Shown here one piece after another: positions 1 to 64,000 of a stretch of 64,000 nt of DNA (position 1 is its first letter; the number at the start of each line of letters is the position of its first letter). The stretch comes from Candidatus Poribacteria bacterium (GTDB lineage Bacteria; Poribacteria; WGA-4E; PCPOR2b). The position numbers were made by a program, and so were the translations under genes. Below the pieces are notes generated by a model that did no database searches, was not told the DNA's origin, and worked only from the letters and a program-made list of their open reading frames with translations. The stretch lies in contig OZ242326.1 in the NCBI GenBank assembly GCA_965208325.1, positions 320,001 to 384,000 on the forward strand, written 5' to 3'.

Positions 1-97
1 CCACAATTTGCGGCGCATAGGGGCTGAGTAAGATTCACCGGGGATTTTAGGTTAATTCACAGCGGCTATAACGGGCATGGGCGCCTAACGAAATAAA

Positions 98-127
98 AGC
101 CCTACACCTTCGGTCTGGCGTAGGGCT
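98..127. terminator. Hairpin (agccctac...gtagggct), candidate intrinsic terminator downstream of the minus-strand operon
   Basis: 8-bp inverted repeat with an adjacent A-run (U-run on the minus strand), 30 nt past the stop at 157. Confidence 0.5.
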
Positions 128-156
128 AATTATCGGAACGCATAGAAAACCACAGT

Positions 157-1149
157 TTAAAACAAGAGATCGTCGCCAGTTTCTGGGGTTTCCGGGGCAA
201 TTATAGCTTGTTTTTTGCCGCCGACAGTCAGATAGAATTGGAAACCGGGTTCATTCACAAAACCAACATAAAAGGCAGATGTATTAGAGAGTTGGTAGCG
301 CAATCCGAGGCTGAGCAAGTTAGTGATTGTGACGCCGCTAAGTGACAAAGCCCGCGAAAAGTCGCCTGCCAACCATAAGTCCTCAGAAAATGCCAACTCA
401 CCGCCCAATTGCCATATCAAAGTGAACGAATCCGTAGTCTTGAGTGACTTCGATGAAAGATATGCCCCCAAGGCGCTGTGTGCGTTTAGGTATTCATTGA
501 ACTTCTGTGTACCTACCAGATAGGTGTCGATTCCAACAAACGGAAAACTATCGTGAGGGGTTCGGTCGAGAAACTCATTGTCCGTATTTAGCCTATTGTC
601 GGCGGTATACCCAATCTGAATGTCTCCACCCACCGATAAGCTAGGCAGCCCATCATGCACCTCAGGTTTGATATTATATTTGAGTCCAATAACGGTGTCA
701 AACAGCGCTTGATTGTAGACACGCCTGTTTTCTACCGGGTCGAGTGGCAATGCATCTTTATCCGCGTCGTGGACTCGATAAAAATCAGGGATAATCTTGC
801 GGACGCCGCCAGTGGCGAAGGTGCCGCCCAAGGTAAAATCTAATCTATCGCTGAGACCATAGGTGAATCGTATCGGCGCCAAAAAAGTCTCAATCTCCAG
901 TTCGACAAGATGAAATTCTTCAAAACCTCCAACAACCACGCGTTGTCTGTTTTCAGGCATTCGCCTTTCTTTCTCGAATTGGAAAAGCCCAAAGTTAGTC
1001 GTGTAACCTCCTTTACCAAGCGTATCAGCCGTTTGCATCACGCCAAGTTGGGGTGCTGACGCTTTTCCAACCGTAGGGATTATGGCTACGGCGATAACAG
1101 TGGAGATTATTAGAAGACATCGGCCTCGCGGTAATGGAAGAATTTGCAT
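157..1149 (-). CDS. Hypothetical exported protein, likely outer-membrane beta-barrel
   Basis: ORF 157..1203; likely start ATG at 1149 with GGAGA RBS; signal-like N-terminus and amphipathic strands (LGLRYQL, IGLKYNI). Confidence 0.55.
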   Translation of the reverse strand: MQILPLPRGRCLLIISTVIAVAIIPTVGKASAPQLGVMQTADTLGKGGYTTNFGLFQFEKERRMPENRQRVVVGGFEEFHLVELEIETFLAPIRFTYGLSDRLDFTLGGTFATGGVRKIIPDFYRVHDADKDALPLDPVENRRVYNQALFDTVIGLKYNIKPEVHDGLPSLSVGGDIQIGYTADNRLNTDNEFLDRTPHDSFPFVGIDTYLVGTQKFNEYLNAHSALGAYLSSKSLKTTDSFTLIWQLGGELAFSEDLWLAGDFSRALSLSGVTITNLLSLGLRYQLSNTSAFYVGFVNEPGFQFYLTVGGKKQAIIAPETPETGDDLLF

Positions 1150-1261
1150 GGATCTCCTTACACTAGAAATTTTGAGTATTGCCAACTCTATGAGTAGGTA
1201 CAAGCCCTAATCTCGTTGCAATAGTTGAATTTAACCGTGTGAAGTGAAAAATCGGCGGCTT

Positions 1262-2410
1262 TCAATTGAAAGGCACCCGCTCGCTTTCATCCAAACTGCC
1301 GTCGGGCCTCGACGTGTCATCAAACGCCGAAATGAAATATTTACGCGGTACACGCCGTTGCCCGTCGAGGAGCAGCGGCTCCGATTCGTATGTGACTTGC
1401 GTCTCTTTTGGCTTAAATTTTGCCCGAAAAACCAAATCATCCCCTAAAACCAACGGCCCGCCAACTCTCGTTGTCGCGTAGATATGATAGCCGGCGAGGT
1501 CGCGTTCGGTGTTTCGAGCCCAAGAAAGAGTAACGACATATTTGCCGGTCCACGGGTCTACCCATCCTACTGCCGCGACGTTCCGTGGTGAAGCTGGCGG
1601 CAAATGCGGTGAAGTGGCATTGAATTTTGTTTCTGCTTCAACACCGAATTGGTCTACAGCGATGACTCGATAGACTTTGGTAATCCCGTCATGGTCGAAG
1701 CTAGTATCGAAGAAGTAGATGGGTTCATTTCCAAAGCGCTGGCCTTCCGTAAGTTCATTAAACGAAATTTCACCAAGCAGTTTAAATAGCGGAAGGTCTC
1801 CGGACGATGAGGTTTTACCGGCGAGCACGCGAAAGGTTTTAAAATCATCCGGGAAGTGATAATCTTCCCAAAATAGTTTGACAGTTAAATCATCCACTTG
1901 ATCGCCAATGTGGACGATTGGATCGGGGGGCGGGACGCTCGGCGTGACGCGTGCATTTGGCCAAATTCGAAGCGGGACATCGTTGTCATCTAGCAGCTCA
2001 TTCGGATCGGGAGTTTCAACTCCGTTTTTGTCTACATAGGAGATTCGGTAGACGTAGTAAAGTTGTCTGCCTTGCGTGAGATCAAACGCATCGTTGACGA
2101 GACCTTCATCAATAAAAACCGAAGTCGCGGCATCAACCTCCCCAACAAGTTCAAACGGAGAATCGGTGTCGCCCGTAAACCATCGATAAATCCGATAATT
2201 GACAATTCCCTCAAATCCGGTATTCTGCCACGAAACTGTTACTTGTGCATCGCCGGCATGCAGCTCTAAGCCAGGAGGTGAACCTGCGGTGCGTAAATTC
2301 TCTGGATCAAATGGATTGACGTAATCTCTATCGTTGGTACATCCGTCCAACAACAGAGCAAAACTGAGAATTGCAACAGGGATTAATGATTCGATACTGA
2401 AAAGTCTCAT
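1262..2410 (-). CDS. Lipoprotein with fibronectin type III-like domains
   Basis: Lipobox LLDGC; FN3-like motifs VTVSW..YRIYR and VTLSW..LAGYHIY. Confidence 0.65.
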   Translation of the reverse strand: MRLFSIESLIPVAILSFALLLDGCTNDRDYVNPFDPENLRTAGSPPGLELHAGDAQVTVSWQNTGFEGIVNYRIYRWFTGDTDSPFELVGEVDAATSVFIDEGLVNDAFDLTQGRQLYYVYRISYVDKNGVETPDPNELLDDNDVPLRIWPNARVTPSVPPPDPIVHIGDQVDDLTVKLFWEDYHFPDDFKTFRVLAGKTSSSGDLPLFKLLGEISFNELTEGQRFGNEPIYFFDTSFDHDGITKVYRVIAVDQFGVEAETKFNATSPHLPPASPRNVAAVGWVDPWTGKYVVTLSWARNTERDLAGYHIYATTRVGGPLVLGDDLVFRAKFKPKETQVTYESEPLLLDGQRRVPRKYFISAFDDTSRPDGSLDESERVPFN

Positions 2411-2424
2411 GCTGCCATTTCCCT

Positions 2425-2871
2425 TCAGAATCGGTGTTTAAACAAAACCTTGGCTTCCTGAGTTTCCACGTTGTAGCTCGGCGTTAGTCCGATCCTGAGT
2501 AACGAAGTCGCAGATGAATTAGAAATCAAATTCAGGTTATCGAAGATTGAAATCAACGCAGCCAACCCGACAAATCCCATCCCTATCCCAGACATTAACG
2601 CACTAGAATCACGTTTATTTGTATAGTCTGCCCTTTGTTTAACAATGTCGCCTTGTACGGCTGCATTTAAGTATAAATCAAAGGAATCTTCGGCAGATTT
2701 ATCGACGATGACGCTCCCAAATTTTAATCCCATACCAGAGGCAAACAGAGCAATCGTTAGCAGGCGCGTACCATCCGCAGCTTGTGAGGAAGGGATTCGA
2801 ATTGAAAAATACAACATGCAGCATGCAATGACAAAGACTGCAATCTTCCTAATCCTAGGTAGCTTCATCAA
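2425..2871 (-). CDS. Hypothetical membrane/exported protein
   Basis: 148-aa ORF coupled to the VanZ gene; hydrophobic segments. Confidence 0.55.
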   Translation of the reverse strand: MMKLPRIRKIAVFVIACCMLYFSIRIPSSQAADGTRLLTIALFASGMGLKFGSVIVDKSAEDSFDLYLNAAVQGDIVKQRADYTNKRDSSALMSGIGMGFVGLAALISIFDNLNLISNSSATSLLRIGLTPSYNVETQEAKVLFKHRF

Positions 2872-3359
2872 GAATCCTCCACAGATAGACCTCGCATCTT
2901 AATCGATGCTTTTGAAAATCGACACCAGAGGTACATCGAAACCACACCCAAGAAACCGCCTAAGCAGTCGGCGGTCCAATCCAGAATGCTAACAACTCTG
3001 CCAGGTACAAAAGACTGGTGCCATTCGTCGCTTGCCCCATAAAGAATTACGAACAGGAATGAGAAGAGCCAAGGAGCGCGGCGAATAACGTTAATAGAAA
3101 CATTCACGAATGCATGCGCAACCAAAATTCCTAGGACAGTGTACTCTAGAACGTGATATAATTTATCAAGGATATGCCAATCTACATTGGGGATATGCGG
3201 TTTGGATAGTGAAGAAAAATAAAAAATTATCGCCATGCAACCTAGCGGCGGTAACCAATATTTTAAAAATCGTAGGATGTAATCCCCTCCAATAAATCGT
3301 GTTACTTTTTTTAGCGCAACGTTAAGGGCAATTATACCTAATATGATTTTTCGTTGCAA
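2868..3359 (-). CDS. VanZ family membrane protein
   Basis: Motifs DKLYHVLEY and YGASDEWHQSFVPGR..DWTADCLG; true start may be downstream. Confidence 0.85.
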   Translation of the reverse strand: MQRKIILGIIALNVALKKVTRFIGGDYILRFLKYWLPPLGCMAIIFYFSSLSKPHIPNVDWHILDKLYHVLEYTVLGILVAHAFVNVSINVIRRAPWLFSFLFVILYGASDEWHQSFVPGRVVSILDWTADCLGGFLGVVSMYLWCRFSKASIKMRGLSVEDS

Positions 3360-3493
3360 GGTTTTTTGCTTTGTGCGTTACGAAAATTCACAATCTCTAG
3401 AGTGCGCTGGCTTTCGAAATTCACATGATTGATTTAGGCAGATTGAAATTAGTAAAATATGTCACACGTACAAATTGAAAGTCGGTTTATGGA

Positions 3494-4168
3494 ATGGTGG
3501 GAGATGTGATGATGCGATTTCGACGTCTGTTTTGGTTGAGTCTTTGTGTTGTTGGACTGACTCCCCTTGGCTGCGGTGATAGCTCGGTTTTGGATATTAG
3601 AGAAAATGAAACTCAAGAAACAACTATCCCGCGCGAAAGCGTTTCAATCATGGGAAGGGTATTGCCAGTCGGGATAATGCCGTTAATTATTGTGCAGAGA
3701 AATGGGATAGACTTCAAGAACACTGTCGCCGACGAAGAGGGAAATTTTACTATTCCAAACCTTCCGGTCGGAGAGTACAGTGTTCGCGTGATTGCGACCG
3801 GCTTCTTTACAGATATATCAATAAACCATTTGCAACTGAAGGCAGGGGAAACGTACGTCGCAGAGCCCGTAACTCTGATTGCGAGATCAGAGGCGGCGAC
3901 GTTGCTTGGACAGGTGGTTGACAAAGCGGACAACACCACTATATCCGATGCCGAGGTTCATGTTGAGTGTTCAACGGGAGTGTGCGCGCTTTTGAGCGCA
4001 ACGTCGGATCAGAATGGAAAATTCTCAATAAAAATTTGGTCTGGCTTAAGCTCAATTTTCAATGTGCAAAAACTAGGATATCAAATATCGTCTTTCCAAG
4101 TGGAAGCCTTAAAACCCAACGAGAAACGCGATTTAGGCAGAATTGAAATGGAACGCATTGAACCGTGA
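3494..4168 (+). CDS. Lipoprotein with carboxypeptidase-regulatory-like domains
   Basis: Lipobox PLGC; two repeats of the type ADEEGNFTIPNLPVGEYSV / SDQNGKFSI. Confidence 0.7.
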   Translation: MVGDVMMRFRRLFWLSLCVVGLTPLGCGDSSVLDIRENETQETTIPRESVSIMGRVLPVGIMPLIIVQRNGIDFKNTVADEEGNFTIPNLPVGEYSVRVIATGFFTDISINHLQLKAGETYVAEPVTLIARSEAATLLGQVVDKADNTTISDAEVHVECSTGVCALLSATSDQNGKFSIKIWSGLSSIFNVQKLGYQISSFQVEALKPNEKRDLGRIEMERIEP

Positions 4169-4344
4169 GGTCGTTTTAAATCCAACAAAAAGTCTGCTCG
4201 CAGTTAGTGTTTCAAAAATCTGTTGTGACTAGTTATCCAAAATTCGTTGGGTTCATTCTCCACGTACAACTAGGCACGAATATTCTGCAACTCATATAGG
4301 CATGCCGCAATTTTCCGGCCTTATTATGTTTAGACCGTCGCGCG

Positions 4345-4698
4345 CTACTTTCTCCGCCAAATAATGCGGCCTCGAGTCAAATCGTACGGCGAAAGTTCAA
4401 CACTAACCTTGTCGCCCGGCAGAATTCTGATGTAGTTTTTCCTCAACTTTCCAGCGATGTGAGCCAAGATCAAGTGCTTATTGTCCAACTCGACACGGAA
4501 CATAGCATTCGGCAGCGTTTCCAAGACGGTACCTTCCACCTGAATTGCGTTGTCCTTCGCTTTCACGTCTGACCTAACTGGATCATCAGATACGTTGTCG
4601 CTCTTGGGCTGCGCATTTCCTTGTTGGTTCTTCCGCTTTTGTTTCTTTTTGAACTGGTATTGTCCAGCACGTCTTTGCGCGGGTTTGCTCTTTTTCAC
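4345..4698 (-). CDS. infA: Translation initiation factor IF-1 with N-terminal extension
   Basis: [20 protein letters not shown]...[26 protein letters not shown] start with AAGGAG RBS. Confidence 0.95.
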
Positions 4699-4819
4699 TC
4701 GTCTTCGTCTCCTTCTTGGAGGTTGGAAATTAATCTAACACTAATTCGCAAAGCGAAATTGGCACTGTCTGCTGTGCTCAATTGGAGCTCGCAGGTAGCT
4801 GTCTGTATCGCAGCCAATT

Positions 4820-5623
4820 TCACTCATCTTCTAGACTGAAAATTTTGTTTTTTTCGATTACAAGCTGGCGAAAACAGTTAACAGCTTCTTGTAGTTGCGA
4901 TTCAGCCTCCGCTGCATCAATACCGGTGGAAATGAGATCGACAGGCATGTACTCACTATCAGTACGCCGCAAGGCAATGTACGCCTTCAGATAAACGCCC
5001 GGATGCGTGTTCATCACAACTTGTAACAGTGGCGAAACTTCCGATTCGAACATATTCACATAAACGCGCAATGCCGCCACTCGCGCGCGATAGCGGTCAG
5101 CGATTAGAAGTGCAACGTGGCTGTCAAAGATTGCCTTCATCTCTTCCGGCGGTCCTGGCATCATGAGAATCGTGGACTGATCTTTCGTGACGCTGGAGCA
5201 AGGTGCCCAACCGACAGGATTCTGAAAGATGTGAGCGGTTTCAGGGACAGTTGCCATTTTTATCATGGCAGGGCTAACATCAACACGACTCGTCAATTTA
5301 CGTCTATCCATGAAGCCCGTTAAGGTCGCCTCGTCCACAATCGCCGGTTTTCCGATTATCTTTGCGACAGCCCCGACAGTCATGTCATCGGGTGTTGGCC
5401 CGAGGCCTCCGGTTGTCAAAATAAGGTCTGTTCCTCTGCTAACTGAACTCTCTAGTGCATCTATCATCTCATCAAAATCATCACGAATCATCGTTACTCG
5501 GCGTAGTCTACCTCCCAACTCAAGCATTCGTTGTGCCATCCAAAATGCATTTGTATCCTGAATCTGGCCCAAAATTAACTCGGTCCCAATCGAAAACAGC
5601 TCAATGACAGGTACCTTTTCCAC
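4820..5623 (-). CDS. CinA-like protein, COG1058 (MoCF-type) domain only; possible ADP-ribose pyrophosphatase
   Basis: IGTELILGQIQDTN, GGLGPTPDD, MPGPP; no PncC C-terminal domain. Confidence 0.85.
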   Translation of the reverse strand: MEKVPVIELFSIGTELILGQIQDTNAFWMAQRMLELGGRLRRVTMIRDDFDEMIDALESSVSRGTDLILTTGGLGPTPDDMTVGAVAKIIGKPAIVDEATLTGFMDRRKLTSRVDVSPAMIKMATVPETAHIFQNPVGWAPCSSVTKDQSTILMMPGPPEEMKAIFDSHVALLIADRYRARVAALRVYVNMFESEVSPLLQVVMNTHPGVYLKAYIALRRTDSEYMPVDLISTGIDAAEAESQLQEAVNCFRQLVIEKNKIFSLEDE

Positions 5624-5735
5624 TTAAACTTCCTCGTGGCCGTGGCCGAGCAACTCGGGTATCGCACTCAAATTGAAGCTATACCTTTTACACATGGATT
5701 CAATTCCCAATCGCTCTGTTTTTCCCAGCACGCCA

Positions 5736-7037
5736 TCATGAATTTAACAAATTGAAAACTAAGCCGGTTGCCATCTTTGGGTAAAAATAGGTGGATTTCT
5801 GCGGCATGGTTTTGTTGGCTGTTGCGACTTGATTGACTTGCGAGACTAGCGTGGGATTCATCAGCAGCGCGACACGTCCTTCGCCGTCCTTGACATAGCG
5901 GATAACTTCATGAGTATCCACTGTGTAGCTAACCTGTTTCTGATGGCTAGGGATTGTTGTATCTATTCCAAATCCTTTATTTATCAAGCGGTCGTGAAGC
6001 AGTGTAACATCAAGCAACTTTGAAGCTGGTGGTTTTTTTTCTTCGTTGACTCGCGGCACAAGGAGGCGGTAATATCCATCGCTAGTATACATGCCAAATG
6101 CAGCGCATGTACCGGCAAGCGCGTAAAGATTTTCGAGAAGTGCGCTCTGGTTTGTGTGCATGGTCACGTCGAACGATTCCGGTAACTGCTTAATTGCTTG
6201 TGTAATCCGGTCAGCGCTCAATCCGTGGAGTAGCCGGTGGATGGCGAGGACTACCAACCCCGGTGATTCCATTCGAACCAGGTTCATCATCATATAATTA
6301 TAACCCTCCTCGCCAGTCCATTCCGAAGCGTGCGCGCGAAGTTCATCACGAAAGGCAAGGGCGGTCTCATAGCGATGGTGTCCATCGGCAATGACCAGCA
6401 ATTTATCTTCAAACGCCGTTTGAATTTCGCGAGTTACAACTGCATCATCTAACCGCCACAGTCGGTGGGTGCTTCCAAAAACCTCCTGTACATCGATCAG
6501 AGGCCGAATTGATGAAGTAAAACGCACTATCGAATGCTCGATTTCTCCCGCTGGATCAGAATACAGGAGGAAAATTGGACTCAAATTGGCGTGGCACGCA
6601 CGCATTAGGTTAAGCCGGTCTGCCTTTGGTGCAGCAAGCGTCTTTTCGTGTGGAAAAACCATTCCCGCCCCAAAAGGTTGTAATTTCCCGACACCTACCA
6701 ACGCCCGCCGCGTAAAACCGTGTCCATCAGGTGTGGTGAACGATTGATCGTAAACGTAGTAGTTCGGCGACGCATCTTGTATTAGAACGCGCTCCGAAAC
6801 CCAATTTCTCAAAGTTGCCGCCGCACGGGTGTATTGATTGTCCGCGTCCGTATCTTTTTCATATGGCTGGCTCAAAATTAGTCGTACGACATTGTTCGCA
6901 TGCTGATTTTCCAAAGTAACCCGCTGTTTTTCTTTAATGACATCATAAGGCGGGGCAACCACTTGTCCGATACAGTTAATTTTTTGGGGGTTGTAACGCA
7001 ACCCGCGAAAAGGTAAGATTTCCACGTTTAATCCCAC
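5736..7037 (-). CDS. DUF1015 family protein
   Basis: PFRGLRY, APPYDVI, PHEKT, IADGHHRYETA, MPQKSTYFYPK. Confidence 0.9.
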   Translation of the reverse strand: MGLNVEILPFRGLRYNPQKINCIGQVVAPPYDVIKEKQRVTLENQHANNVVRLILSQPYEKDTDADNQYTRAAATLRNWVSERVLIQDASPNYYVYDQSFTTPDGHGFTRRALVGVGKLQPFGAGMVFPHEKTLAAPKADRLNLMRACHANLSPIFLLYSDPAGEIEHSIVRFTSSIRPLIDVQEVFGSTHRLWRLDDAVVTREIQTAFEDKLLVIADGHHRYETALAFRDELRAHASEWTGEEGYNYMMMNLVRMESPGLVVLAIHRLLHGLSADRITQAIKQLPESFDVTMHTNQSALLENLYALAGTCAAFGMYTSDGYYRLLVPRVNEEKKPPASKLLDVTLLHDRLINKGFGIDTTIPSHQKQVSYTVDTHEVIRYVKDGEGRVALLMNPTLVSQVNQVATANKTMPQKSTYFYPKMATGLVFNLLNS

Positions 7038-7957
7038 AACCTCGTGCTGAAATACCGTTCTCCGAGATCGTTGAAAATGGTGACAATTGTGCCGTTTTGA
7101 ATCTGTTTAGCGACTTCGTAAGCGCCCTGCAGATATCCTCCCGAAGATTGCCCAACGAACCAGCCGCGCTTTGCGAGCCGGCTGCACATTTCATACGCTT
7201 GATCGATTGTCACAGGTATCCTGCAATCGATAATGTCTTTATCGAGAATCTCTGGTACAATGTTCCCAGGCTTTCCCAGCGGTTTTAGGCCTTCGATTCC
7301 AGGGAACTCATCGGGGGCGATGCAACAAATTTGGATTTCTGGGTCGTATTGCTTAAATCGCCTTCCAATGCCTGTTATAGTCCCGCCCGTACCCACTCCG
7401 GCGACAAAATGAGTCACTTTACCGCCGGTCTGCTCCCAAATTTCAATCGCTGTTGTGTCATAATGCCCACGCCAGTTGTTTTCGTTGCCGTACTGATCCG
7501 CCATATAATATTTCTCTGGATTCGCCTCATGGCGGCGAATCGCTTCGTGCAACGCTTCGTCATATCCGTGAATTGCATCGGTGTAAATGATTTTCGCTCC
7601 ATGCGCTTGAATTCGCTTTTTCCGCTCCTCACTGGCATTGCTAGGCATTACAAGTTCAACCCGATAACCTAAAATGCCGCCAATCATGGCATAGGCGATC
7701 CCTGCGTTTCCCGATGTGGAATCTAGGATAGTTTTTCCCGGTGTTAATTTTCCCGCTATAACTGCTTCAGTCAACATTCTGAGTACGGGGCGATCCTTAA
7801 TTGAGTAACCTGGATTATACATCTCGGCTTTCGCATAAATATTGACGCCAGGAAACTCATCGGCAAAAAGATCGATTTTGACAAGGGGGGTATTTCCAAT
7901 TTGTTGAAGGAGTGGGTAGCTCGAAAGATTAAAAGAACTAGCGGACCGTCTACTCAT
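7028..7957 (-). CDS. cysM: PLP-dependent cysteine synthase (CysM-like)
   Basis: IGNTPLV, NPGYSIKDR (PLP lysine), STSGNAG, GVGTGGT. Confidence 0.85.
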   Translation of the reverse strand: MSRRSASSFNLSSYPLLQQIGNTPLVKIDLFADEFPGVNIYAKAEMYNPGYSIKDRPVLRMLTEAVIAGKLTPGKTILDSTSGNAGIAYAMIGGILGYRVELVMPSNASEERKKRIQAHGAKIIYTDAIHGYDEALHEAIRRHEANPEKYYMADQYGNENNWRGHYDTTAIEIWEQTGGKVTHFVAGVGTGGTITGIGRRFKQYDPEIQICCIAPDEFPGIEGLKPLGKPGNIVPEILDKDIIDCRIPVTIDQAYEMCSRLAKRGWFVGQSSGGYLQGAYEVAKQIQNGTIVTIFNDLGERYFSTRLWD

Positions 7958-8111
7958 TTAAAATTATGCATTCCTTCTTTAGCCACTCTCCCGGCTGTTT
8001 AACGTTAAGGCGAACAGATCAAAAAAACGGTCAGGCGTCTCGAACAGTAATCAATGAAGTCGCGGAAAGTAAGCATCGGCAGGAAAAAATTCTGAACTCT
8101 CCGTGGAATCA

Positions 8112-8894
8112 TCACTCAAGAGGATTATCAAGCGTTCCTATCAAACTTGCTAGGTAATCGCGATCTCTTTGCAAGGCTTCTAACTTATCATCCCCATGAA
8201 CAAACTCAACTTCGAGATAGCCCTCATATTCGTGAGAGTTTAAGATTTCAATAACTCTAGCGTAATCCACAACACCCTCCGCGATCGGACAACCGTTTCC
8301 ACTTGCATCAGCATTTTGGGCATGCACATTGACTATATGAGGCGCGAGTTTTTCCGCGGCGTCGTACGGGTCATCTTCATCTGATCCGAAGAAGGGCTGG
8401 TAGTAGGTTTTTAGGGCGGGCAATTCCACATTTTCAACAAGTTCAAGGGTGCTAGCGATACTGTCCGTTAAATTGTTGTTATGCATTTCCAGACCTAGTG
8501 TGAGTTGGCGAAATTGCGCCCACTGGGTGAGACTCGTCAATCGGAAGTTAATCATGCGTTTGTCTTCAGGATTAATGGTCTTGGAAGGGCCGCCTCCCGA
8601 CCAAATTCGCACAAGATTGGTGCGCAACCCCTGCGCGATTTTAAAAGCTTCTTCCAAATGCTGCTGATACCAAGGCATGAGCGGGTTTACATAAGAGCCA
8701 AGAGCTGAGACTGCTAATCCTTTTCCCAATACCATCTCTCTTACCTTTTGCACGTGTTCCGCATCGTAAGTTGGCGGCATGTGCGGCTCTTTTCCCCAAA
8801 TTTCGATGCCATCAAAACCGTAATCCGCCGCAATATTTACAACCTCCTCAAGAGGTTTCTCACGAAAAGCAATTGTGCACAGACCTAACTTCAT
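8112..8894 (-). CDS. Sugar phosphate isomerase/epimerase (xylose isomerase-like TIM barrel)
   Basis: GFDGIEIWG, LEMH, NVHAQN, YLEVEF. Confidence 0.8.
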   Translation of the reverse strand: MKLGLCTIAFREKPLEEVVNIAADYGFDGIEIWGKEPHMPPTYDAEHVQKVREMVLGKGLAVSALGSYVNPLMPWYQQHLEEAFKIAQGLRTNLVRIWSGGGPSKTINPEDKRMINFRLTSLTQWAQFRQLTLGLEMHNNNLTDSIASTLELVENVELPALKTYYQPFFGSDEDDPYDAAEKLAPHIVNVHAQNADASGNGCPIAEGVVDYARVIEILNSHEYEGYLEVEFVHGDDKLEALQRDRDYLASLIGTLDNPLE

Positions 8895-9105
8895 CTCAAA
8901 CTCGCCTTCCCTATGTTGGTTGTATGTTGGCGCATATCAGTATCCAAAAGCATACCACAAACAGAATTATCTTTCAACCGAATCTTAGCAAAATTAGCTT
9001 CACGGTTTTTCAGATTCCAATAAGTAAACTCGGCATTTTTTGAATTATAAGGAATTTTCATCGTCTCGGCAATGTTCTAGTACGGAGTACGGTTTGTACG
9101 GATTT

Positions 9106-10251
9106 TCAAACGCCCGCAGGATAGAAAGTCGCCGTTTGTGTGTTTACAAACTTGGAAGCATTACGTAAAGTAATCCCTTGATTCCCGTAGACTGTCCTAA
9201 GTTGACCGCAAGCAGCAGTGATATCTTTGCCTTTGCTGAAACGAATTGGCGCGATATAGCACTTTTTCGAAACAATCCGGCGAAACTGTTCAATCCGATT
9301 AGCCTCTGGGCGGCGAAACTCGGAATCTTCGATTTCGTTGAAGGGGATTATATTCAGCTTACACGGTAAGCGGCTCATAAGTTTACAGATGCGATGGGCG
9401 TCCTCAACCCCATCATTCACGTCTCGAATAAGGACATATTCCAACGTGACGGGGTTTCCAGACGCCAATGTCCACTCCCGCGCGGCGTCGAGCACATCTG
9501 CGATTGGGTATCGCGTATTGATTGGCATGAGTCGCATGCGGACTTTATCCGTTGTTGCGTTCAGTGAGAGTGCTAACTGGCATTTCAACCCTTCTCTGGC
9601 AAATTGTCGCATACGAGGGGCTAGCCCGACGGTTGACACCGTGATTCTCCTCTCCGGTAAACCCAAGCCTTCAACACGAGTCATAAGACGCACTGCATTC
9701 ACGGTTTGATCGTAGTTTGCCAGCGGTTCTCCCATACCCATGAACACAACATGGGTTACGTCTTTGTCGCCATCCAACTCGCGCTGAATGGCGATCACTT
9801 GATCCACGATTTCAGCCGATGATAGATTGCGGAAAAAACCCATTTTCCCCGTTGCACAAAAGTCACATGCCATTGCACAACCTACCTGCGATGAGACGCA
9901 TACCGTCATGCGACTTCGGTCCGGCATCAGCACACTTTCGATACGGCTCCCATCTGCAAGTTCAAACAAATATTTGACAGCCGAATCCAAATCGGACTCG
10001 GCGCGGGCACAAACCCTGATATCGCTGACGCAAGCCGCATCAGACAATTTCCGCCTAAATGATTTGGGCAGATTCGTCATCATTTGAAAATCTGTTTCGC
10101 AGTGATGGTACAGCCATGACATCAGTTGTTTTGCGCGAAATTTTGGCTCTCTCCACCCTTCAACCAATTCCTCCAGCTCCAGAAGTGGCAAACCCTTCAA
10201 GTTAACCTTGCTCATGGGTAATTCTGTATGTGTCATGCCGTTCTCATCCAT
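9106..10251 (-). CDS. rlmN: 23S rRNA/tRNA m2A methyltransferase RlmN
   Basis: Radical SAM CAMACDFC, MGMGEP, AACGQL. Confidence 0.95.
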   Translation of the reverse strand: MDENGMTHTELPMSKVNLKGLPLLELEELVEGWREPKFRAKQLMSWLYHHCETDFQMMTNLPKSFRRKLSDAACVSDIRVCARAESDLDSAVKYLFELADGSRIESVLMPDRSRMTVCVSSQVGCAMACDFCATGKMGFFRNLSSAEIVDQVIAIQRELDGDKDVTHVVFMGMGEPLANYDQTVNAVRLMTRVEGLGLPERRITVSTVGLAPRMRQFAREGLKCQLALSLNATTDKVRMRLMPINTRYPIADVLDAAREWTLASGNPVTLEYVLIRDVNDGVEDAHRICKLMSRLPCKLNIIPFNEIEDSEFRRPEANRIEQFRRIVSKKCYIAPIRFSKGKDITAACGQLRTVYGNQGITLRNASKFVNTQTATFYPAGV

Positions 10252-11689
10252 CTAATTTACGCGTCAAAAGTTGATTTACCAGTTGCGGATTTGCCTTGCC
10301 TTTTGTCGCTTTCATTACTTGACCGACGAGGAAGCCAAGTGCTTTCTTTGTACCGTTTCGGTAATCTTGGACGGGACCCGAATGCGCCTCAACTACTTGA
10401 TTGACAATCGCGTCAATCTCGGATTCGTCAGTAATTTGCGAAAGCCCTTTTTGCTTGACGATTTCTTCTGGCGATTTGCCAGTTTTAAAGACATCGGCAA
10501 TCACCTGCTTAGCAATTTTTCCGCTGATAGTTGTATCATTAATCAGCATTATTAATTTACTGAGCTGGACAGGCGTAATTCTGGAATCCTGTATCTCGAA
10601 TCCTTCACTGTTTAGCAACCCCGATAGATCGCCGATAATCCAGTTGCTACTAGCTTTCGGATCGCCGCATAGGCGTGTAGTCTCATCAAAAAAGTCCGCC
10701 ATGTACCGGGTTTCGGTGAGAATGATAGCGTCGGAAGCGGAAATGCCGTAGTCTTCCACAAAGCGTTTGCGTCGATCGAACGGCGCCTCCGGTAACAATG
10801 ATTTGATTTGTTCAATCTCTTCAACATTTGCCTCAAACGGTACAAGATCTGGCTCGGGGAAATAGCGGTAATCGTGAGCCTCCTCCTTGCTCCGCATAGG
10901 AGATGTCTTGCCAGTATTCAAATCAAACAATATTGTGTTTTGCTTGACCTGTCCCCCTTCATCAAGGATCATGGCTTGCCGTTTTTGTTCGAATTTTAAG
11001 GCGGTCATTACATGCTGGAATGAATTCTTGTTTTTCAATTCTGTCCGAGTTCCCAATTCTTCGCTGTCAACCAAACGCAATGAGAGGTTCGCATCGCAGC
11101 GAAAGTTTCCTTCTTCCATATTGCAATCGCTAACATCAATGTATTCCAGGATTTCCTTCACGCTGCGCCAATAGGCGACTGCCTCCTCTGGTGAATTCAA
11201 ATCCGGTTCACTTACAATTTCCAACAACGGTACGCCCGCGCGGTTAAAATCGACATAGCTTTGACTAGGATTCCCCGTCACGTCCGCGTGAACGAGTTTT
11301 GCAGCTTCTTCCTCTAAGTGTATTTGATGAATATGTACGCGATGAATTGTCCCCGAAAATTCAAAATCCACATAGCCATTTTTGGCTAGAGGATAGTGCT
11401 TCTGTGAAATTTGGTATCCTTTTGGCAAATCCGGATAAAAATAGTTCTTGCGGTCAAACTTACTGAAAGTTGCAATCTCGCAATTCATCGCTAAAGCCGC
11501 GCGAATTGCAAATGAGATTGCCCTCTCATTTAACACCGGCAGTACACCGGGCATACCTAAACAGATTGGGCAGGTTTGTGCGTTTGGGGCGGTTCCAAAC
11601 ATCACTTCACAGTCGCAGAATAGCTTACTTTTTGTGGACAATTCGGCATGGATCTCCAGACCGATTACGGATTCATATCTGTTTCCCAT
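10244..11689 (-). CDS. gatB: Asp/Glu-tRNA amidotransferase subunit B
   Basis: IGLEIHAEL, FDRKNYFYPDLPKGYQISQ, YRYFPEPDL, GQVMKATKGKANP. Confidence 0.97.
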   Translation of the reverse strand: MGNRYESVIGLEIHAELSTKSKLFCDCEVMFGTAPNAQTCPICLGMPGVLPVLNERAISFAIRAALAMNCEIATFSKFDRKNYFYPDLPKGYQISQKHYPLAKNGYVDFEFSGTIHRVHIHQIHLEEEAAKLVHADVTGNPSQSYVDFNRAGVPLLEIVSEPDLNSPEEAVAYWRSVKEILEYIDVSDCNMEEGNFRCDANLSLRLVDSEELGTRTELKNKNSFQHVMTALKFEQKRQAMILDEGGQVKQNTILFDLNTGKTSPMRSKEEAHDYRYFPEPDLVPFEANVEEIEQIKSLLPEAPFDRRKRFVEDYGISASDAIILTETRYMADFFDETTRLCGDPKASSNWIIGDLSGLLNSEGFEIQDSRITPVQLSKLIMLINDTTISGKIAKQVIADVFKTGKSPEEIVKQKGLSQITDESEIDAIVNQVVEAHSGPVQDYRNGTKKALGFLVGQVMKATKGKANPQLVNQLLTRKLDG

Positions 11690-11816
11690 GATTTACTCCA
11701 AATCGTGCGAGATGCACCCAACGTAATATAGGTAACTTACTACCTCTCCCTAACGCGTCCTCGGTTTGGCAAATACAAGAATGTGGACGGTCATAACCTG
11801 CCTTCTGGTTTTGAGT

Positions 11817-12257
11817 TCAAGTTGCGGTTTTCTGGTTGAAGTAGACTGGATCGGGTTTAACCCACGTTTCTCCGCCGTCTTCCCAAACCTCGCGTTTCCA
11901 AATGGGTACTATTTGTTTCAGGCGGTCCATCGCGTATTTGCACGCTTCAAATCCGTCTTTGCGGTGCGGTGCCGCAATGGCTACCGCAACACTAATTTCA
12001 CCAATTTTAAGGCGCCCGATACGGTGAATCATAGCCACTCGATCCAATCCCCATTTTTCGAAAATCTCACGGGCGATTTCACCCATCTTCATTTCCGCCA
12101 TTTGCGGATAGGCTTCGTATTCGAGGTAGGAAACTTTGCGTCCGCCAGTATTGTCGCGCACAATACCCAAAAATGGCACAATTGCGCCAGCATTTTCTGC
12201 TTTGACCGCATGGATTACGTCTTCGGGAGCAATAGGCTGGTTGGTAATTTTAAACAT
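11817..12257 (-). CDS. moaE: Molybdopterin synthase catalytic subunit
   Basis: LEYEAY, HRIGRL, APHR, LKQIVPIWKRE. Confidence 0.93.
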   Translation of the reverse strand: MFKITNQPIAPEDVIHAVKAENAGAIVPFLGIVRDNTGGRKVSYLEYEAYPQMAEMKMGEIAREIFEKWGLDRVAMIHRIGRLKIGEISVAVAIAAPHRKDGFEACKYAMDRLKQIVPIWKREVWEDGGETWVKPDPVYFNQKTAT

Positions 12258-12504
12258 CGATCCCTCCCGTAACAGGTGGAATCAACGCGACTTCGTCACC
12301 GTCTGAAAGTTCGGTCTGTTCCGTAGCATACTCCCAATTTACAGACATCTGCATCACCTCGTAATATTCTGGAATTTCGGGCCACTCCCTTTCGAGGCGC
12401 TTCAGGACATCCATTAAGACGGCTCCGTCTGGCAGTTCCATCTCCTCCTCGTCTCGATTGAACATTTCTCGGCACACCGCAAAGTATTTGACTTTCACTT
12501 TCAT
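12250..12504 (-). CDS. moaD: Molybdopterin synthase sulfur carrier MoaD with a residual tail after GG
   Basis: MKVKVKYFA...DGDEVALIPPVTGG-IDV; start at 12504 with GAGG RBS. Confidence 0.9.
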   Translation of the reverse strand: MKVKVKYFAVCREMFNRDEEEMELPDGAVLMDVLKRLEREWPEIPEYYEVMQMSVNWEYATEQTELSDGDEVALIPPVTGGIDV

Positions 12505-12660
12505 TATTTTCCTCATCCATCGAGCGAATTGCAATCAATATCCGATATTCAATTCACGCGTTCAGCATATCTTTAGGTAGACGCGCAAAATGACCAAAAC
12601 ATTATACCTCAAGGCGCATTCTGAATACAAAGCAAAAACCGACCTTAACTCAAATTGCCG

Positions 12661-12689
12661 TTGACATGGATTGAACGCTTTGATACAAT
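12661..12689 (+). promoter_or_regulatory. Sigma70-like promoter for pncB
   Basis: TTGACA-17 nt-TACAAT. Confidence 0.65.
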
Positions 12690-12820
12690 TTATTTCACAT
12701 CTGTTTCATTCCGTATTACATTGTCCGACCCATGAAAGAAACAACTGTACCAGTTCCTGCAATTGGACAGTCCCGCGAAAAATTAGAGATGTTTTGAGAG
12801 ATGCCTCCAATAATCTTTGT

Positions 12821-14299
12821 ATGTCTGAGCAAACGTCTGGAATCCGCTCAATTATGAGAGAACCTCGGTCCGCCCTCCTCACTGAATCAAATATGGCGCT
12901 GTTCCTAGACTATTACGAACTCACTATGGGCAAAGCCAATTTTGACAGCGAAAACAACACAATTTGCAGTGAAAATTACTTCGTTCGTGCTATCCCGCAG
13001 GGTGAGTACCTGATTGCATCAGGCCTGGAACAGATTATCCACTATATTCTCAATCTCCGGTTTACCGATTCCGATTTAAAGTGGTTAAAGGCAAGTAAAG
13101 ATACGCCGGAGATGAGCGGCGAATTTCTCGATTATCTTCGTAACTTCAAATTCGATGGGGATGTCTACGCCGTACGTGAAGGAACACCCGTCTTTGCAAA
13201 CCAGCCGCTAATCAATGTTACCGGCAGATCCATTGACGTGCAAATCTTCGAAACTTACCTCCTCAACGTAATGAACTTCCAGACGTTAATTGCAACCAAA
13301 ACAGCGCGAATTGTTCATGCCGCACGCAATCGAAATTGCTTCGATTTTGGCGCACGCCGGGCGCACGGGAGAGACGCTGGCATTCTGGCAGCTCGAGCGG
13401 CATTTATCGGCGGCGCATCTGGAACCTCCCTTGTGGTCGCAGGACAGAAGTTCAACATCCCTTACGTCGGGACAATGGCACACAAATTCATTCAGGATTT
13501 TCCTTCCGAGCTAGAAGCCTTTCGCACCTACGCCCAATCGTTCCCTTATAACACCACACTGCTAATCGATACCTATGACACTATTCAGGGCGCAAAGCAT
13601 GCGTGTATCGTTGGGGCAGAAATGAAGGCGAAAGGACAAAATTTGATGGCGGTTCGGTTAGACAGCGGTGATACACTGAAACTTAGCAAGTCGGTCAGAA
13701 AGATTTTCGATGACGCCGGACTAAAAGATGTGCTAATTTTTGCAAGCAATGACCTTGATGAATTTCAGATTGACAATCTAGTCCGAAATGTCGCGCCAAT
13801 AGATGGATTTGGCGTTGGTACGCGGCTGGCAACAGGTGCTAACTTTAATCCGTTGACGAATGAAGGCGGCCCGTCGGCATTGCCTGGTGTTTACAAGCAC
13901 GTTGAACGCATGGTGGATAATAAGGTCATTCCAACCATGAAATTCAGTGATGATTCGGGTAAATCCACCCTTCCCGGTAGAAAACAGATTTACCGGATTT
14001 ACGACTCCCATGGAAATTACGTGGAGGATGTGGTTAGTCTCTGGGATGAAAACATACAAAAGGTCGAATCTCAATCCGAACTATACACGATGCATCCGTT
14101 ACTAACTCCAATTGTTCTCCAGGGAGCATTGGTTTATTCATTTCCGGATTTGATAGAGGTGCAAAACCTTGCTAAATCCGAACTGTCCAAACTTCCTGAA
14201 CCCTACAGAAGGTTGACTGGAGCCGAGAAGTATCCTGTGGTTTTAAGTAAAGGATTGAAAAACTTACACAAGGATTTATCCGAATCCAAAATCCGATGA
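12821..14299 (+). CDS. pncB: Nicotinate phosphoribosyltransferase
   Basis: DYYELTM, DFGARRAHG, GTMAH, LIDTYD, VRLDSGD; ORF-track start 12671 overlaps the promoter, so the start was moved downstream (exact codon uncertain). Confidence 0.93.
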   Translation: MSEQTSGIRSIMREPRSALLTESNMALFLDYYELTMGKANFDSENNTICSENYFVRAIPQGEYLIASGLEQIIHYILNLRFTDSDLKWLKASKDTPEMSGEFLDYLRNFKFDGDVYAVREGTPVFANQPLINVTGRSIDVQIFETYLLNVMNFQTLIATKTARIVHAARNRNCFDFGARRAHGRDAGILAARAAFIGGASGTSLVVAGQKFNIPYVGTMAHKFIQDFPSELEAFRTYAQSFPYNTTLLIDTYDTIQGAKHACIVGAEMKAKGQNLMAVRLDSGDTLKLSKSVRKIFDDAGLKDVLIFASNDLDEFQIDNLVRNVAPIDGFGVGTRLATGANFNPLTNEGGPSALPGVYKHVERMVDNKVIPTMKFSDDSGKSTLPGRKQIYRIYDSHGNYVEDVVSLWDENIQKVESQSELYTMHPLLTPIVLQGALVYSFPDLIEVQNLAKSELSKLPEPYRRLTGAEKYPVVLSKGLKNLHKDLSESKIR

Positions 14300-14392
14300 A
14301 TGGCAACAGAATGGTTCATTAAAATTTTGGATTGAAACAGTGCTATCGTTACTAAAATTTTGTTTTGTTGACACGTAAACACGGAGGCTAAC

Positions 14393-15262
14393 ATGAGACT
14401 CGGGGTTGTCGGCATGGTGTCTGGAGATTTTAGGGCATTTACATCTGAACAGATGGCGTCAGTAAGGGCGTTGCAATTCACGGGAATTGGATTTCATGTT
14501 GAGATAGATGGGTTCTTGGAAATTACGGACGAAGTGTGCTCGCAGTTTAACCGGTTTATGGCATCGGAAAATCTAGATGTGGTTCAGTTCGGTATTTTGT
14601 ACGAAGAATGCCTTTTTGACCCGGACGATGGGGTTACGAAGAGCGTCACGGCGAAGATTAATCGTGGATTGGAGATTGGGCGCCAGATTGATGCGCATGT
14701 CTGTCTCATCCGCGCCGGTAGTCTAAACCCTGACGGGCCGTGGACGCCGCATCGGGACAATTACTTGCCGGGAAACATTGAACGCCTGATTGGGACGTTG
14801 AAACCAATTGCGCGAAAGGCCGAATTAGAAGGTGTGACCGTCGTGATGGAGACACACACAATCTCGATACTAGATACGCCAGAGACATGCAGAAAAGTCG
14901 TTGATGCGGTGGGAAGTAAGAATTTGGGGCTTGTTATGGACGCTGTCAACCAATTCCAAACGCATCGACAAGTCTACAATAGTGCGGATCGGTTAAACCA
15001 TATCTTCGATGTGATGGGTAGAGTTGCGCCTGTGGCGCACATCAAGGATATCAAGGTAGACCAAGAATTGGTTGTCCATTTTGATGAAACAGTTCCTGGC
15101 GAGGGCGAGTTGGATATTGGGTTGATGCTTAGAAGATTTGATGCTTTTCACCCCGACGGGTATGGACTGATCGAACACTTACCGATGTCGGAAATTCCGC
15201 TTGCAGCGCAGAATGTCCGCCGAATCGCTGCTGAGAACGGAGTCAGCATTCACAGGAGGTAA
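14393..15262 (+). CDS. Sugar phosphate isomerase/epimerase family protein
   Basis: METH, MDAVN, AHIKD, LIEH metal-ligand pattern; GGAGG RBS. Confidence 0.8.
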   Translation: MRLGVVGMVSGDFRAFTSEQMASVRALQFTGIGFHVEIDGFLEITDEVCSQFNRFMASENLDVVQFGILYEECLFDPDDGVTKSVTAKINRGLEIGRQIDAHVCLIRAGSLNPDGPWTPHRDNYLPGNIERLIGTLKPIARKAELEGVTVVMETHTISILDTPETCRKVVDAVGSKNLGLVMDAVNQFQTHRQVYNSADRLNHIFDVMGRVAPVAHIKDIKVDQELVVHFDETVPGEGELDIGLMLRRFDAFHPDGYGLIEHLPMSEIPLAAQNVRRIAAENGVSIHRR

Positions 15263-15264
15263 TC

Positions 15265-16011
15265 GTGAAGTTAACGAACAGAGTTGCCGTGATTACAGGT
15301 GGTGCGACCGGGATTGGCGCGGCGTCAGCCATCTGTCTTGCCCGCGCTGGCGCAAAAGTGGTGATTGGTGATATTAACCGCGAAGATGGCAAAAAGACGG
15401 TTGCATTTATCCAATCCGACGGCGGCACCGCGAGATTCGTTCGCACAGACGTTACGGTAGAATCCGAAATCGCAAATCTGATCGCAACCACTGTTCAAGC
15501 ATTCGGGCGGCTGGATGTGTTGTTGACGTGCGCCGGTATACTGTGGAACCCCGACATTCGAGTTGATGCATTGGATGAAACTGCCTTTGAATCTGTAATC
15601 GACGTGAATCTTAAAGGCACATTTCTTGCGGTTAAACACGTTGTACCAGTTATGGAGCGCACTGGCGGCGGCGTTGTGTTATGTGTTGCCTCCGGCGCAG
15701 GCATTACGGGTGGAAGCTCATCGGTGTCGTACGGTTCCAGCAAAGGCGGGGTGCACGGTCTGGTACTTACAATCACCCCACAATTGGCGCCGCTGAATAT
15801 TAGGGTGCACACTGTCTGCCCAGGCGGCATCAAGACCCCCCTAAAACTTGGCCAAATTATTGCATCTGCTGAGCGGGCAGGCGAATCCCCGGATGCTGCC
15901 GTTGAGGGCGCCCTCCCATCATTAGGCGAACCGTCCGGTGTTGCACGCGTACTCGCCTTTTTAGCGTCTGATGATGCCTCGTATGTGAGAGGCACAATTC
16001 ATACGCGATAA
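15265..16011 (+). CDS. Short-chain dehydrogenase/reductase
   Basis: TGGATGIG, YGSSK catalytic motif. Confidence 0.9.
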   Translation: MKLTNRVAVITGGATGIGAASAICLARAGAKVVIGDINREDGKKTVAFIQSDGGTARFVRTDVTVESEIANLIATTVQAFGRLDVLLTCAGILWNPDIRVDALDETAFESVIDVNLKGTFLAVKHVVPVMERTGGGVVLCVASGAGITGGSSSVSYGSSKGGVHGLVLTITPQLAPLNIRVHTVCPGGIKTPLKLGQIIASAERAGESPDAAVEGALPSLGEPSGVARVLAFLASDDASYVRGTIHTR

Positions 16012-16276
16012 AAACCGTGCCGCATGAAGTTGTTGTACCCCCATTACTTCCAGTCGCTGCGCTTCTAATTGAAATCTCGAATCGCCTGTACATCCAGTAG
16101 TTTACTCTGTTTTTAACCACGGCAGATGAATAATCCGTAAATAATTAGGCGAATAGTTCAAAAATTGCATTTTAAGCCGCCGGAGTGAAACCAGATTGGT
16201 GACTAATCGTATAAGAAATTAAAGGGAAGAATATACCCGCTGTATTGAATTAAAATCTAACTAGGAGGAAAATTTA

Positions 16277-16480
16277 ATGTTCAACGGTATTGAACTCTTT
16301 TTGGGCGTAATTTGCTCACTGATGGGAATTGCCGTAGGGTATGTGTTTCTTGTTACCTTCTTTGCAGGTCTCCAGTTATTCTCCAAGCGTCAGTCTGAGA
16401 GCATAGCGAATGAAGATTCTCCATACTTGTTAAACATAGTGGATAGGTTCGCAAAATACATCCGGAAGCAGAAATCATAG
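16277..16480 (+). CDS. Small hypothetical membrane protein
   Basis: AGGAGG RBS; one long hydrophobic segment. Confidence 0.6.
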   Translation: MFNGIELFLGVICSLMGIAVGYVFLVTFFAGLQLFSKRQSESIANEDSPYLLNIVDRFAKYIRKQKS

Positions 16481-16641
16481 ACGGCTTAATTCCTATAATT
16501 ACTATTAGGACAGACTAGAGTCTTGACACTTGCAATAGTCTTTTGATAATATGTATTCAATAAAGTCTCTGCTATCAGATGGTATGAAGACTAGATTTGT
16601 GGCGTTAATTTTTCGTCCTCCTTTTTTGCTCGCGATGACGC

Positions 16642-17328
16642 ATGCGTTATAAGCAACTTCATCGTTGGGATATCAGCCCCGAGGAGGCTCGCCGCATCCA
16701 GAATGAGCTGCGAAATCGGGTCGTTCGCGAAGATAGATTTGGCGAAATCCGCTGGGTCGCAGGAGTAGATCTCGGTTTTAAACAAGATGTTGCACGCGCG
16801 TCCGTTGTTGTGCTAAACTTTCCAGATCTTCAACCGGTTGATGGTGTTGTTGCCGAGAGCCAAGTTCAATTCCCTTACATCCCGGGTCTATTGTCCTATC
16901 GCGAAACCCCTCCGTTGTTAAAAGCCTTTGATCAGTTGACTACGGAACCGGATCTCATCATTGCGGACGGACAAGGCATTGCGCATCCGAGACGATTTGG
17001 GATAGCATCACATCTTGGCGTAATCTTGGACAAACCGACGATTGGATGTGCAAAATCACGATTGTTGGGAAAGTACGGTGCGCTGCAAAGTGAAGCGGGC
17101 TCGGTAGCGTATCTGCATGACAAGGATGAAATCATTGGCGCAGCAGTTCGCACCAGGGCTAACGTCAAGGAGGTTTACGTTTCGATTGGACATCGAGTCT
17201 CCTTGGAATCCGCAATCAACTTGACTTTAGCGTGCTGCCGGAAATACAGACTGCCGGAAACAACGCGATTCGCGCATAACGCAGCGTCCGGGAAAATTCG
17301 AATTCAGAAAAGAGACTCAACGCCCTAG
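16642..17328 (+). CDS. nfi: Endonuclease V
   Basis: AGVD, PYIPGLLSYRE, DGQGIAHPRRFGIA, IGCAKSRL, RLPE. Confidence 0.95.
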   Translation: MRYKQLHRWDISPEEARRIQNELRNRVVREDRFGEIRWVAGVDLGFKQDVARASVVVLNFPDLQPVDGVVAESQVQFPYIPGLLSYRETPPLLKAFDQLTTEPDLIIADGQGIAHPRRFGIASHLGVILDKPTIGCAKSRLLGKYGALQSEAGSVAYLHDKDEIIGAAVRTRANVKEVYVSIGHRVSLESAINLTLACCRKYRLPETTRFAHNAASGKIRIQKRDSTP

Positions 17329-17381
17329 CAAATGTGCTCGTTAAATTATTCTAAAGAGTGTTCGGCGAATTGGACAAGTAA

Positions 17382-18557
17382 ATGAACATTTTTTCACAGC
17401 GTTTGCATCGGTTGCCGCCGTACATGTTTGGCAAACTCAAACAATTGACCCATGAAAGGCGGCAGCAGGGGGTTGACATCATTGATTTAGGGATGGGCAA
17501 CCCGAACCAGCCAACACCGCAGCACATCGTAGACAAACTTTGCGAGGCAGCGCAGGAACCGCGTCACCATCGTTACTCCTCTTCACGCGGGATATTTAAT
17601 TTGCGGCGTGAGATTTCTTGGCATTATGACCGGCGGTTTGGAGTCCAAATTGACCCGGATCAAGAGGCAATTGCGGTGATTGGTACCAAAGAGGGATTTG
17701 CCCATCTTGCCTTAGCATTGATAGATGAAGGCGACCTTGCACTAGTTCCCAATCCGACCTTTCCCATCCACATTTATAGCATTGTCCTCGCCGGAGGCAG
17801 TGTTGTCAGCCTTCCCCTACGCGAGGAAAACCAGTTCGTGCCCAGCCTTGATGAGATTGCTAGAGACATCTGGCCGAGACCAAAGGTATTAATCTTGAGT
17901 TTTCCTCATAATCCAACAGGAGCGGTCGTAGACCTCGCCTTTTTTGAGGAAATCGTTGACTTTGCCAAGAGGCAAGACATTATCGTAATACACGATCTCG
18001 CGTATGCCGACATCGTCTTTGACGGCTATGAAGCCCCGAGTTTTCTTCAAGCCAAAGGGGCGAAGGACGTTGGCGTTGAATTTGTATCCTTGTCGAAGTC
18101 TTACAATATGGCGGGATGGCGTTGCGGATTCGCCGTTGGCAATCAGGAGATTATTGGCGCATTGGCGAGGATAAAAGGGTATTATGATTACGGAATTTTC
18201 GCGCCTATTCAAGTCGCGGGAATCATGGCATTGCGAACGCCGTTGGATTTTTTGACTGAGAATGCCGAAACGTACCGAGCGCGGCGTGATGTTCTGGTAG
18301 AAGGGCTAAATCGAATTGGTTGGAAAATGCAAAAACCGAAGGCTACCATGTTCGTCTGGGCGCCGATTCCTGAACGGTTTCGCCATCTCAGTTCCATGGA
18401 CTTTGCAATGAAACTCCTTGATGAGGCTGAAGTATGTGTGTCGCCGGGTGCGGGATTCGGACAGAATGGGGAAGGATATGTCAGGATTGCGCTGGTTGAA
18501 AATGAAGATCGCATCCGTCAAGCGGTTCGACAGATTCGCCGCAGTCTATTCAAATGA
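17382..18557 (+). CDS. alaC: Class I/II aminotransferase, AlaC-like
   Basis: DLGMGNP, HDLAYAD, SLSKSYNMAGWR, YYDYG, ENEDRIRQA; substrate not certain. Confidence 0.75.
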   Translation: MNIFSQRLHRLPPYMFGKLKQLTHERRQQGVDIIDLGMGNPNQPTPQHIVDKLCEAAQEPRHHRYSSSRGIFNLRREISWHYDRRFGVQIDPDQEAIAVIGTKEGFAHLALALIDEGDLALVPNPTFPIHIYSIVLAGGSVVSLPLREENQFVPSLDEIARDIWPRPKVLILSFPHNPTGAVVDLAFFEEIVDFAKRQDIIVIHDLAYADIVFDGYEAPSFLQAKGAKDVGVEFVSLSKSYNMAGWRCGFAVGNQEIIGALARIKGYYDYGIFAPIQVAGIMALRTPLDFLTENAETYRARRDVLVEGLNRIGWKMQKPKATMFVWAPIPERFRHLSSMDFAMKLLDEAEVCVSPGAGFGQNGEGYVRIALVENEDRIRQAVRQIRRSLFK

Positions 18558-18683
18558 CGCCGTAATTGCAAGTCGGTGTTGATAGAGGCATAGCAACAGT
18601 AGTATATCGTAGCGATTTGTCAAGCAAGGTCGTGCGAAGCGTTGGGACATGAGATTAAGTAACCATCCGCATGTTAACCCACC

Positions 18684-19817
18684 TCAAAAAAGCCCTGAGA
18701 TTGAAATCCTCTGCGAATCGCCAAGGTCATGGGCGTTGAAGGCATAATCCGCAAATAATTTCGCTTCCCCCAAAGGAATTTGAAGTCCGGCTCCCGCGGC
18801 GAGTTTATCCCCTTCGGCACCAATACGCAGCGCAACTACGTTGAACATCCAGTATTCCACACCGTAACGGAATATCAAATTGCCCCTGGAATCCTCATCA
18901 TCCTTGAGGTTCCGGCGGTTAGTTTCCAAATCTGCACCGAATGTCGCCGTGCCGATGAAAGGGAGCGCGATTTGGTATGAGGTGCCAAAGCGCAGTCGCG
19001 GATCGCGTGTGAAACTTGGGCGAGTCAATGTGTCCCAACGAATCTGAGTGCCGGTGGCGTCCACTATTGTTACGCCGAGCCGAAGACCACGATACGGACC
19101 AAACAATAACCCGAGATCTACCCCGAAACCGTTTCCCGTGTTTTCAAATATCGACTGTCTTAGTAGCTTTAGATTCGCGCCAAGTGCCATGCGTTGACCG
19201 ACTTGGCGTGCGTAGGAAATTAACACTGCGTTGTCTGTATTACTGAACGTGCCTGCAATGATTGGGAGGTCGATGTATATTTCACCCGCTTCTTTAATTT
19301 TGTTATTGTTCCTGTCGTCAAAATCTCCCAAAATTCCATTGCCATTTTTATCGACAAATGTGGTAAGTGGGATGTCGTCCACGCCGAGTCGAATCCAAGA
19401 AATCCCAATTGTCCCGATGTTTTCAATCTGCTGAACATAATTTACAAAGTTATACTGCACCAATCCCTTGCTGAGGAATCTCCCGCCGTCAATACCAAAG
19501 GATTCAGAATACATTGCGGAAAATGCGTGTTTTTCGATTTGGGCGAGTCCTGCGGGATTCCAGTATGTTGCGGTCGCATCATCGGCGATTGAAACAAACA
19601 TACTGCCCATCCCCAATGCACGGGCGCCAACGCCATGACTGAGAAACTCCGCCGCATGACTTCCTTCCTCCGCCGCATCGACGCTTATGAACGCTATCAG
19701 ATTCCCGAACAATAGTGTGAACAACAAGTAAACTAGGTGCTTTTGATAACAAGGTAAAATGCGCATGGATTTTTTTTGTGCCCCGTCAAAGTAATCGGCG
19801 TAACAGGTGTGTTTCAA
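18684..19817 (-). CDS. PorV/PorQ (UPF0164)-like outer-membrane barrel
   Basis: GVGARALGMG, ADDATATYWNPAGL, C-terminal DYA...ISISGLF. Confidence 0.8.
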   Translation of the reverse strand: MKHTCYADYFDGAQKKSMRILPCYQKHLVYLLFTLLFGNLIAFISVDAAEEGSHAAEFLSHGVGARALGMGSMFVSIADDATATYWNPAGLAQIEKHAFSAMYSESFGIDGGRFLSKGLVQYNFVNYVQQIENIGTIGISWIRLGVDDIPLTTFVDKNGNGILGDFDDRNNNKIKEAGEIYIDLPIIAGTFSNTDNAVLISYARQVGQRMALGANLKLLRQSIFENTGNGFGVDLGLLFGPYRGLRLGVTIVDATGTQIRWDTLTRPSFTRDPRLRFGTSYQIALPFIGTATFGADLETNRRNLKDDEDSRGNLIFRYGVEYWMFNVVALRIGAEGDKLAAGAGLQIPLGEAKLFADYAFNAHDLGDSQRISISGLF

Positions 19818-19910
19818 TCCTCAACTATAGTTGCCGCGGATGAGTTTAATCTTCATTTATTAAAAAAAGCGGCGATGCCATTTTTGCTTTTAGTCCCAAG
19901 CTCGCCGCAT

Positions 19911-21416
19911 TCAACTGAGTTTCAGAACGGTATGTCCAAACTCAAATGCGCCGGGTGAAGAGCCGTTGAACACTTTAGCTTCGAGTCCCCAAGCAATTTT
20001 GTAAGCGGCAAGAATCTGGACAAGCGAATTAGAAACGTCACCGTACGAAAGTACCGCAACGGTCCCACCTCCCCCGCCGGCAGTAATTCTAGCGCCGTAT
20101 AATCCACCTGATATCCCGATTTTTCGAACCGATTGCACAATCTGTTCAACTTCAGGGGATCCCAGTCCCACTCGCGACCGGTAACTCCAGTTCGAATCGT
20201 ACATGAGTTTTCCGGCTTGCTTCAAACACGCTTGAGTTGTTGTGGGAAATTCATTTGATTTTTTCAGATGGGCGATAAATTTCTTTACACGTGCGTGTTC
20301 ATAAATCGGATGTTCGACGCGGCTTCTAATTCGATAACTCTTTTTCGCATCTACACGCGTCATATTGTCAACAGTTTCGCCGTACCGGTTGAGGAATTCT
20401 TTGCCTTTCATCTCTGTCGGGAGGATTTTCCAACCCTTCTTCCGAAAATTCTCCACAGACAGTCTGCATAAATAGTTTTCTCGCAGCTCCTTCAGTTTCA
20501 ACTTCTTTTGAAGAATTGTCAATCCCATAAACGCCGCGGTTCGTGCATCAATATACGCCAAACTTGACGTACTCCGCTTTGACCTGCTGTGAATGCCAAT
20601 CAATTTTACGTTTGGAGGAAGCGGTACAGATTCGAGAACCTGGTCGGGCTGGCAGACAATAGAAAGAACCTTGTCTTTTCGCCCTGATGCAGCCGAGATT
20701 CCAACGGCAATGCTGCGCGGCGTTCCAACAATCTGGTTTTCTACAATCTGTCCAAGACGCGCAATTTCGTGGGCATTGAGATTTAGTCCATACAAATGGT
20801 TAATTGCGCACAGCACAGCAACTTTAATGGCAGCAGACGATCCCATCCCAGCGCCGACTGGAATGTTGCTTCGGACAACCACGGTAGCACCGTGGGGAAA
20901 AGCGTCGACTTTCTTCTCTTTAAGAAGCACAAAAAAGCTGCTGAGAACATATCCTGCCCACGGTGCATCGGGATTGCGCGCAAAGAGTTGGTGTGCCTCA
21001 ATATAGGATTTGAGCGTTCCATTTGTGTAAAAGTCGTCAAGAGAGATTTGAAAGCTACGATAATGATTGGATCCTTCAGTGACATACGTCAGTGACTTCA
21101 GTAACCTATCTTTTCTCGCCTGACAACCCGCTACCACAGCAGGTTCAATCGTCGCTTGAAAAACGTTAGCTCCGCAATAGTCAGCGATGCCCCCCATCAC
21201 ATCGAGTCGCCCCGGTGCTCTAGCGATATGAATTGTCCCCGACTTTTCAAAACCAAATTCACCATAAATCTGGTGGTCCTCGTGGCGAAGCATTGATTCA
21301 AATTCAAGCACATCATTGGGTTTGTTTCTTGGACCAAAAGTCTGCTCGATTTCGATCGGCTTCCTAATCTCTTTCGGATCCGGGTAGACATCCATAAGAT
21401 ATAAGTAACATTTCAA
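19911..21416 (-). CDS. GHMP kinase family protein (galactokinase/arabinokinase-like), catalytic site degenerate
   Basis: RAPGRLDVMGGIADY, PVGAGMGSSAA, GARITAGGGGG. Confidence 0.8.
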   Translation of the reverse strand: MKCYLYLMDVYPDPKEIRKPIEIEQTFGPRNKPNDVLEFESMLRHEDHQIYGEFGFEKSGTIHIARAPGRLDVMGGIADYCGANVFQATIEPAVVAGCQARKDRLLKSLTYVTEGSNHYRSFQISLDDFYTNGTLKSYIEAHQLFARNPDAPWAGYVLSSFFVLLKEKKVDAFPHGATVVVRSNIPVGAGMGSSAAIKVAVLCAINHLYGLNLNAHEIARLGQIVENQIVGTPRSIAVGISAASGRKDKVLSIVCQPDQVLESVPLPPNVKLIGIHSRSKRSTSSLAYIDARTAAFMGLTILQKKLKLKELRENYLCRLSVENFRKKGWKILPTEMKGKEFLNRYGETVDNMTRVDAKKSYRIRSRVEHPIYEHARVKKFIAHLKKSNEFPTTTQACLKQAGKLMYDSNWSYRSRVGLGSPEVEQIVQSVRKIGISGGLYGARITAGGGGGTVAVLSYGDVSNSLVQILAAYKIAWGLEAKVFNGSSPGAFEFGHTVLKLS

Positions 21417-21510
21417 CCACTGTAGTATCGGAAATTTCGATTGGATTAAAATCGAAAAGTAGATCTTTGAAAAATTCCATTGCAGCGTTCAAAACTCGGC
21501 GTGACTCACG

Positions 21511-23115
21511 CTATGGATTTACCACTTTGACAGTTTCTCCATCTTTGAGAGAATGCTGGCCAGCAATAACGACTTGTTCTGCTTCGGAGAGTCCGGTAGC
21601 GATTTCAATAATGGGACCTTGGGATAAACCAAATTCAACCTGCCTGCGTTCACTGAATCCGTCATCAACGATAAAGACGCTGCGGGCGTTCTTCGCGCTA
21701 TCCTCAATAACAGCGGATCTGGGGATTAGGATTGCGTTTTCATGCACGGCAACGGTTATAGTGACCTTTGCGAACATACCCGGCTTAAGCTCCATCGTCG
21801 AGTTATCAATCGTAAACTCAATTCGCGCTGAACGACTGCTCGGTTCCAGTGTTGGGCTAATGAATGAAACATTCCCAATCACCGGGTTGGAAAGGGCCTC
21901 GACCTGAACCCAGCCTTGGCCGTTAGGGTCCAGCTTGTTCAAGTCTGATTCAATTACGCTAATCACCGCCTTCACGGTATCAATATCAACAATATCAAAA
22001 ATTGGCGCGTTCAGTGTAGCCATTCCGCCGAGATCGAGGTAGCGGTTCGACACCGTTCCTGAGATTGGCGCTGAAATTGTCGCATCATCAAGACGCACGT
22101 TGGCAAGATCAAGCGTAGCCTTTGCCTGTATCATTGCGGTTTCTACGGCGATAATCTCAGCTTCCCAACTTTTTGCGGTTTCTAGTGCTTCTGCGCTCGC
22201 AAGTGCGGCTTTCGCCGCTTCCACTTGCGATTCCGCTAGCGCTTTATCTTTCTCCCATGATTTCGTTTCCGCTTGCGCGCGTGCAACCTTGAGCAAGGCT
22301 TCCGCTCCCTCGACTTGAGCTTCCATGGAACGGATGTCCTCCTCGCGCGCACCATTTTCGATAAGCCGCATCTGTTCAACGGCGACATCATACTGCGCAT
22401 TTGCAACATCTAGCTGTGTTTGTGAACTCTCAAAGGACTGTGCACTAATTGCGCCCGTCTCAAAGAGTCTTTTCATGCGATTAAAATTACTCTTGGCGTT
22501 CGCGAGGTTTGCGTCAGCTTGATTGACCGATGCTTGCGCTTGATTTCGATCTTCATCACGTGCCCCGCGCTTAATCTTCTCAAGATTTGCTTGTAGAGAT
22601 GCTAAACCGGCTTCCGCTTGTTCAGTTTGCGACATGGTGCGCATTTGAGCGAGATCTAAAACCTGTTGAAGAGAAGTTTCTGCGCCCGCGAGCTGAGCCC
22701 GTGCTTGAGCAACTTGCGAATCAACCCTAACTTTGGCAAGTTTTTTCACTTGGTCATACGCGGTTTCGGCCGCCTGGTAAGCGGCCTCCGCTTGGCGAAA
22801 TTGGAGCTTGAGTGTTTCATGTTCAATGATAGCTAAGGTATCCCCTTTCCTCACTCGGCTGCCTTCGTCGACACGCATCACAACAACTTTGCCAGCGACT
22901 TCTGGAAAGACCGTCACGTTCGAATTAGCTTCTATCGTTCCTGATAACTTCAACTCCTGTCGTATCTCCCCACGCCTTGCTTTTATGACCTCAACCGGTT
23001 TAGCGGACGAAGCGGCTACTTCGCTAGGTTGTGCACGCTTATTGATGACGAATCTTAGCGTAATTGCCACAAAGAAAACCAAAATAACGGACGCGATGAT
23101 CATAACTCTTCTCAA
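21511..23115 (-). CDS. RND efflux periplasmic adaptor with very long coiled coil
   Basis: N-terminal TM; VDEGSRVRKGDTL and ISAPISGTV lipoyl halves; LKPGMFA. Confidence 0.9.
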   Translation of the reverse strand: MRRVMIIASVILVFFVAITLRFVINKRAQPSEVAASSAKPVEVIKARRGEIRQELKLSGTIEANSNVTVFPEVAGKVVVMRVDEGSRVRKGDTLAIIEHETLKLQFRQAEAAYQAAETAYDQVKKLAKVRVDSQVAQARAQLAGAETSLQQVLDLAQMRTMSQTEQAEAGLASLQANLEKIKRGARDEDRNQAQASVNQADANLANAKSNFNRMKRLFETGAISAQSFESSQTQLDVANAQYDVAVEQMRLIENGAREEDIRSMEAQVEGAEALLKVARAQAETKSWEKDKALAESQVEAAKAALASAEALETAKSWEAEIIAVETAMIQAKATLDLANVRLDDATISAPISGTVSNRYLDLGGMATLNAPIFDIVDIDTVKAVISVIESDLNKLDPNGQGWVQVEALSNPVIGNVSFISPTLEPSSRSARIEFTIDNSTMELKPGMFAKVTITVAVHENAILIPRSAVIEDSAKNARSVFIVDDGFSERRQVEFGLSQGPIIEIATGLSEAEQVVIAGQHSLKDGETVKVVNP

Positions 23116-23348
23116 CTTGGTATCTCCGTCAAAGTAATGGGTTAACTTTCACACAATATTGCGTTCAATGTCTGTTAGTCCCGTGATTTTTCAAAAAAAA
23201 CACAACTCGGATGCCTAAAACCTGAGCATCGCAGATGGAAATTGGATTTGTAATGGAGCAATCCCGTCAAATGCGGATTTTCGCGAATTTCTACAAACAC
23301 ACATGCGGAATGCACATCCACGTTGGACTTCTGAGTTGCAACTAACAC

Positions 23349-24737
23349 CTAATCATCCAATTTTTGCCCGGTAGCCTTTTCCAATTTTTTTAGCCCAACC
23401 ACATAATCATACATTGATTGGAGGCGATTGACCTCGGCCTGAGTCAGGGCAAGCTGAGCATCGGTGAATTCAACGCTCGTGATTATGCCGTTTTCGTAGC
23501 GTAAGTTAGCAATTCGCAAACTTTCCCGCGCCTGCTCAACTGTGTTCTTCTGCACCTCAATTAACGCTTTTGCTTCAACTAAGTTCAGGTAGGCCGATCT
23601 AACCTCAAACTCAATGGCGTCAATCAGTTGGTGCTTGCCAAGCTGCGTCTGCCTCAATGCTGCCTCGGATTCCTGAACCGCGGCTTTGGTTGCAAAGCCA
23701 TCGAAGATAGGCAAGTTTAGCGAGAAACCCAAATTCCAGATGCGGTTCATCTCCCTCAATCTCTCATTATCATCCACCTGATAGTTGGCAAAAAAGGAGA
23801 TATCGGGTCGGCTGCCTGTTTTTGCAACAGCGACACGTTTCTGATTTGCCTGTTCATTGAAGCCAAATTGATGAATCTCAGGTCGGTGTGTTTTCGCCGT
23901 TAGTATTAATGTTTCAAGGTCGAGTTCTACGTTTGGTGCATCGAAACCACCTCTTACCTTTACATTATCAGTGAGATTGATGTTCAGGATGTTTTTATAT
24001 GCATTCTTCGCGGTTCTTGCTGTGTTTTGCGTACGTATTAACTGAGACTTTGCGTTAGCCAGCTGCACCTCTGCGCGCAGGACGTCAAATTTTGTTGCAG
24101 CCCCTGAATCGAACAGATTTCGCGCAATTTGAAGCTGTTTCTCCACTAAATCGACAGTCTGTTGAGATACCTTTACAAATTCTACGGCAAGGAGAACGCC
24201 GTAAAAGGCTTCAGAAACGTCCAGTGCAAGTTGATTGTGTGCAGCTTCTAGCTCTTTTCTCACGCCGAACAAATTGAACTTTGCACTCTGGTAGTTGTAA
24301 TAGTATCGACCCCAGGCGAAAACCGGTTGTCTTAAGGCAGCTTCGCCGCGAAAATTTTGGTGGGCTCCAAACTCCAACTCAAATACATCTGATGCATCGC
24401 CGTTTTCTTCAACACTCGGCGATGGCAGGAAATTTTCCGCACCCGGAGGACCAAAACCACCGGTTTGAATTACAGATTTTGCAAGATTTGGGGTATATGT
24501 GTAACTACTAGTAATTGCGACGTTTGGCAACATGCCTGCGCGAGCGGTCCGCACTAGCGCCTCGGCGGCTTTTACACGTTCCTGAACGGATTGGCTTGAG
24601 AGGTTCGACTGTTTTGCGAGTTCAATACTCTCTTCTAAAGTCAAAATTTTCTCCGCTTCGACTTGCGAGATGGAGCTGTACATAATCAGCAGAGCAATTC
24701 CTAAGTTAACACTCAGCCGGCGTTTTGAAAAATACAT
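23349..24737 (-). CDS. TolC family outer-membrane protein
   Basis: LTLEESIELA, LPIFDG, RYENG, LEKATG. Confidence 0.9.
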   Translation of the reverse strand: MYFSKRRLSVNLGIALLIMYSSISQVEAEKILTLEESIELAKQSNLSSQSVQERVKAAEALVRTARAGMLPNVAITSSYTYTPNLAKSVIQTGGFGPPGAENFLPSPSVEENGDASDVFELEFGAHQNFRGEAALRQPVFAWGRYYYNYQSAKFNLFGVRKELEAAHNQLALDVSEAFYGVLLAVEFVKVSQQTVDLVEKQLQIARNLFDSGAATKFDVLRAEVQLANAKSQLIRTQNTARTAKNAYKNILNINLTDNVKVRGGFDAPNVELDLETLILTAKTHRPEIHQFGFNEQANQKRVAVAKTGSRPDISFFANYQVDDNERLREMNRIWNLGFSLNLPIFDGFATKAAVQESEAALRQTQLGKHQLIDAIEFEVRSAYLNLVEAKALIEVQKNTVEQARESLRIANLRYENGIITSVEFTDAQLALTQAEVNRLQSMYDYVVGLKKLEKATGQKLDD

Positions 24738-24845
24738 TCAAATTCTCCGATAAATATGTACCGCATCACGGTACGCGGCTTCAATTGGATTAGAATTGAG
24801 TAACAGGACAATGCACACGGCTTGCTCTGATGGTGTAATCTCTTT

Positions 24846-25009
24846 AGACAACTTTCCAAAACAATTCCGCCGCCCGATAACCCCAGAGGTGCGGCAGGTG
24901 TAAAACGACAACTGTCACTTTGGGCTAATACGTTGTAGGGACAACCCTTGTGGTTGCCCTTAACACTTCGGTTTTGTCAACCACATTGAGTTAATTAGGA
25001 AAGCTGTCT
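24846..25009. repeat. MITE-like element with imperfect terminal inverted repeats and an internal GTAG REP-like hairpin
   Basis: agacaactttcc ... ggaaagctgtct; related ends at 29362 and 29464. Confidence 0.6.
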
Positions 25010-25506
25010 TTTGTTAGATTATGGGTCAAAATTGCTGGGACACGGTTGAAAATTTTCACATTCCTTTTCGTGATTCAAACCACACGGAAATTGCTTGCAA
25101 GCCGCGAGATAGTGTCCAATCGAAGCGTTTGGTTACCCAAAACGATGCCGCGGTGATAAACCTTGGGGTCAGTTTAAGTTCAGAGGAGGCTATTGAACTG
25201 GAGATTATAATAGGCGGTTTTATGACGATGCTCATCGGTCGGACAGAACATAATCCGCCGCCGGTAGGCGCTTTTACAGATATCAGATAATTTTAAGTAT
25301 TGCTTTACGCGCATTGCACAGTCAATCCGTCCGAAGGAATGCACGCTGTCGCGGGTGAGCGAAATTTGCTTTTTCGATAGGGCAATTTTTTAAGCAGGAC
25401 TACCGCTCATTTATCATCCTTTCAATTTCGATTACATTGTAAGTGCGGCGGGCGAATGTTGGCTCAATTAGCGGTTCGCACGGTGGCGGATTAGAAAATC
25501 CGGGGA

Positions 25507-27402
25507 TTAATATTTCAAGATTGTTCCCCATTCGCCAACAGCCCAGAGCGATCCGTTCTTGGATTGCGTAATATCAGTAAGATTAGTTATTGTATTACTC
25601 GTTTGGGCAAGCCAAGTTACGCCGCCATCATTTGTACGTAATATTGTACCCTTGTCCCCGACAGCCCAACCCTCCATTTCGTTAATGAAACAGATCCCGT
25701 TCAAGTTTTCGCTTGTTGGCGTAATCTGCTGTGACCAGGTTATACCGCCATCTTTCGTGCCGTATACGGCGCCTTGGGAACCACAGATCCACGCCGTATT
25801 TGAATTAAGCGCGAAAACCGACTTTAATTCATCCGGCCCTGCCCTTTGAACAGTCCACGTCTGGCCGCCGTCATCGGTCTTGATTATGGTCCCCGCCGCC
25901 CCGACCGCCCAGCCGGAATTTGCGTCAACGAAATAGACGCCAAACAGGTTATTGAAGCCGACCGACATGTCCCCGGAGTCCTGACCGATCCATGTGTCGC
26001 CGCCATCGTCCGTACGCATAATCTTGCCTATTTCCCCAACTCCCCAGCCGTGCGTTGAGGTTGAAAAGTGCAAATCATAAAAACCGAGGGCGCCTTTCCA
26101 TGACATCGATTGATCGAACTGAATTCGCTGCACTGTGCCGTGGCCTTCATCACGCGGATCACTGAAGCCCTCCCAAGTCTCACCGCCGTTGACGGTCTCG
26201 ATTAGCGTGGCATTACTGCCAACAATATAGCCTTTGTTCGCATTAGCGAAACCGATGCCAAACAATTCAAAGACATTATTGCTAGATTGTTCCTTCCAAA
26301 CGGTTCCGCCGTCTTGAGTGTGCAATACCGCTCCTCCTAAACCAACAGCCCATCCTAATTTATCATCGAAGAAATGCACTGTGGTGAGGTGGTTATTGCT
26401 GGCAACGACATCCCAAGATGCGCCGCCATCTCGGCTATGGATGATAGTGCCGAATGCGCCGACAGCCCATGCGTCTTGAGGGGAAACGAGTTGGATCGCG
26501 TTGATTCGGTTAGGCACAGGCCTCGGTTCAAGCGGCGTCCACTCCTTCCCGCCATCCGTAGTCCTCAAAATAACGCCAAACTCCGCTGACGCCAGTCCGT
26601 GGTGGGCGTCAATAAAATGGACTCCCCAAATTGGTTCGGGCATTCCGTTCGAGTGCGGCACGCGGCTTTCCTGTGCGGTCCAAGTGGTTCCACCGTTGTT
26701 CGTGTGTACAAGTGCGCCATTCCCGCCGGAAGCCCAGCCTTCTTCATCGCTGCGCATAAATATGGCATCAAGCGGTGAAGCTGTCCGGCTATTCTGGGGT
26801 TTCCACGTCTGCCCGGCATCCATGGTATGAATGAGAGTACCGCCATCGCCCGCTGCCCATCCCATTTGAGCGTTCGTAAAGTGGATGCCCTTTATCGCGT
26901 TATTTGTGCCAGAATTTTGTCGCGACCAAGTGGTGCCGCCATCCTCGGTATGAATGACAAGTCCTCCATCACCGCCCGCCCAACCGAATTTATCATCAAC
27001 AAAAGAGACGGCTGACAACGCGGCGCGCGTGCCGCTGTTAAGCTTCATCCATGTCGCACCCCCGTCGGTCGTTTTCAGTACGGTGCCGGCGTCGCCAACG
27101 ATCCAACCCGTTTGGGGATTGATAAACCTCACTTTGTAGAAATCCACCTTGAAGGGAAGCCGCTGGCTCGGTTGTTTTTCCCACGACGTTCCGCCATTAG
27201 TCGTATGGAGGATTGTCGAATTTGAACCAACAATCCAACCGTGTTGAGAATCAACAAAGTAGACGTCCGTGAACGTAGCTCGCCACTCCGCCGTGCGGAC
27301 AGATGTCCAACCTTTCTCCTGTGCCGAGTTATTTGCGGCATATATCAATAGTAACGCTAGCATTGTTGAAACTACTTGAATACATCGCTTTTTGGTTATC
27401 AT
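25507..27402 (-). CDS. YCF48-related secreted protein with many BNR/Asp-box repeats
   Basis: Signal peptide; repeated GWAVG..G.I.HT.DGG.TW units. Confidence 0.9.
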   Translation of the reverse strand: MITKKRCIQVVSTMLALLLIYAANNSAQEKGWTSVRTAEWRATFTDVYFVDSQHGWIVGSNSTILHTTNGGTSWEKQPSQRLPFKVDFYKVRFINPQTGWIVGDAGTVLKTTDGGATWMKLNSGTRAALSAVSFVDDKFGWAGGDGGLVIHTEDGGTTWSRQNSGTNNAIKGIHFTNAQMGWAAGDGGTLIHTMDAGQTWKPQNSRTASPLDAIFMRSDEEGWASGGNGALVHTNNGGTTWTAQESRVPHSNGMPEPIWGVHFIDAHHGLASAEFGVILRTTDGGKEWTPLEPRPVPNRINAIQLVSPQDAWAVGAFGTIIHSRDGGASWDVVASNNHLTTVHFFDDKLGWAVGLGGAVLHTQDGGTVWKEQSSNNVFELFGIGFANANKGYIVGSNATLIETVNGGETWEGFSDPRDEGHGTVQRIQFDQSMSWKGALGFYDLHFSTSTHGWGVGEIGKIMRTDDGGDTWIGQDSGDMSVGFNNLFGVYFVDANSGWAVGAAGTIIKTDDGGQTWTVQRAGPDELKSVFALNSNTAWICGSQGAVYGTKDGGITWSQQITPTSENLNGICFINEMEGWAVGDKGTILRTNDGGVTWLAQTSNTITNLTDITQSKNGSLWAVGEWGTILKY

Positions 27403-27463
27403 GTTTGTCTCCTTAAGAAGGCAGTAATCAATTTCAAAGTCTTGTCAGGTTTTCCGATTGCCC

Positions 27464-27964
27464 CTAAATTCCCATTCGCAGGGCGACTGCCGCAAGCAAT
27501 ATCAAAAGCGAGAACACGCCGATGAGACTTGACACGACTGTCATCCAATGACGCATCTTTTCAATGTGTTGGGGCAATTCTTCTGTACCCGCTTCGAGTG
27601 CATCAACGGCTTGCGAAATCCTCGGACCGATAACAAAAGAGTGAATCGCCGTTAAAACGATCAAGATAACGAAGAATAGGAGCTTGATGAGGAGCGTGCG
27701 CAGGAACACATCCGCTAATCCCGCCAAATTCGGGAAACTGAGAAAGATATTAACTAACCCGGAAAAGAACAGTACCAGCACACATCCCCACACAATGGGT
27801 TCAAACCGCGTTCCAATCTGCGACAATATCTGGATGCGTTCTACAGGCGTCACTGACCGCTTGAAGTAGGGTACTACAACCATCGCCATCATGAGATTGC
27901 CGCCGATCCAAATTACGGCGGCAATAATGTGTAACCAGCGAACCAGCAAACCAAATAATTCCAT
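27464..27964 (-). CDS. CopD/DUF4149-like membrane protein
   Basis: RWLHIIAAVIWIGG, four TM segments. Confidence 0.75.
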   Translation of the reverse strand: MELFGLLVRWLHIIAAVIWIGGNLMMAMVVVPYFKRSVTPVERIQILSQIGTRFEPIVWGCVLVLFFSGLVNIFLSFPNLAGLADVFLRTLLIKLLFFVILIVLTAIHSFVIGPRISQAVDALEAGTEELPQHIEKMRHWMTVVSSLIGVFSLLILLAAVALRMGI

Positions 27965-27991
27965 GCAGCCTCCCGGGTTTAGTGCGTTGAT

Positions 27992-28195
27992 TTAGAGAAT
28001 TTGCTGCCAAGTAAGAACGAGCTGTACGAAAAAGAACGGTATGAGTACCAACGTATAGAATCTGAGAATTACGGTCTCAAAGGTTTTAATGAGAGAATTG
28101 GATGATGGTACCCGCCGCGCCTTTTTGCGCATGGCTTTCTCTTGACTATCTTTATCGTAGGGACGTATAATCTGTTCAATTGCGCCGTTCCTCAT
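27992..28195 (-). CDS. Small hypothetical protein
   Basis: 67-aa ORF co-oriented with the downstream genes; C-terminal hydrophobic segment. Confidence 0.4.
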   Translation of the reverse strand: MRNGAIEQIIRPYDKDSQEKAMRKKARRVPSSNSLIKTFETVILRFYTLVLIPFFFVQLVLTWQQIL

Positions 28196-28293
28196 TTTAC
28201 CAGATTCTTAAAGTTGATTCAAGTGAAAGTTCCATACAGGATTTCTATTTCGGAAAAATTCTCGGTTGGCGGCACCATCATTCAGGTTGAGCG

Positions 28294-29313
28294 GTGAGAG
28301 ATAAAATCCTTATTACACAAACAGGGGGTTGGGTTGGCGATATGGTGCTGCTAACTCCGGCTCTGAGAGCATTGAAACGCGCTTATCCACAATCCCGCAT
28401 GGATTTGTTGCTGCGCCCGCTCGTTGCAGAATTGATGGCGGATCACCCTTACGTTGATGAAGTAATAGTCGATTCCAAAGAACAACACCGGAGTCGTTTG
28501 AAATCGCTCCAGCAGGTGACACGTGCTGTTCAGCAGGCTGAATTCGACCTTGCGGTTGTGTTACACCCCACCTCCTTTCGAAACGCATTAATCCCTTTTC
28601 TAGCGCGTGTTCCTGAACGGATTGGTGCGAACATAAACGGTCGTGGAATTTTGCTGACAGAGACCTGTCCGAATCGGCGAGATTGCCATGAAGTTCACCG
28701 TTATCTACGAGTTTTAGAGTTGCTTGGCATTGATACGAAAGACACGAGTCTGGAGTTCTGGCATACAGATGTGGATCGGAAAACCGTTCGCCAAATGCTC
28801 ACTGAAAACGGTATCGCACCCAACGAACGTCATATCGGCGTAAACCTAGGCACTACTTGGCTGACTAAGCAGTGGGAGCTCGAGAAATTTGCCGCCGCGT
28901 TAACGCAGGTGCAGAGTATCATCAATGTACCAATTGTATTAACTGGTCATACGTCCGATACCGCGCTTGGCGAAGCGCTGCAGCGTAAGGTTAAGGCAAG
29001 TGTTATCAATTTAATTGGGGCAACTACTCTCACGCAACTCGGAGCGCTTATCGAAAATTGTAGTCTTTATTTGACCTGCGACAGCGGTCCCATGCACATC
29101 GCTGCCGCGGTTGACACACCGACGATTGCCTTGTTCGGCCCAACATGCCCGGCGCGTCATCGTCCTTACGCGGAGGGGCATTGCGTCATTGAGAAACGCG
29201 TGCCCTGCCGGCCGTGCTACAAACCCACATGTAAACTTAAGAAATCTCCGAACCTTTGTATGACAGAAATTAAACCCGAGGAAGTCGTTGAGACCATCAT
29301 TCAAGCATTTTGA
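28294..29313 (+). CDS. waaF: LPS heptosyltransferase II (GT9)
   Basis: WVGDMVL, CDSGPMHIAAA, ALFGPT. Confidence 0.8.
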   Translation: MRDKILITQTGGWVGDMVLLTPALRALKRAYPQSRMDLLLRPLVAELMADHPYVDEVIVDSKEQHRSRLKSLQQVTRAVQQAEFDLAVVLHPTSFRNALIPFLARVPERIGANINGRGILLTETCPNRRDCHEVHRYLRVLELLGIDTKDTSLEFWHTDVDRKTVRQMLTENGIAPNERHIGVNLGTTWLTKQWELEKFAAALTQVQSIINVPIVLTGHTSDTALGEALQRKVKASVINLIGATTLTQLGALIENCSLYLTCDSGPMHIAAAVDTPTIALFGPTCPARHRPYAEGHCVIEKRVPCRPCYKPTCKLKKSPNLCMTEIKPEEVVETIIQAF

Positions 29314-29361
29314 TTCGGCGTTCTTGTGTACAAAACTTTCCCGGTTTACAACATTACCAAC

Positions 29362-29518
29362 AGACATCTTTCCAAAATAATTCCACCGCCCGATAGCCCC
29401 AGACGGGATCTTCAATCGTCAAATCGAAGATAGTGTTTTCAGTCGTGTTTAGAAAACACATTTGACAACTTTGCAAAATAATTCCAGAGCCCGATGTCGC
29501 TTCAGTTTTGTCAACCAC
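29362..29518. repeat. Two degenerate copies of the 24846-type repeat end
   Basis: agacatctttccaaaataattccaccgcccgatagcccc and gacaactttgcaaaataattcc...gttttgtcaaccac match 24846-24985. Confidence 0.65.
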
Positions 29519-29535
29519 TCGAAGATAAGGGGGAA

Positions 29536-30549
29536 ATGATGAGGACATACCAAGTTGGAGTGATTGGATGCGGTGTAATCGGCGGCCATCATGCGTCAGG
29601 ACTTGTTGGTCTGCCTAACGCAACGTTAGTAGCTGCGTGCGATGTGATACCGAGCACGTTAAACGCCTTCAAGCAGCGTTGGAACGATTCATGGCAAAAT
29701 ATTTCCATGTACACGGATCATCGCGAAATGTTGAAGAACGAGGATTTGGACATTGTAACGGTGGCGACCTCCGATCATCTGCACGCGGATTTAGTGGTGA
29801 ACGCCGCCAATGCGGGTGTAAAAGGCATTTTTTGCGAGAAGCCGTTGGCGACAAATCTAGCGGATGCCGACCGTATGATTGAAGCAGTCGAGCGGAATAA
29901 TACAATTCTGTCGATTGACCATACACGCAGATGGATGCCGTTATGGCGGTATACCAAAGAAGAAGTGGTGGAAAAGAATGCGATAGGGCGCGTGCAGTGT
30001 ATCCTCGGTTTTTTAACTGGCGGGCGCGCGATGTTGTTCCGGAACGGAACACATATCATTGACATGATCTGTTACTTCGCGGATTCCGCCCCAGAATGGG
30101 TTTCGGCTGAACTGGAAACTGGATATGAGGACTACTGGGAATATCGCGGTGATGGCGGGCACGACCCGGCGACAGAACCCGCTGCGCACGGGTACATCCG
30201 CTTCGCCAACGGTGTACGCGGGTTTTACGTTGGCGGTCCCAAAACCACACGCAGAATGCTCCGCCTCGAGATTATTGGTACGAAGGGTTTTATCTTCATT
30301 GAAGATGCCTTCACCGAACCGAGGGCGCAGATTAGAACTAGTGATAAATATGAAGATATCCAAATTCCGACGTGGGATGTCGTTGGCATCCCTGCCGGTG
30401 TCCAAGAACTGGTTCGCATCGTCGATGAAGGCGGAGAGCCCGTGTCGCCGGGTAGCGCGGGACGCAAAGTTGTTGAAATCATCCTTGGGTTTTTAGAATC
30501 CAATCGCCGTAACAATGCGAAAGTTAAAATCCCTCTCCCGCGCGACTAA
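29536..30549 (+). CDS. Gfo/Idh/MocA family oxidoreductase
   Basis: VGVIGCG, IFCEKPLA; start 29536 after a GGGGG RBS. Confidence 0.9.
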   Translation: MMRTYQVGVIGCGVIGGHHASGLVGLPNATLVAACDVIPSTLNAFKQRWNDSWQNISMYTDHREMLKNEDLDIVTVATSDHLHADLVVNAANAGVKGIFCEKPLATNLADADRMIEAVERNNTILSIDHTRRWMPLWRYTKEEVVEKNAIGRVQCILGFLTGGRAMLFRNGTHIIDMICYFADSAPEWVSAELETGYEDYWEYRGDGGHDPATEPAAHGYIRFANGVRGFYVGGPKTTRRMLRLEIIGTKGFIFIEDAFTEPRAQIRTSDKYEDIQIPTWDVVGIPAGVQELVRIVDEGGEPVSPGSAGRKVVEIILGFLESNRRNNAKVKIPLPRD

Positions 30550-30828
30550 TCCACTTAGGACTTACGCACTTCAAATTTTAGTTGAACGATTCATTGGGTA
30601 TCAAAGGGTATGTTCAGCCTCTACACCACTGTAGGCGGAGTACCTTTTCCCGTATTTGGGATGAAGCATCAAACAAACGAACAGTATGCGCGATAGTCTT
30701 CACAAGTCTTCTCCGAAACCCAACGATCAACTGAGCGAATAGCGAAGGCGATAGTTTTCTCCTCCTGAAGTCTCTTACAGGTTGGTTCTGACGAAGCCGC
30801 GTATCGTCCGGAGTCTAGAATTCACCCC

Positions 30829-30854
30829 TGTAGGAGCGATCTCCGAATCGCGAC
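30829..30854. repeat. GTAG-type REP-like element class 2 (tgtaggagcgatctccgaatcgcgac); other copies at 31273, about 40440 and 41305
   Basis: Near-identical copies seen directly; inverted partners at 31243 and 41273. Confidence 0.8.
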
Positions 30855-30920
30855 CTTTATATGAAACCGCGTTTTTTCTTCAAAACTCGGTTTCTTAATC
30901 GCAGCAAAACCTGTACATTA

Positions 30921-30999
30921 GCCCCAGCGGGGCGGCAGGTATATAGAAAACACAGTAACCCCCACCCCAAAGCCCCAGCGGGGCGACAGGTGTATAGAA
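30921..30999. repeat. Direct repeat pair gccccagcggggcg(g/a)caggt(a/g)tatagaa
   Basis: Two 28-bp copies about 51 bp apart. Confidence 0.8.
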
Positions 31000-31049
31000 T
31001 GCAACATCTTCGTAGATTGTGTGGTTCCGACCACTACATCGTCAGTTCT

Positions 31050-31460
31050 TGTAGGTTGGGTAGAGCGGATAATCCCATATCCGCATCAATGGTAAGTTCC
31101 CACTCGTAATAACCATACGACACCATTGGCAAAATTGCTGTAGCGAAACCCAACGCTTTTGAAACCTCCCGACCACCAAAAGCTATAGTAGTCCTCCCCC
31201 TTACCAAGGGGGTGCTAGAGGGGTCATACACGCTTCGTCAGAAATCGGAATTCCCTCCTACCGACAACCTACTGTAGGACCAATCTCCGAATCGCGATAC
31301 ATGTTCGCCCGATAACTCAACCTTACCCAAAAAAGCTCCCTCTCTTCACTCACAACTTTCCACCGCTTTTCCCCATTAAACTGTTTCACCTACAAAGTTT
31401 TTAAATCCGCGGTTGACATACAACCGATTTTCTTGTATTATATTAAGTGAATGTTAGTAT
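31050..31460 (+). repeat. Intergenic module B copy 1 (REP arms + palindrome + promoter TTGACA-17-TATTAT at 31413)
   Basis: Colinear similarity with 40705-41495. Confidence 0.8.
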
Positions 31461-31792
31461 AGTATCCCGATTGCCGATTGGGGTTAGTTTATGGCGTAAT
31501 TTACACTCCAATAGTTGAGGTGACCACAGATTCAGGAGGCAAGCCTACCCGCGCTCACGAAGGGACGTACTTCTACGGAGAAATCATTGCGCGGTCCTGC
31601 CCAACTCGCATAGACCCGCACAACTTGTTTGACTACCTACTAGAGCACGCTTAAAATATGAATAGTGGACTGAATCCTAACGACGTGGTGTGGGTTTACC
31701 ATTATCCTTAATTGGCCATAATGCTTCTTTTGCCCAAGAGAACCCGCCCTCTTCTCCTATAAAGCCGCCATGTAGAACGGATGGAGCATTGA

Positions 31793-32323
31793 ATGGAAGG
31801 TTTATTTGTAATTATGTTTTTTGTAATTTGCGTGATTACCGCGTATGTATACGTAGGAAAACAGGAACGCCAAAAGCGAAATGATGCACTAATACAGGCT
31901 CTTTGCCGTGAGGTTGCAAGACGCTACATAACATGCTACAGGGCATTGGAGAAAACAAAAGGTTTCGCATCCTTATCTCAAGATGACAAGTATGCGCGTG
32001 TCATTCTGCGAGTTGAGGATGACGTTCATAGCATGAATCAAGCATACGACTGGCTGGGAAATGTACGAAGGGCGCGTTGGTTATCGAAAACTAGTTATCC
32101 GTTATCCTTTAGTGAGATTGTTATATATGCTGCCAACTTAAAAGTGCCGTATTCAAGACCCGGCGATCTAATTGGAAACTGGCACGATGATGAATCTGGT
32201 ATAATTAGCAAAGCGGTGTCTAGCATTATTCCTATTGATTTGTGTTTGGAATCCGACATCGCATACAGATCCAGTGGTAGACGGTATGATGAGGACGACG
32301 ATGTGGAGCAACCTGGGCCATGA
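31793..32323 (+). CDS. Hypothetical membrane-anchored protein
   Basis: 176-aa ORF, N-terminal TM, GGAG RBS. Confidence 0.65.
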   Translation: MEGLFVIMFFVICVITAYVYVGKQERQKRNDALIQALCREVARRYITCYRALEKTKGFASLSQDDKYARVILRVEDDVHSMNQAYDWLGNVRRARWLSKTSYPLSFSEIVIYAANLKVPYSRPGDLIGNWHDDESGIISKAVSSIIPIDLCLESDIAYRSSGRRYDEDDDVEQPGP

Positions 32324-32477
32324 AGTCGCACAGCAAGTGTTTTTTATCACCGTGTTGACCCCATTGGTCGTTTTGGGTGCTGTCCTTCTTTAACACCTAA
32401 ACCGACCTATGTCGCTTTAGGCTGAATCAGATGAATTTAAAATCAAAACGGAAATGGTTAGGAAGGGTGAATAAGCA

Positions 32478-32861
32478 ATGCCGAAGTCGTCCGAATGAGT
32501 TATCCCGGCTTTAGAACATCATGAGGACGTAGTTGATTCAGCGTCAGATTATGAACATGCCGAATTCAATATTTCAAAAGGCGGACATGCAGAATTGGCT
32601 GCACATTCTGATGAAATGATAGCTGTGCCCATTGATGCTAAAGCTAATCTTGTGAACCCAACTCAAATTAGCGGTATAGATGAACTAATTGAGCGGCGAT
32701 ATGCTAGCGATTCCGCATTAAAGTGTATGCGCTATTTAATGATAGCACTTGGGATGACTACCGACGAGGCAGCCAGAGAACCTGAGTATACTCATGAGCA
32801 TCCCGTTGATTTAGAAGCGATAGAGTGGTTCCTCGTTGCTTTTGACAGGGAGATTCAATAA
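32478..32861 (+). pseudogene. Hypothetical gene with an early in-frame TGA
   Basis: ATG 32478 is in frame with ORF 32595..32861, interrupted only by TGA at 32496. Confidence 0.45.
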
Positions 32862-32918
32862 TCCATTACATCCGGGGGACGCTGTCGCCTCCCCCTCAGC
32901 CGTTACAAAGGAGAGTAT

Positions 32919-33110
32919 GTGATGTTCGACGTTGTGAATAAACGTAATGTAAAAATCACTTATCAGAATTGCGAGGCCATGCCTCCCGAATCCGCCCTAA
33001 TATGCGTTATGCATGAGGACTCATCGAAAAACGGTCATATTGAAATCTCTGTTTCTGGCGAAGGATTTATTAATCTTGAAATTGTAGCAAAAGAAGATCA
33101 ATCCAATTAA
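32919..33110 (+). CDS. Small hypothetical protein
   Basis: AAGGAG RBS, 63 aa. Confidence 0.5.
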   Translation: MMFDVVNKRNVKITYQNCEAMPPESALICVMHEDSSKNGHIEISVSGEGFINLEIVAKEDQSN

Positions 33111-33231
33111 AGCTCTGATTAGCTCAATGTTTTTGTCGGTTTACATATGCAAAACTAGGCGCGTTATGCACATGTGTCATTGGTGGAGCTCACCGCACTG
33201 GTACGGTTCAAACGTGGGAATTTAAAACAAC

Positions 33232-33777
33232 GTGGTGGAAAAAGGAGGTATTTCTGTGCAAATATTAGAATTCGCAACAATCGCGTTAGTGGTGGTTACC
33301 GGTGCGATGGTCGCGGTTACATGTTGGTATGCTTGGCTTACACGGAAAATACTAAAAGAACAACACCCAATGCGCGTAGACGATCAAAGACCGCTACTTG
33401 TGATGCGCGTATTATCAGGTGACAATTCGGAGACGTTAAAGCTAATTTTAATCGTGGAAAACGTAGGTCGTGGAGTTGCTCTTACGGTAAAATTTGATAC
33501 GGACGAAAATTGGGCGGAAGTGGCCGGCGATTTGAAAGGCGAATACGGCGATATTAATGACGGTATGCGTTACCTCCCACCCGGAGTTAGCGAGAGATTT
33601 GAAGGAAGACCTTTAACCATAGTAAAACAGATGGCGCGTTCGGCACCGAATAAGACGACAATTATTAAAGTGACATATGAGGATTCATTAAAAAATAGGT
33701 ATTACAATAGTGAGGAAATAAAATTTCGTGAGTTTGGATTGAGGCGCAAATTTTTCCTATCGCAGTTAACGGTCTGA
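33232..33777 (+). CDS. Hypothetical membrane-anchored protein
   Basis: N-terminal TM then VENVGRGVA motif; true start probably GTG after AGGAGG near 33256. Confidence 0.65.
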   Translation: MVEKGGISVQILEFATIALVVVTGAMVAVTCWYAWLTRKILKEQHPMRVDDQRPLLVMRVLSGDNSETLKLILIVENVGRGVALTVKFDTDENWAEVAGDLKGEYGDINDGMRYLPPGVSERFEGRPLTIVKQMARSAPNKTTIIKVTYEDSLKNRYYNSEEIKFREFGLRRKFFLSQLTV

Positions 33778-33800
33778 TATTCACACTGATTTACAGTTTT

Positions 33801-34080
33801 TGTACGTTGGGTTTAACGGGCTCGCGAAACGCAACAATCAGCAGAACTCAAAACGTTATAACAGTGCTCGTAGGTTACTTAGAAACCAGAGAACCACAAC
33901 ACTTTTGAAACCTACGAACGATGCGAAAGCGGTCGGTTGTCCTCTGACTCGACTCAACCTACTCGTATTTTGCCTATCGCTCTATCGCTTGACTGTCACA
34001 CTCCACTCAGGTATATTACCAGTAACTTCCGGCTTTTCAACGCTGACCAAATTCCTACGGATTTGCCTCAAAAACCTCAT
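33801..34080 (+). repeat. REP arms + module C copy 1 with promoter TTGACT-17-TATATT (33989)
   Basis: 33950-34080 is similar to 39000-39125. Confidence 0.75.
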
Positions 34081-34182
34081 TCATTGCAATCCAAAAAATG
34101 GAGGTAAATTCAGAGAAAAATCAATTTTGGTCCAATCTTGCGTCCAAATTGCTTTTGAGCAATATTATTTGTCTAATCTCAG

Positions 34183-34884
34183 TTGGTCGTGCCGTATAAA
34201 ATGAGGTCTTATCTATGTTTGCCATTTAATCACTTTCTTACCATCGAACTTCGGCATATTCTGATTCCGTCATTTTTAACAGCTTATCACTATGGGTGTA
34301 TCAAAATGTTTAGCCGTGCATGCAAATTTATTTGGTCTATTTCGCAGAAACTTACTATAGGTTATTTTGCCATGGTATTCGGATTAGGGGCGCTAATGTG
34401 GGCTGCCTTCGCATTATACAATCTTATATTTCACCCCATCAAGACTACCGTTTGGATATACTCGATTGTTGCTCAGTATATTCCACTTGTATTGTTGTTA
34501 GCATTGTTCTCCGGTGGAATTATAGCCATTGTAATGCGGCTACGCTATAATAGAAAGTCGAACCCCCACGTAAAACCCAAAGAATATTACACGGCGAAAC
34601 TAGAACGTATTCTAAAAGCCTGTGCCGGTATCATAGGGCTCGCGTTCATTTTACTTGCATTGTTCGTGTTAGTTTACGAGAATGCGCCTGTAATCGGTGG
34701 TTTTATTATATCAACATGGACAAAACTCACCAACGCCTTAAACACCACTATCGTCTGTACAATAATTATTTTGTTTGTAATGGTGAATCTTTATAACTCC
34801 TTACGGCGTGAACACCACGAGCTATACCAGGAATTTTGCAAACGCCTAGACGACATTGAGAAACGCCTCGATTCTAGGCGTTAG
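34183..34884 (+). CDS. Hypothetical multi-pass membrane protein
   Basis: About four hydrophobic segments; start uncertain. Confidence 0.6.
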   Translation: MVVPYKMRSYLCLPFNHFLTIELRHILIPSFLTAYHYGCIKMFSRACKFIWSISQKLTIGYFAMVFGLGALMWAAFALYNLIFHPIKTTVWIYSIVAQYIPLVLLLALFSGGIIAIVMRLRYNRKSNPHVKPKEYYTAKLERILKACAGIIGLAFILLALFVLVYENAPVIGGFIISTWTKLTNALNTTIVCTIIILFVMVNLYNSLRREHHELYQEFCKRLDDIEKRLDSRR

Positions 34885-35222
34885 CATAGTAAAATTACAA
34901 TGTCTCAATGTTTGTAATTACGCCGAAAACCAGGCGGTTTTGTACGTCGGGTTTAATGCTCAATTACCTGAATAGGATCGACAGAGCGAATAGCGACGGA
35001 AATAATTACCTAGCGCGTGCGATATATTCTCGCTTCGCAGACGTAAAACCTTCACCGACTCCAACCCAGGGCTGTTGCAACAGTCAAGCACAGTCAATTA
35101 TCCAAGATTTACTAACCTTTTTGCAATACCTGGGAGAGTTTTGCCGTTCCTTTAAGACATTTAGCGTCAAATTGCACGTTTTATTGCGACAATTTTTCAA
35201 TCGCTGAATTAAGAGAAATAAC

Positions 35223-36674
35223 ATGACACAGGAAAGCAAACAGGAACTGAGACGGTTACTAACACAAGCGATGCGACGTTTAGTGATACGATATAAATAC
35301 GGCGGCCCTACATCAATCCCAGTGGCTCTATATAGAAGGTACTTGCAGGAACGCTGGAGATACTACGGTATAGATTTCTTTTCGTTTGCATTTTCGATTC
35401 AACTTGTCCCCGATGTAGCCGATGGCTCCACAAAATCAAGTCTTCTTGCTTACATAAGAAAACAGTTAGCACCCTTTATTGGTGAAAGTACGGACCCAGA
35501 CCTTGATTGTGTCCGCAGCACCAACTATTCAATAGAATGCAATTCTTCATATGGAGATCATCTAGTTACTCATGGAGCCGGCCCCGTTCCGTTGTTTATG
35601 GTTTTAGAACGCCTTCTGGAAATTACCCTTGACCGGGGAATACTGGAAGCGGTATCATTTTTTGACCGGTGTAGTCGCCCCGAGGGTACACAGGTATTTC
35701 TTTGGGACGTTGCATTCCTTGAAGGAGTAAAGATAGAGTCAGAAATCGAACTCTGTAATGGGGTGCGACTTATCCCTTTGCCTTCTGGGGAAATATCATC
35801 GAAAGTCAAACAATATCTGCCCGCTGTTTCTGTCTTTGCCTTTACCGATCATGCGGACTCTTTTTTCGGCAGAACGCTGCTCGTTATTGACCGCCCCGCA
35901 ATTTCTATGCTTCGTAAACCTTCCGAAAAAGCAATTCAGAACGGAACCCGGATTGACAATCTCCCTTTTCAGGTTGAGGTGCCCAATGTAAAATTTCGCA
36001 ACCACCAAGCGATTGGTTCTTTCGATAAGTTATTCTGTCAAGCACTATCGTTAGTATGTAATTCGGCCGTTAAAATTGTAATAACAGGATTTTTTTTGGA
36101 GGAAGAAAACTCGTTCAGTCAGACTCACGGCCCTGGCAAGATGTTTAGGTACTTCGATTCACTCGGAAATCCTCCTGAACCTGGGAAAGTTGAAATAGAA
36201 AAAGCCAATCGTCTATACGAGAAATTGGCTGGTCTAAATTCAAATGATAGAGAGAAATTGCAGATTGCAATCGATAGATGGATAATGTCAAAATCAGAAA
36301 GGAGTCACATTGACAAAATCATTGACCTAGGTATAGCCATTGAAGCGCTATATGTCCCAGATGGGCGCAGCGGCGAGATCAGATTTAAATTGGCTGTTCG
36401 TGCAGCTTGGAATTTGGGAGAAAATGAAGAACATCGAAACAAGTTAATGAAGGAGTTTCAGGAAATATATGATTGGCGTTCCACGATTGTTCATACAGGA
36501 AAACTGCCCAACAAGACAAAGAAAACACCCTTTACTCCAGTAGAGGTAAACCAATTTATCGCACGAGCTCAGGATTTGTGCCGGGATTCAATTTTGAAGG
36601 TTTTAGAAAAGGAGAAATTCCCTGATTGGAACAACCTGATACTCTCCGGCCACGCAGAAAGCACAACTCAATAA
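35223..36674 (+). CDS. HEPN (ApeA-like) domain protein
   Basis: C-terminal IDLGIAIEALY...YDWRSTIVHTG with Rx4H motif. Confidence 0.75.
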   Translation: MTQESKQELRRLLTQAMRRLVIRYKYGGPTSIPVALYRRYLQERWRYYGIDFFSFAFSIQLVPDVADGSTKSSLLAYIRKQLAPFIGESTDPDLDCVRSTNYSIECNSSYGDHLVTHGAGPVPLFMVLERLLEITLDRGILEAVSFFDRCSRPEGTQVFLWDVAFLEGVKIESEIELCNGVRLIPLPSGEISSKVKQYLPAVSVFAFTDHADSFFGRTLLVIDRPAISMLRKPSEKAIQNGTRIDNLPFQVEVPNVKFRNHQAIGSFDKLFCQALSLVCNSAVKIVITGFFLEEENSFSQTHGPGKMFRYFDSLGNPPEPGKVEIEKANRLYEKLAGLNSNDREKLQIAIDRWIMSKSERSHIDKIIDLGIAIEALYVPDGRSGEIRFKLAVRAAWNLGENEEHRNKLMKEFQEIYDWRSTIVHTGKLPNKTKKTPFTPVEVNQFIARAQDLCRDSILKVLEKEKFPDWNNLILSGHAESTTQ

Positions 36675-36916
36675 ACTCTCCAAAAACTAACCAAACCAAA
36701 AGAACTACACAATCGCTGCGCTATACAAATTGTCCACCCGAGTGCGGATTTGCATCTTTGTGCGGTATAGTTTAAATTCTTGTAGGTAGCATTTCCTTAC
36801 TCCGTACAAAATTGTTACGATGAAAAAACCACTAAACGCCTCCGAAATACTTGTCTTTTTTCGTTCAAAACCCTTTAACCCATCCTACAAACGCCGAGAA
36901 AAGGAGGTTTGTTATC

Positions 36917-37507
36917 ATGTCCGATGTGGACTACCGGAAATATATGCAATCTGAGGAATGGAAAGCAAAACGACAGACGAAACTGGACGATTGCCGCGGC
37001 AAGTGTGAATGTGAAGGCGGCTGTTACCGGCAAGCGACGCAAATTCATCATCTGCATTACGACACATTGGGAAACGAATGTTTTGACGACTTGCAAGCAT
37101 TGTGTCCGAAATGCCACATGAAAAAGTCTAATGTTCGGGATTTTTATGGTTATGTTGCGAAAGACTGTTGCCAACGCACCCCGCTTAGTGAGGAGGAGAA
37201 GCCGAAGAAAGCCCTGCCGTATTCTGTCTGGCATGAAGCAAACTTTCGTTATCAGATGGACCGCGAGCGATGCACACAAATCGCCGAGACGTTAGGGACG
37301 GACCCCGTAATCGCAGCGCTGCTCGATAACCTCGAAATCATGTTTGCTTGCGGTGACATTGCAGTAGAGGCGAAAATTACAAAGGCAATCGGGCGGTTTG
37401 CCGATGTTGTACCCGCCAAAGAGGGCGGCTTGGATGGGTACGGGCATGAAACCGTTTACAAGTTAAAACCCGAATTTTCAAAACACTTCTCCAATGATGA
37501 GAATTAA
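36917..37507 (+). CDS. HNH endonuclease domain protein
   Basis: YMQSEEW, Cys cluster, QIHHLHY..LGNE..DLQALCPKCH; AGGAGG RBS before ATG 36917. Confidence 0.8.
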   Translation: MSDVDYRKYMQSEEWKAKRQTKLDDCRGKCECEGGCYRQATQIHHLHYDTLGNECFDDLQALCPKCHMKKSNVRDFYGYVAKDCCQRTPLSEEEKPKKALPYSVWHEANFRYQMDRERCTQIAETLGTDPVIAALLDNLEIMFACGDIAVEAKITKAIGRFADVVPAKEGGLDGYGHETVYKLKPEFSKHFSNDEN

Positions 37508-38053
37508 ACGCATACCTCGCAGTCGCCGCACAAGTTACGCAAGCAGTGGAAGTCATTCGCCCCATGATAAGGCTAGTTTTGTAGATTCAGTTAAGCGCTC
37601 AAATACCCGATAACGTCGTAAAATAGTTTTGCCTACCACGAAATCCGACGCTGTTGGTCGCGCCGTACCGGTACGTCTAACGATACACATCCGATTACAA
37701 AAATCGCTGGATTAGGCTACTTCACACAATTTTGTTACCACAATGAAATTACCGAACTCCGACGTACATTTGCTTTTTTTCCTACAACACAGCTTCACCG
37801 CCCCGTAAAACCTTAAAATAGACACGAATTTTGGACTGAAAAACAGATAAATATTGAATTAATGTTGGAAACATGATATATTTTTAGACAAAGAAAAAGG
37901 GAGTAGTTGTCAGCTACTCCCCAAAAAATGTGAGCCGATTTTCGTTAGCCTAGCACGCAGACAAAAACGGGCTTTTTTATTGTACCTGACATTCTCGCCG
38001 AATGTCAAGAAAATCACAACTCATTCTTCAAAAATTTCAAGGAGAAGGTACAT

Positions 38054-38392
38054 ATGTTTGGCTTGAAGTTCCGAAAGAAGGAAACTCTTGAGTGTAATGC
38101 GTATCAAGCGTTAGAGGCGCGATTTGACAGGTTGGAGCGGGAGATGAAACGAGAAAATGACGATCTTCATGCTTCAATTGATTCTGCACGTGAGCCGATT
38201 CAGGAACTGTGCATATTAATGAAAGAATCTCATACAGATGTCAATGAGTTAAAAGCTTCGTTGCGTGCTTTAGAACGTCAATTGGAGGATATCAGCGTTG
38301 AATTGAAAAGGCTGCGTGCGCCTTTTGGCGGAATTCACTATTTCGATATAAATGAATCAGTTGAACCACCGTCAAATCGTCGGTATGGGTGA
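38054..38392 (+). CDS. Hypothetical coiled-coil protein
   Basis: Heptad pattern; GGAG RBS. Confidence 0.6.
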   Translation: MFGLKFRKKETLECNAYQALEARFDRLEREMKRENDDLHASIDSAREPIQELCILMKESHTDVNELKASLRALERQLEDISVELKRLRAPFGGIHYFDINESVEPPSNRRYG

Positions 38393-38479
38393 AATTAAAG
38401 ATTTGGTTAAAATACCTTACGACGGGGCGTGAGTTGACGTTCCCACAACATTGTGGAAAACCGCTAAATTTTCGTCCTT

Positions 38480-38842
38480 ATGGAGCTAAATATGTCTGAT
38501 ATCCTGAGACAAATAACGCTGGTAAAAGACGCTGAAGATCGCCGTGTAGTTCGTTTTGAGAGTAGAACTAAATTTACTCAGCTCGTTCTGGCTGTTCATG
38601 ATGCTTTGGTAAGCATAGACAAAAAGCTGGCTGAAATAGAATCTGAAGCCAATGGTATTGCTGACCAAACGCACCAGAAAGGCATGGATACCAGAGTTGA
38701 GTCGAGGAGGAACGTTCTTGGAGAAGATGTATCAGATTTGTTTGAACAACTTGAACTTCTCTGTGAGGTTATTTGTCCTGCTGGGGAATTGTTAACGCGG
38801 TACAAAAATCAATTAAAACATAGATTTTCTTCCTTTATGTGA
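38480..38842 (+). CDS. Hypothetical helical protein
   Basis: 120-aa ORF. Confidence 0.55.
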   Translation: MELNMSDILRQITLVKDAEDRRVVRFESRTKFTQLVLAVHDALVSIDKKLAEIESEANGIADQTHQKGMDTRVESRRNVLGEDVSDLFEQLELLCEVICPAGELLTRYKNQLKHRFSSFM

Positions 38843-38901
38843 TATGACTTTCGACTTGGTGCGGTGAAACGTATTCTGACCAAACACATTAAATGAAAAC
38901 T

Positions 38902-39125
38902 TGTAGGATGAATTGAGCGGCATCAACCGAGCCGATACCGAAGGATTGACTTAACGGCTAGTGAGTGCGATAGATATCAATAGTCTTTTATTGTCTTCTC
39001 CGAAACCCAACCTACAAGTGCATTGCAAATCGCTCTGTCGCTTGACTTTCACATTCCACATCCGATATATTACTATCATTTCCGGTTTTGAAACCTCGCC
39101 AAATTCCCACGGGTTACCACTTAAA
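38902..39125 (+). repeat. REP arms + module C copy 2 with promoter TTGACT-18-TATATT (39042)
   Basis: tgtagg...cgaaacccaacctaca followed by the block shared with 33950-34080. Confidence 0.75.
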
Positions 39126-39347
39126 ATTTTTTCATCCCTGTGCAAAGGACTGGCGTTAGTTCACTCCGCCACCCGATGAAATAGTAACGGGGCGTCTGAA
39201 AGCATCAAACAAACACCACCGTAAATTATGAAGTGACTCATCCCTATGCTTTTTCATACGGGGCCAGCGCTGATTAACCGATTCCGATTCTGGTTACGGA
39301 AATAGAGTCTTAAATCCAAAAATCAACGTCTCAAATGGAGGTAATCA

Positions 39348-40217
39348 TTGAACAGAAACTGGACGGAACTCCTCAAATCCGTAATTCCTAGACCTTGCAT
39401 CAATCAACGTCCGTTTGTATGTGATGGTTTTCCTGATGAGTGTGAAGTAATTATAATCGGTCAAAATCCAAGAAATGAATTGTGTGTAGACTGGTGGGGC
39501 TTTTGGGACAATAGCTCTGGTTTCGATCGCCTTCGCCTTTCAGATGTCTACCAACAAAAAGGCTTCGACTTAAACACTGGGACACGAGGACGTTTAAACA
39601 AAATCAAGGATAGAGGCGTACAGTGTGTCGAAACCAATGTATATAGCTCTGAAGGTTCGTGCAACCGGAGCGACCGCATTCCTAACCAAACCGTTCTAGA
39701 ACTACTGTTAAGAAACATGCCACACCTCGAGTGGGTAATTGTACATGGCGCCATTGCGCACGACTGGATAAAAAAGTACAGAAATTTGATTCGCTTACCA
39801 GACAATCGGCTTCTCAAACCCTGCCATTTCAGAAACATAAGCGACGACAGGCTAAATCAGATTTGCAGACAGGTAGAGAAAGCCAGATATGAATGGATTG
39901 AAGAAGGCAAACAACTATTACTTTATAATCACATTACTGCAGAACGCGCCATTGCTAGTAGAAATCCTGAACTTCCACCCATGTCGACGCAAGAGATGTT
40001 ATGGGAACAGAGCAATGCGGCCCGCAATTGGTCAAATCGTGTAGAACTTCGTTTTGGTGCACGGGCATTTGCCCCTTATCCGTATGCGCTTCATAGTTTC
40101 AAGGAAAACACTACGGACCTCGATGTTCAAGACCGATGGTCACAATGTAAAGCCCATCTTAATAAAAGTATCGCTAGTCTAGAGAAATATCTTTCCGAAC
40201 TAATCAAGACTTTGTAG
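39348..40217 (+). CDS. Uracil-DNA glycosylase-like domain protein with extra C-terminal region
   Basis: IIIGQNP, VETNVY, VIVHG, PCHF pattern; GGAGG RBS. Confidence 0.55.
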   Translation: MNRNWTELLKSVIPRPCINQRPFVCDGFPDECEVIIIGQNPRNELCVDWWGFWDNSSGFDRLRLSDVYQQKGFDLNTGTRGRLNKIKDRGVQCVETNVYSSEGSCNRSDRIPNQTVLELLLRNMPHLEWVIVHGAIAHDWIKKYRNLIRLPDNRLLKPCHFRNISDDRLNQICRQVEKARYEWIEEGKQLLLYNHITAERAIASRNPELPPMSTQEMLWEQSNAARNWSNRVELRFGARAFAPYPYALHSFKENTTDLDVQDRWSQCKAHLNKSIASLEKYLSELIKTL

Positions 40218-40519
40218 GCACACGGCGCAATTGAGCGCGCGTACAAGCGACAGTACCGTGTTTTTCGAATTTAATAGGGCACACCCTTTGAAACTCCTGA
40301 TAGTTTTAGATTCACACGGACACGTTATTGAACAATGGATAGAACGATGAACTGAACGAATCGCGAAGACGATAGTCTTGATTCTTCTAAGTTACGCCGA
40401 GTCGCCAAACCTGCCGTCGCGAATCCAGAAATCGCGCCGTGCAGGACAGATCTCCGTATCGCGACCTTTGAATAGTAGTCCAATAACGCGCAAGGGCTAC
40501 GAGATTCGGCTGCGTTTCA

Positions 40520-40700
40520 ACATCGCATGATTATGCGCATTCTCGATCATTGCACATCGTTCAATCATACAAATCACAGTCCAGACAATAAAATATGCTC
40601 AAACCCCCTACAAGCCCGTCAATACCGCCAAAACCCCTCTTTTTTTGCACTATTACTTGTTATCTGTTAATAAGGGTGTTACACTAGTCTCACTATGAAG
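40520..40700 (+). repeat. Module D copy 1 (promoter-like block ending in ATG)
   Basis: Similar to 44600-44774. Confidence 0.7.
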
Positions 40701-40704
40701 TTTT

Positions 40705-41495
40705 TGTAGGTTGGGTTAAGCGGGTATCCCCAAATACATTGGTATTGAGTATTTGCCGTCCAATCACCGATAAAACTTAATAACAACATGCGCGTAGCGA
40801 ACCCAACGCTTTTGGTAGAATCGTACCGGCGGGGTGTTTCGATTCACGTTCCAACTCCAAAAAAACGCCGGGTTAAGCTTCATCAGTTTTGATCATGTAG
40901 GCAATCAAAGCTACTACCGCTCGCCGCATACTCGCGTTGGTTGGTCAAAATCACTCAACCCAGCCCACAAGGGTACAAGGGTAAAGTAATCCTCTCCCTT
41001 ACCAAGCTTACTATTACCCACAAGGCCGCGAAGTCGGATAGGGTACGGGTTGTCTCCCCTCATTCTTGACGTAACCATGCTGTGCAGCACCTGTGGGAAG
41101 GGCTTCCTAGCCCTGATTATCGGGACAGGGATGTCCCTCGTACAGTTTATGCCATACCGAAATGAACAATCGTTCTTAGCCCCAACATTGACGGCGTCTA
41201 CCTCCGGAGACTTGTGGGTAATAGTAAGCTTACCAAAGGGAGCTAGAGGGGGTCATACACGCATCGTCAGACATCGGAATTCGCTCCTACAAGAATCCAA
41301 CCCCTGTAGGAGCGATCTCCGAATCGCGACTTATATTAGACCGATGACTCAACCCCACCCAAATAACCTCCCCTTCTTCACTCACAACTCTCCACGGCTT
41401 TTACCCATGACACTTTTTCACCTACACAGTGCTTTAATCTGCGTTTGACAAAAAACCAATTATATCATATTATATTAAGTGAATGTTCGTATAGA
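40705..41495 (+). repeat. Intergenic module B copy 2 with promoter TTGACA-17-TATTAT (41445), interrupted by a MITE
   Basis: Colinear with 31050-31460 apart from insertions. Confidence 0.8.
41006..41229. mobile_element. MITE, 224 bp, perfect 19-bp TIRs, 7-bp target duplication
   Basis: gcttactattacccacaag ... cttgtgggtaatagtaagc flanked by ttaccaa on both sides; the equivalent site at about 31201 is empty. Confidence 0.9.
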
Positions 41496-41613
41496 TTTTC
41501 GATGGTAGGTTGCGCTGCGAAAAGCTAAATCTGCCTACAATAGCTGCAACCGGTTTTTCTGGCCACTGGCGGCTAGCCACTGGTCGCTGCTTCCCAACAA
41601 AGGAGAAATTGCT

Positions 41614-42027
41614 ATGAAAACGAAACACAGTCTTTTTATAAGCGGTATTGTTGGCGGAGTCATAGGGAGTTTGTTAACGGCGTCGTTGGTTTCACCAGTC
41701 ACAGCGCAAAGGGATAAGTTTGACACGATCCAGTGTTCGCGACTAGAGGTTGTTGATGAAACGGGCATGCCGAGGGTTGCTCTCATGACCGATGAAGGCA
41801 GTGGATTTGTCGGTATTGGTAGCAAAGATAAGGGATTTCTGACAATGGCAAGTCACTTTATAACTTTCGGTGGAAAGGAAAGCAAACCCGTGATAAGGCT
41901 CAGTATCGACGAACGAGGCGGGCATGTGTCTGTCTACGGCAAAGGCAAAGGTCAAGCGGCGATGGGAATCAACGAATACGGAAACGGCGTTGTGAGTACA
42001 TGGGACAAAAACGGCAATCGGCAGTAA
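41614..42027 (+). CDS. Secreted beta-rich hypothetical protein (SPVTAQ family) copy 1
   Basis: Signal-like N-terminus; SPVTAQRDKFDTIQCSRLEVVD; AAGGAG RBS. Confidence 0.8.
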   Translation: MKTKHSLFISGIVGGVIGSLLTASLVSPVTAQRDKFDTIQCSRLEVVDETGMPRVALMTDEGSGFVGIGSKDKGFLTMASHFITFGGKESKPVIRLSIDERGGHVSVYGKGKGQAAMGINEYGNGVVSTWDKNGNRQ

Positions 42028-42032
42028 ACTCA

Positions 42033-42170
42033 ATGACTGAAACACAACAAAATTTCACAATGCGACTACTAGATTTGAAAAGATGTTTAATGACGGGTAC
42101 ACTCATGTCTGTGATTTCCGACCTTGTTGCCACGGCGATTGGTACCCTTGCGAAGGACATTATACCTTAA
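42033..42170 (+). CDS. Possible 45-aa peptide
   Basis: Open frame MTETQQNF...AKDIIP filling the gap between the two paralogues; no clear RBS. Confidence 0.3.
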   Translation: MTETQQNFTMRLLDLKRCLMTGTLMSVISDLVATAIGTLAKDIIP

Positions 42171-42186
42171 CGAAGGAGGCATTAAA

Positions 42187-42612
42187 GTGTTTAAAGCGCA
42201 AAATTGGAAGATTGGGATGGTTTATGCGATGCTCGGAACGATAATCGGGTTGCTCCTTTCGCCTGTCACGGCGCAAAGGAATAAGTTTAACACAATCCAG
42301 TGCTCTCAGTTGGAAGTTGTTGATTATGCGGGCGAAGTGCAAGTGCATCTCGGTACGGATATCTATGGCGGTAGTCTCATAGTTTTCAGAGAAGGGGGCG
42401 GTTTTGTGACGATAGGTAGCTCTGAACACAATAGTGGCCTCTCGGTTTTTGACAAAGAAGAGGACTATTTAGTGATGATAAGTAACAATAAACACGGTGG
42501 ACAAGTGGGTGTCTTTAGCAAAGGCAAAGGCGATGCGACAATGGGCATAGACAAATCCGGCAACGGTGTTGTGGTGACTAAGGACAAAAACGGCTATCGA
42601 GATTGGAAGTAA
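42187..42612 (+). CDS. Secreted beta-rich hypothetical protein (SPVTAQ family) copy 2
   Basis: SPVTAQRNKFNTIQCSQLEVVD; GTG start after AAGGAGG. Confidence 0.8.
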   Translation: MFKAQNWKIGMVYAMLGTIIGLLLSPVTAQRNKFNTIQCSQLEVVDYAGEVQVHLGTDIYGGSLIVFREGGGFVTIGSSEHNSGLSVFDKEEDYLVMISNNKHGGQVGVFSKGKGDATMGIDKSGNGVVVTKDKNGYRDWK

Positions 42613-42633
42613 ACCCAAAGGAATAATGCAACC

Positions 42634-42855
42634 ATGCGAATGCGAGCGCTCATCGATAACGTTTTGCTGACTATGGCGGACGATGACGGAGACTATCTCA
42701 ACGATACCCGTATGCTTGCGTTTGCCGACAAAGCCCTTCGGGAAATAAACGAGCTTTGCCGCTCGATTCACGGCGCGCGTAAAATCAGTGTCAATGCAGA
42801 ACAAGCCAACTACGGAATGCTAGACACCTTTACCAGTTTCTGTAGGTTGGGTTAA
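42634..42855 (+). pseudogene. Truncated gene, possibly phage head-tail adaptor-like
   Basis: Stop supplied by the REP at 42841; N-terminal pattern loosely recalls phage adaptor proteins (weak). Confidence 0.4.
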
Positions 42856-42976
42856 GCGGGCCAAATTAAACACACGAAACATGTCGAACGGATATCGGCG
42901 TTTGAATACGTTCGGACCTTGTTAAGATACACCGAACCCAACCGAAAAAACTTAACATATAGAAAATTCCCAATAC

Positions 42977-43888
42977 ATGCATTACATACGCGGCAAGGCC
43001 AATAGATATTGGTACTGTGAAAGTTTATGGCAGTTATTTAAAGACCTCTTAAAAACTCCATTTGAAAATCAGCCTCAGACCGGCCCTTGGGGTGACGAGG
43101 TCCTAAGTAGAGGTTCCGACTACCATCGACGCGAAATCCTAGATCGCGGGAGGACAAATTTTGATGAACCATTTAATGGGCTTTCTCCCGATGATAAGGT
43201 GTTGATTTACTGTAATCATTATATGCCTATGCACCTTATTAGTTCGTATCAAATATTTCGTGTTCACTCGACATATTTTACGAATCTTCTCGCATCAGTT
43301 GATAATAATGTTGTCTTTATCGACTTTGGCTGCGGCCCATTAACTTCAGGTATTGCATTTTGGGCTTTTGCAAGGCGAAGCAACATTTTTTATTTGGGGG
43401 TTGATTCTTCACATGCCATGCGTGCAAAGGCGGAGAATGTCAACCAATATGGACCCTTCCAAGATTTGGATCCTTTCTTTAGCCGATTTAAACTCATTGG
43501 TAGCCTTACAAAACTGCCCAAAATATTAGACAATATCGTAACGAGGCATAATAAGATACTGATTGTATTCAACTTCTGCTACTTCCTCGCTAGCCGGTAA
43601 TTAGATGCCAATAACTTGAGTAACTTGAAAGATGTCATGGTTCGAATTGTGGAACAGCACAGTAGACAAAATATGTGCATGGTGTATCAAAACCCTGACT
43701 TACCGCAATTACATGAAAATTGGGAAATCCTCAAAGCTAACCTTTCGGGGTTTAGCAGTGTAACAAATGCACCCAATGTCACATGGTTCAACTATGAAAG
43801 CCTAATTACTGGTTCGCGCCACGAAACCACAGTTTACTATGATATACTTTGCAAAGACGAAATTCGACATCAGGAGGACCGGCAATGA
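42977..43888 (+). pseudogene. Class I SAM-dependent methyltransferase-like gene split by an in-frame TAA
   Basis: FIDFGCGP and YLGVDSS motifs; ORFs 42977..43600 and 43616..43888 are in the same frame. Confidence 0.7.
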
Positions 43889-44541
43889 CGCAACCAGCCC
43901 TCTTTCCCGATTTAGATCTTCAACCTCCTTCGCCACATCCTTCACCAAAAAATGAGGACGTTACTGATACAATCAAAGGATTCAATTACATTGAACACTA
44001 CATTGATAAAAATGAACATGAACGATTATTAAAACAGATTGACGAGAACTCGTGGCTACAAGATTTTAAGCGGCGTGTTCAGCATTATGGTTTCAAGTAC
44101 GACTACAAAGCGCGGAAAGTCAACTATGATATGCGTATTGGGCATTTGCCTGAGTGGCTGCAAATACTTGGTCAAAGATTACATGAGGATGGTCACATGC
44201 CGGCAAAACCAGATCAAGTTATTGTCAACGAGTACAAACCTGGGCAAGGGATTTCCAGTCACATTGATTGCGAACCTTGTTTTGAAAATATGATTGTCTC
44301 TCTGAGTTTGGGATCGAGTTGTATCATGGATTTCACGCACAAACTTGACAAGACAAAAAAAATGCCTGTTTGGCTTGCACCGCGAAGCATTATCGTATTG
44401 AAAGGTGAATCAAGATATTATTGGTTACACGGTATCGCTCCGAGAAAATCAGACCAGTGGGATGGTCAAACGTATAATAGACAACGCCGAGTATCGTTAA
44501 CATTCAGAAGGGTGATAATCGAAAACCCTTCAAGGGGATAA
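43885..44541 (+). CDS. AlkB family 2OG-Fe(II) dioxygenase
   Basis: RRVQHYG, VNEYKPGQGISSHID, WLHGI, RVSLTFR; AGGAGG-like RBS, ATGA overlap with the upstream stop. Confidence 0.9.
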   Translation: MTQPALFPDLDLQPPSPHPSPKNEDVTDTIKGFNYIEHYIDKNEHERLLKQIDENSWLQDFKRRVQHYGFKYDYKARKVNYDMRIGHLPEWLQILGQRLHEDGHMPAKPDQVIVNEYKPGQGISSHIDCEPCFENMIVSLSLGSSCIMDFTHKLDKTKKMPVWLAPRSIIVLKGESRYYWLHGIAPRKSDQWDGQTYNRQRRVSLTFRRVIIENPSRG

Positions 44542-44771
44542 CTGTTGCTCGAAGCTTTTTCGAATCTACACATCGGTTTAATTGGTTCGGCAGAGCGCAT
44601 CCGATGAAGTATGCCCTCCTTTAATCATTGCGCATCATTAAATCACACAAATCTCAGCCCCGAAAATAAAACCCTCTCAACCCCTTACTACCCCGTCAAT
44701 AACGCGATCACCCCTCTCTTTCAGCTATACCACTTGACAACTGTTACAATATATGGTAATATTTTACCGTT

Positions 44772-45275
44772 ATGCTAAAGCAAGAATTATGCTTTAGCGA
44801 ATCGGACATCGACTTCACAATCGATCTCTTCGCGCACTACGGCGACGGCAAAGCCAACGCCAATCGCGTCATTGAGGAATTGTGTGAATACTTTGGGATA
44901 GCGGACAACGCAAGTAACCATAAACTGTTGTCAAACAAAATCCGCACCTTTAATCCCAACAGAAAGGATTGCGCCGATCAGTATCGCAAGCGTTATCTTA
45001 TGAAACGCACAGACAATCTCAAAAATAGACACGAACCCGACGGAATCTATTCGCGGCATAAACAGAAAATCTATTACCGCGCCGTTGACGTGTTGTATGA
45101 AGAGATGACGCCAGCGCTCGCGCTCAAGGTCATTGAAGCCGAAGACCGATTTGCTATCGAAAACAAAAACTTAAACTTACAAGAAAGGATCGAACGCGAA
45201 TGTTTAGCTGACGATACGGGAGATAGTTCTTTCCGTCATGGCGAAACGCAGCCAGATTTACAGCAACCACAGTAG
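44772..45275 (+). CDS. Hypothetical protein, candidate terminase small subunit
   Basis: 167-aa helical protein overlapping the terL start; position only, no motif recognised. Confidence 0.45.
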   Translation: MLKQELCFSESDIDFTIDLFAHYGDGKANANRVIEELCEYFGIADNASNHKLLSNKIRTFNPNRKDCADQYRKRYLMKRTDNLKNRHEPDGIYSRHKQKIYYRAVDVLYEEMTPALALKVIEAEDRFAIENKNLNLQERIERECLADDTGDSSFRHGETQPDLQQPQ

Positions 45276-47049
45276 GTTTCTGAAAATCTATCGCGCAAAT
45301 CATAATGCCCGCGCACTGCACGCCGTCGAGAGAACTGAAGAGGAACAAGACATCTATCTCCGCGGTTTTGATGATGTCTTAGTCTTTGCCAAGACCCATT
45401 TCCCGGACGTATTCACGGTGAAATGCGGTCCGCACGCGTCTCCTATCCTAAACTGCATTCCCGCCGGTGACCGCGGAAGGCGTGCCAATATCATTGCGCC
45501 CAGAGGATGCGGCAAAAGCACTTACATCGCCGTCATCTACGTACTCCACTGTGTCTACTACAAAGAGGAATACGAGCGCCGCGGATTAATGCCCGATAGC
45601 TTCATTATGATCGTAAGCGGCACTGAAGAACTTGCCACTGACCGCCTGCGCGACATCCGTATCAAAATCGAAGACCATCCCACCTTCCGCCACTTAAAAG
45701 GTCAAGCCAACTGGAGCGCTGATCTCCTCGAAACCCGAAACGGCGTTCGCATCTTGCGCGTCGGCAGGCGCGGCAGAATCCGCGGGCAACTCAAAGACCT
45801 TGCCCGACCCACGCTCATTATCCTCGACGATGTAGAAAACGGTGAGGAAATCCAAAACCCCAAAATCCGCGATAAAAACTGGAAATGGTTCAACGAGGAT
45901 GTTATGCCTGCCGGTCGTATCGACGGCAAGACGAACTTCATTCACATTGACACCGTAAAGCACGAAGAAGCCATCTCCAAACGACTGCATCTCCTTCCAG
46001 ACTGGTACACCCAATTCTACCGTGCTATTGAGAATCCCGTAGACCTGCGCCACCCCGCCGCCGAGCCGTTGTGGGAAGATTGGGAGAAAATCTATACGGA
46101 CATGACGCTCGAAAAAGACGAACGCGACCGCCGGGCGCGCGCATTTTTCGAGCGTCACAAGGGTGAAATGCTGGATGGCGTGCAAGAACTCTGGCCGGAA
46201 ATGCTCTCGTATACCTACATCCGGCGGCTCATCTGCAACGAAGGTTACATTTCCGTCATGCGCGAGCGTCAAAACTCGACGCGCGACCCTTCAAAAGAAA
46301 TCTTCAACATGGAGAGTGCCGTTCGCTTCAAAATCACGCCCGACGGACTCTTGAGAAGCGACGGACGCATAGTCCACTGGAGCGATATCGCTGGCGCCAC
46401 CGTTTTCCTCGATTGGGCTGGCGGCAAGGACGCTTACGATTCCTGCTTCGCCGCCGCTGTGTTCGTGTTGTGGGTACCGCTGCCCCACGCGAATATGAAA
46501 CGCCGCCGCGACCCGATCGCCGCCCTCTCTAACGCCCACGCCTACGTGCTTGATGTCTGGATGGACAAAGTGCCTGTCACTGCGCAATTAGAAGAGACAT
46601 TTAAACTCATTAAGCGTTGCGTCAGCGCAGTGCCGCACGTTCGTTTCGATTCCATCATGCTCGCTGTCGAGGACATCCCGAAAGACACCGGCAACGCGAT
46701 GCACGACATGATTAATCGGGCGTTCGAGGTTGCGCGGAAAAAGTATCAGATGACCTCGCTCGTCCGCATGCAGTACTACCCGCGAAGCATGCGAAAGTTA
46801 GACCGTATCGCCGCCTTGGAACCGCCTATCACCAACGGCTGGATTGCATTCAACGAGACGCTATCCGAGGAGTTTATGCGTCAGTTGCGGCAATTCCCCA
46901 CCGGCGATTTCTGCGACGGACCCGACGCTTTGCAAGGCGCAATAGAGTTGCCCATTACCCGCTTCCCCGCCGAACGGCTGCCGAACGGAATGCCGGAAGA
47001 TGACGATTCGGACCAAATGATGCACATTGTAAGGAGCTATCTATCATGA
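45238..47049 (+). CDS. Phage terminase large subunit
   Basis: Walker A APRGCGKS, Walker B LIILDDVE, RNase H-like FLDWAGG, VE and FP..DFCDGPDAL. Confidence 0.85.
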   Translation: MAKRSQIYSNHSRFLKIYRANHNARALHAVERTEEEQDIYLRGFDDVLVFAKTHFPDVFTVKCGPHASPILNCIPAGDRGRRANIIAPRGCGKSTYIAVIYVLHCVYYKEEYERRGLMPDSFIMIVSGTEELATDRLRDIRIKIEDHPTFRHLKGQANWSADLLETRNGVRILRVGRRGRIRGQLKDLARPTLIILDDVENGEEIQNPKIRDKNWKWFNEDVMPAGRIDGKTNFIHIDTVKHEEAISKRLHLLPDWYTQFYRAIENPVDLRHPAAEPLWEDWEKIYTDMTLEKDERDRRARAFFERHKGEMLDGVQELWPEMLSYTYIRRLICNEGYISVMRERQNSTRDPSKEIFNMESAVRFKITPDGLLRSDGRIVHWSDIAGATVFLDWAGGKDAYDSCFAAAVFVLWVPLPHANMKRRRDPIAALSNAHAYVLDVWMDKVPVTAQLEETFKLIKRCVSAVPHVRFDSIMLAVEDIPKDTGNAMHDMINRAFEVARKKYQMTSLVRMQYYPRSMRKLDRIAALEPPITNGWIAFNETLSEEFMRQLRQFPTGDFCDGPDALQGAIELPITRFPAERLPNGMPEDDDSDQMMHIVRSYLS

Positions 47050-47291
47050 CTGAATTATCAATAATATCTGAATTAACTAACCCGAAAAAGGCTTCAAAAA
47101 TGAGCATTCTCAACTTATTTTTTCAAATGCTCACAAATGCTCAACCCTGCAAACCCGCTCCCTGTCTAGCTTCGTGCCCATTTTCGCCAATTTTCGTATA
47201 TTTCAAATGCTCACAGAATGCTCAAATCAAAAATCCCAAATCTTGTTCCCAATCGGGTCGCCAAAACCCCAAATCTTTAACAGATTTTGTA

Positions 47292-47330
47292 TTGACTTGT
47301 GTCGAATAATATAATATTATATTAAGTAAA
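47292..47330 (+). promoter_or_regulatory. Third copy of the module-B promoter
   Basis: TTGACT-17-TATTAT followed by attaagtaaat, as at 31413 and 41445. Confidence 0.7.
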
Positions 47331-47441
47331 TACAAATAAAGTATTCAGTGGGTGGTTAAACGTCTTTACTAGCCACTGTCCACTAGTCACTAACCACTGT
47401 TTTTGAAAGGGAGATTTAACATGTTTAGGATTCAGATTTTT

Positions 47442-47552
47442 TTGCGCCGTGGCAGGCGACGCTAACATCCCGATAATTGTGCAAAGGCACCCAAACAAAC
47501 TACCGAACCCAATATAGACCAACTTAATTTTCCAATGCTGACTGTTACACAC
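47442..47552 (-). pseudogene. 5' fragment of an SPVTAQ-family gene in inverted orientation
   Basis: QHWKIKLVY...TIIGMLASPATAQ matches the N-terminus of 42187; AAGGAGG RBS; similarity stops after TAQ. Confidence 0.7.
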
Positions 47553-48136
47553 TGTGTTTCCCTCCTTTTTTTATGTTACGGACTAAGCCCTCAAATAATT
47601 CGCGGATACCGACACTCCCAAAATTCCAATCGTCCCAAGGCGTACGGTGTGGCAGTTGGAAAACACGCCAAAATTTCATAGTTAACTTCCGCGCCGACTT
47701 CGGTGCGAACAGCTCTAAACCCAGTGTTAGACTGAATTTGCGCGTTTTTTCGTCCCCATAAAATCGCTGTGTTGCGTAGGAAAACTATGAAAACTATGAA
47801 ATTTTCACACAATCACTCGTTAAATTTAACCATAACCGAATGTATCCGCGCAACGATTTTCTCAGGCGCATCCCTGATAAAGCGTTTAACTCGCTTTTTC
47901 GGCTGAAACCGCTATTCGCGAGTGCAACCTTAACAATCGAATTTTACCGAGATTAGTGCAGGACAGATGTAATTGGCATCACGGTTGGCGTGTTGACACG
48001 CATTCCGCTATGATTTAATATAACGCATTTTCCCAGAGAAGTTGATTTTTTTCGGTAATGCCGCCCCAAGAACGCACAATTCATTTCCCCAAAACGAACT
48101 AGACAGGGAAGGTAACATCTCTGTAAACAATGAAAA

Positions 48137-48291
48137 TAGGACCTACCCAGCTCAGTTTGTAGTAGCGCAACTTATTGCGCGTCCGGCAGATAGGTCACGT
48201 CCTTGTACATCACCTGACATATTTTTTATGTAAAAACGGGCAATAAATTGTCCTACTATGAACCTTTGGACGTTCAACAGCGTAACTCCTA
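48137..48291. repeat. MITE/REPIN-like element with degenerate taggacttacgca-type ends and inner inverted REP pair
   Basis: taggacctaccca ... agcgtaactccta; inner gtagtagcgcaacttattgcgcgt / acgggcaataaattgtcctactat. Confidence 0.65.
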
Positions 48292-48507
48292 CCACTATCA
48301 CATCTGATTGACATTATTGAATATAAGGCAGCGGTAAAAACCCCAGATTAGGTCGGTTTTTGCTGGTAGCTTCGCCGCTTCTAGTGTATAATATTGTAAA
48401 TTAAATCGGCACAGGCATTACTGTTAAACGAGATTTTCATCATTACTCAGAAATTCAACCGGTTTGCTTGGATCAAGCTTGTCTTATTCGATAATTCGAT
48501 TGGCGGC

Positions 48508-51093
48508 TTGAATGGAGTCATTGCCATGATAGGGCGGTGCAATTTCACGATTTTTGTCGCGGCGATATTGCTGATGCTATGGGGTCCGCATGCGCTAGAC
48601 GCTAGTGAGCCTGATCAGGCGGTTCAAGATGAGCAATATGCGTTCTTTGAAGCAAAAATACGTCCGGTTTTAGTGAACACCTGTTTCCAATGTCACGGGG
48701 GGGAGCAGACCAACAATGGTCTACGCGTAGATTCCCGCGAAGCACTGCTTGAAGGCGGCATTTATGGGCCAGCGATAGTGCCGAACGAGCCCGATGCGAG
48801 TTTGATGATTGAAGCCATACGGCACAATGAGACAGCGTACGTAACGATGCCGCCCGACGAAAAATTGCCCGACCATGTTGTAAGGGATTTCGAGGCTTGG
48901 GTGAAGACTGGCGCAATTTGGCCGCCGGAAACCGATTGGCAGACTAACGACGCGGTGAAAGCGGACGAACATTGGGCATTTTTACCGGTAAAAGCAGTTG
49001 AGCCGCCGACCGATTTCTCGAATTGGTCTGATCATCCAATCGATCGGTTCATCAGCGTGCAGCGGGTCGAGCGGGGTTTAAATCCAAATCCGCCGGCGGA
49101 AAAGCGTACGCTCATGCGCCGCGTCTACTTTGATCTCGTAGGATTACCGCCGACACCGGAAGAAGTGTACGCATTTTTGGCGGACACGTCGCCGCATGCG
49201 TTAGAACGTCTCGTCGAACGCTTGCTGGCTTCACCGCGGTATGGCGAGCGTTGGGGGCGGCACTGGATGGATGTGGTACGTTACGCCGATACTGCCGGCG
49301 ATAACGCTGATTACCCTATACCGGAAGCGCACCTTTACCGTGACTACATCATCGATTCGTTCAACGCGGACAAACCGTACGACCAGTTTGTTCAGGAACA
49401 GCTAGCCGGTGATATTCTCGCCAACAATGCACCGCTTCAGCAATACGCCGAAAACATAATTGCTACGGGATTCATCGCTTTATCTCGCCGGTTCGGCACC
49501 GGGCCGCTTCAATTGAAGCATCTAATCATCGAAGACTCGATTGACACAACGGGACGCGCATTCTTAGGATTGACGATGCGCTGCGCTCGCTGTCATGACC
49601 ACAAGTTCGAGCCGATTACCATGCAAGATTACTATGCCATGTATGGCATATTCGACAGCACAACCTATCCGTACCCCGGCTCCGAGTCATTTCAAACTGA
49701 TCGAAATCCGCGTACAAATTTCGTGCCGCTGCAGCCTCCTGAGCAAGTTCAACCGCAAATTGACGCTTATCAAGCCGAGTTGAGTCAGCGCCGAAAAGAG
49801 ATTGAACAGCTGGAACATGAAGGCGAGCTAGCGGAAAAACGAAATTCAATCAAACAACAAATTGAATCGTTGCGAGAGCAGATTAAAACACTGAAAGCGG
49901 ATGGCGGCGATACTAAAGACCTCGAATCGCAGTTACCTGAGCTGTCGACGCAGCAAAACGAACTCAGGGACAAAATTAACCACCAAAAAGGCGATCTGAA
50001 GCGAAAATTGCCGCGTTCTGATCTACCGGCGGACATACCTCAAGCTTATGCAGTTAAAGATGGAGAAGCGAAAGATGCGCACATCCACCGGCGCGGCGAC
50101 CCAGCGCAGTCGGGGCCTGCAATAAGGCGGGATGTGCCGAAATTCCTTAACAACGGTAAGACGCTTGAAATTCCGGACGGTCAAAGCGGACGCTTGCAAC
50201 TGGCGCAGTGGCTTACTGACCCGGCGAACCCGTTGACGGCGCGGGTAATGGTCAATCGAATTTGGCAATATCACTTTGGGAAAGGAATCGTTTCTACCCC
50301 GTCGAATTTTGGTCGTAACGGCGCTAAGCCGACACACCCGCTTTTGATTGATTATTTGGCAACGCGCTTTATCGAAAGCGGTTGGTCGGTAAAGGCGATG
50401 CACCGACTAATTCTTTCATCGAAGACTTACCAACTGGCGAGCAGCGGCAACGTACAGAACGCCGTTGTCGACCCGTCAAACGATTACTATTGGCGATTCG
50501 ATCGGCGACGGCTTGACGCAGAAGCCTTACGCGATGCCGTGATGAACATCAGCGGTTTACTGGATTTAAGCCGGCCGGGAGCGCATCCGTTTCCGCCAAT
50601 AGAAAAATGGTTCTGGTCGCAGCACGTGCCGTTTCCTTACGATAACGTGACTGGCCGCTTCGTACCAACGCCGTATCCCTCGAACCACCGCACCGTTTAT
50701 CTGATGACGCAGCGGCTTCAATACCATCCGTTTCTCGGACTATTTGACGGACCTGATACGAACACGACTACTGGAGTACGCACCAGTTCTACGGTACCCC
50801 AGCAATCTCTATATCTCATGAACAATCCGTGGGCTTACGCGCAAGCCCAAGAATTTAGTAAACGCTTGATTGCGTTTTCACAGGATCCTTTAGAACGCGT
50901 TAACCGCGCACATTTGCTCGCTTATGGCCGCGAGGCAACCACCGAAGAAAAGCAGCTTGCTGAAGCGTATATTAAACGTGTAGTTGAAAACCTTCAAACC
51001 AACGAATTCACTCCCGAACAATGGGAGGTGGAAGTGTGGAACAGTTACGCACAGGTGTTGTTAAGATCTAATGAATTACTTTACATTGACTAA
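48508..51093 (+). CDS. PSD1 / planctomycete cytochrome c protein (DUF1549 + DUF1553)
   Basis: CFQCH, CARCHDHK, YGERWGRHWMD, ARVMVNRIWQYHFG. Confidence 0.92.
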   Translation: MNGVIAMIGRCNFTIFVAAILLMLWGPHALDASEPDQAVQDEQYAFFEAKIRPVLVNTCFQCHGGEQTNNGLRVDSREALLEGGIYGPAIVPNEPDASLMIEAIRHNETAYVTMPPDEKLPDHVVRDFEAWVKTGAIWPPETDWQTNDAVKADEHWAFLPVKAVEPPTDFSNWSDHPIDRFISVQRVERGLNPNPPAEKRTLMRRVYFDLVGLPPTPEEVYAFLADTSPHALERLVERLLASPRYGERWGRHWMDVVRYADTAGDNADYPIPEAHLYRDYIIDSFNADKPYDQFVQEQLAGDILANNAPLQQYAENIIATGFIALSRRFGTGPLQLKHLIIEDSIDTTGRAFLGLTMRCARCHDHKFEPITMQDYYAMYGIFDSTTYPYPGSESFQTDRNPRTNFVPLQPPEQVQPQIDAYQAELSQRRKEIEQLEHEGELAEKRNSIKQQIESLREQIKTLKADGGDTKDLESQLPELSTQQNELRDKINHQKGDLKRKLPRSDLPADIPQAYAVKDGEAKDAHIHRRGDPAQSGPAIRRDVPKFLNNGKTLEIPDGQSGRLQLAQWLTDPANPLTARVMVNRIWQYHFGKGIVSTPSNFGRNGAKPTHPLLIDYLATRFIESGWSVKAMHRLILSSKTYQLASSGNVQNAVVDPSNDYYWRFDRRRLDAEALRDAVMNISGLLDLSRPGAHPFPPIEKWFWSQHVPFPYDNVTGRFVPTPYPSNHRTVYLMTQRLQYHPFLGLFDGPDTNTTTGVRTSSTVPQQSLYLMNNPWAYAQAQEFSKRLIAFSQDPLERVNRAHLLAYGREATTEEKQLAEAYIKRVVENLQTNEFTPEQWEVEVWNSYAQVLLRSNELLYID

Positions 51094-51118
51094 CTTTAAT
51101 CGACGCTAGGAGTGAACC

Positions 51119-52498
51119 ATGAGCAACCAAAACCAAGTCAACCGTCGCCAATTTTTGAGTTGTGCGTTCGCCGGATGTCTGACAAGTGTGCTTGGTCCCT
51201 TTGCAAAATTGTCTCTTGCGGCAGAACTCTTTGCAGGACACCCGTTGGCACCCAAATTGACGCATCATCCCGCGAAAGCCAAAAATCTTATCTTCGTTTT
51301 TCTAACTGGCGGATTCGCTCATGTCGACACTTTTGACTATAAACCGAAGCTGCAGAGCGATCACGGCAAGGAAATTCCGGCCTGGGGCACCCAAAAACCG
51401 CTTATGGGATCGCCGTTTGAATTCCAGCCATACGGTGAGTCAGGGCTAATGATTAGCGAACTATTCCCAAATCTGGGAGGTATGGCAGACGAACTATGCA
51501 TCATTAAAAGCCTGCACACCGATATCGTTGAGCATTTTCAAGCGACCCTTGCCATGCACACAGGATCGGCGACCATACCGATGCCTAGTATCGGAGCTTG
51601 GCTAAGTTACGGTTTGGGCACGCAAAATCAGAACCTGCCGTCATACATGGTTTTGTGCGAAAACATACCCTATGCGGGGTCGCAGGTATGGGATAATCAT
51701 TTTCTTCCGCCGCTGCATCAAGGTGTGCGAATACAACCTGGCGATGAGCCGGTAGCAAATCTGAAATCGAAATCTCAAGCGGTAACGCTTAAAGAACTCG
51801 AGCGCATCATGCTGCGAGACATTAATAAAATCCACGTCCGTGAGCGTCCTGGAGATATGGAACTGCTCGCACGAATGAACGCCAACGACACCGCAGTTGG
51901 AATGATGCAAACCGCTCCAATGGTGTTCGATCTCACCCGAGAGAACGATGCGACATTCGATTTGTATGGGTTGACGCGCGGAGACAACAGCTCATTCGCG
52001 TGGCAGTGCCTCGTTGCACGTCGCCTGGTGGAAAACGGGGTCCGCGTCGTGGAGCTCATCGACACCGGAGCCACTAACAACTGGGATGCGCACGGGAATA
52101 TGCAAGATCACCGTCCGAAGGCGGAACGCGTAGATCGCCCGCTCGCTGCGTTAATCAGGGATTTGAAGGATCGTGGAATGCTTGATGAAACGCTTATCGC
52201 TATTTGCACGGAATTCGGACGCACCCCGTTTTCAAATAATATGGCAGGACGCGAACATCATGCTAGCGCCTTCTCATGTCTGCTCGCGGGTGCCGGCGTC
52301 CAGGGCGGAACAACTTACGGCGAATCAGATGACTACGGCGTTGAGATTGCTTCTCAACCCTGTCACGTCCACGACTACCACGCCACCATCCTGCACCTGA
52401 TGGGCATTGACCACACAAAATTGACATACCGTTATGCGGGTCGAGATTTCCGCTTAACAGATGTGAGCGGAAATGTCCTCCAAGAAGTTCTGGCTTGA
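51119..52498 (+). CDS. DUF1501 domain protein (Tat-like signal)
   Basis: NRRQFL, DTFDYKP, WDAH, EFGRTP, RLTDVSG. Confidence 0.92.
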   Translation: MSNQNQVNRRQFLSCAFAGCLTSVLGPFAKLSLAAELFAGHPLAPKLTHHPAKAKNLIFVFLTGGFAHVDTFDYKPKLQSDHGKEIPAWGTQKPLMGSPFEFQPYGESGLMISELFPNLGGMADELCIIKSLHTDIVEHFQATLAMHTGSATIPMPSIGAWLSYGLGTQNQNLPSYMVLCENIPYAGSQVWDNHFLPPLHQGVRIQPGDEPVANLKSKSQAVTLKELERIMLRDINKIHVRERPGDMELLARMNANDTAVGMMQTAPMVFDLTRENDATFDLYGLTRGDNSSFAWQCLVARRLVENGVRVVELIDTGATNNWDAHGNMQDHRPKAERVDRPLAALIRDLKDRGMLDETLIAICTEFGRTPFSNNMAGREHHASAFSCLLAGAGVQGGTTYGESDDYGVEIASQPCHVHDYHATILHLMGIDHTKLTYRYAGRDFRLTDVSGNVLQEVLA

Positions 52499-52552
52499 TT
52501 TCGGGTGTAGTTGTTGCGGCCTTAATCGCCTTTTTGCGTTCCGCTGCAAGTG

Positions 52553-53953
52553 CTACGCAAACTGGCGAAAGACGGTATAACTGGCGAGAGCGACCATGAT
52601 GAGAAAGCATATCCACAGTATGGAGTCGGCCTTCCACGTTGGTCTGATATGGCGGTTTACGTGGGTATAGCGCAGGAAGATGGTGCTGCCGGCAACGATC
52701 GGCATCATTATTGCCGCAATTGTGCCGCTTATCGTGAGCATCCAGACAGGGTTTTCAATAAAGAAATAGCACAACGCCATGATCATGGGGGAAACTACAG
52801 CCCAGATTCGCATGACCCGCACACGGCCCCGATAGTCATCGGGATTAACCACGCCCAATACACCCATCGCGTCAGCAACCATGCGTGTACCCCCTGCTAG
52901 CGCTGAAACCACGGTAGAGAACAATACAAAGAATGCCCCCAATAGGAATAACCACGCCGCCCATTCACCCAACGTTTGAGTATACACGTGGGACAGGATG
53001 CTGATCGTGTCGAGGCCATTCGGTACGGTTTCCATTTGATGCAACACACCCGCACCCAACATATAAAAGGGCACTGTCGCACACGTCAACACTCCCAATG
53101 TCAGCAATACATCAGCCTGCATGACCCGTATCCAGCCGCGCGCGCGGCGAATCCATTCCGGACTATCTTCAGTCGGCCCTGCGAAACGGGCATAACCCTT
53201 CTCGACGCACCAATACGTATAGGACATTGACTCCCCCGCAGTCACCCCGGTGGCGCCGTATGCTCCCAGCGCGGCAGCCACTGCGTAAGCTGGGAACTGA
53301 AATTGTAAGCCAGCGCCCACATCGCCCCAGGTAATCGCATATGGCGTGAATTGCAACATGACAGCGCACGCCAGCGTGAGAATAGTAAAGGTTGCAACCA
53401 TAAAGGTCATCAACTTTTCTAGGAAACGATAGGTGCCGCTCAGAATCAGAACCACCGCTAGTGCGGCAAAAATTATCGTCCACCATTTCGATGCGAGAAA
53501 TGGAAACGCCATGTGAACCGCCTGCCCTACCCCGCCGTAGACGCCGCCGCCGCCTAAATGCGCCGGGATTTGCTGGAACATCCATAACCAGATAAACCAT
53601 GAAATCGTCTTTCGAGGTCCCGGTAGTTTGCCCGGCAATCGATTAAAGGCGTGCAGCACCGTCTCGCCGGAAGAAACCGTATAACGCCCCAGCTCTGCCT
53701 GGACAATACTCTTTCCCCAACTGCTTACCAGCATCCACCAGAACATCACGAATCCAACGGTTGCGCCGAGTGTCGTTGTCATGATAATCTCACCGGAGCC
53801 AACTACGGTGCCTACCAAGATTAACCCCGGTCCGAGAAACTTTAGCGTATTCCATAACCCGGCGGGCGGTTCTCTAGCGTCTTCATGATGGCGAGTATAA
53901 GGATCTATGTTGAGATTCTGCCTAGATGGTTTAGGTTCCTCATTTTGTGGCAT
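52553..53953 (-). CDS. Nramp-family divalent metal transporter-like protein
   Basis: LGPGLI..VGSGE, about 11 TM segments, YTYWCVEKGY. Confidence 0.8.
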   Translation of the reverse strand: MPQNEEPKPSRQNLNIDPYTRHHEDAREPPAGLWNTLKFLGPGLILVGTVVGSGEIIMTTTLGATVGFVMFWWMLVSSWGKSIVQAELGRYTVSSGETVLHAFNRLPGKLPGPRKTISWFIWLWMFQQIPAHLGGGGVYGGVGQAVHMAFPFLASKWWTIIFAALAVVLILSGTYRFLEKLMTFMVATFTILTLACAVMLQFTPYAITWGDVGAGLQFQFPAYAVAAALGAYGATGVTAGESMSYTYWCVEKGYARFAGPTEDSPEWIRRARGWIRVMQADVLLTLGVLTCATVPFYMLGAGVLHQMETVPNGLDTISILSHVYTQTLGEWAAWLFLLGAFFVLFSTVVSALAGGTRMVADAMGVLGVVNPDDYRGRVRVMRIWAVVSPMIMALCYFFIENPVWMLTISGTIAAIMMPIVAGSTIFLRYTHVNRHIRPTWKADSILWICFLIMVALASYTVFRQFA

Positions 53954-54040
53954 TTGCCAGTACCGCAGTTGGTAAGTTCTGTGATATACGTCTATTGGAT
54001 AAAAAGTATATGCAAACGTGAGGTTTCAATCTTCACAAAC

Positions 54041-56632
54041 TCATCCCATAGACGCCAATTCCAACTGATCCTTCCATAAAATTTGCAACATTGCTTTTAA
54101 TGCTTGGTGCTCTGCTCTCTTCAGTGTCGGATCGGACTTTGTGAGTAACGCCGCCTCGGATTTTGCAAGCTCAAGCAGTGGGGCATCTCTAATAATATTG
54201 GCAATTTTGAAATCCGGAAGTCCGGATTGCCGTGTCCCAAAAAATTCACCCGGTCCCCGAATTCGCAGGTCTTCCTCTGCAAGCTCAAATCCGTCGTTGG
54301 TCAGTGTCATTGCTTTGATTCGGCTCACACTATCTTCACCTTTCGGATTGGCAATGAGGTAACAGGAGGATTTGTGTTTGCCGCGTCCAACGCGGCCGCG
54401 CAACTGATGCAATTGCGCTAAACCGAACCGTTCAGCATTTTCAATCACCATTATCGTGGCGTTAGGGCAATCGATTCCGACTTCAATGACCGTTGTTGAC
54501 ACCAAAACATCAATTAGCCGATGCTTCAGGTGAAACATCACCTCCTGTTTCTCGGCTGATTTCATCCGTCCGTGTAAAAGCCCGACTCGTAGGTGAGGGA
54601 AGACGTTGTTTTGGAAGTGTTCCGCCATTTCCGTAGCAGCTTTTGTATCTTCAAGTTTGTCTGACTCTTCAACGAGCGGATACACGATGTAAGCCTGCCT
54701 CCCGCGCCGAATTTCGGTCTCGATTTGCGCGTACAGTTGGCTGCGGTTTTTCTCTTTCACCCATTTCGTGGCAATCTCACGCCGTCCAAGCGGCATTTCA
54801 TCTATTACCGAGACGTTTAAGTCGCCATAGACTGTCAATGCAAGCGTTCGCGGAATGGGCGTGGCTGTCATAACAAGTACATCGGGAGTATTTCCTTTGT
54901 CCCGCAGCGTCGCCCGCTGCAAAACGCCGAAGCGGTGCTGCTCATCTATGATGACGAGGCCTAGATGGTGAAATTCAACACCCTCTTGGATTAGGGCGTG
55001 CGTTCCAACTACGATATGCGCTGAACCATCCGCGGTGGCAGCGAGGACCGCTTCACGTTCTTTCTTGGGAAGTTCGCTTTTGAGCAACACGACGTTTAAG
55101 TTCATGGGTTTGAGTAGTTCGGTTAAGTTGTATGCGTGTTGCTCGGCTAGAATCTCCGTAGGTACCATGATTGTACCTTGGTACCCGCTCTGGATGGCGC
55201 ACAGCAGCGCCATAACGGCAACGATGGTCTTACCGGACCCGACATCTCCTTGGAGCAACCGATTCATAGCTTGAGCAATGCTCATGTCGCTTTTGATTTC
55301 CGCAATGACTCGTTCTTGCGCTTGAGTCAATTGGAACGGAAGAGAATCGAAAAATTTTCGAATGAGGTCACCTTCAACTTGGAAGGCAATCCCTTTTTCT
55401 TTCGTCTCCCATCGCCGCTTTTTTAGTTCAAGCCCTACTTCCAGCAGTAAGAATTCCTCAAAAACAAGCCGTCTTCGCGCAGCTTTGAGTGATGGTTCCG
55501 AGGTCGGAAAATGGATTTCACCAATCGCGGGACGCCGATCCAACAACCTATGTTTCCGGCGGAGGTCTAATGGGAGAATTTCGGGACACCGCTCTAAGTT
55601 TTCATCAAGTACGCTTTTAACCCATTGGCGGAGCATGCGTTGAGTGAGATTAGCCGTTAGCGGGTATTTCGGCACGATTCGACCGGTGTGAATCAGGTCG
55701 GCATCCGCATCGTCAAGTATTTCGACTTCAAAGTCGGTCGTCTGAATCTCATTGTTTCGACGAGCGAATTTCCCGCTCACGACCACCCGAGTACCGATTT
55801 TCAACATGTGCTTGAGATAAGTAATTCGACGCCCAAAACCCACAAGCATCGCCACTCCCGTATTATCGTAGACGGCAAATTTACCGACCGGCTTTGCGCC
55901 GCGTCGGCGCGGGGTAAATTGTGTCCGATTGACAACTTTCCCTTGAATTGTCTCGTGTCCATCCGCCCGCCCAACATCATAGATTGACCGAAACTGACTC
56001 CGATTCAGATAGGCCCTTGGGTAGTGTTGCAATAAATCCCCAACCGTATGAATATCGAGTTCTGATGCGAGTTTCGCTGCGCGCCGCGGGCCGATGCCCT
56101 TTGAGCGCTCAATTGATGTCCGTAGAAAATTTAGTGAAGAAGAGTCGGTCGAAGCGGGTGCATCTGCAATCGTGGCTTCTAAAGTAGAGAATTCTGCCTG
56201 AATCTCAGCGCTCGCCGCTGGTGAAGAAACGTCTGAAATATCAAAAAGTGGATTTGGAATTTTGGACGGTACTCCATCAGCTGGAGGTAGCGGTTCGGCG
56301 GCGTTCGGGCTAGATTGCGACAGGGCGTAATCTTCGGCCAAGGACGTTGCCGTCGGCGTTTCGCCCAGCATCTGCTTTATCTGCTGTGTAGCGTTATGGA
56401 TTACGTCAAGCCGCTTTGCCGGTGACAATACCGCATAATCCGCAAACATATTCTCCATCGCGTTTAGCGACTTCTCTTGAGCCGGATTAAGCGTCAAGGT
56501 GCGGGCCTTTTCCACCCAAATGGACACATAATTTCCAAGACCGTTAACCGCCGCGTCATTCTTACACCCGTTGCGGTTTTCCTGTTGGAATGGGCGGCAA
56601 ATTGTCCTTAGTATTTCGGCAAGTTCATTCAT
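54041..56632 (-). CDS. recG: ATP-dependent DNA helicase RecG with N-terminal extension
   Basis: QGDVGSGKT, DEQHRFG, MTATPIPRT, QLRGRVGR, RGPGEFFG. Confidence 0.96.
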   Translation of the reverse strand: MNELAEILRTICRPFQQENRNGCKNDAAVNGLGNYVSIWVEKARTLTLNPAQEKSLNAMENMFADYAVLSPAKRLDVIHNATQQIKQMLGETPTATSLAEDYALSQSSPNAAEPLPPADGVPSKIPNPLFDISDVSSPAASAEIQAEFSTLEATIADAPASTDSSSLNFLRTSIERSKGIGPRRAAKLASELDIHTVGDLLQHYPRAYLNRSQFRSIYDVGRADGHETIQGKVVNRTQFTPRRRGAKPVGKFAVYDNTGVAMLVGFGRRITYLKHMLKIGTRVVVSGKFARRNNEIQTTDFEVEILDDADADLIHTGRIVPKYPLTANLTQRMLRQWVKSVLDENLERCPEILPLDLRRKHRLLDRRPAIGEIHFPTSEPSLKAARRRLVFEEFLLLEVGLELKKRRWETKEKGIAFQVEGDLIRKFFDSLPFQLTQAQERVIAEIKSDMSIAQAMNRLLQGDVGSGKTIVAVMALLCAIQSGYQGTIMVPTEILAEQHAYNLTELLKPMNLNVVLLKSELPKKEREAVLAATADGSAHIVVGTHALIQEGVEFHHLGLVIIDEQHRFGVLQRATLRDKGNTPDVLVMTATPIPRTLALTVYGDLNVSVIDEMPLGRREIATKWVKEKNRSQLYAQIETEIRRGRQAYIVYPLVEESDKLEDTKAATEMAEHFQNNVFPHLRVGLLHGRMKSAEKQEVMFHLKHRLIDVLVSTTVIEVGIDCPNATIMVIENAERFGLAQLHQLRGRVGRGKHKSSCYLIANPKGEDSVSRIKAMTLTNDGFELAEEDLRIRGPGEFFGTRQSGLPDFKIANIIRDAPLLELAKSEAALLTKSDPTLKRAEHQALKAMLQILWKDQLELASMG

Positions 56633-57029
56633 ATTGTTTGAATCACGGTTGCAAGTTTGGACAAATCAATTGGGTGGATACTACCGGTTGGTTTCATACA
56701 CCCCTATTTCTTAGCAAACAAGCGGCTGTTAACATTTTGTAGTTTAATTGATAATAGCGATTCGCTTACATTATACACCAATGTGTACTCAACTCAACAA
56801 GCATAATCAGGTAGAACGAGGTCGAACAGTGTTTACCTCGCGGTGAAAATCCGCCGTTACGAACTGAAGCGCAGCGGTTTTTCAAGTATTTCAAAAATAC
56901 AGATGATAATTTCTTCCCAATTTTGGAAAACTATTATATACTATCATTATTTCTTGATGTACCAAAAAATCTATCGCCTGTTTTTTTGCTTAATTTTTAT
57001 TATTGCTTGTTTTATTAGGAGAAAATACT

Positions 57030-59723
57030 ATGCGTGAGAGTTACACAAGACACAATGGGACCAAAACTACAACTTCGTTTTTCATGTTTGCCCTATTAAT
57101 ATGCCTAAATTCCTTTTTTCTGTGGAAAACCGATGCGCAAGTCAAACTTGAACCAATTCCCGCACCTGATGGCTCAAAATATACTTTTGAGCGTATTAGC
57201 GTCGAGGGTGTAGATTTCTTGGCGCTGGCGGCGAGCAGCGACTTTGAAGATTTCGCGGGCTACACGAAAAGTGATGACGGCGAAAAAAACGTAGCCTTTA
57301 CACTCATTGACGGCGTTTTAAAGAAGTACGACTTCCCCGGCGCGAAAAACACGTATTTCTTCGCACTCGGAAATAATGGGATTGCCGCGGGGCATTACGA
57401 AGATAGCGGCGGGCTTTTCCATGGGGTTATTTTAGAGAATGGCGAGTGGCAGGAATACGACTTCCCGAATTCTGTTCAAACGGAGATTTATGGATATAGT
57501 GATTCAACGGGCGCACTGACGGGTAATTTTACGGACGAGTCTGGTGTTCGCCGTGGATTCTCTGGAGAGACTATTGTTGAGTTCCCGGGGGCTTTGGAAA
57601 CGTACGCCGATTTTGTAAGCGGACTTGGAAATATCGTGGGCAGCTACGTAGATACTGAAGGCGAATATCATGCGTACCTGCGCGGTCCTGGAGGTAGTTT
57701 TGCAACACTGGATACGCCAGAAGTCCCAAACCAGGAATACTTTTATCTGCACGGTATCAACGATTCACTGGTTGCCGTTGGCAGAGCGAAATCGGAGGAT
57801 GGCGTCCCGCTCACCTTTGTCGGCAACCCCGTCGCACTGCAAGGATTTGGGGTTCCGGGCGCCGTTAGCACGGAAGGTTGGAACATCAATCAGGATAGTT
57901 CTGTCGTCGGACACTATGACTCCGCCGATGGACGCCGACACGGCTTTATCGCCAGACCCTTACAGCCGACCGCTGTGCGGCCGCCGCCTGACCTGAACTA
58001 TACGTTTGAAAGCATTGATGTTCCCGGTGTAGAGTTTTTGGCGGTTACGGCGAGTAGCGACTTTGGAGATTACGCCGGCAACTTTCGGAGAGCTGTTGAT
58101 GGAAAAGATGTCGGCTTTACACTCATCAAGGGGGAATTTAAAGACTATGATTTCCCCGACTCGCAGGGCACCTATTTCTATGCACTCGGTAATGATGGGA
58201 CCGCTGCCGGACACTACCAAGATAGTGAGGGACTGTACCACGGAGTGGTATTGGAAAATGGGGAACTTCGAGAATGGCGTTTTCAGGATGCCGTTCAAAC
58301 GGAGATATACGGTTTCAGTGATAGAACCAAGGCACTGACTGGTAGTTTTGTAGATGCTTCCGGTGTTCGCCGCGGGTTTTCAGGAGATATAGTCGTCGAA
58401 CGCCCAGGGGCATCGGCAACATACGCCGATTTTGTGAGCTGGACGGGAAATATCGTGGGCAGCTACGTGGATACAAAAGGCGTGTATCATGCATACATGC
58501 GTAGTCCGGTGGGCAGATTTCTATCTATCGACCTTCCGAACGCACTAAATTTGGAATACTTTTTTCTCCACGGTCTCAACAGGGCAAGGACTGTTGTTGG
58601 CAGAGCCAAAGCGGTGGGTGATGTCCCGCGTACCTATGTTGGCAGCCCGCTCAATCTACAGGAATTGCATTTTCCGGGCAGCGTTAGCACGGAAGGGTGG
58701 AATATTAACGAGGATGGTTCAGTCGTTGGGCACTATGACTCGGCCGATGGGCGTAGACACGGATTTGTCGCAAGACTCGGCACTAAGGAAGAGAGCGATT
58801 ATTTCAGCAATACGTATAATGTCACGCTAACTACAGGGTTGAACATGATTTCAGTTCCGTTGGCACCCACTGCGGCGATGAACGCAAAGTCGCTTGCCGC
58901 GCTGACTGGTTCGACAATCGTCATTACTATTGACGCAACGAACCAACGTTTCGTCGCATGGACGCAAAGCGCACCGGATGTCGGTTTTTCGATTGAAGGC
59001 GGAGGCGGCTATATCGTCAATGTTCCGCAAACCCGCAGCTTCGCGTTCGTCGGCGCACCCTGGACAAGTCAACCGGAGTTGACAGCGGCGCCGCCCGCCA
59101 TTTCCGTTAATTCGACCCAGCATAAGCAGGCATGGGCGTTCGTCGTTAGCGGGCACCTCGAAGGTGTGCCGTCGTTTGACGGCTATCAGGTGTCCGTCCG
59201 CAACCTGAGAACAAACAGCACTATAACTACGCCAGTGCAAGGCAATTACTTCGCTGCTGCCACCGCGGATTTGGCGCGCCAAAGCGTTGTCCAAGTCGGA
59301 GATGTGGTGGAAGTTCACGTCATCGGTCCGAGTGGCAATGTTGAGTCACCGACCCTCGACTACAGAGTAACCCCTGAGCACTTGGCAGACGCCGTAATGT
59401 CTGTGAGGCTCGACAGCATTGGCAGACCGAAGCTAACCCAGCTATTGCAGAACTACCCGAATCCGTTCAACCCGGAGACGTGGATTCCGTATCAACTCGC
59501 GGAAGACAGTACCGTGACGGTATCCATTTATGATACAACGGGTACGTTAATTCGCAGCCTTCCACTCGGTTTGCAGCCAGCGGGATTCTACAATAGCCGG
59601 CACCGCGCCGCTTACTGGGATGGACGAAATGCCCTTGGGGAACGCGTTGCGAGCGGTACGTATTTGTACCAGTTGACGACGCCATCCTACCATCAAACAC
59701 GGCGGCTGGTTATAATAAAGTAA
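57030..59723 (+). CDS. Secreted protein, two propeller-like repeat domains + T9SS/FlgD-like C-terminal domain
   Basis: Signal peptide, internal duplication of about 270 aa, LLQNYPNPFNPETWIPYQL...YWDGRN; start 57030 after AGGAG. Confidence 0.85.
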   Translation: MRESYTRHNGTKTTTSFFMFALLICLNSFFLWKTDAQVKLEPIPAPDGSKYTFERISVEGVDFLALAASSDFEDFAGYTKSDDGEKNVAFTLIDGVLKKYDFPGAKNTYFFALGNNGIAAGHYEDSGGLFHGVILENGEWQEYDFPNSVQTEIYGYSDSTGALTGNFTDESGVRRGFSGETIVEFPGALETYADFVSGLGNIVGSYVDTEGEYHAYLRGPGGSFATLDTPEVPNQEYFYLHGINDSLVAVGRAKSEDGVPLTFVGNPVALQGFGVPGAVSTEGWNINQDSSVVGHYDSADGRRHGFIARPLQPTAVRPPPDLNYTFESIDVPGVEFLAVTASSDFGDYAGNFRRAVDGKDVGFTLIKGEFKDYDFPDSQGTYFYALGNDGTAAGHYQDSEGLYHGVVLENGELREWRFQDAVQTEIYGFSDRTKALTGSFVDASGVRRGFSGDIVVERPGASATYADFVSWTGNIVGSYVDTKGVYHAYMRSPVGRFLSIDLPNALNLEYFFLHGLNRARTVVGRAKAVGDVPRTYVGSPLNLQELHFPGSVSTEGWNINEDGSVVGHYDSADGRRHGFVARLGTKEESDYFSNTYNVTLTTGLNMISVPLAPTAAMNAKSLAALTGSTIVITIDATNQRFVAWTQSAPDVGFSIEGGGGYIVNVPQTRSFAFVGAPWTSQPELTAAPPAISVNSTQHKQAWAFVVSGHLEGVPSFDGYQVSVRNLRTNSTITTPVQGNYFAAATADLARQSVVQVGDVVEVHVIGPSGNVESPTLDYRVTPEHLADAVMSVRLDSIGRPKLTQLLQNYPNPFNPETWIPYQLAEDSTVTVSIYDTTGTLIRSLPLGLQPAGFYNSRHRAAYWDGRNALGERVASGTYLYQLTTPSYHQTRRLVIIK

Positions 59724-59833
59724 GGTCTTTCCGATACCAGCGAGCGTCACAGCCGCGAAATCTTCGCAGCCGTAATATGCCGTTAGGCGTAGAAACACGC
59801 CTACACTCTACGTACGTTATAATGAGGATAACT

Positions 59834-61669
59834 ATGGATCACCACAAAAAAGCGATTCCAACCTTGTTCATATTTTTAACGGTCTGTGTTTTGGGATTTG
59901 GCGTTGCACGGGTCCATGCAGAAATTCCGATAGCAGATTATTTCTTTGAAACTATAGAAGTCCCGGGTGTCGATTTTTTGGAAGTGGCTGCTAGCAACGA
60001 TTTCGGGGATTATGCAGGCAACACCCGCAGCCCCGATGGCGAGAAAATCGTCGGTTTCACATTGATTGACGGTGTTTTTAAAAGGTACCAGTTTCTAGGT
60101 GCTCTCAATACCTTCTTCTATGCACTCGACAACACCGGAAAAGCAGCCGGGCACTACAAAGATATAGATGGACTCTATCACGGCGTTATCTTAGAAGGTG
60201 GCGAACTGCGCCAATACGATTTTCCCGGTGCCGCTGAAACCCACATCTACGGCATCAGCGATGAAACGGGGGCTTTGAGCGGTAACATCGTAGATGAAGC
60301 AGGCACCACCCACGCTTTCTCGGGGGAACTGACCATTACATTCCCCGGTGCAGTCAACACCTATGGAGACTTTGTTAACGCCGCAGGGGCTGTGGTCGGC
60401 AGTTACATCGATGCAGATGGCATGTTTCATGGATTCATACGCCACCCGGACGGCAGTTTCACCACTATTGACCTTCCAACAATGCCGAATCTTAGATACC
60501 TATTCGTTAATACCATCACCGATTTCGGGGTTATCGGTTTCAGAGCCAAAGCTGCAAACGACATACTGCGTTCCTATATCCTCTTACCAGATGGCACCCT
60601 CTATGAAGTGCGCATCCCAGGTAGTGTTATCACTGTCGTCCGAAATGTTAATCAGGATGGAAGTATTGTCGGGTATTATGACTTAGCGGATGGACGTAGA
60701 CTCGGTTTCCTCGGTAGACCAAATACACAACCAGCCAGCGAAAGTTTCGGCAATATTTTTTCTATACACCTCTCTCAAGGTTTGAACATGCTGTCTGTGC
60801 CGCTGAAACCGACTGTCCACATGACAGCGCGCACGCTTGCAGTAAAGACAAACGCGACCACGGTCATTACACTTGATGCGGAAAACCAACAATTCGTCGG
60901 GTGGACCCTAGATGCACCGGACGACGGATTTTCCATCGAAGGGGGTAATGGGTACATCGTCAATCTACCAATGGCGCGCGACATAGTCTTCACGGGGACA
61001 GCGTGGACAAATCTAGCGGAGGCTGCACCTGCCATTCCCCCCTTGATAAGGGGGGACAGGGGGGTTGTCCAGGAAGCATGGGCGTTCGTTGTAACCGGGC
61101 ATTTGAACGGTAAACCGGCGTTTGACGGCTATCAGGTAATAGTCCGGAACCTCAGAACAAACAGCGCGATAACCGCACCGGTGCGGGGCAGCTACTTCGC
61201 CGCTGCAACCGCCGACTTGTCGCGGCGAAGCGTTGTGCAAATTGGAGATGAAATTGAAGTTCATGTCGTCGGTCCGGGCGGAGTTGTTGAATCTCAAACC
61301 CTAAGATATAAAGTTACCCGTGAACACTTGGCAAACGCCGTGATGTCTGTCAAACTTGACGGAATTGGTAAACCCAAACTGACGCGGTTATTGCAGAACT
61401 ATCCCAATCCGTTCAACCCGGAAACGTGGATTCCGTATCAACTTTCGGAAGACAGTCCTGTGACGGTATCAATTTATGATACAACAGGTAAGTTAATTCG
61501 CAGTCTTCCACTCGGTATTCAATCAGCGGGGTTTTACAATAGTCGAGACCGCGCCGCATATTGGGATGGACGTAATGCCGAGGGCGAACGCGTTGCGAGC
61601 GGCGCTTATTTCTACCAATTGACTACGCCGTCTTTCCATCAAACGCGTCAGCTTGTCATTATAAAATAG
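59834..61669 (+). CDS. Paralogue with one propeller-like domain + T9SS/FlgD-like C-terminal domain
   Basis: Same motifs; likely start 59834 after GAGG. Confidence 0.85.
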   Translation: MDHHKKAIPTLFIFLTVCVLGFGVARVHAEIPIADYFFETIEVPGVDFLEVAASNDFGDYAGNTRSPDGEKIVGFTLIDGVFKRYQFLGALNTFFYALDNTGKAAGHYKDIDGLYHGVILEGGELRQYDFPGAAETHIYGISDETGALSGNIVDEAGTTHAFSGELTITFPGAVNTYGDFVNAAGAVVGSYIDADGMFHGFIRHPDGSFTTIDLPTMPNLRYLFVNTITDFGVIGFRAKAANDILRSYILLPDGTLYEVRIPGSVITVVRNVNQDGSIVGYYDLADGRRLGFLGRPNTQPASESFGNIFSIHLSQGLNMLSVPLKPTVHMTARTLAVKTNATTVITLDAENQQFVGWTLDAPDDGFSIEGGNGYIVNLPMARDIVFTGTAWTNLAEAAPAIPPLIRGDRGVVQEAWAFVVTGHLNGKPAFDGYQVIVRNLRTNSAITAPVRGSYFAAATADLSRRSVVQIGDEIEVHVVGPGGVVESQTLRYKVTREHLANAVMSVKLDGIGKPKLTRLLQNYPNPFNPETWIPYQLSEDSPVTVSIYDTTGKLIRSLPLGIQSAGFYNSRDRAAYWDGRNAEGERVASGAYFYQLTTPSFHQTRQLVIIK

Positions 61670-61891
61670 AGTCACTTTTAGTCATTATGGTTTTTCTTCC
61701 ATTTATTGGTGAAGTGCCATATAATATCAGGAAATCAAAATCTTCGCAGAAATGGAACTCTGGTTTTAAAAATAAAATTATGAACTCAACCCTACAATGG
61801 TTCAAAAACTAGATTCACCTAACGATCCGTCAGAACGGACACAGTGTCCGTTTATCTTTGGAGCAAAATAATCTAAGCGAGGTTTTCTTTA

Positions 61892-64000
61892 ATGCAGAAT
61901 AAGAACAAAAGCGGTTATTTTATTTTCATCTTCACGTTTTTGATGTGCCTTAATTCCCTTTTCTTTGGAAACAGTGCCGCACAAGTCAACGATCCATCCG
62001 TTGTCGCGACGGGAGGTTCCAACTATACCATTGATTCTATTCGGGTTGAAGGCGTAGAGTTTTTGGCGGTGACTGCGAGTAGCGACCATGAAGACTACGC
62101 GGGTTACACACTGAGCGCTGACGGGGAAAAGACCGTCGCCTTTACACTCATTGATGGCGAATTTAAGAGGTATGAATTCGAAAACTCGCAGGACACTCGA
62201 TTCTATGCGCTCGGTAATGACTTGCGAGCTGCAGGACACTACCAAGACAGCGACGGTCTGTACCACGGTGTCATCATGGAAAACGGTGAATTGCAGCGCT
62301 ATGATTTTCCGGGTGCTGTCCAAACGTTTATTTACGGTATCAGCGATGCGACCGGGGTGCTTACCGGCAATTGGATTGACGAAGCCGGCGTGCACCGCGG
62401 CTTTTCAGGGGATGAAACAGTTGAATTCCCCGGGGCGCGGGAGACGCACGCTCATTTTGTGAACGCGAGCGGAGGTATGGTAGGCAGCTACGTTGATGCT
62501 GGCGGCGTATACCATGCATACGTGCGGACCCCGGGTGGTAGGTTTATTTCACTCGACCTGCCGCGTGCAGGAGAACTGGAATACTTTTTTGTGCACGGCA
62601 TTAACGATGCAGGATTTGTCGTTGCGCGCGCCAAACCGTCGGGCGAGCTTCCGCTCACCTATGTCGGTACATTCCAGCAAGGTCTAAAGGAATTTAAAGT
62701 TCCGGACAGCGTCAGCACAGAGGGCTGGAATATAAATCAGGACGGTTCTATCGTCGGCCACTACGAAGCGCCGGATGGGCGATCATACGGCTTTATCGCC
62801 AAACCTGCGGAAGAAGTTGACGATGAACCCGTAGCCACCCCCGCCGACCTAAATTTTACTTTTGAGAGTATTGATGTTCCAGGTGTAGATTTTTTAGCGT
62901 TGGCTGCCAGCAGTGACTTTGAGGATTACGCCGGCTATACGCGGAGTCCTGACGGTGGAAAAATTGTAGCATTTACTCTCATTAATGGTGAGTTTGAGAC
63001 GTATGAATACGAAGACTCGCAGGATACGCGTTTCTTTGCGCTAGGTAACAATGGGGATGCCGCCGGACACTACTTGGACAGCGATGGCAATACGCGCGGT
63101 GTCGTATTGAGAGGCGGTGTGTTGGAGCCGTTTGATTTCCCGAACAGTATTCAAACGGAGATTTTCGGTATAAGCGACGCGACGGGTGCATTGACAGGAA
63201 ATTTTACTGACGCTTCCGGCGTTCGCCGCGGGTTCACAGGAGACACAATCATCGAGGTGCCCGAGGCATTGGAAACTTTCGCGGATTTCGTCAGCGCGGG
63301 CCGTCTCGTAGGCAGTTACGTAGATGCTGATGGGATTTATCATCCTTATGCGCGTACACCCGCGGGTAGGTTCATATCCATTGACCTTCCCGGTGCGGCA
63401 ACTCTGGAGTACATGTTCTTGCACGGCATCAATGATGTAGGGACTATGGTTGGTAGATCTAAACGGATAGGAGACCTCCCGCGCACTCATGTCGGCACAT
63501 TCCGGGACGGGCTGCAGCAACTGAGGTTTCCGAATAGCGTTTTCACGGAGGGCTATAATATCAACCAGGATGGCTCTGTGGTGGGTCACTATCAATCAGC
63601 GGATGGGCGCGTACACGGCTTTATCGCAAGGCCCGTTGACAAAGCAGACAGCGACTATTTTGGAAACGTTTACAATGTCACTCTGGATAAAGGTTTAAAT
63701 ATGATATCCGTGCCCTTGGCGCCGCCAGCGCCAATGAGCGCTAAGTCGCTCGCTGGACTGACCGGGGCGACAACCGTAATTACGCTCGACGCACCTAACC
63801 AGCGTTTTATCGCATGGACGCCGGGCGCGCCCGATGACGGGTTTCCAATTGAGGGCGGCGGCGGGTATATCGTAAATGTGCCTGAAACTCGCCAATTTGC
63901 CTTCGTCGGAGCGCCCTGGACAAATAGAGCGGAGGCTGCCGCTGCGCCGCCTGCAATATCCGCAGAGGCGGTGCAGGAACATGAAGCGTGGGCATTCGTG
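61892..64000 (+). CDS. Third paralogue (two propeller-like domains), runs off the window end
   Basis: ATG 61892 MQNKNKSGYF...; frame consistent with ...EAWAFV at 64000; absent from the ORF track because no stop is in the window. Confidence 0.85.
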   Translation, partial: MQNKNKSGYFIFIFTFLMCLNSLFFGNSAAQVNDPSVVATGGSNYTIDSIRVEGVEFLAVTASSDHEDYAGYTLSADGEKTVAFTLIDGEFKRYEFENSQDTRFYALGNDLRAAGHYQDSDGLYHGVIMENGELQRYDFPGAVQTFIYGISDATGVLTGNWIDEAGVHRGFSGDETVEFPGARETHAHFVNASGGMVGSYVDAGGVYHAYVRTPGGRFISLDLPRAGELEYFFVHGINDAGFVVARAKPSGELPLTYVGTFQQGLKEFKVPDSVSTEGWNINQDGSIVGHYEAPDGRSYGFIAKPAEEVDDEPVATPADLNFTFESIDVPGVDFLALAASSDFEDYAGYTRSPDGGKIVAFTLINGEFETYEYEDSQDTRFFALGNNGDAAGHYLDSDGNTRGVVLRGGVLEPFDFPNSIQTEIFGISDATGALTGNFTDASGVRRGFTGDTIIEVPEALETFADFVSAGRLVGSYVDADGIYHPYARTPAGRFISIDLPGAATLEYMFLHGINDVGTMVGRSKRIGDLPRTHVGTFRDGLQQLRFPNSVFTEGYNINQDGSVVGHYQSADGRVHGFIARPVDKADSDYFGNVYNVTLDKGLNMISVPLAPPAPMSAKSLAGLTGATTVITLDAPNQRFIAWTPGAPDDGFPIEGGGGYIVNVPETRQFAFVGAPWTNRAEAAAAPPAISAEAVQEHEAWAFV

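Follow-up and report, generated by a model that had tools for sequence, protein, structure and literature searches.

A probably phage-derived, strain-specific island in a Candidatus Poribacteria genome and its GTAG-tagged hairpin repeats

The window analysed here, a stretch of 64,000 nucleotides from a Candidatus Poribacteria genome, contains a low-GC island of 17.7 kb (window positions 30613-48344; GC 42-47% versus 49.4% in the genome). The island is quite probably horizontally acquired, phage-derived and strain-specific, located in an intergenic hotspot, and the repeats scattered through it are, with the same confidence, selfish REP hairpins that do not capture genes. The sequence-only reading had proposed cassette capture and shuffling at expanded REP hairpins. 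This is unsupported: the units disperse as 112-nt modules without adjoining genes. The best fit is the simpler alternative named there, in which REPs accumulate passively in a decaying island of phage origin. Since the integron candidacy fails, the locus as such counts as an accessory island of the ordinary kind. What is unusual is the fixed length of the repeat, combined with a middle that varies freely.

The island occupies an intergenic site between a GFO/IDH/MocA oxidoreductase gene and a PSCyt/PSD1 gene. Two congeners (G001 and G003) lack it at the syntenic site, where the gap is only about 55-190 nt. This presence and absence at a conserved site among close relatives is that of a genomic island. 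In the congener G002, approximately 2.5 kb are found at this site instead of the island, consisting of an IS3-type element, a small ORF, one repeat unit, and the short module B. The G002 unit is 81.7% identical to the window unit 42834-42944, and the similarity is confined to the unit; one G002-homologous segment stops within the degenerate unit 38900-39019. For the left part of the island, contig depth is near zero in two other sponge metagenomes, where the flanks are covered. A tRNA search near the island found none. The outer boundaries of the island do not coincide with repeat units, and paralogues or homologues of its genes are present at other loci.

Between 31793 and 47309, every long ORF is a plus-strand ORF, in agreement with the earlier statement about the intact genes at 31793-47049; the minus-strand ORFs of this interval overlap longer plus-strand ORFs or repeats. 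Phage hallmarks are represented by the large terminase subunit (TerL) and the HNH endonuclease (Table 1), while portal, capsid and integrase genes were not recognised in the island. Four more full-length TerL paralogues are located elsewhere in the genome. The preceding TerS-like gene has no family match, and its paralogue at C1:904360 is likewise followed by a TerL gene. The HNH module has a second copy at C1:3684812-3685499 (90.6% nucleotide identity), also located between units, and L-ends bound both of its loci. The cargo had been described as defence- or DNA-repair-like or of unknown function. This holds for the HNH, AlkB-like and methyltransferase-like proteins and for a possible uracil-DNA-glycosylase (UDG)-like lead; as to defence systems, none was recognised in the island apart from the methyltransferase match. 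In the Atlas cluster matched by the possible UDG-like protein, 25% of the members carry the UDG annotation, and family searches with this protein gave no family match. The ORF at 41050-41448, which overlaps the MITE-like element, is probably not a gene. The co-oriented HNH, methyltransferase-like, AlkB-like, TerS-like and TerL genes are probably leftovers of phage operons.

Table 1. Genes and repeat elements of the island (window positions).
Feature	Position	Strand	Evidence or remark
Degenerate L-end, together with an R-end (AACCCAAC at 30716) and module B (30724-30754)	30631..30760	+	
Further repeat families, crowded at the left end of the island	30830..30999	.	
Intact long-form REP unit, GTAG-GTTGGGT ... 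ACCCAAC, arm spacing 96	31042..31175	+	nhmmer E 3.5e-19; arms pair
Weak match; the real element is a short REP-type hairpin from 33802, GTAC-GTTGGGT ... ACGCAAC, arm ~26 nt downstream	33793..33912	+	
Degenerate site, module-B-like stretch, arms unpaired	34941..35075	+	
483-aa protein of a widespread family without known function	35223..36674	+	family searches
Partial reversed L-end at the left end of the duplicated HNH module; absent from the sequence-only list	36844..36895	-	
HNH endonuclease gene	36851..37507	+	phrog_333, 1.3e-7
Degenerate shortened site, arms unpaired	37580..37655	+	
Degenerate unit, module-B-like interior, symmetric right end (CCTACAAG)	38900..39019	+	profile, fold
289-aa protein, possibly uracil-DNA-glycosylase-like (lead only)	39348..40217	+	Atlas score 0.85
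Intact long-form REP unit, spacing 94, singleton interior	40698..40819	+	profile, clustering, fold
Degenerate full-length unit; absent from the sequence-only list	40859..40970	-	nhmmer E 5.3e-4
MITE-like element, 30-nt inverted ends, ~12 genome copies	41004..41231	.	
Intact long-form REP unit, spacing 93, interior in a 14-member subfamily	42834..42944	+	profile, clustering, fold
Methyltransferase-like protein	42977..43600	+	PADLOC PDLC01079, E 1.8e-18
AlkB-like 2OG-Fe(II) oxygenase	43849..44541	+	paralogue C1:4131843-4132529
Probable small terminase subunit (TerS-like), assigned by position	44772..45275	+	overlaps TerL start
Phage terminase large subunit (TerL)	45238..47049	+	phrog_38, E 7.5e-55

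The TGTAGGTTGGGT...AACCCAAC sites of the island are copies of one high-copy hairpin repeat with a 7-9 bp stem, GTTGGGT/ACCCAAC. With up to two mismatches, TGTASGTTGGGTT has 10 matches in the window versus 2.43 expected, and none of 100 shuffles reached 10. Eight arm pairs had been listed. Three of them are intact (31050/31144, 40705/40798 and 42841/42933), with 7-9 nt of exact complementarity and arms paired in the DNA minimum-free-energy fold; the remainder are degenerate or mis-paired. The pair 38902/39001 is held through TGTAGG/CCTACA only (6 nt). At 30630, 33801, 34941 and 37580, complementarity is at most 5 nt and the arms are unpaired, the true partner of 33801 being that of its short form and not 33950. 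The loops do differ among sites, as had been read. An nhmmer search with a profile built from 277 genome copies detected three strong plus-strand units in the window (E 3.5e-19 to 2.2e-12) and two weak ones (33793-33912 and 38900-39019); the 4.4 kb between the methyltransferase and TerL genes are unit-free. Because minus-strand units lie within the island, the sites are not uniformly co-oriented, and there are about 8 sites for about 18 ORFs. Over 112 nt, the unit at 31050 shares 95.5% identity with a copy at C1:3242374, 2.9 Mb away, and the flanks of the two are unrelated. The unit 42834-42944 overlaps the end of the ORF at 42634-42855. A scan of positions 28000-50000 against Rfam gave a single chance-level match only. 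The crowded left end holds a GTAGGAGCGATCTCCGAATCGCGA-type repeat (also found at 31274 and 41306), a copy of the REP that flanks the second RAYT of the genome (around 30893), and two copies of AGCCCCAGCGGGGCG...TATAGAA (30920 and 30971).

Across the genome, the GTAG REP occurs in two discrete lengths, approximately 33 and 112 nt. The long form, which prevails here, consists of GTAG, the GTTGGGT arm, about 66 variable nucleotides and the ACCCAAC arm, with the 3' arm 93-95 nt from GTAG; its stem encloses a loop of about 80 nt, versus about 12 nt (11-13) in the short form. The profile has 300 matches in the 4.7-Mb genome, 171 on the minus and 129 on the plus strand. L-end matches number 472, their GTAG positions are 94-97% conserved, and in 223 cases the 3' arm is located 90-99 nt downstream. 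The arms are paired in the fold of 219 of 277 units, and the interior of the long form is unstructured (mean z -0.46). Spacing is 93-95 in 111 of 155 interior clusters, whereas random interior pairs show only 29% ungapped identity. Such fixed spacing despite diverged interiors points to a constraint that plain selfish spread alone does not explain.

According to crude ORF calls, 237 of 284 units are intergenic. Their orientation relative to genes is random (132/237 co-oriented with the upstream gene; 123/237 in a second count), and, whatever the distance between them, about half of the adjacent units point the same way (63/133, 11/21, 23/44, 19/35 and 26/56). Only 10 of the 41 clusters of at least three units are uniformly oriented; tandem arrays are common, many of them gene-free. 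Among 140 dispersed pairs with at least 85% identity, similarity starts 1-10 nt before GTAG in 121 and ends 0-9 nt after AACCCAAC in 58. Fully symmetric units with AGTTTTTGTAGGTTGGGTT inverted ends are few (22/284). Units are strongly concentrated in variable DNA, and the equal density between core genes that the sequence-only reading had named as part of a refuting outcome is not seen: syntenic blocks, which make up 85% of the sampled 407 kb, contain 1 of 18. Of 36 unit ends, 7 are no more than 15 nt away from a fine-scale synteny boundary versus 0.98 expected, a count that is partly circular because several of the boundaries are unit-to-unit alignments. A recombination-site model also predicts both the concentration in variable DNA and the HNH gene between L-ends.

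The family is not limited to this genome. The number of exact L-ends within the genus ranges fourfold, from 43 to 187, and in another family of the order, spacing of 92-96 is kept in 31 of 41 copies. Short forms number about 15 in this genome and 5 of 41 in the genus g11; REP-sized versions are also found in Nostoc, Oscillatoria, Anammoxibacter, Pseudomonas, Hydrogenophilales, Chloroflexia and Okeania records. The repeat has the same ends in Poribacteria, Cyanobacteria, Desulfobacterota and others, with an 18-nt end shared letter for letter between phyla, and symmetric forms of about 128 bp are found in other phyla. There are also forms carrying module B in the loop; module B is the inverted repeat flanking Y1 transposase genes in two genomes (G029 and G038).

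The earlier description of the sites as GTAG-tagged expanded REP hairpins proved correct. GTAG is unpaired and adjoins one end of the stem-loop, and the units are high-copy and mainly extragenic, with dimers and clusters. In the text of Di Nocera et al. (2013, PMC3733652), which describes GTAG-tagged REPs, REP dimers or REPINs and REP clusters, REPs are 20-40 bp long with loops of 2-27 bp; the minority short forms fit this size, and the long form of about 112 nt does not. Literature searches for the motif gave no match in text and supplements; 24 GTAG families have been published, with their consensus sequences given in a figure. A RAYT gene flanked by the same REP (a REPtron) was not found among the Y1 loci sampled, and both RAYT/Y1 genes of the genome carry other REPs.

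The sites are quite probably copies of a non-autonomous GTAG-tagged REP that spreads as discrete modules of about 112 nt without gene capture, and these units accumulate alongside at least four further repeat families in intergenic DNA that is variable and non-essential. Possibly, an HUH Y1 (RAYT-type) transposase acts on them in trans and moves them as single-stranded hairpins. We infer this step, because no cognate transposase was found: among 52 Y1 loci sampled, including 30 of relatives and 20 of Nostoc, Okeania and Poribacteria genomes, one has an L-end nearby (G029, L071). If only copies with the right arm spacing were mobilised, the length would remain fixed while the interior drifted. 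Homologous recombination between copies may passively aid the shuffling of neighbouring gene modules.

Two other explanations address the fixed length. The repeats could be a MITE family that a DDE transposase moves in double-stranded form by binding both ends, the 94-bp spacing (about 9 helical turns) reflecting the geometry of a very small synaptic complex. Sharp unit boundaries, the fully symmetric units here, their counterparts in other phyla, and a spacing held within 1 nt around an interior without a fold agree with this. However, the consensus flanks show no target-site duplication, the two ends of most units differ and have just 7-9 nt in common, and the GTAG tag and short hairpin forms are typical of REPs; among 20 loci (6 kb each) around copies in three low-copy genomes, no longer element combining these ends with a transposase gene was seen. 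A look for clean empty sites found none. We consider the MITE explanation unlikely. A structural element under host selection would likewise need its arms at a fixed distance, either in DNA, as a putative nucleoid or replication protein site, or in RNA, where it could stabilise 3' ends or form a small RNA closed by a stem; mobility would then be secondary. The conservation of arms and 93-95 spacing across two families of the order, with interiors diverged to near-random identity, and the end shared across phyla are in line with such a role. Random gene-relative orientation argues against a transcript-linked function, and the copy-number variation within the genus, the near restriction of units to variable DNA, common tandem amplification and the lack of an Rfam match make host selection a rather improbable explanation.

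In the integron-like interpretation, each unit is an attC-like folded site 3' of a cassette, at which genes are captured and shuffled by a recombinase or HUH nuclease working in trans. It draws on R-box-like arms (GTTRRRY/RYYYAAC) that have an inner zone of mismatches and a loop that varies, on the co-orientation of island genes, the concentration of units in variable DNA, the HNH module recurring between L-ends at two loci, the end of one G002-homologous segment inside the 38902 unit, and the partly circular excess of unit ends near synteny boundaries. The integron candidate was rejected. No IntI, a tyrosine recombinase with an IntI-specific domain, was found: the best TIGR02249 match in the whole genome scores 41.1 bits against a cut-off of 265 and is a Xer-like ORF 700 kb away. 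The attC polarity is 5'-RYYYAAC ... GTTRRRY-3'. All units, on whichever strand, read 5'-GTTGGGT ... ACCCAAC-3' (5'-GTTRRRY...RYYYAAC-3'), which is the reverse. Instead of one co-oriented site per cassette confined to an array, there are only 3 intact units for the roughly 18 ORFs and none from the methyltransferase to TerL, minus-strand copies occur within the island, and the 300 genome copies are randomly oriented, often in gene-free tandem arrays. Units disperse without neighbouring genes, and the island boundaries lie off them. An integron-like array is very improbable.

It is also very doubtful that the long-form units are working sites of a REP-hairpin-based HUH or recombinase system inserting or exchanging gene modules among phage-derived islands. 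The points behind this idea are the 93-95 nt spacing held in two Poribacteria families despite interiors of near-random identity, the location of units almost exclusively at synteny breaks, and gene modules, such as the HNH gene, recurring between unit ends at different loci. If true, it would be a functional analogue of the integron built on a different site and enzyme. The repeats form a family of modest interest: two discrete lengths exist, the long form keeps its length and not its interior across deep divergence, and the ends are identical across phyla. The fixed-length pattern gives a way to approach what an enzyme mobilising REPs measures, and it is relevant to the question why variable parts of sponge-symbiont genomes are marked by such repeats.

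When the island is compared with prophage remnants and intergenic-hotspot islands, low GC, strain specificity, terminase and HNH genes, co-oriented small ORFs without known function and an IS element at the sister-genome site are common to both; in contrast, the island showed neither an integrase gene nor att repeats, a tRNA or any recognisable structural gene. With integron attC sites and cassette arrays, the units share an imperfect hairpin whose 7-bp outer box is conserved (GTTRRRY/RYYYAAC type), a mismatch zone, a variable loop and a position downstream of co-oriented genes in the island. Unlike in integrons, the GTT end is distal to the loop, IntI, attI and Pc are lacking, and the units occur genome-wide in both orientations, often with no genes between them, copying themselves independently of genes.

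GTAG REPs, REPINs and REP clusters are reportedly also treated by Bertels & Rainey 2011, Nunvar 2010 and Ton-Hoang 2012. As far as the text of Di Nocera et al. portrays GTAG REPs and REPINs, the present family has in common with them the unpaired GTAG immediately 5' of a 7-9 bp stem, short-form loops of 11-13 nt, hundreds of extragenic copies as singles, inverted pairs and tandem clusters, coexistence with other REP families and RAYT genes, and occurrence in distant phyla. It differs from that portrayal in a prevailing 112-nt form of tightly fixed length with an unstructured, hypervariable loop, and in that no RAYT gene was found flanked by the same REP among the Y1 loci sampled. As in the BIMEs of E. 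coli, units and other short modules (module B, GCTTTTGAAACC tail) together build mosaic clusters between genes. The spacers of BIMEs are conserved motifs with a set sequence, whereas the spacer of the units described here keeps its length and not its sequence.

The locus is an accessory island of an ordinary kind, in which members of a widespread GTAG-REP family are found. Three congeners share both of its flanks. In two of them, G001 and G003, the oxidoreductase and PSCyt/PSD1 genes are separated by ~55–190 nt, and in G002, the closest relative, this site holds 2.5 kb composed of an IS3-type element, a small ORF, one repeat unit and module B, a short repeat motif associated with the units. 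The comparison of the flanks therefore delimits the island at 30613–48344. The IS3-type element of G002 (C1:387750-389050) is repeated at C1:1766900-1767240 of the same genome (loci L008 and L026), where it sits in the 5′ end of a homologue of the window ORF 38480–38842. The GC content of the island is 42–47%, and no tRNA was found near it. In contigs from two other sponge metagenomes, the flanks have a depth of 58–94 and the left half of the island 0–3, which fits a strain-specific island.

Apart from the recognised genes (see the table), the island ORFs have no family match, and the island shows no recognisable integrase, portal or capsid gene. Two Atlas leads, an HEPN/ApeA-like protein of 483 aa and a UDG-like protein of 289 aa, are weak (both <0.9) and are given as leads only. 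Every long ORF in 31793–47309 lies on the plus strand, as had been noted from the sequence. Paralogues and homologues of the island genes are scattered over the source genome, G000, and its relatives. G000 encodes five full-length TerL proteins, one in the island and the others at C1:904805, 2462814, 3138170 and 4687856; at the 904-kb locus, the one examined, no portal or capsid was recognisable.

In the 64-kb window, the TGTASGTTGGGTT motif (≤2 mismatches) has 10 matches where 2.43 would be expected; 0/100 shuffles yield as many as 10, and all 10 matches are confined to 30.7–43 kb. The sequence-only reading listed eight arm pairs here. Three are intact, with arms that fold together; four are degenerate, the partner arm assigned to one of them (33801) being the wrong one, and the eighth pairs by a hexanucleotide alone. 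A scan with a DNA profile built from 277 genome copies of the unit gave three strong and two weak matches on the plus strand; it also matched the two minus-strand copies in the table, which had been overlooked in the sequence-only reading.

Features of the island and its left flank (window coordinates)
Feature	Position	Strand	Remarks
Intact elements	31050/31144, 40705/40798, 42841/42933	+	7–9 nt complementary arms, paired in DNA fold
38902 element	38902/39001	+	pairing restricted to TGTAGG/CCTACA
Degenerate sites	30630, 33801, 34941, 37580
Short hairpin	33801		true partner arm ~26 nt downstream
Weak full-length unit copy	40970–40859	-	profile match
Partial unit copy	36895–36844	-	profile match
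Module B copy	30724–30754
AGCCCCAGCGGGGCG...TATAGAA copies	30920–30999
TerL, terminase large subunit	45238–47049		phrog_38, E 7.5e-55
Small terminase subunit			island gene, probable
Other recognised island genes			HNH endonuclease; methyltransferase-like protein; AlkB-like oxygenase
Tandem paralogues	41614–42027, 42124–42612		~45% identical; small protein family with N-terminal hydrophobic segment; ~ten further G000 copies, several of these close to further unit clusters and to TerL paralogues
Direct repeats	29363–29495		two of 32 nt, 101 nt apart, between glycosyltransferase-9 and oxidoreductase genes; G002 megablast alignment interrupted here
MITE-like element	41004–41231		30-nt inverted ends (AAGCTTACTATTACCCACAAGG...), ~12 genome copies; inserted in repeated promoter-bearing segment that recurs at 31180–31480

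The window corresponds to C1:320001-384000 of G000. The single-contig G000 genome (4.71 Mb, 49.4% GC; no clear origin or terminus in its GC skew) contains 472 occurrences of the 11-mer GTAGGTTGGGT (≤1 mismatch), with the consensus AGtTtTT-GTAGGTTGGGT-(T/A)(G/A)AGCGG around them. For 223/472, AACCCAAC is found 90–99 nt downstream. Looser definitions of the ends gave a set of 284 units, that is, long-form repeats of ~112 nt with GTAG, a GTTGGGT arm, an interior and an ACCCAAC arm, and the DNA profile has 300 matches in the genome (171 minus, 129 plus). The unit interior varies while its length stays fixed. The spacing from GTAG to the 3′ arm is 94 nt in 128 units, 95 in 51 and 93 in 49, whereas random pairs of interiors show 29% ungapped identity. 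The interiors fall into 155 clusters, including 122 singletons, and the median spacing is 93–95 in 111 of the 155. In 219/277 folds the arms are paired with each other; no interior structure beyond that of shuffles was detected in the 277 folds (mean z -0.46). Coding sequence was ruled out because the spacing shifts by 1 nt in either direction. Capture of DNA by the units was also rejected: only 29/284 interiors have a counterpart elsewhere than in annotated units, and the counterparts are other repeats.

Units disperse as discrete modules. Among 140 dispersed pairs (units >5 kb apart and ≥85% identical), similarity begins 1–10 nt before GTAG in 121 and ends 0–9 nt past AACCCAAC in 58. For example, the window unit 31050 and that at C1:3242374 are 95.5% identical over 112 nt, and their flanks are unrelated. 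Flank tests and one alignment between G000 and G002 revealed no clean presence or absence of a single unit, only messy, rearranged intergenic regions; therefore, no target site could be defined from these comparisons.

The units avoid conserved DNA. In a sample of 407 kb aligned to G002, syntenic blocks of ≥1.5 kb cover 85%, but only 1/18 units lies within them (binomial p 1.5e-13), and all window profile matches with E <0.01 fall inside the island. A second copy of the HNH module, 90.6% identical, lies at C1:3684812-3685499, and at both loci the module has a reversed fragment of the L-end (the GTAG-side end of the unit) on the left and an L-end on the right. The G002 segment homologous to 38501–39011 terminates within the 38902 unit. 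Unit ends also lie ≤15 nt from a fine-scale synteny boundary in 7/36 cases versus 0.98 expected, but this proves little, since several of the boundaries are unit-to-unit alignments. The outer junctions of the island, where breakpoints of gene gain and loss had been anticipated at the repeats, are not at units: on the left, the first, degenerate site begins 18 nt inside the island, and on the right there is no unit within 5 kb. The variable-DNA bias, the module recurrence, the G002 segment and the boundary counts fit passive accumulation plus homologous recombination, in which repeats would accumulate in dispensable DNA and recombination would occur between their copies; they would also be compatible with a site-specific role of the units, which is improbable.

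As for the enzyme, an HUH transposase (Y1, RAYT-type) gene flanked by the same REP had been expected. G000 has two such genes (C1:1955941-1956273 and 3321944-3322279), each flanked by its own REP, different from the unit. Outside G000, 30 Y1 loci from 40 relatives and 20 from Nostoc, Okeania and another Poribacteria genome were examined, and an L-end was found near the gene at one locus only, in G029. Inverted copies of module B (GATCAACTGAGCGAATAGCGAAGGCGATAGT, composed of ~22-nt sub-repeats) flank a Y1 gene in G029 and G038 (loci L071 and L061); module B follows 29/284 units and also occurs within the loop of some units. In G001, G002, G032 and G007 (loci L062, L069, L070 and L063), inverted AGCCCCAGCGGGGCG(A/G)CAGGT(A/G)TATAGAA repeats lie on either side of a Y1 gene. 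The latter repeat has 37 copies in G000 (≤3 mismatches), a genome in which no Y1 gene flanked by it was found, and it is therefore an orphaned REP family. Given these Y1 genes flanked by module B or AGCCCCAGCGGGGCG...TATAGAA, the best inference is that an HUH enzyme acting in trans would mobilise the units.

The locus had also been read as an integron-like cassette array, which is not supported. The whole of G000 lacks an integron integrase, the best match reaching 41 bits where the cut-off is 265. On either strand, the unit arms read 5'-GTTRRRY...RYYYAAC-3', and the polarity of attC sites is the opposite. Across the genome, units are oriented at random with respect to the adjacent genes: 132/237 point the same way as the gene upstream and 123/237 the same way as the gene downstream. 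Neighbouring units share an orientation about half the time, whatever the distance, and 10/41 clusters of ≥3 units are uniform, mostly tandem arrays. Thus, three strong units on the same strand of the island are unremarkable. Contig joints between 30855 and 41305 ('skips 10448') were rejected as evidence of excision, as they come from a high-copy repeat with a depth in the thousands; this junction evidence consists of Logan contigs, which cannot reveal rare circles.

Short forms of the repeat (GTAG, GTTGGGT, a ~12-nt loop and ACCCAAC) are also present in G000, in ~15 copies. In the genus g11, from another family, the spacing among 41 copies is 23 nt in 5 and 92–96 nt in 31. An 18-mer scan of 596 Gb of genomes revealed at least 119 stretches, of which ~70 would be expected by chance according to our own arithmetic. 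Among the matches listed, the complete hairpin with both arms was aligned in Nostoc, Oscillatoria, Anammoxibacter, Pseudomonas, Hydrogenophilales, Chloroflexia and Okeania records; judging by these alignments, the hairpin family is truly cross-phylum. Desulfobacterales, Microcoleaceae and other records among the matches listed (L099, L111, L146, L183, L185, L206 and others) contain inverted 11-mer pairs forming ~128 bp elements, a fixed length unlike the 104–112 nt of Poribacteria.

Searches with motif strings returned unrelated primer matches only, and the repeat family was not found in print as far as text, not figures, is searchable; a literature search for Poribacteria and repetitive extragenic palindromic sequences returned one unrelated review. 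The motif is likewise absent from the text and four supplements of PMC3733652, a paper on GTAG-tagged REPs whose figures are not searchable. As described in the text of that paper, such REPs have an unpaired GTAG and a 7–9 bp stem and occur as singles, inverted pairs and clusters. The unit is alike in all these respects and has short forms as well, which bears out the earlier reading of the sites as GTAG-REP hairpins. However, the long form is larger than the sizes given there (PMC3733652), namely 20–40 bp overall with loops of up to 27 bp. It is an unusual REP, of fixed length and free interior, conserved across two families.
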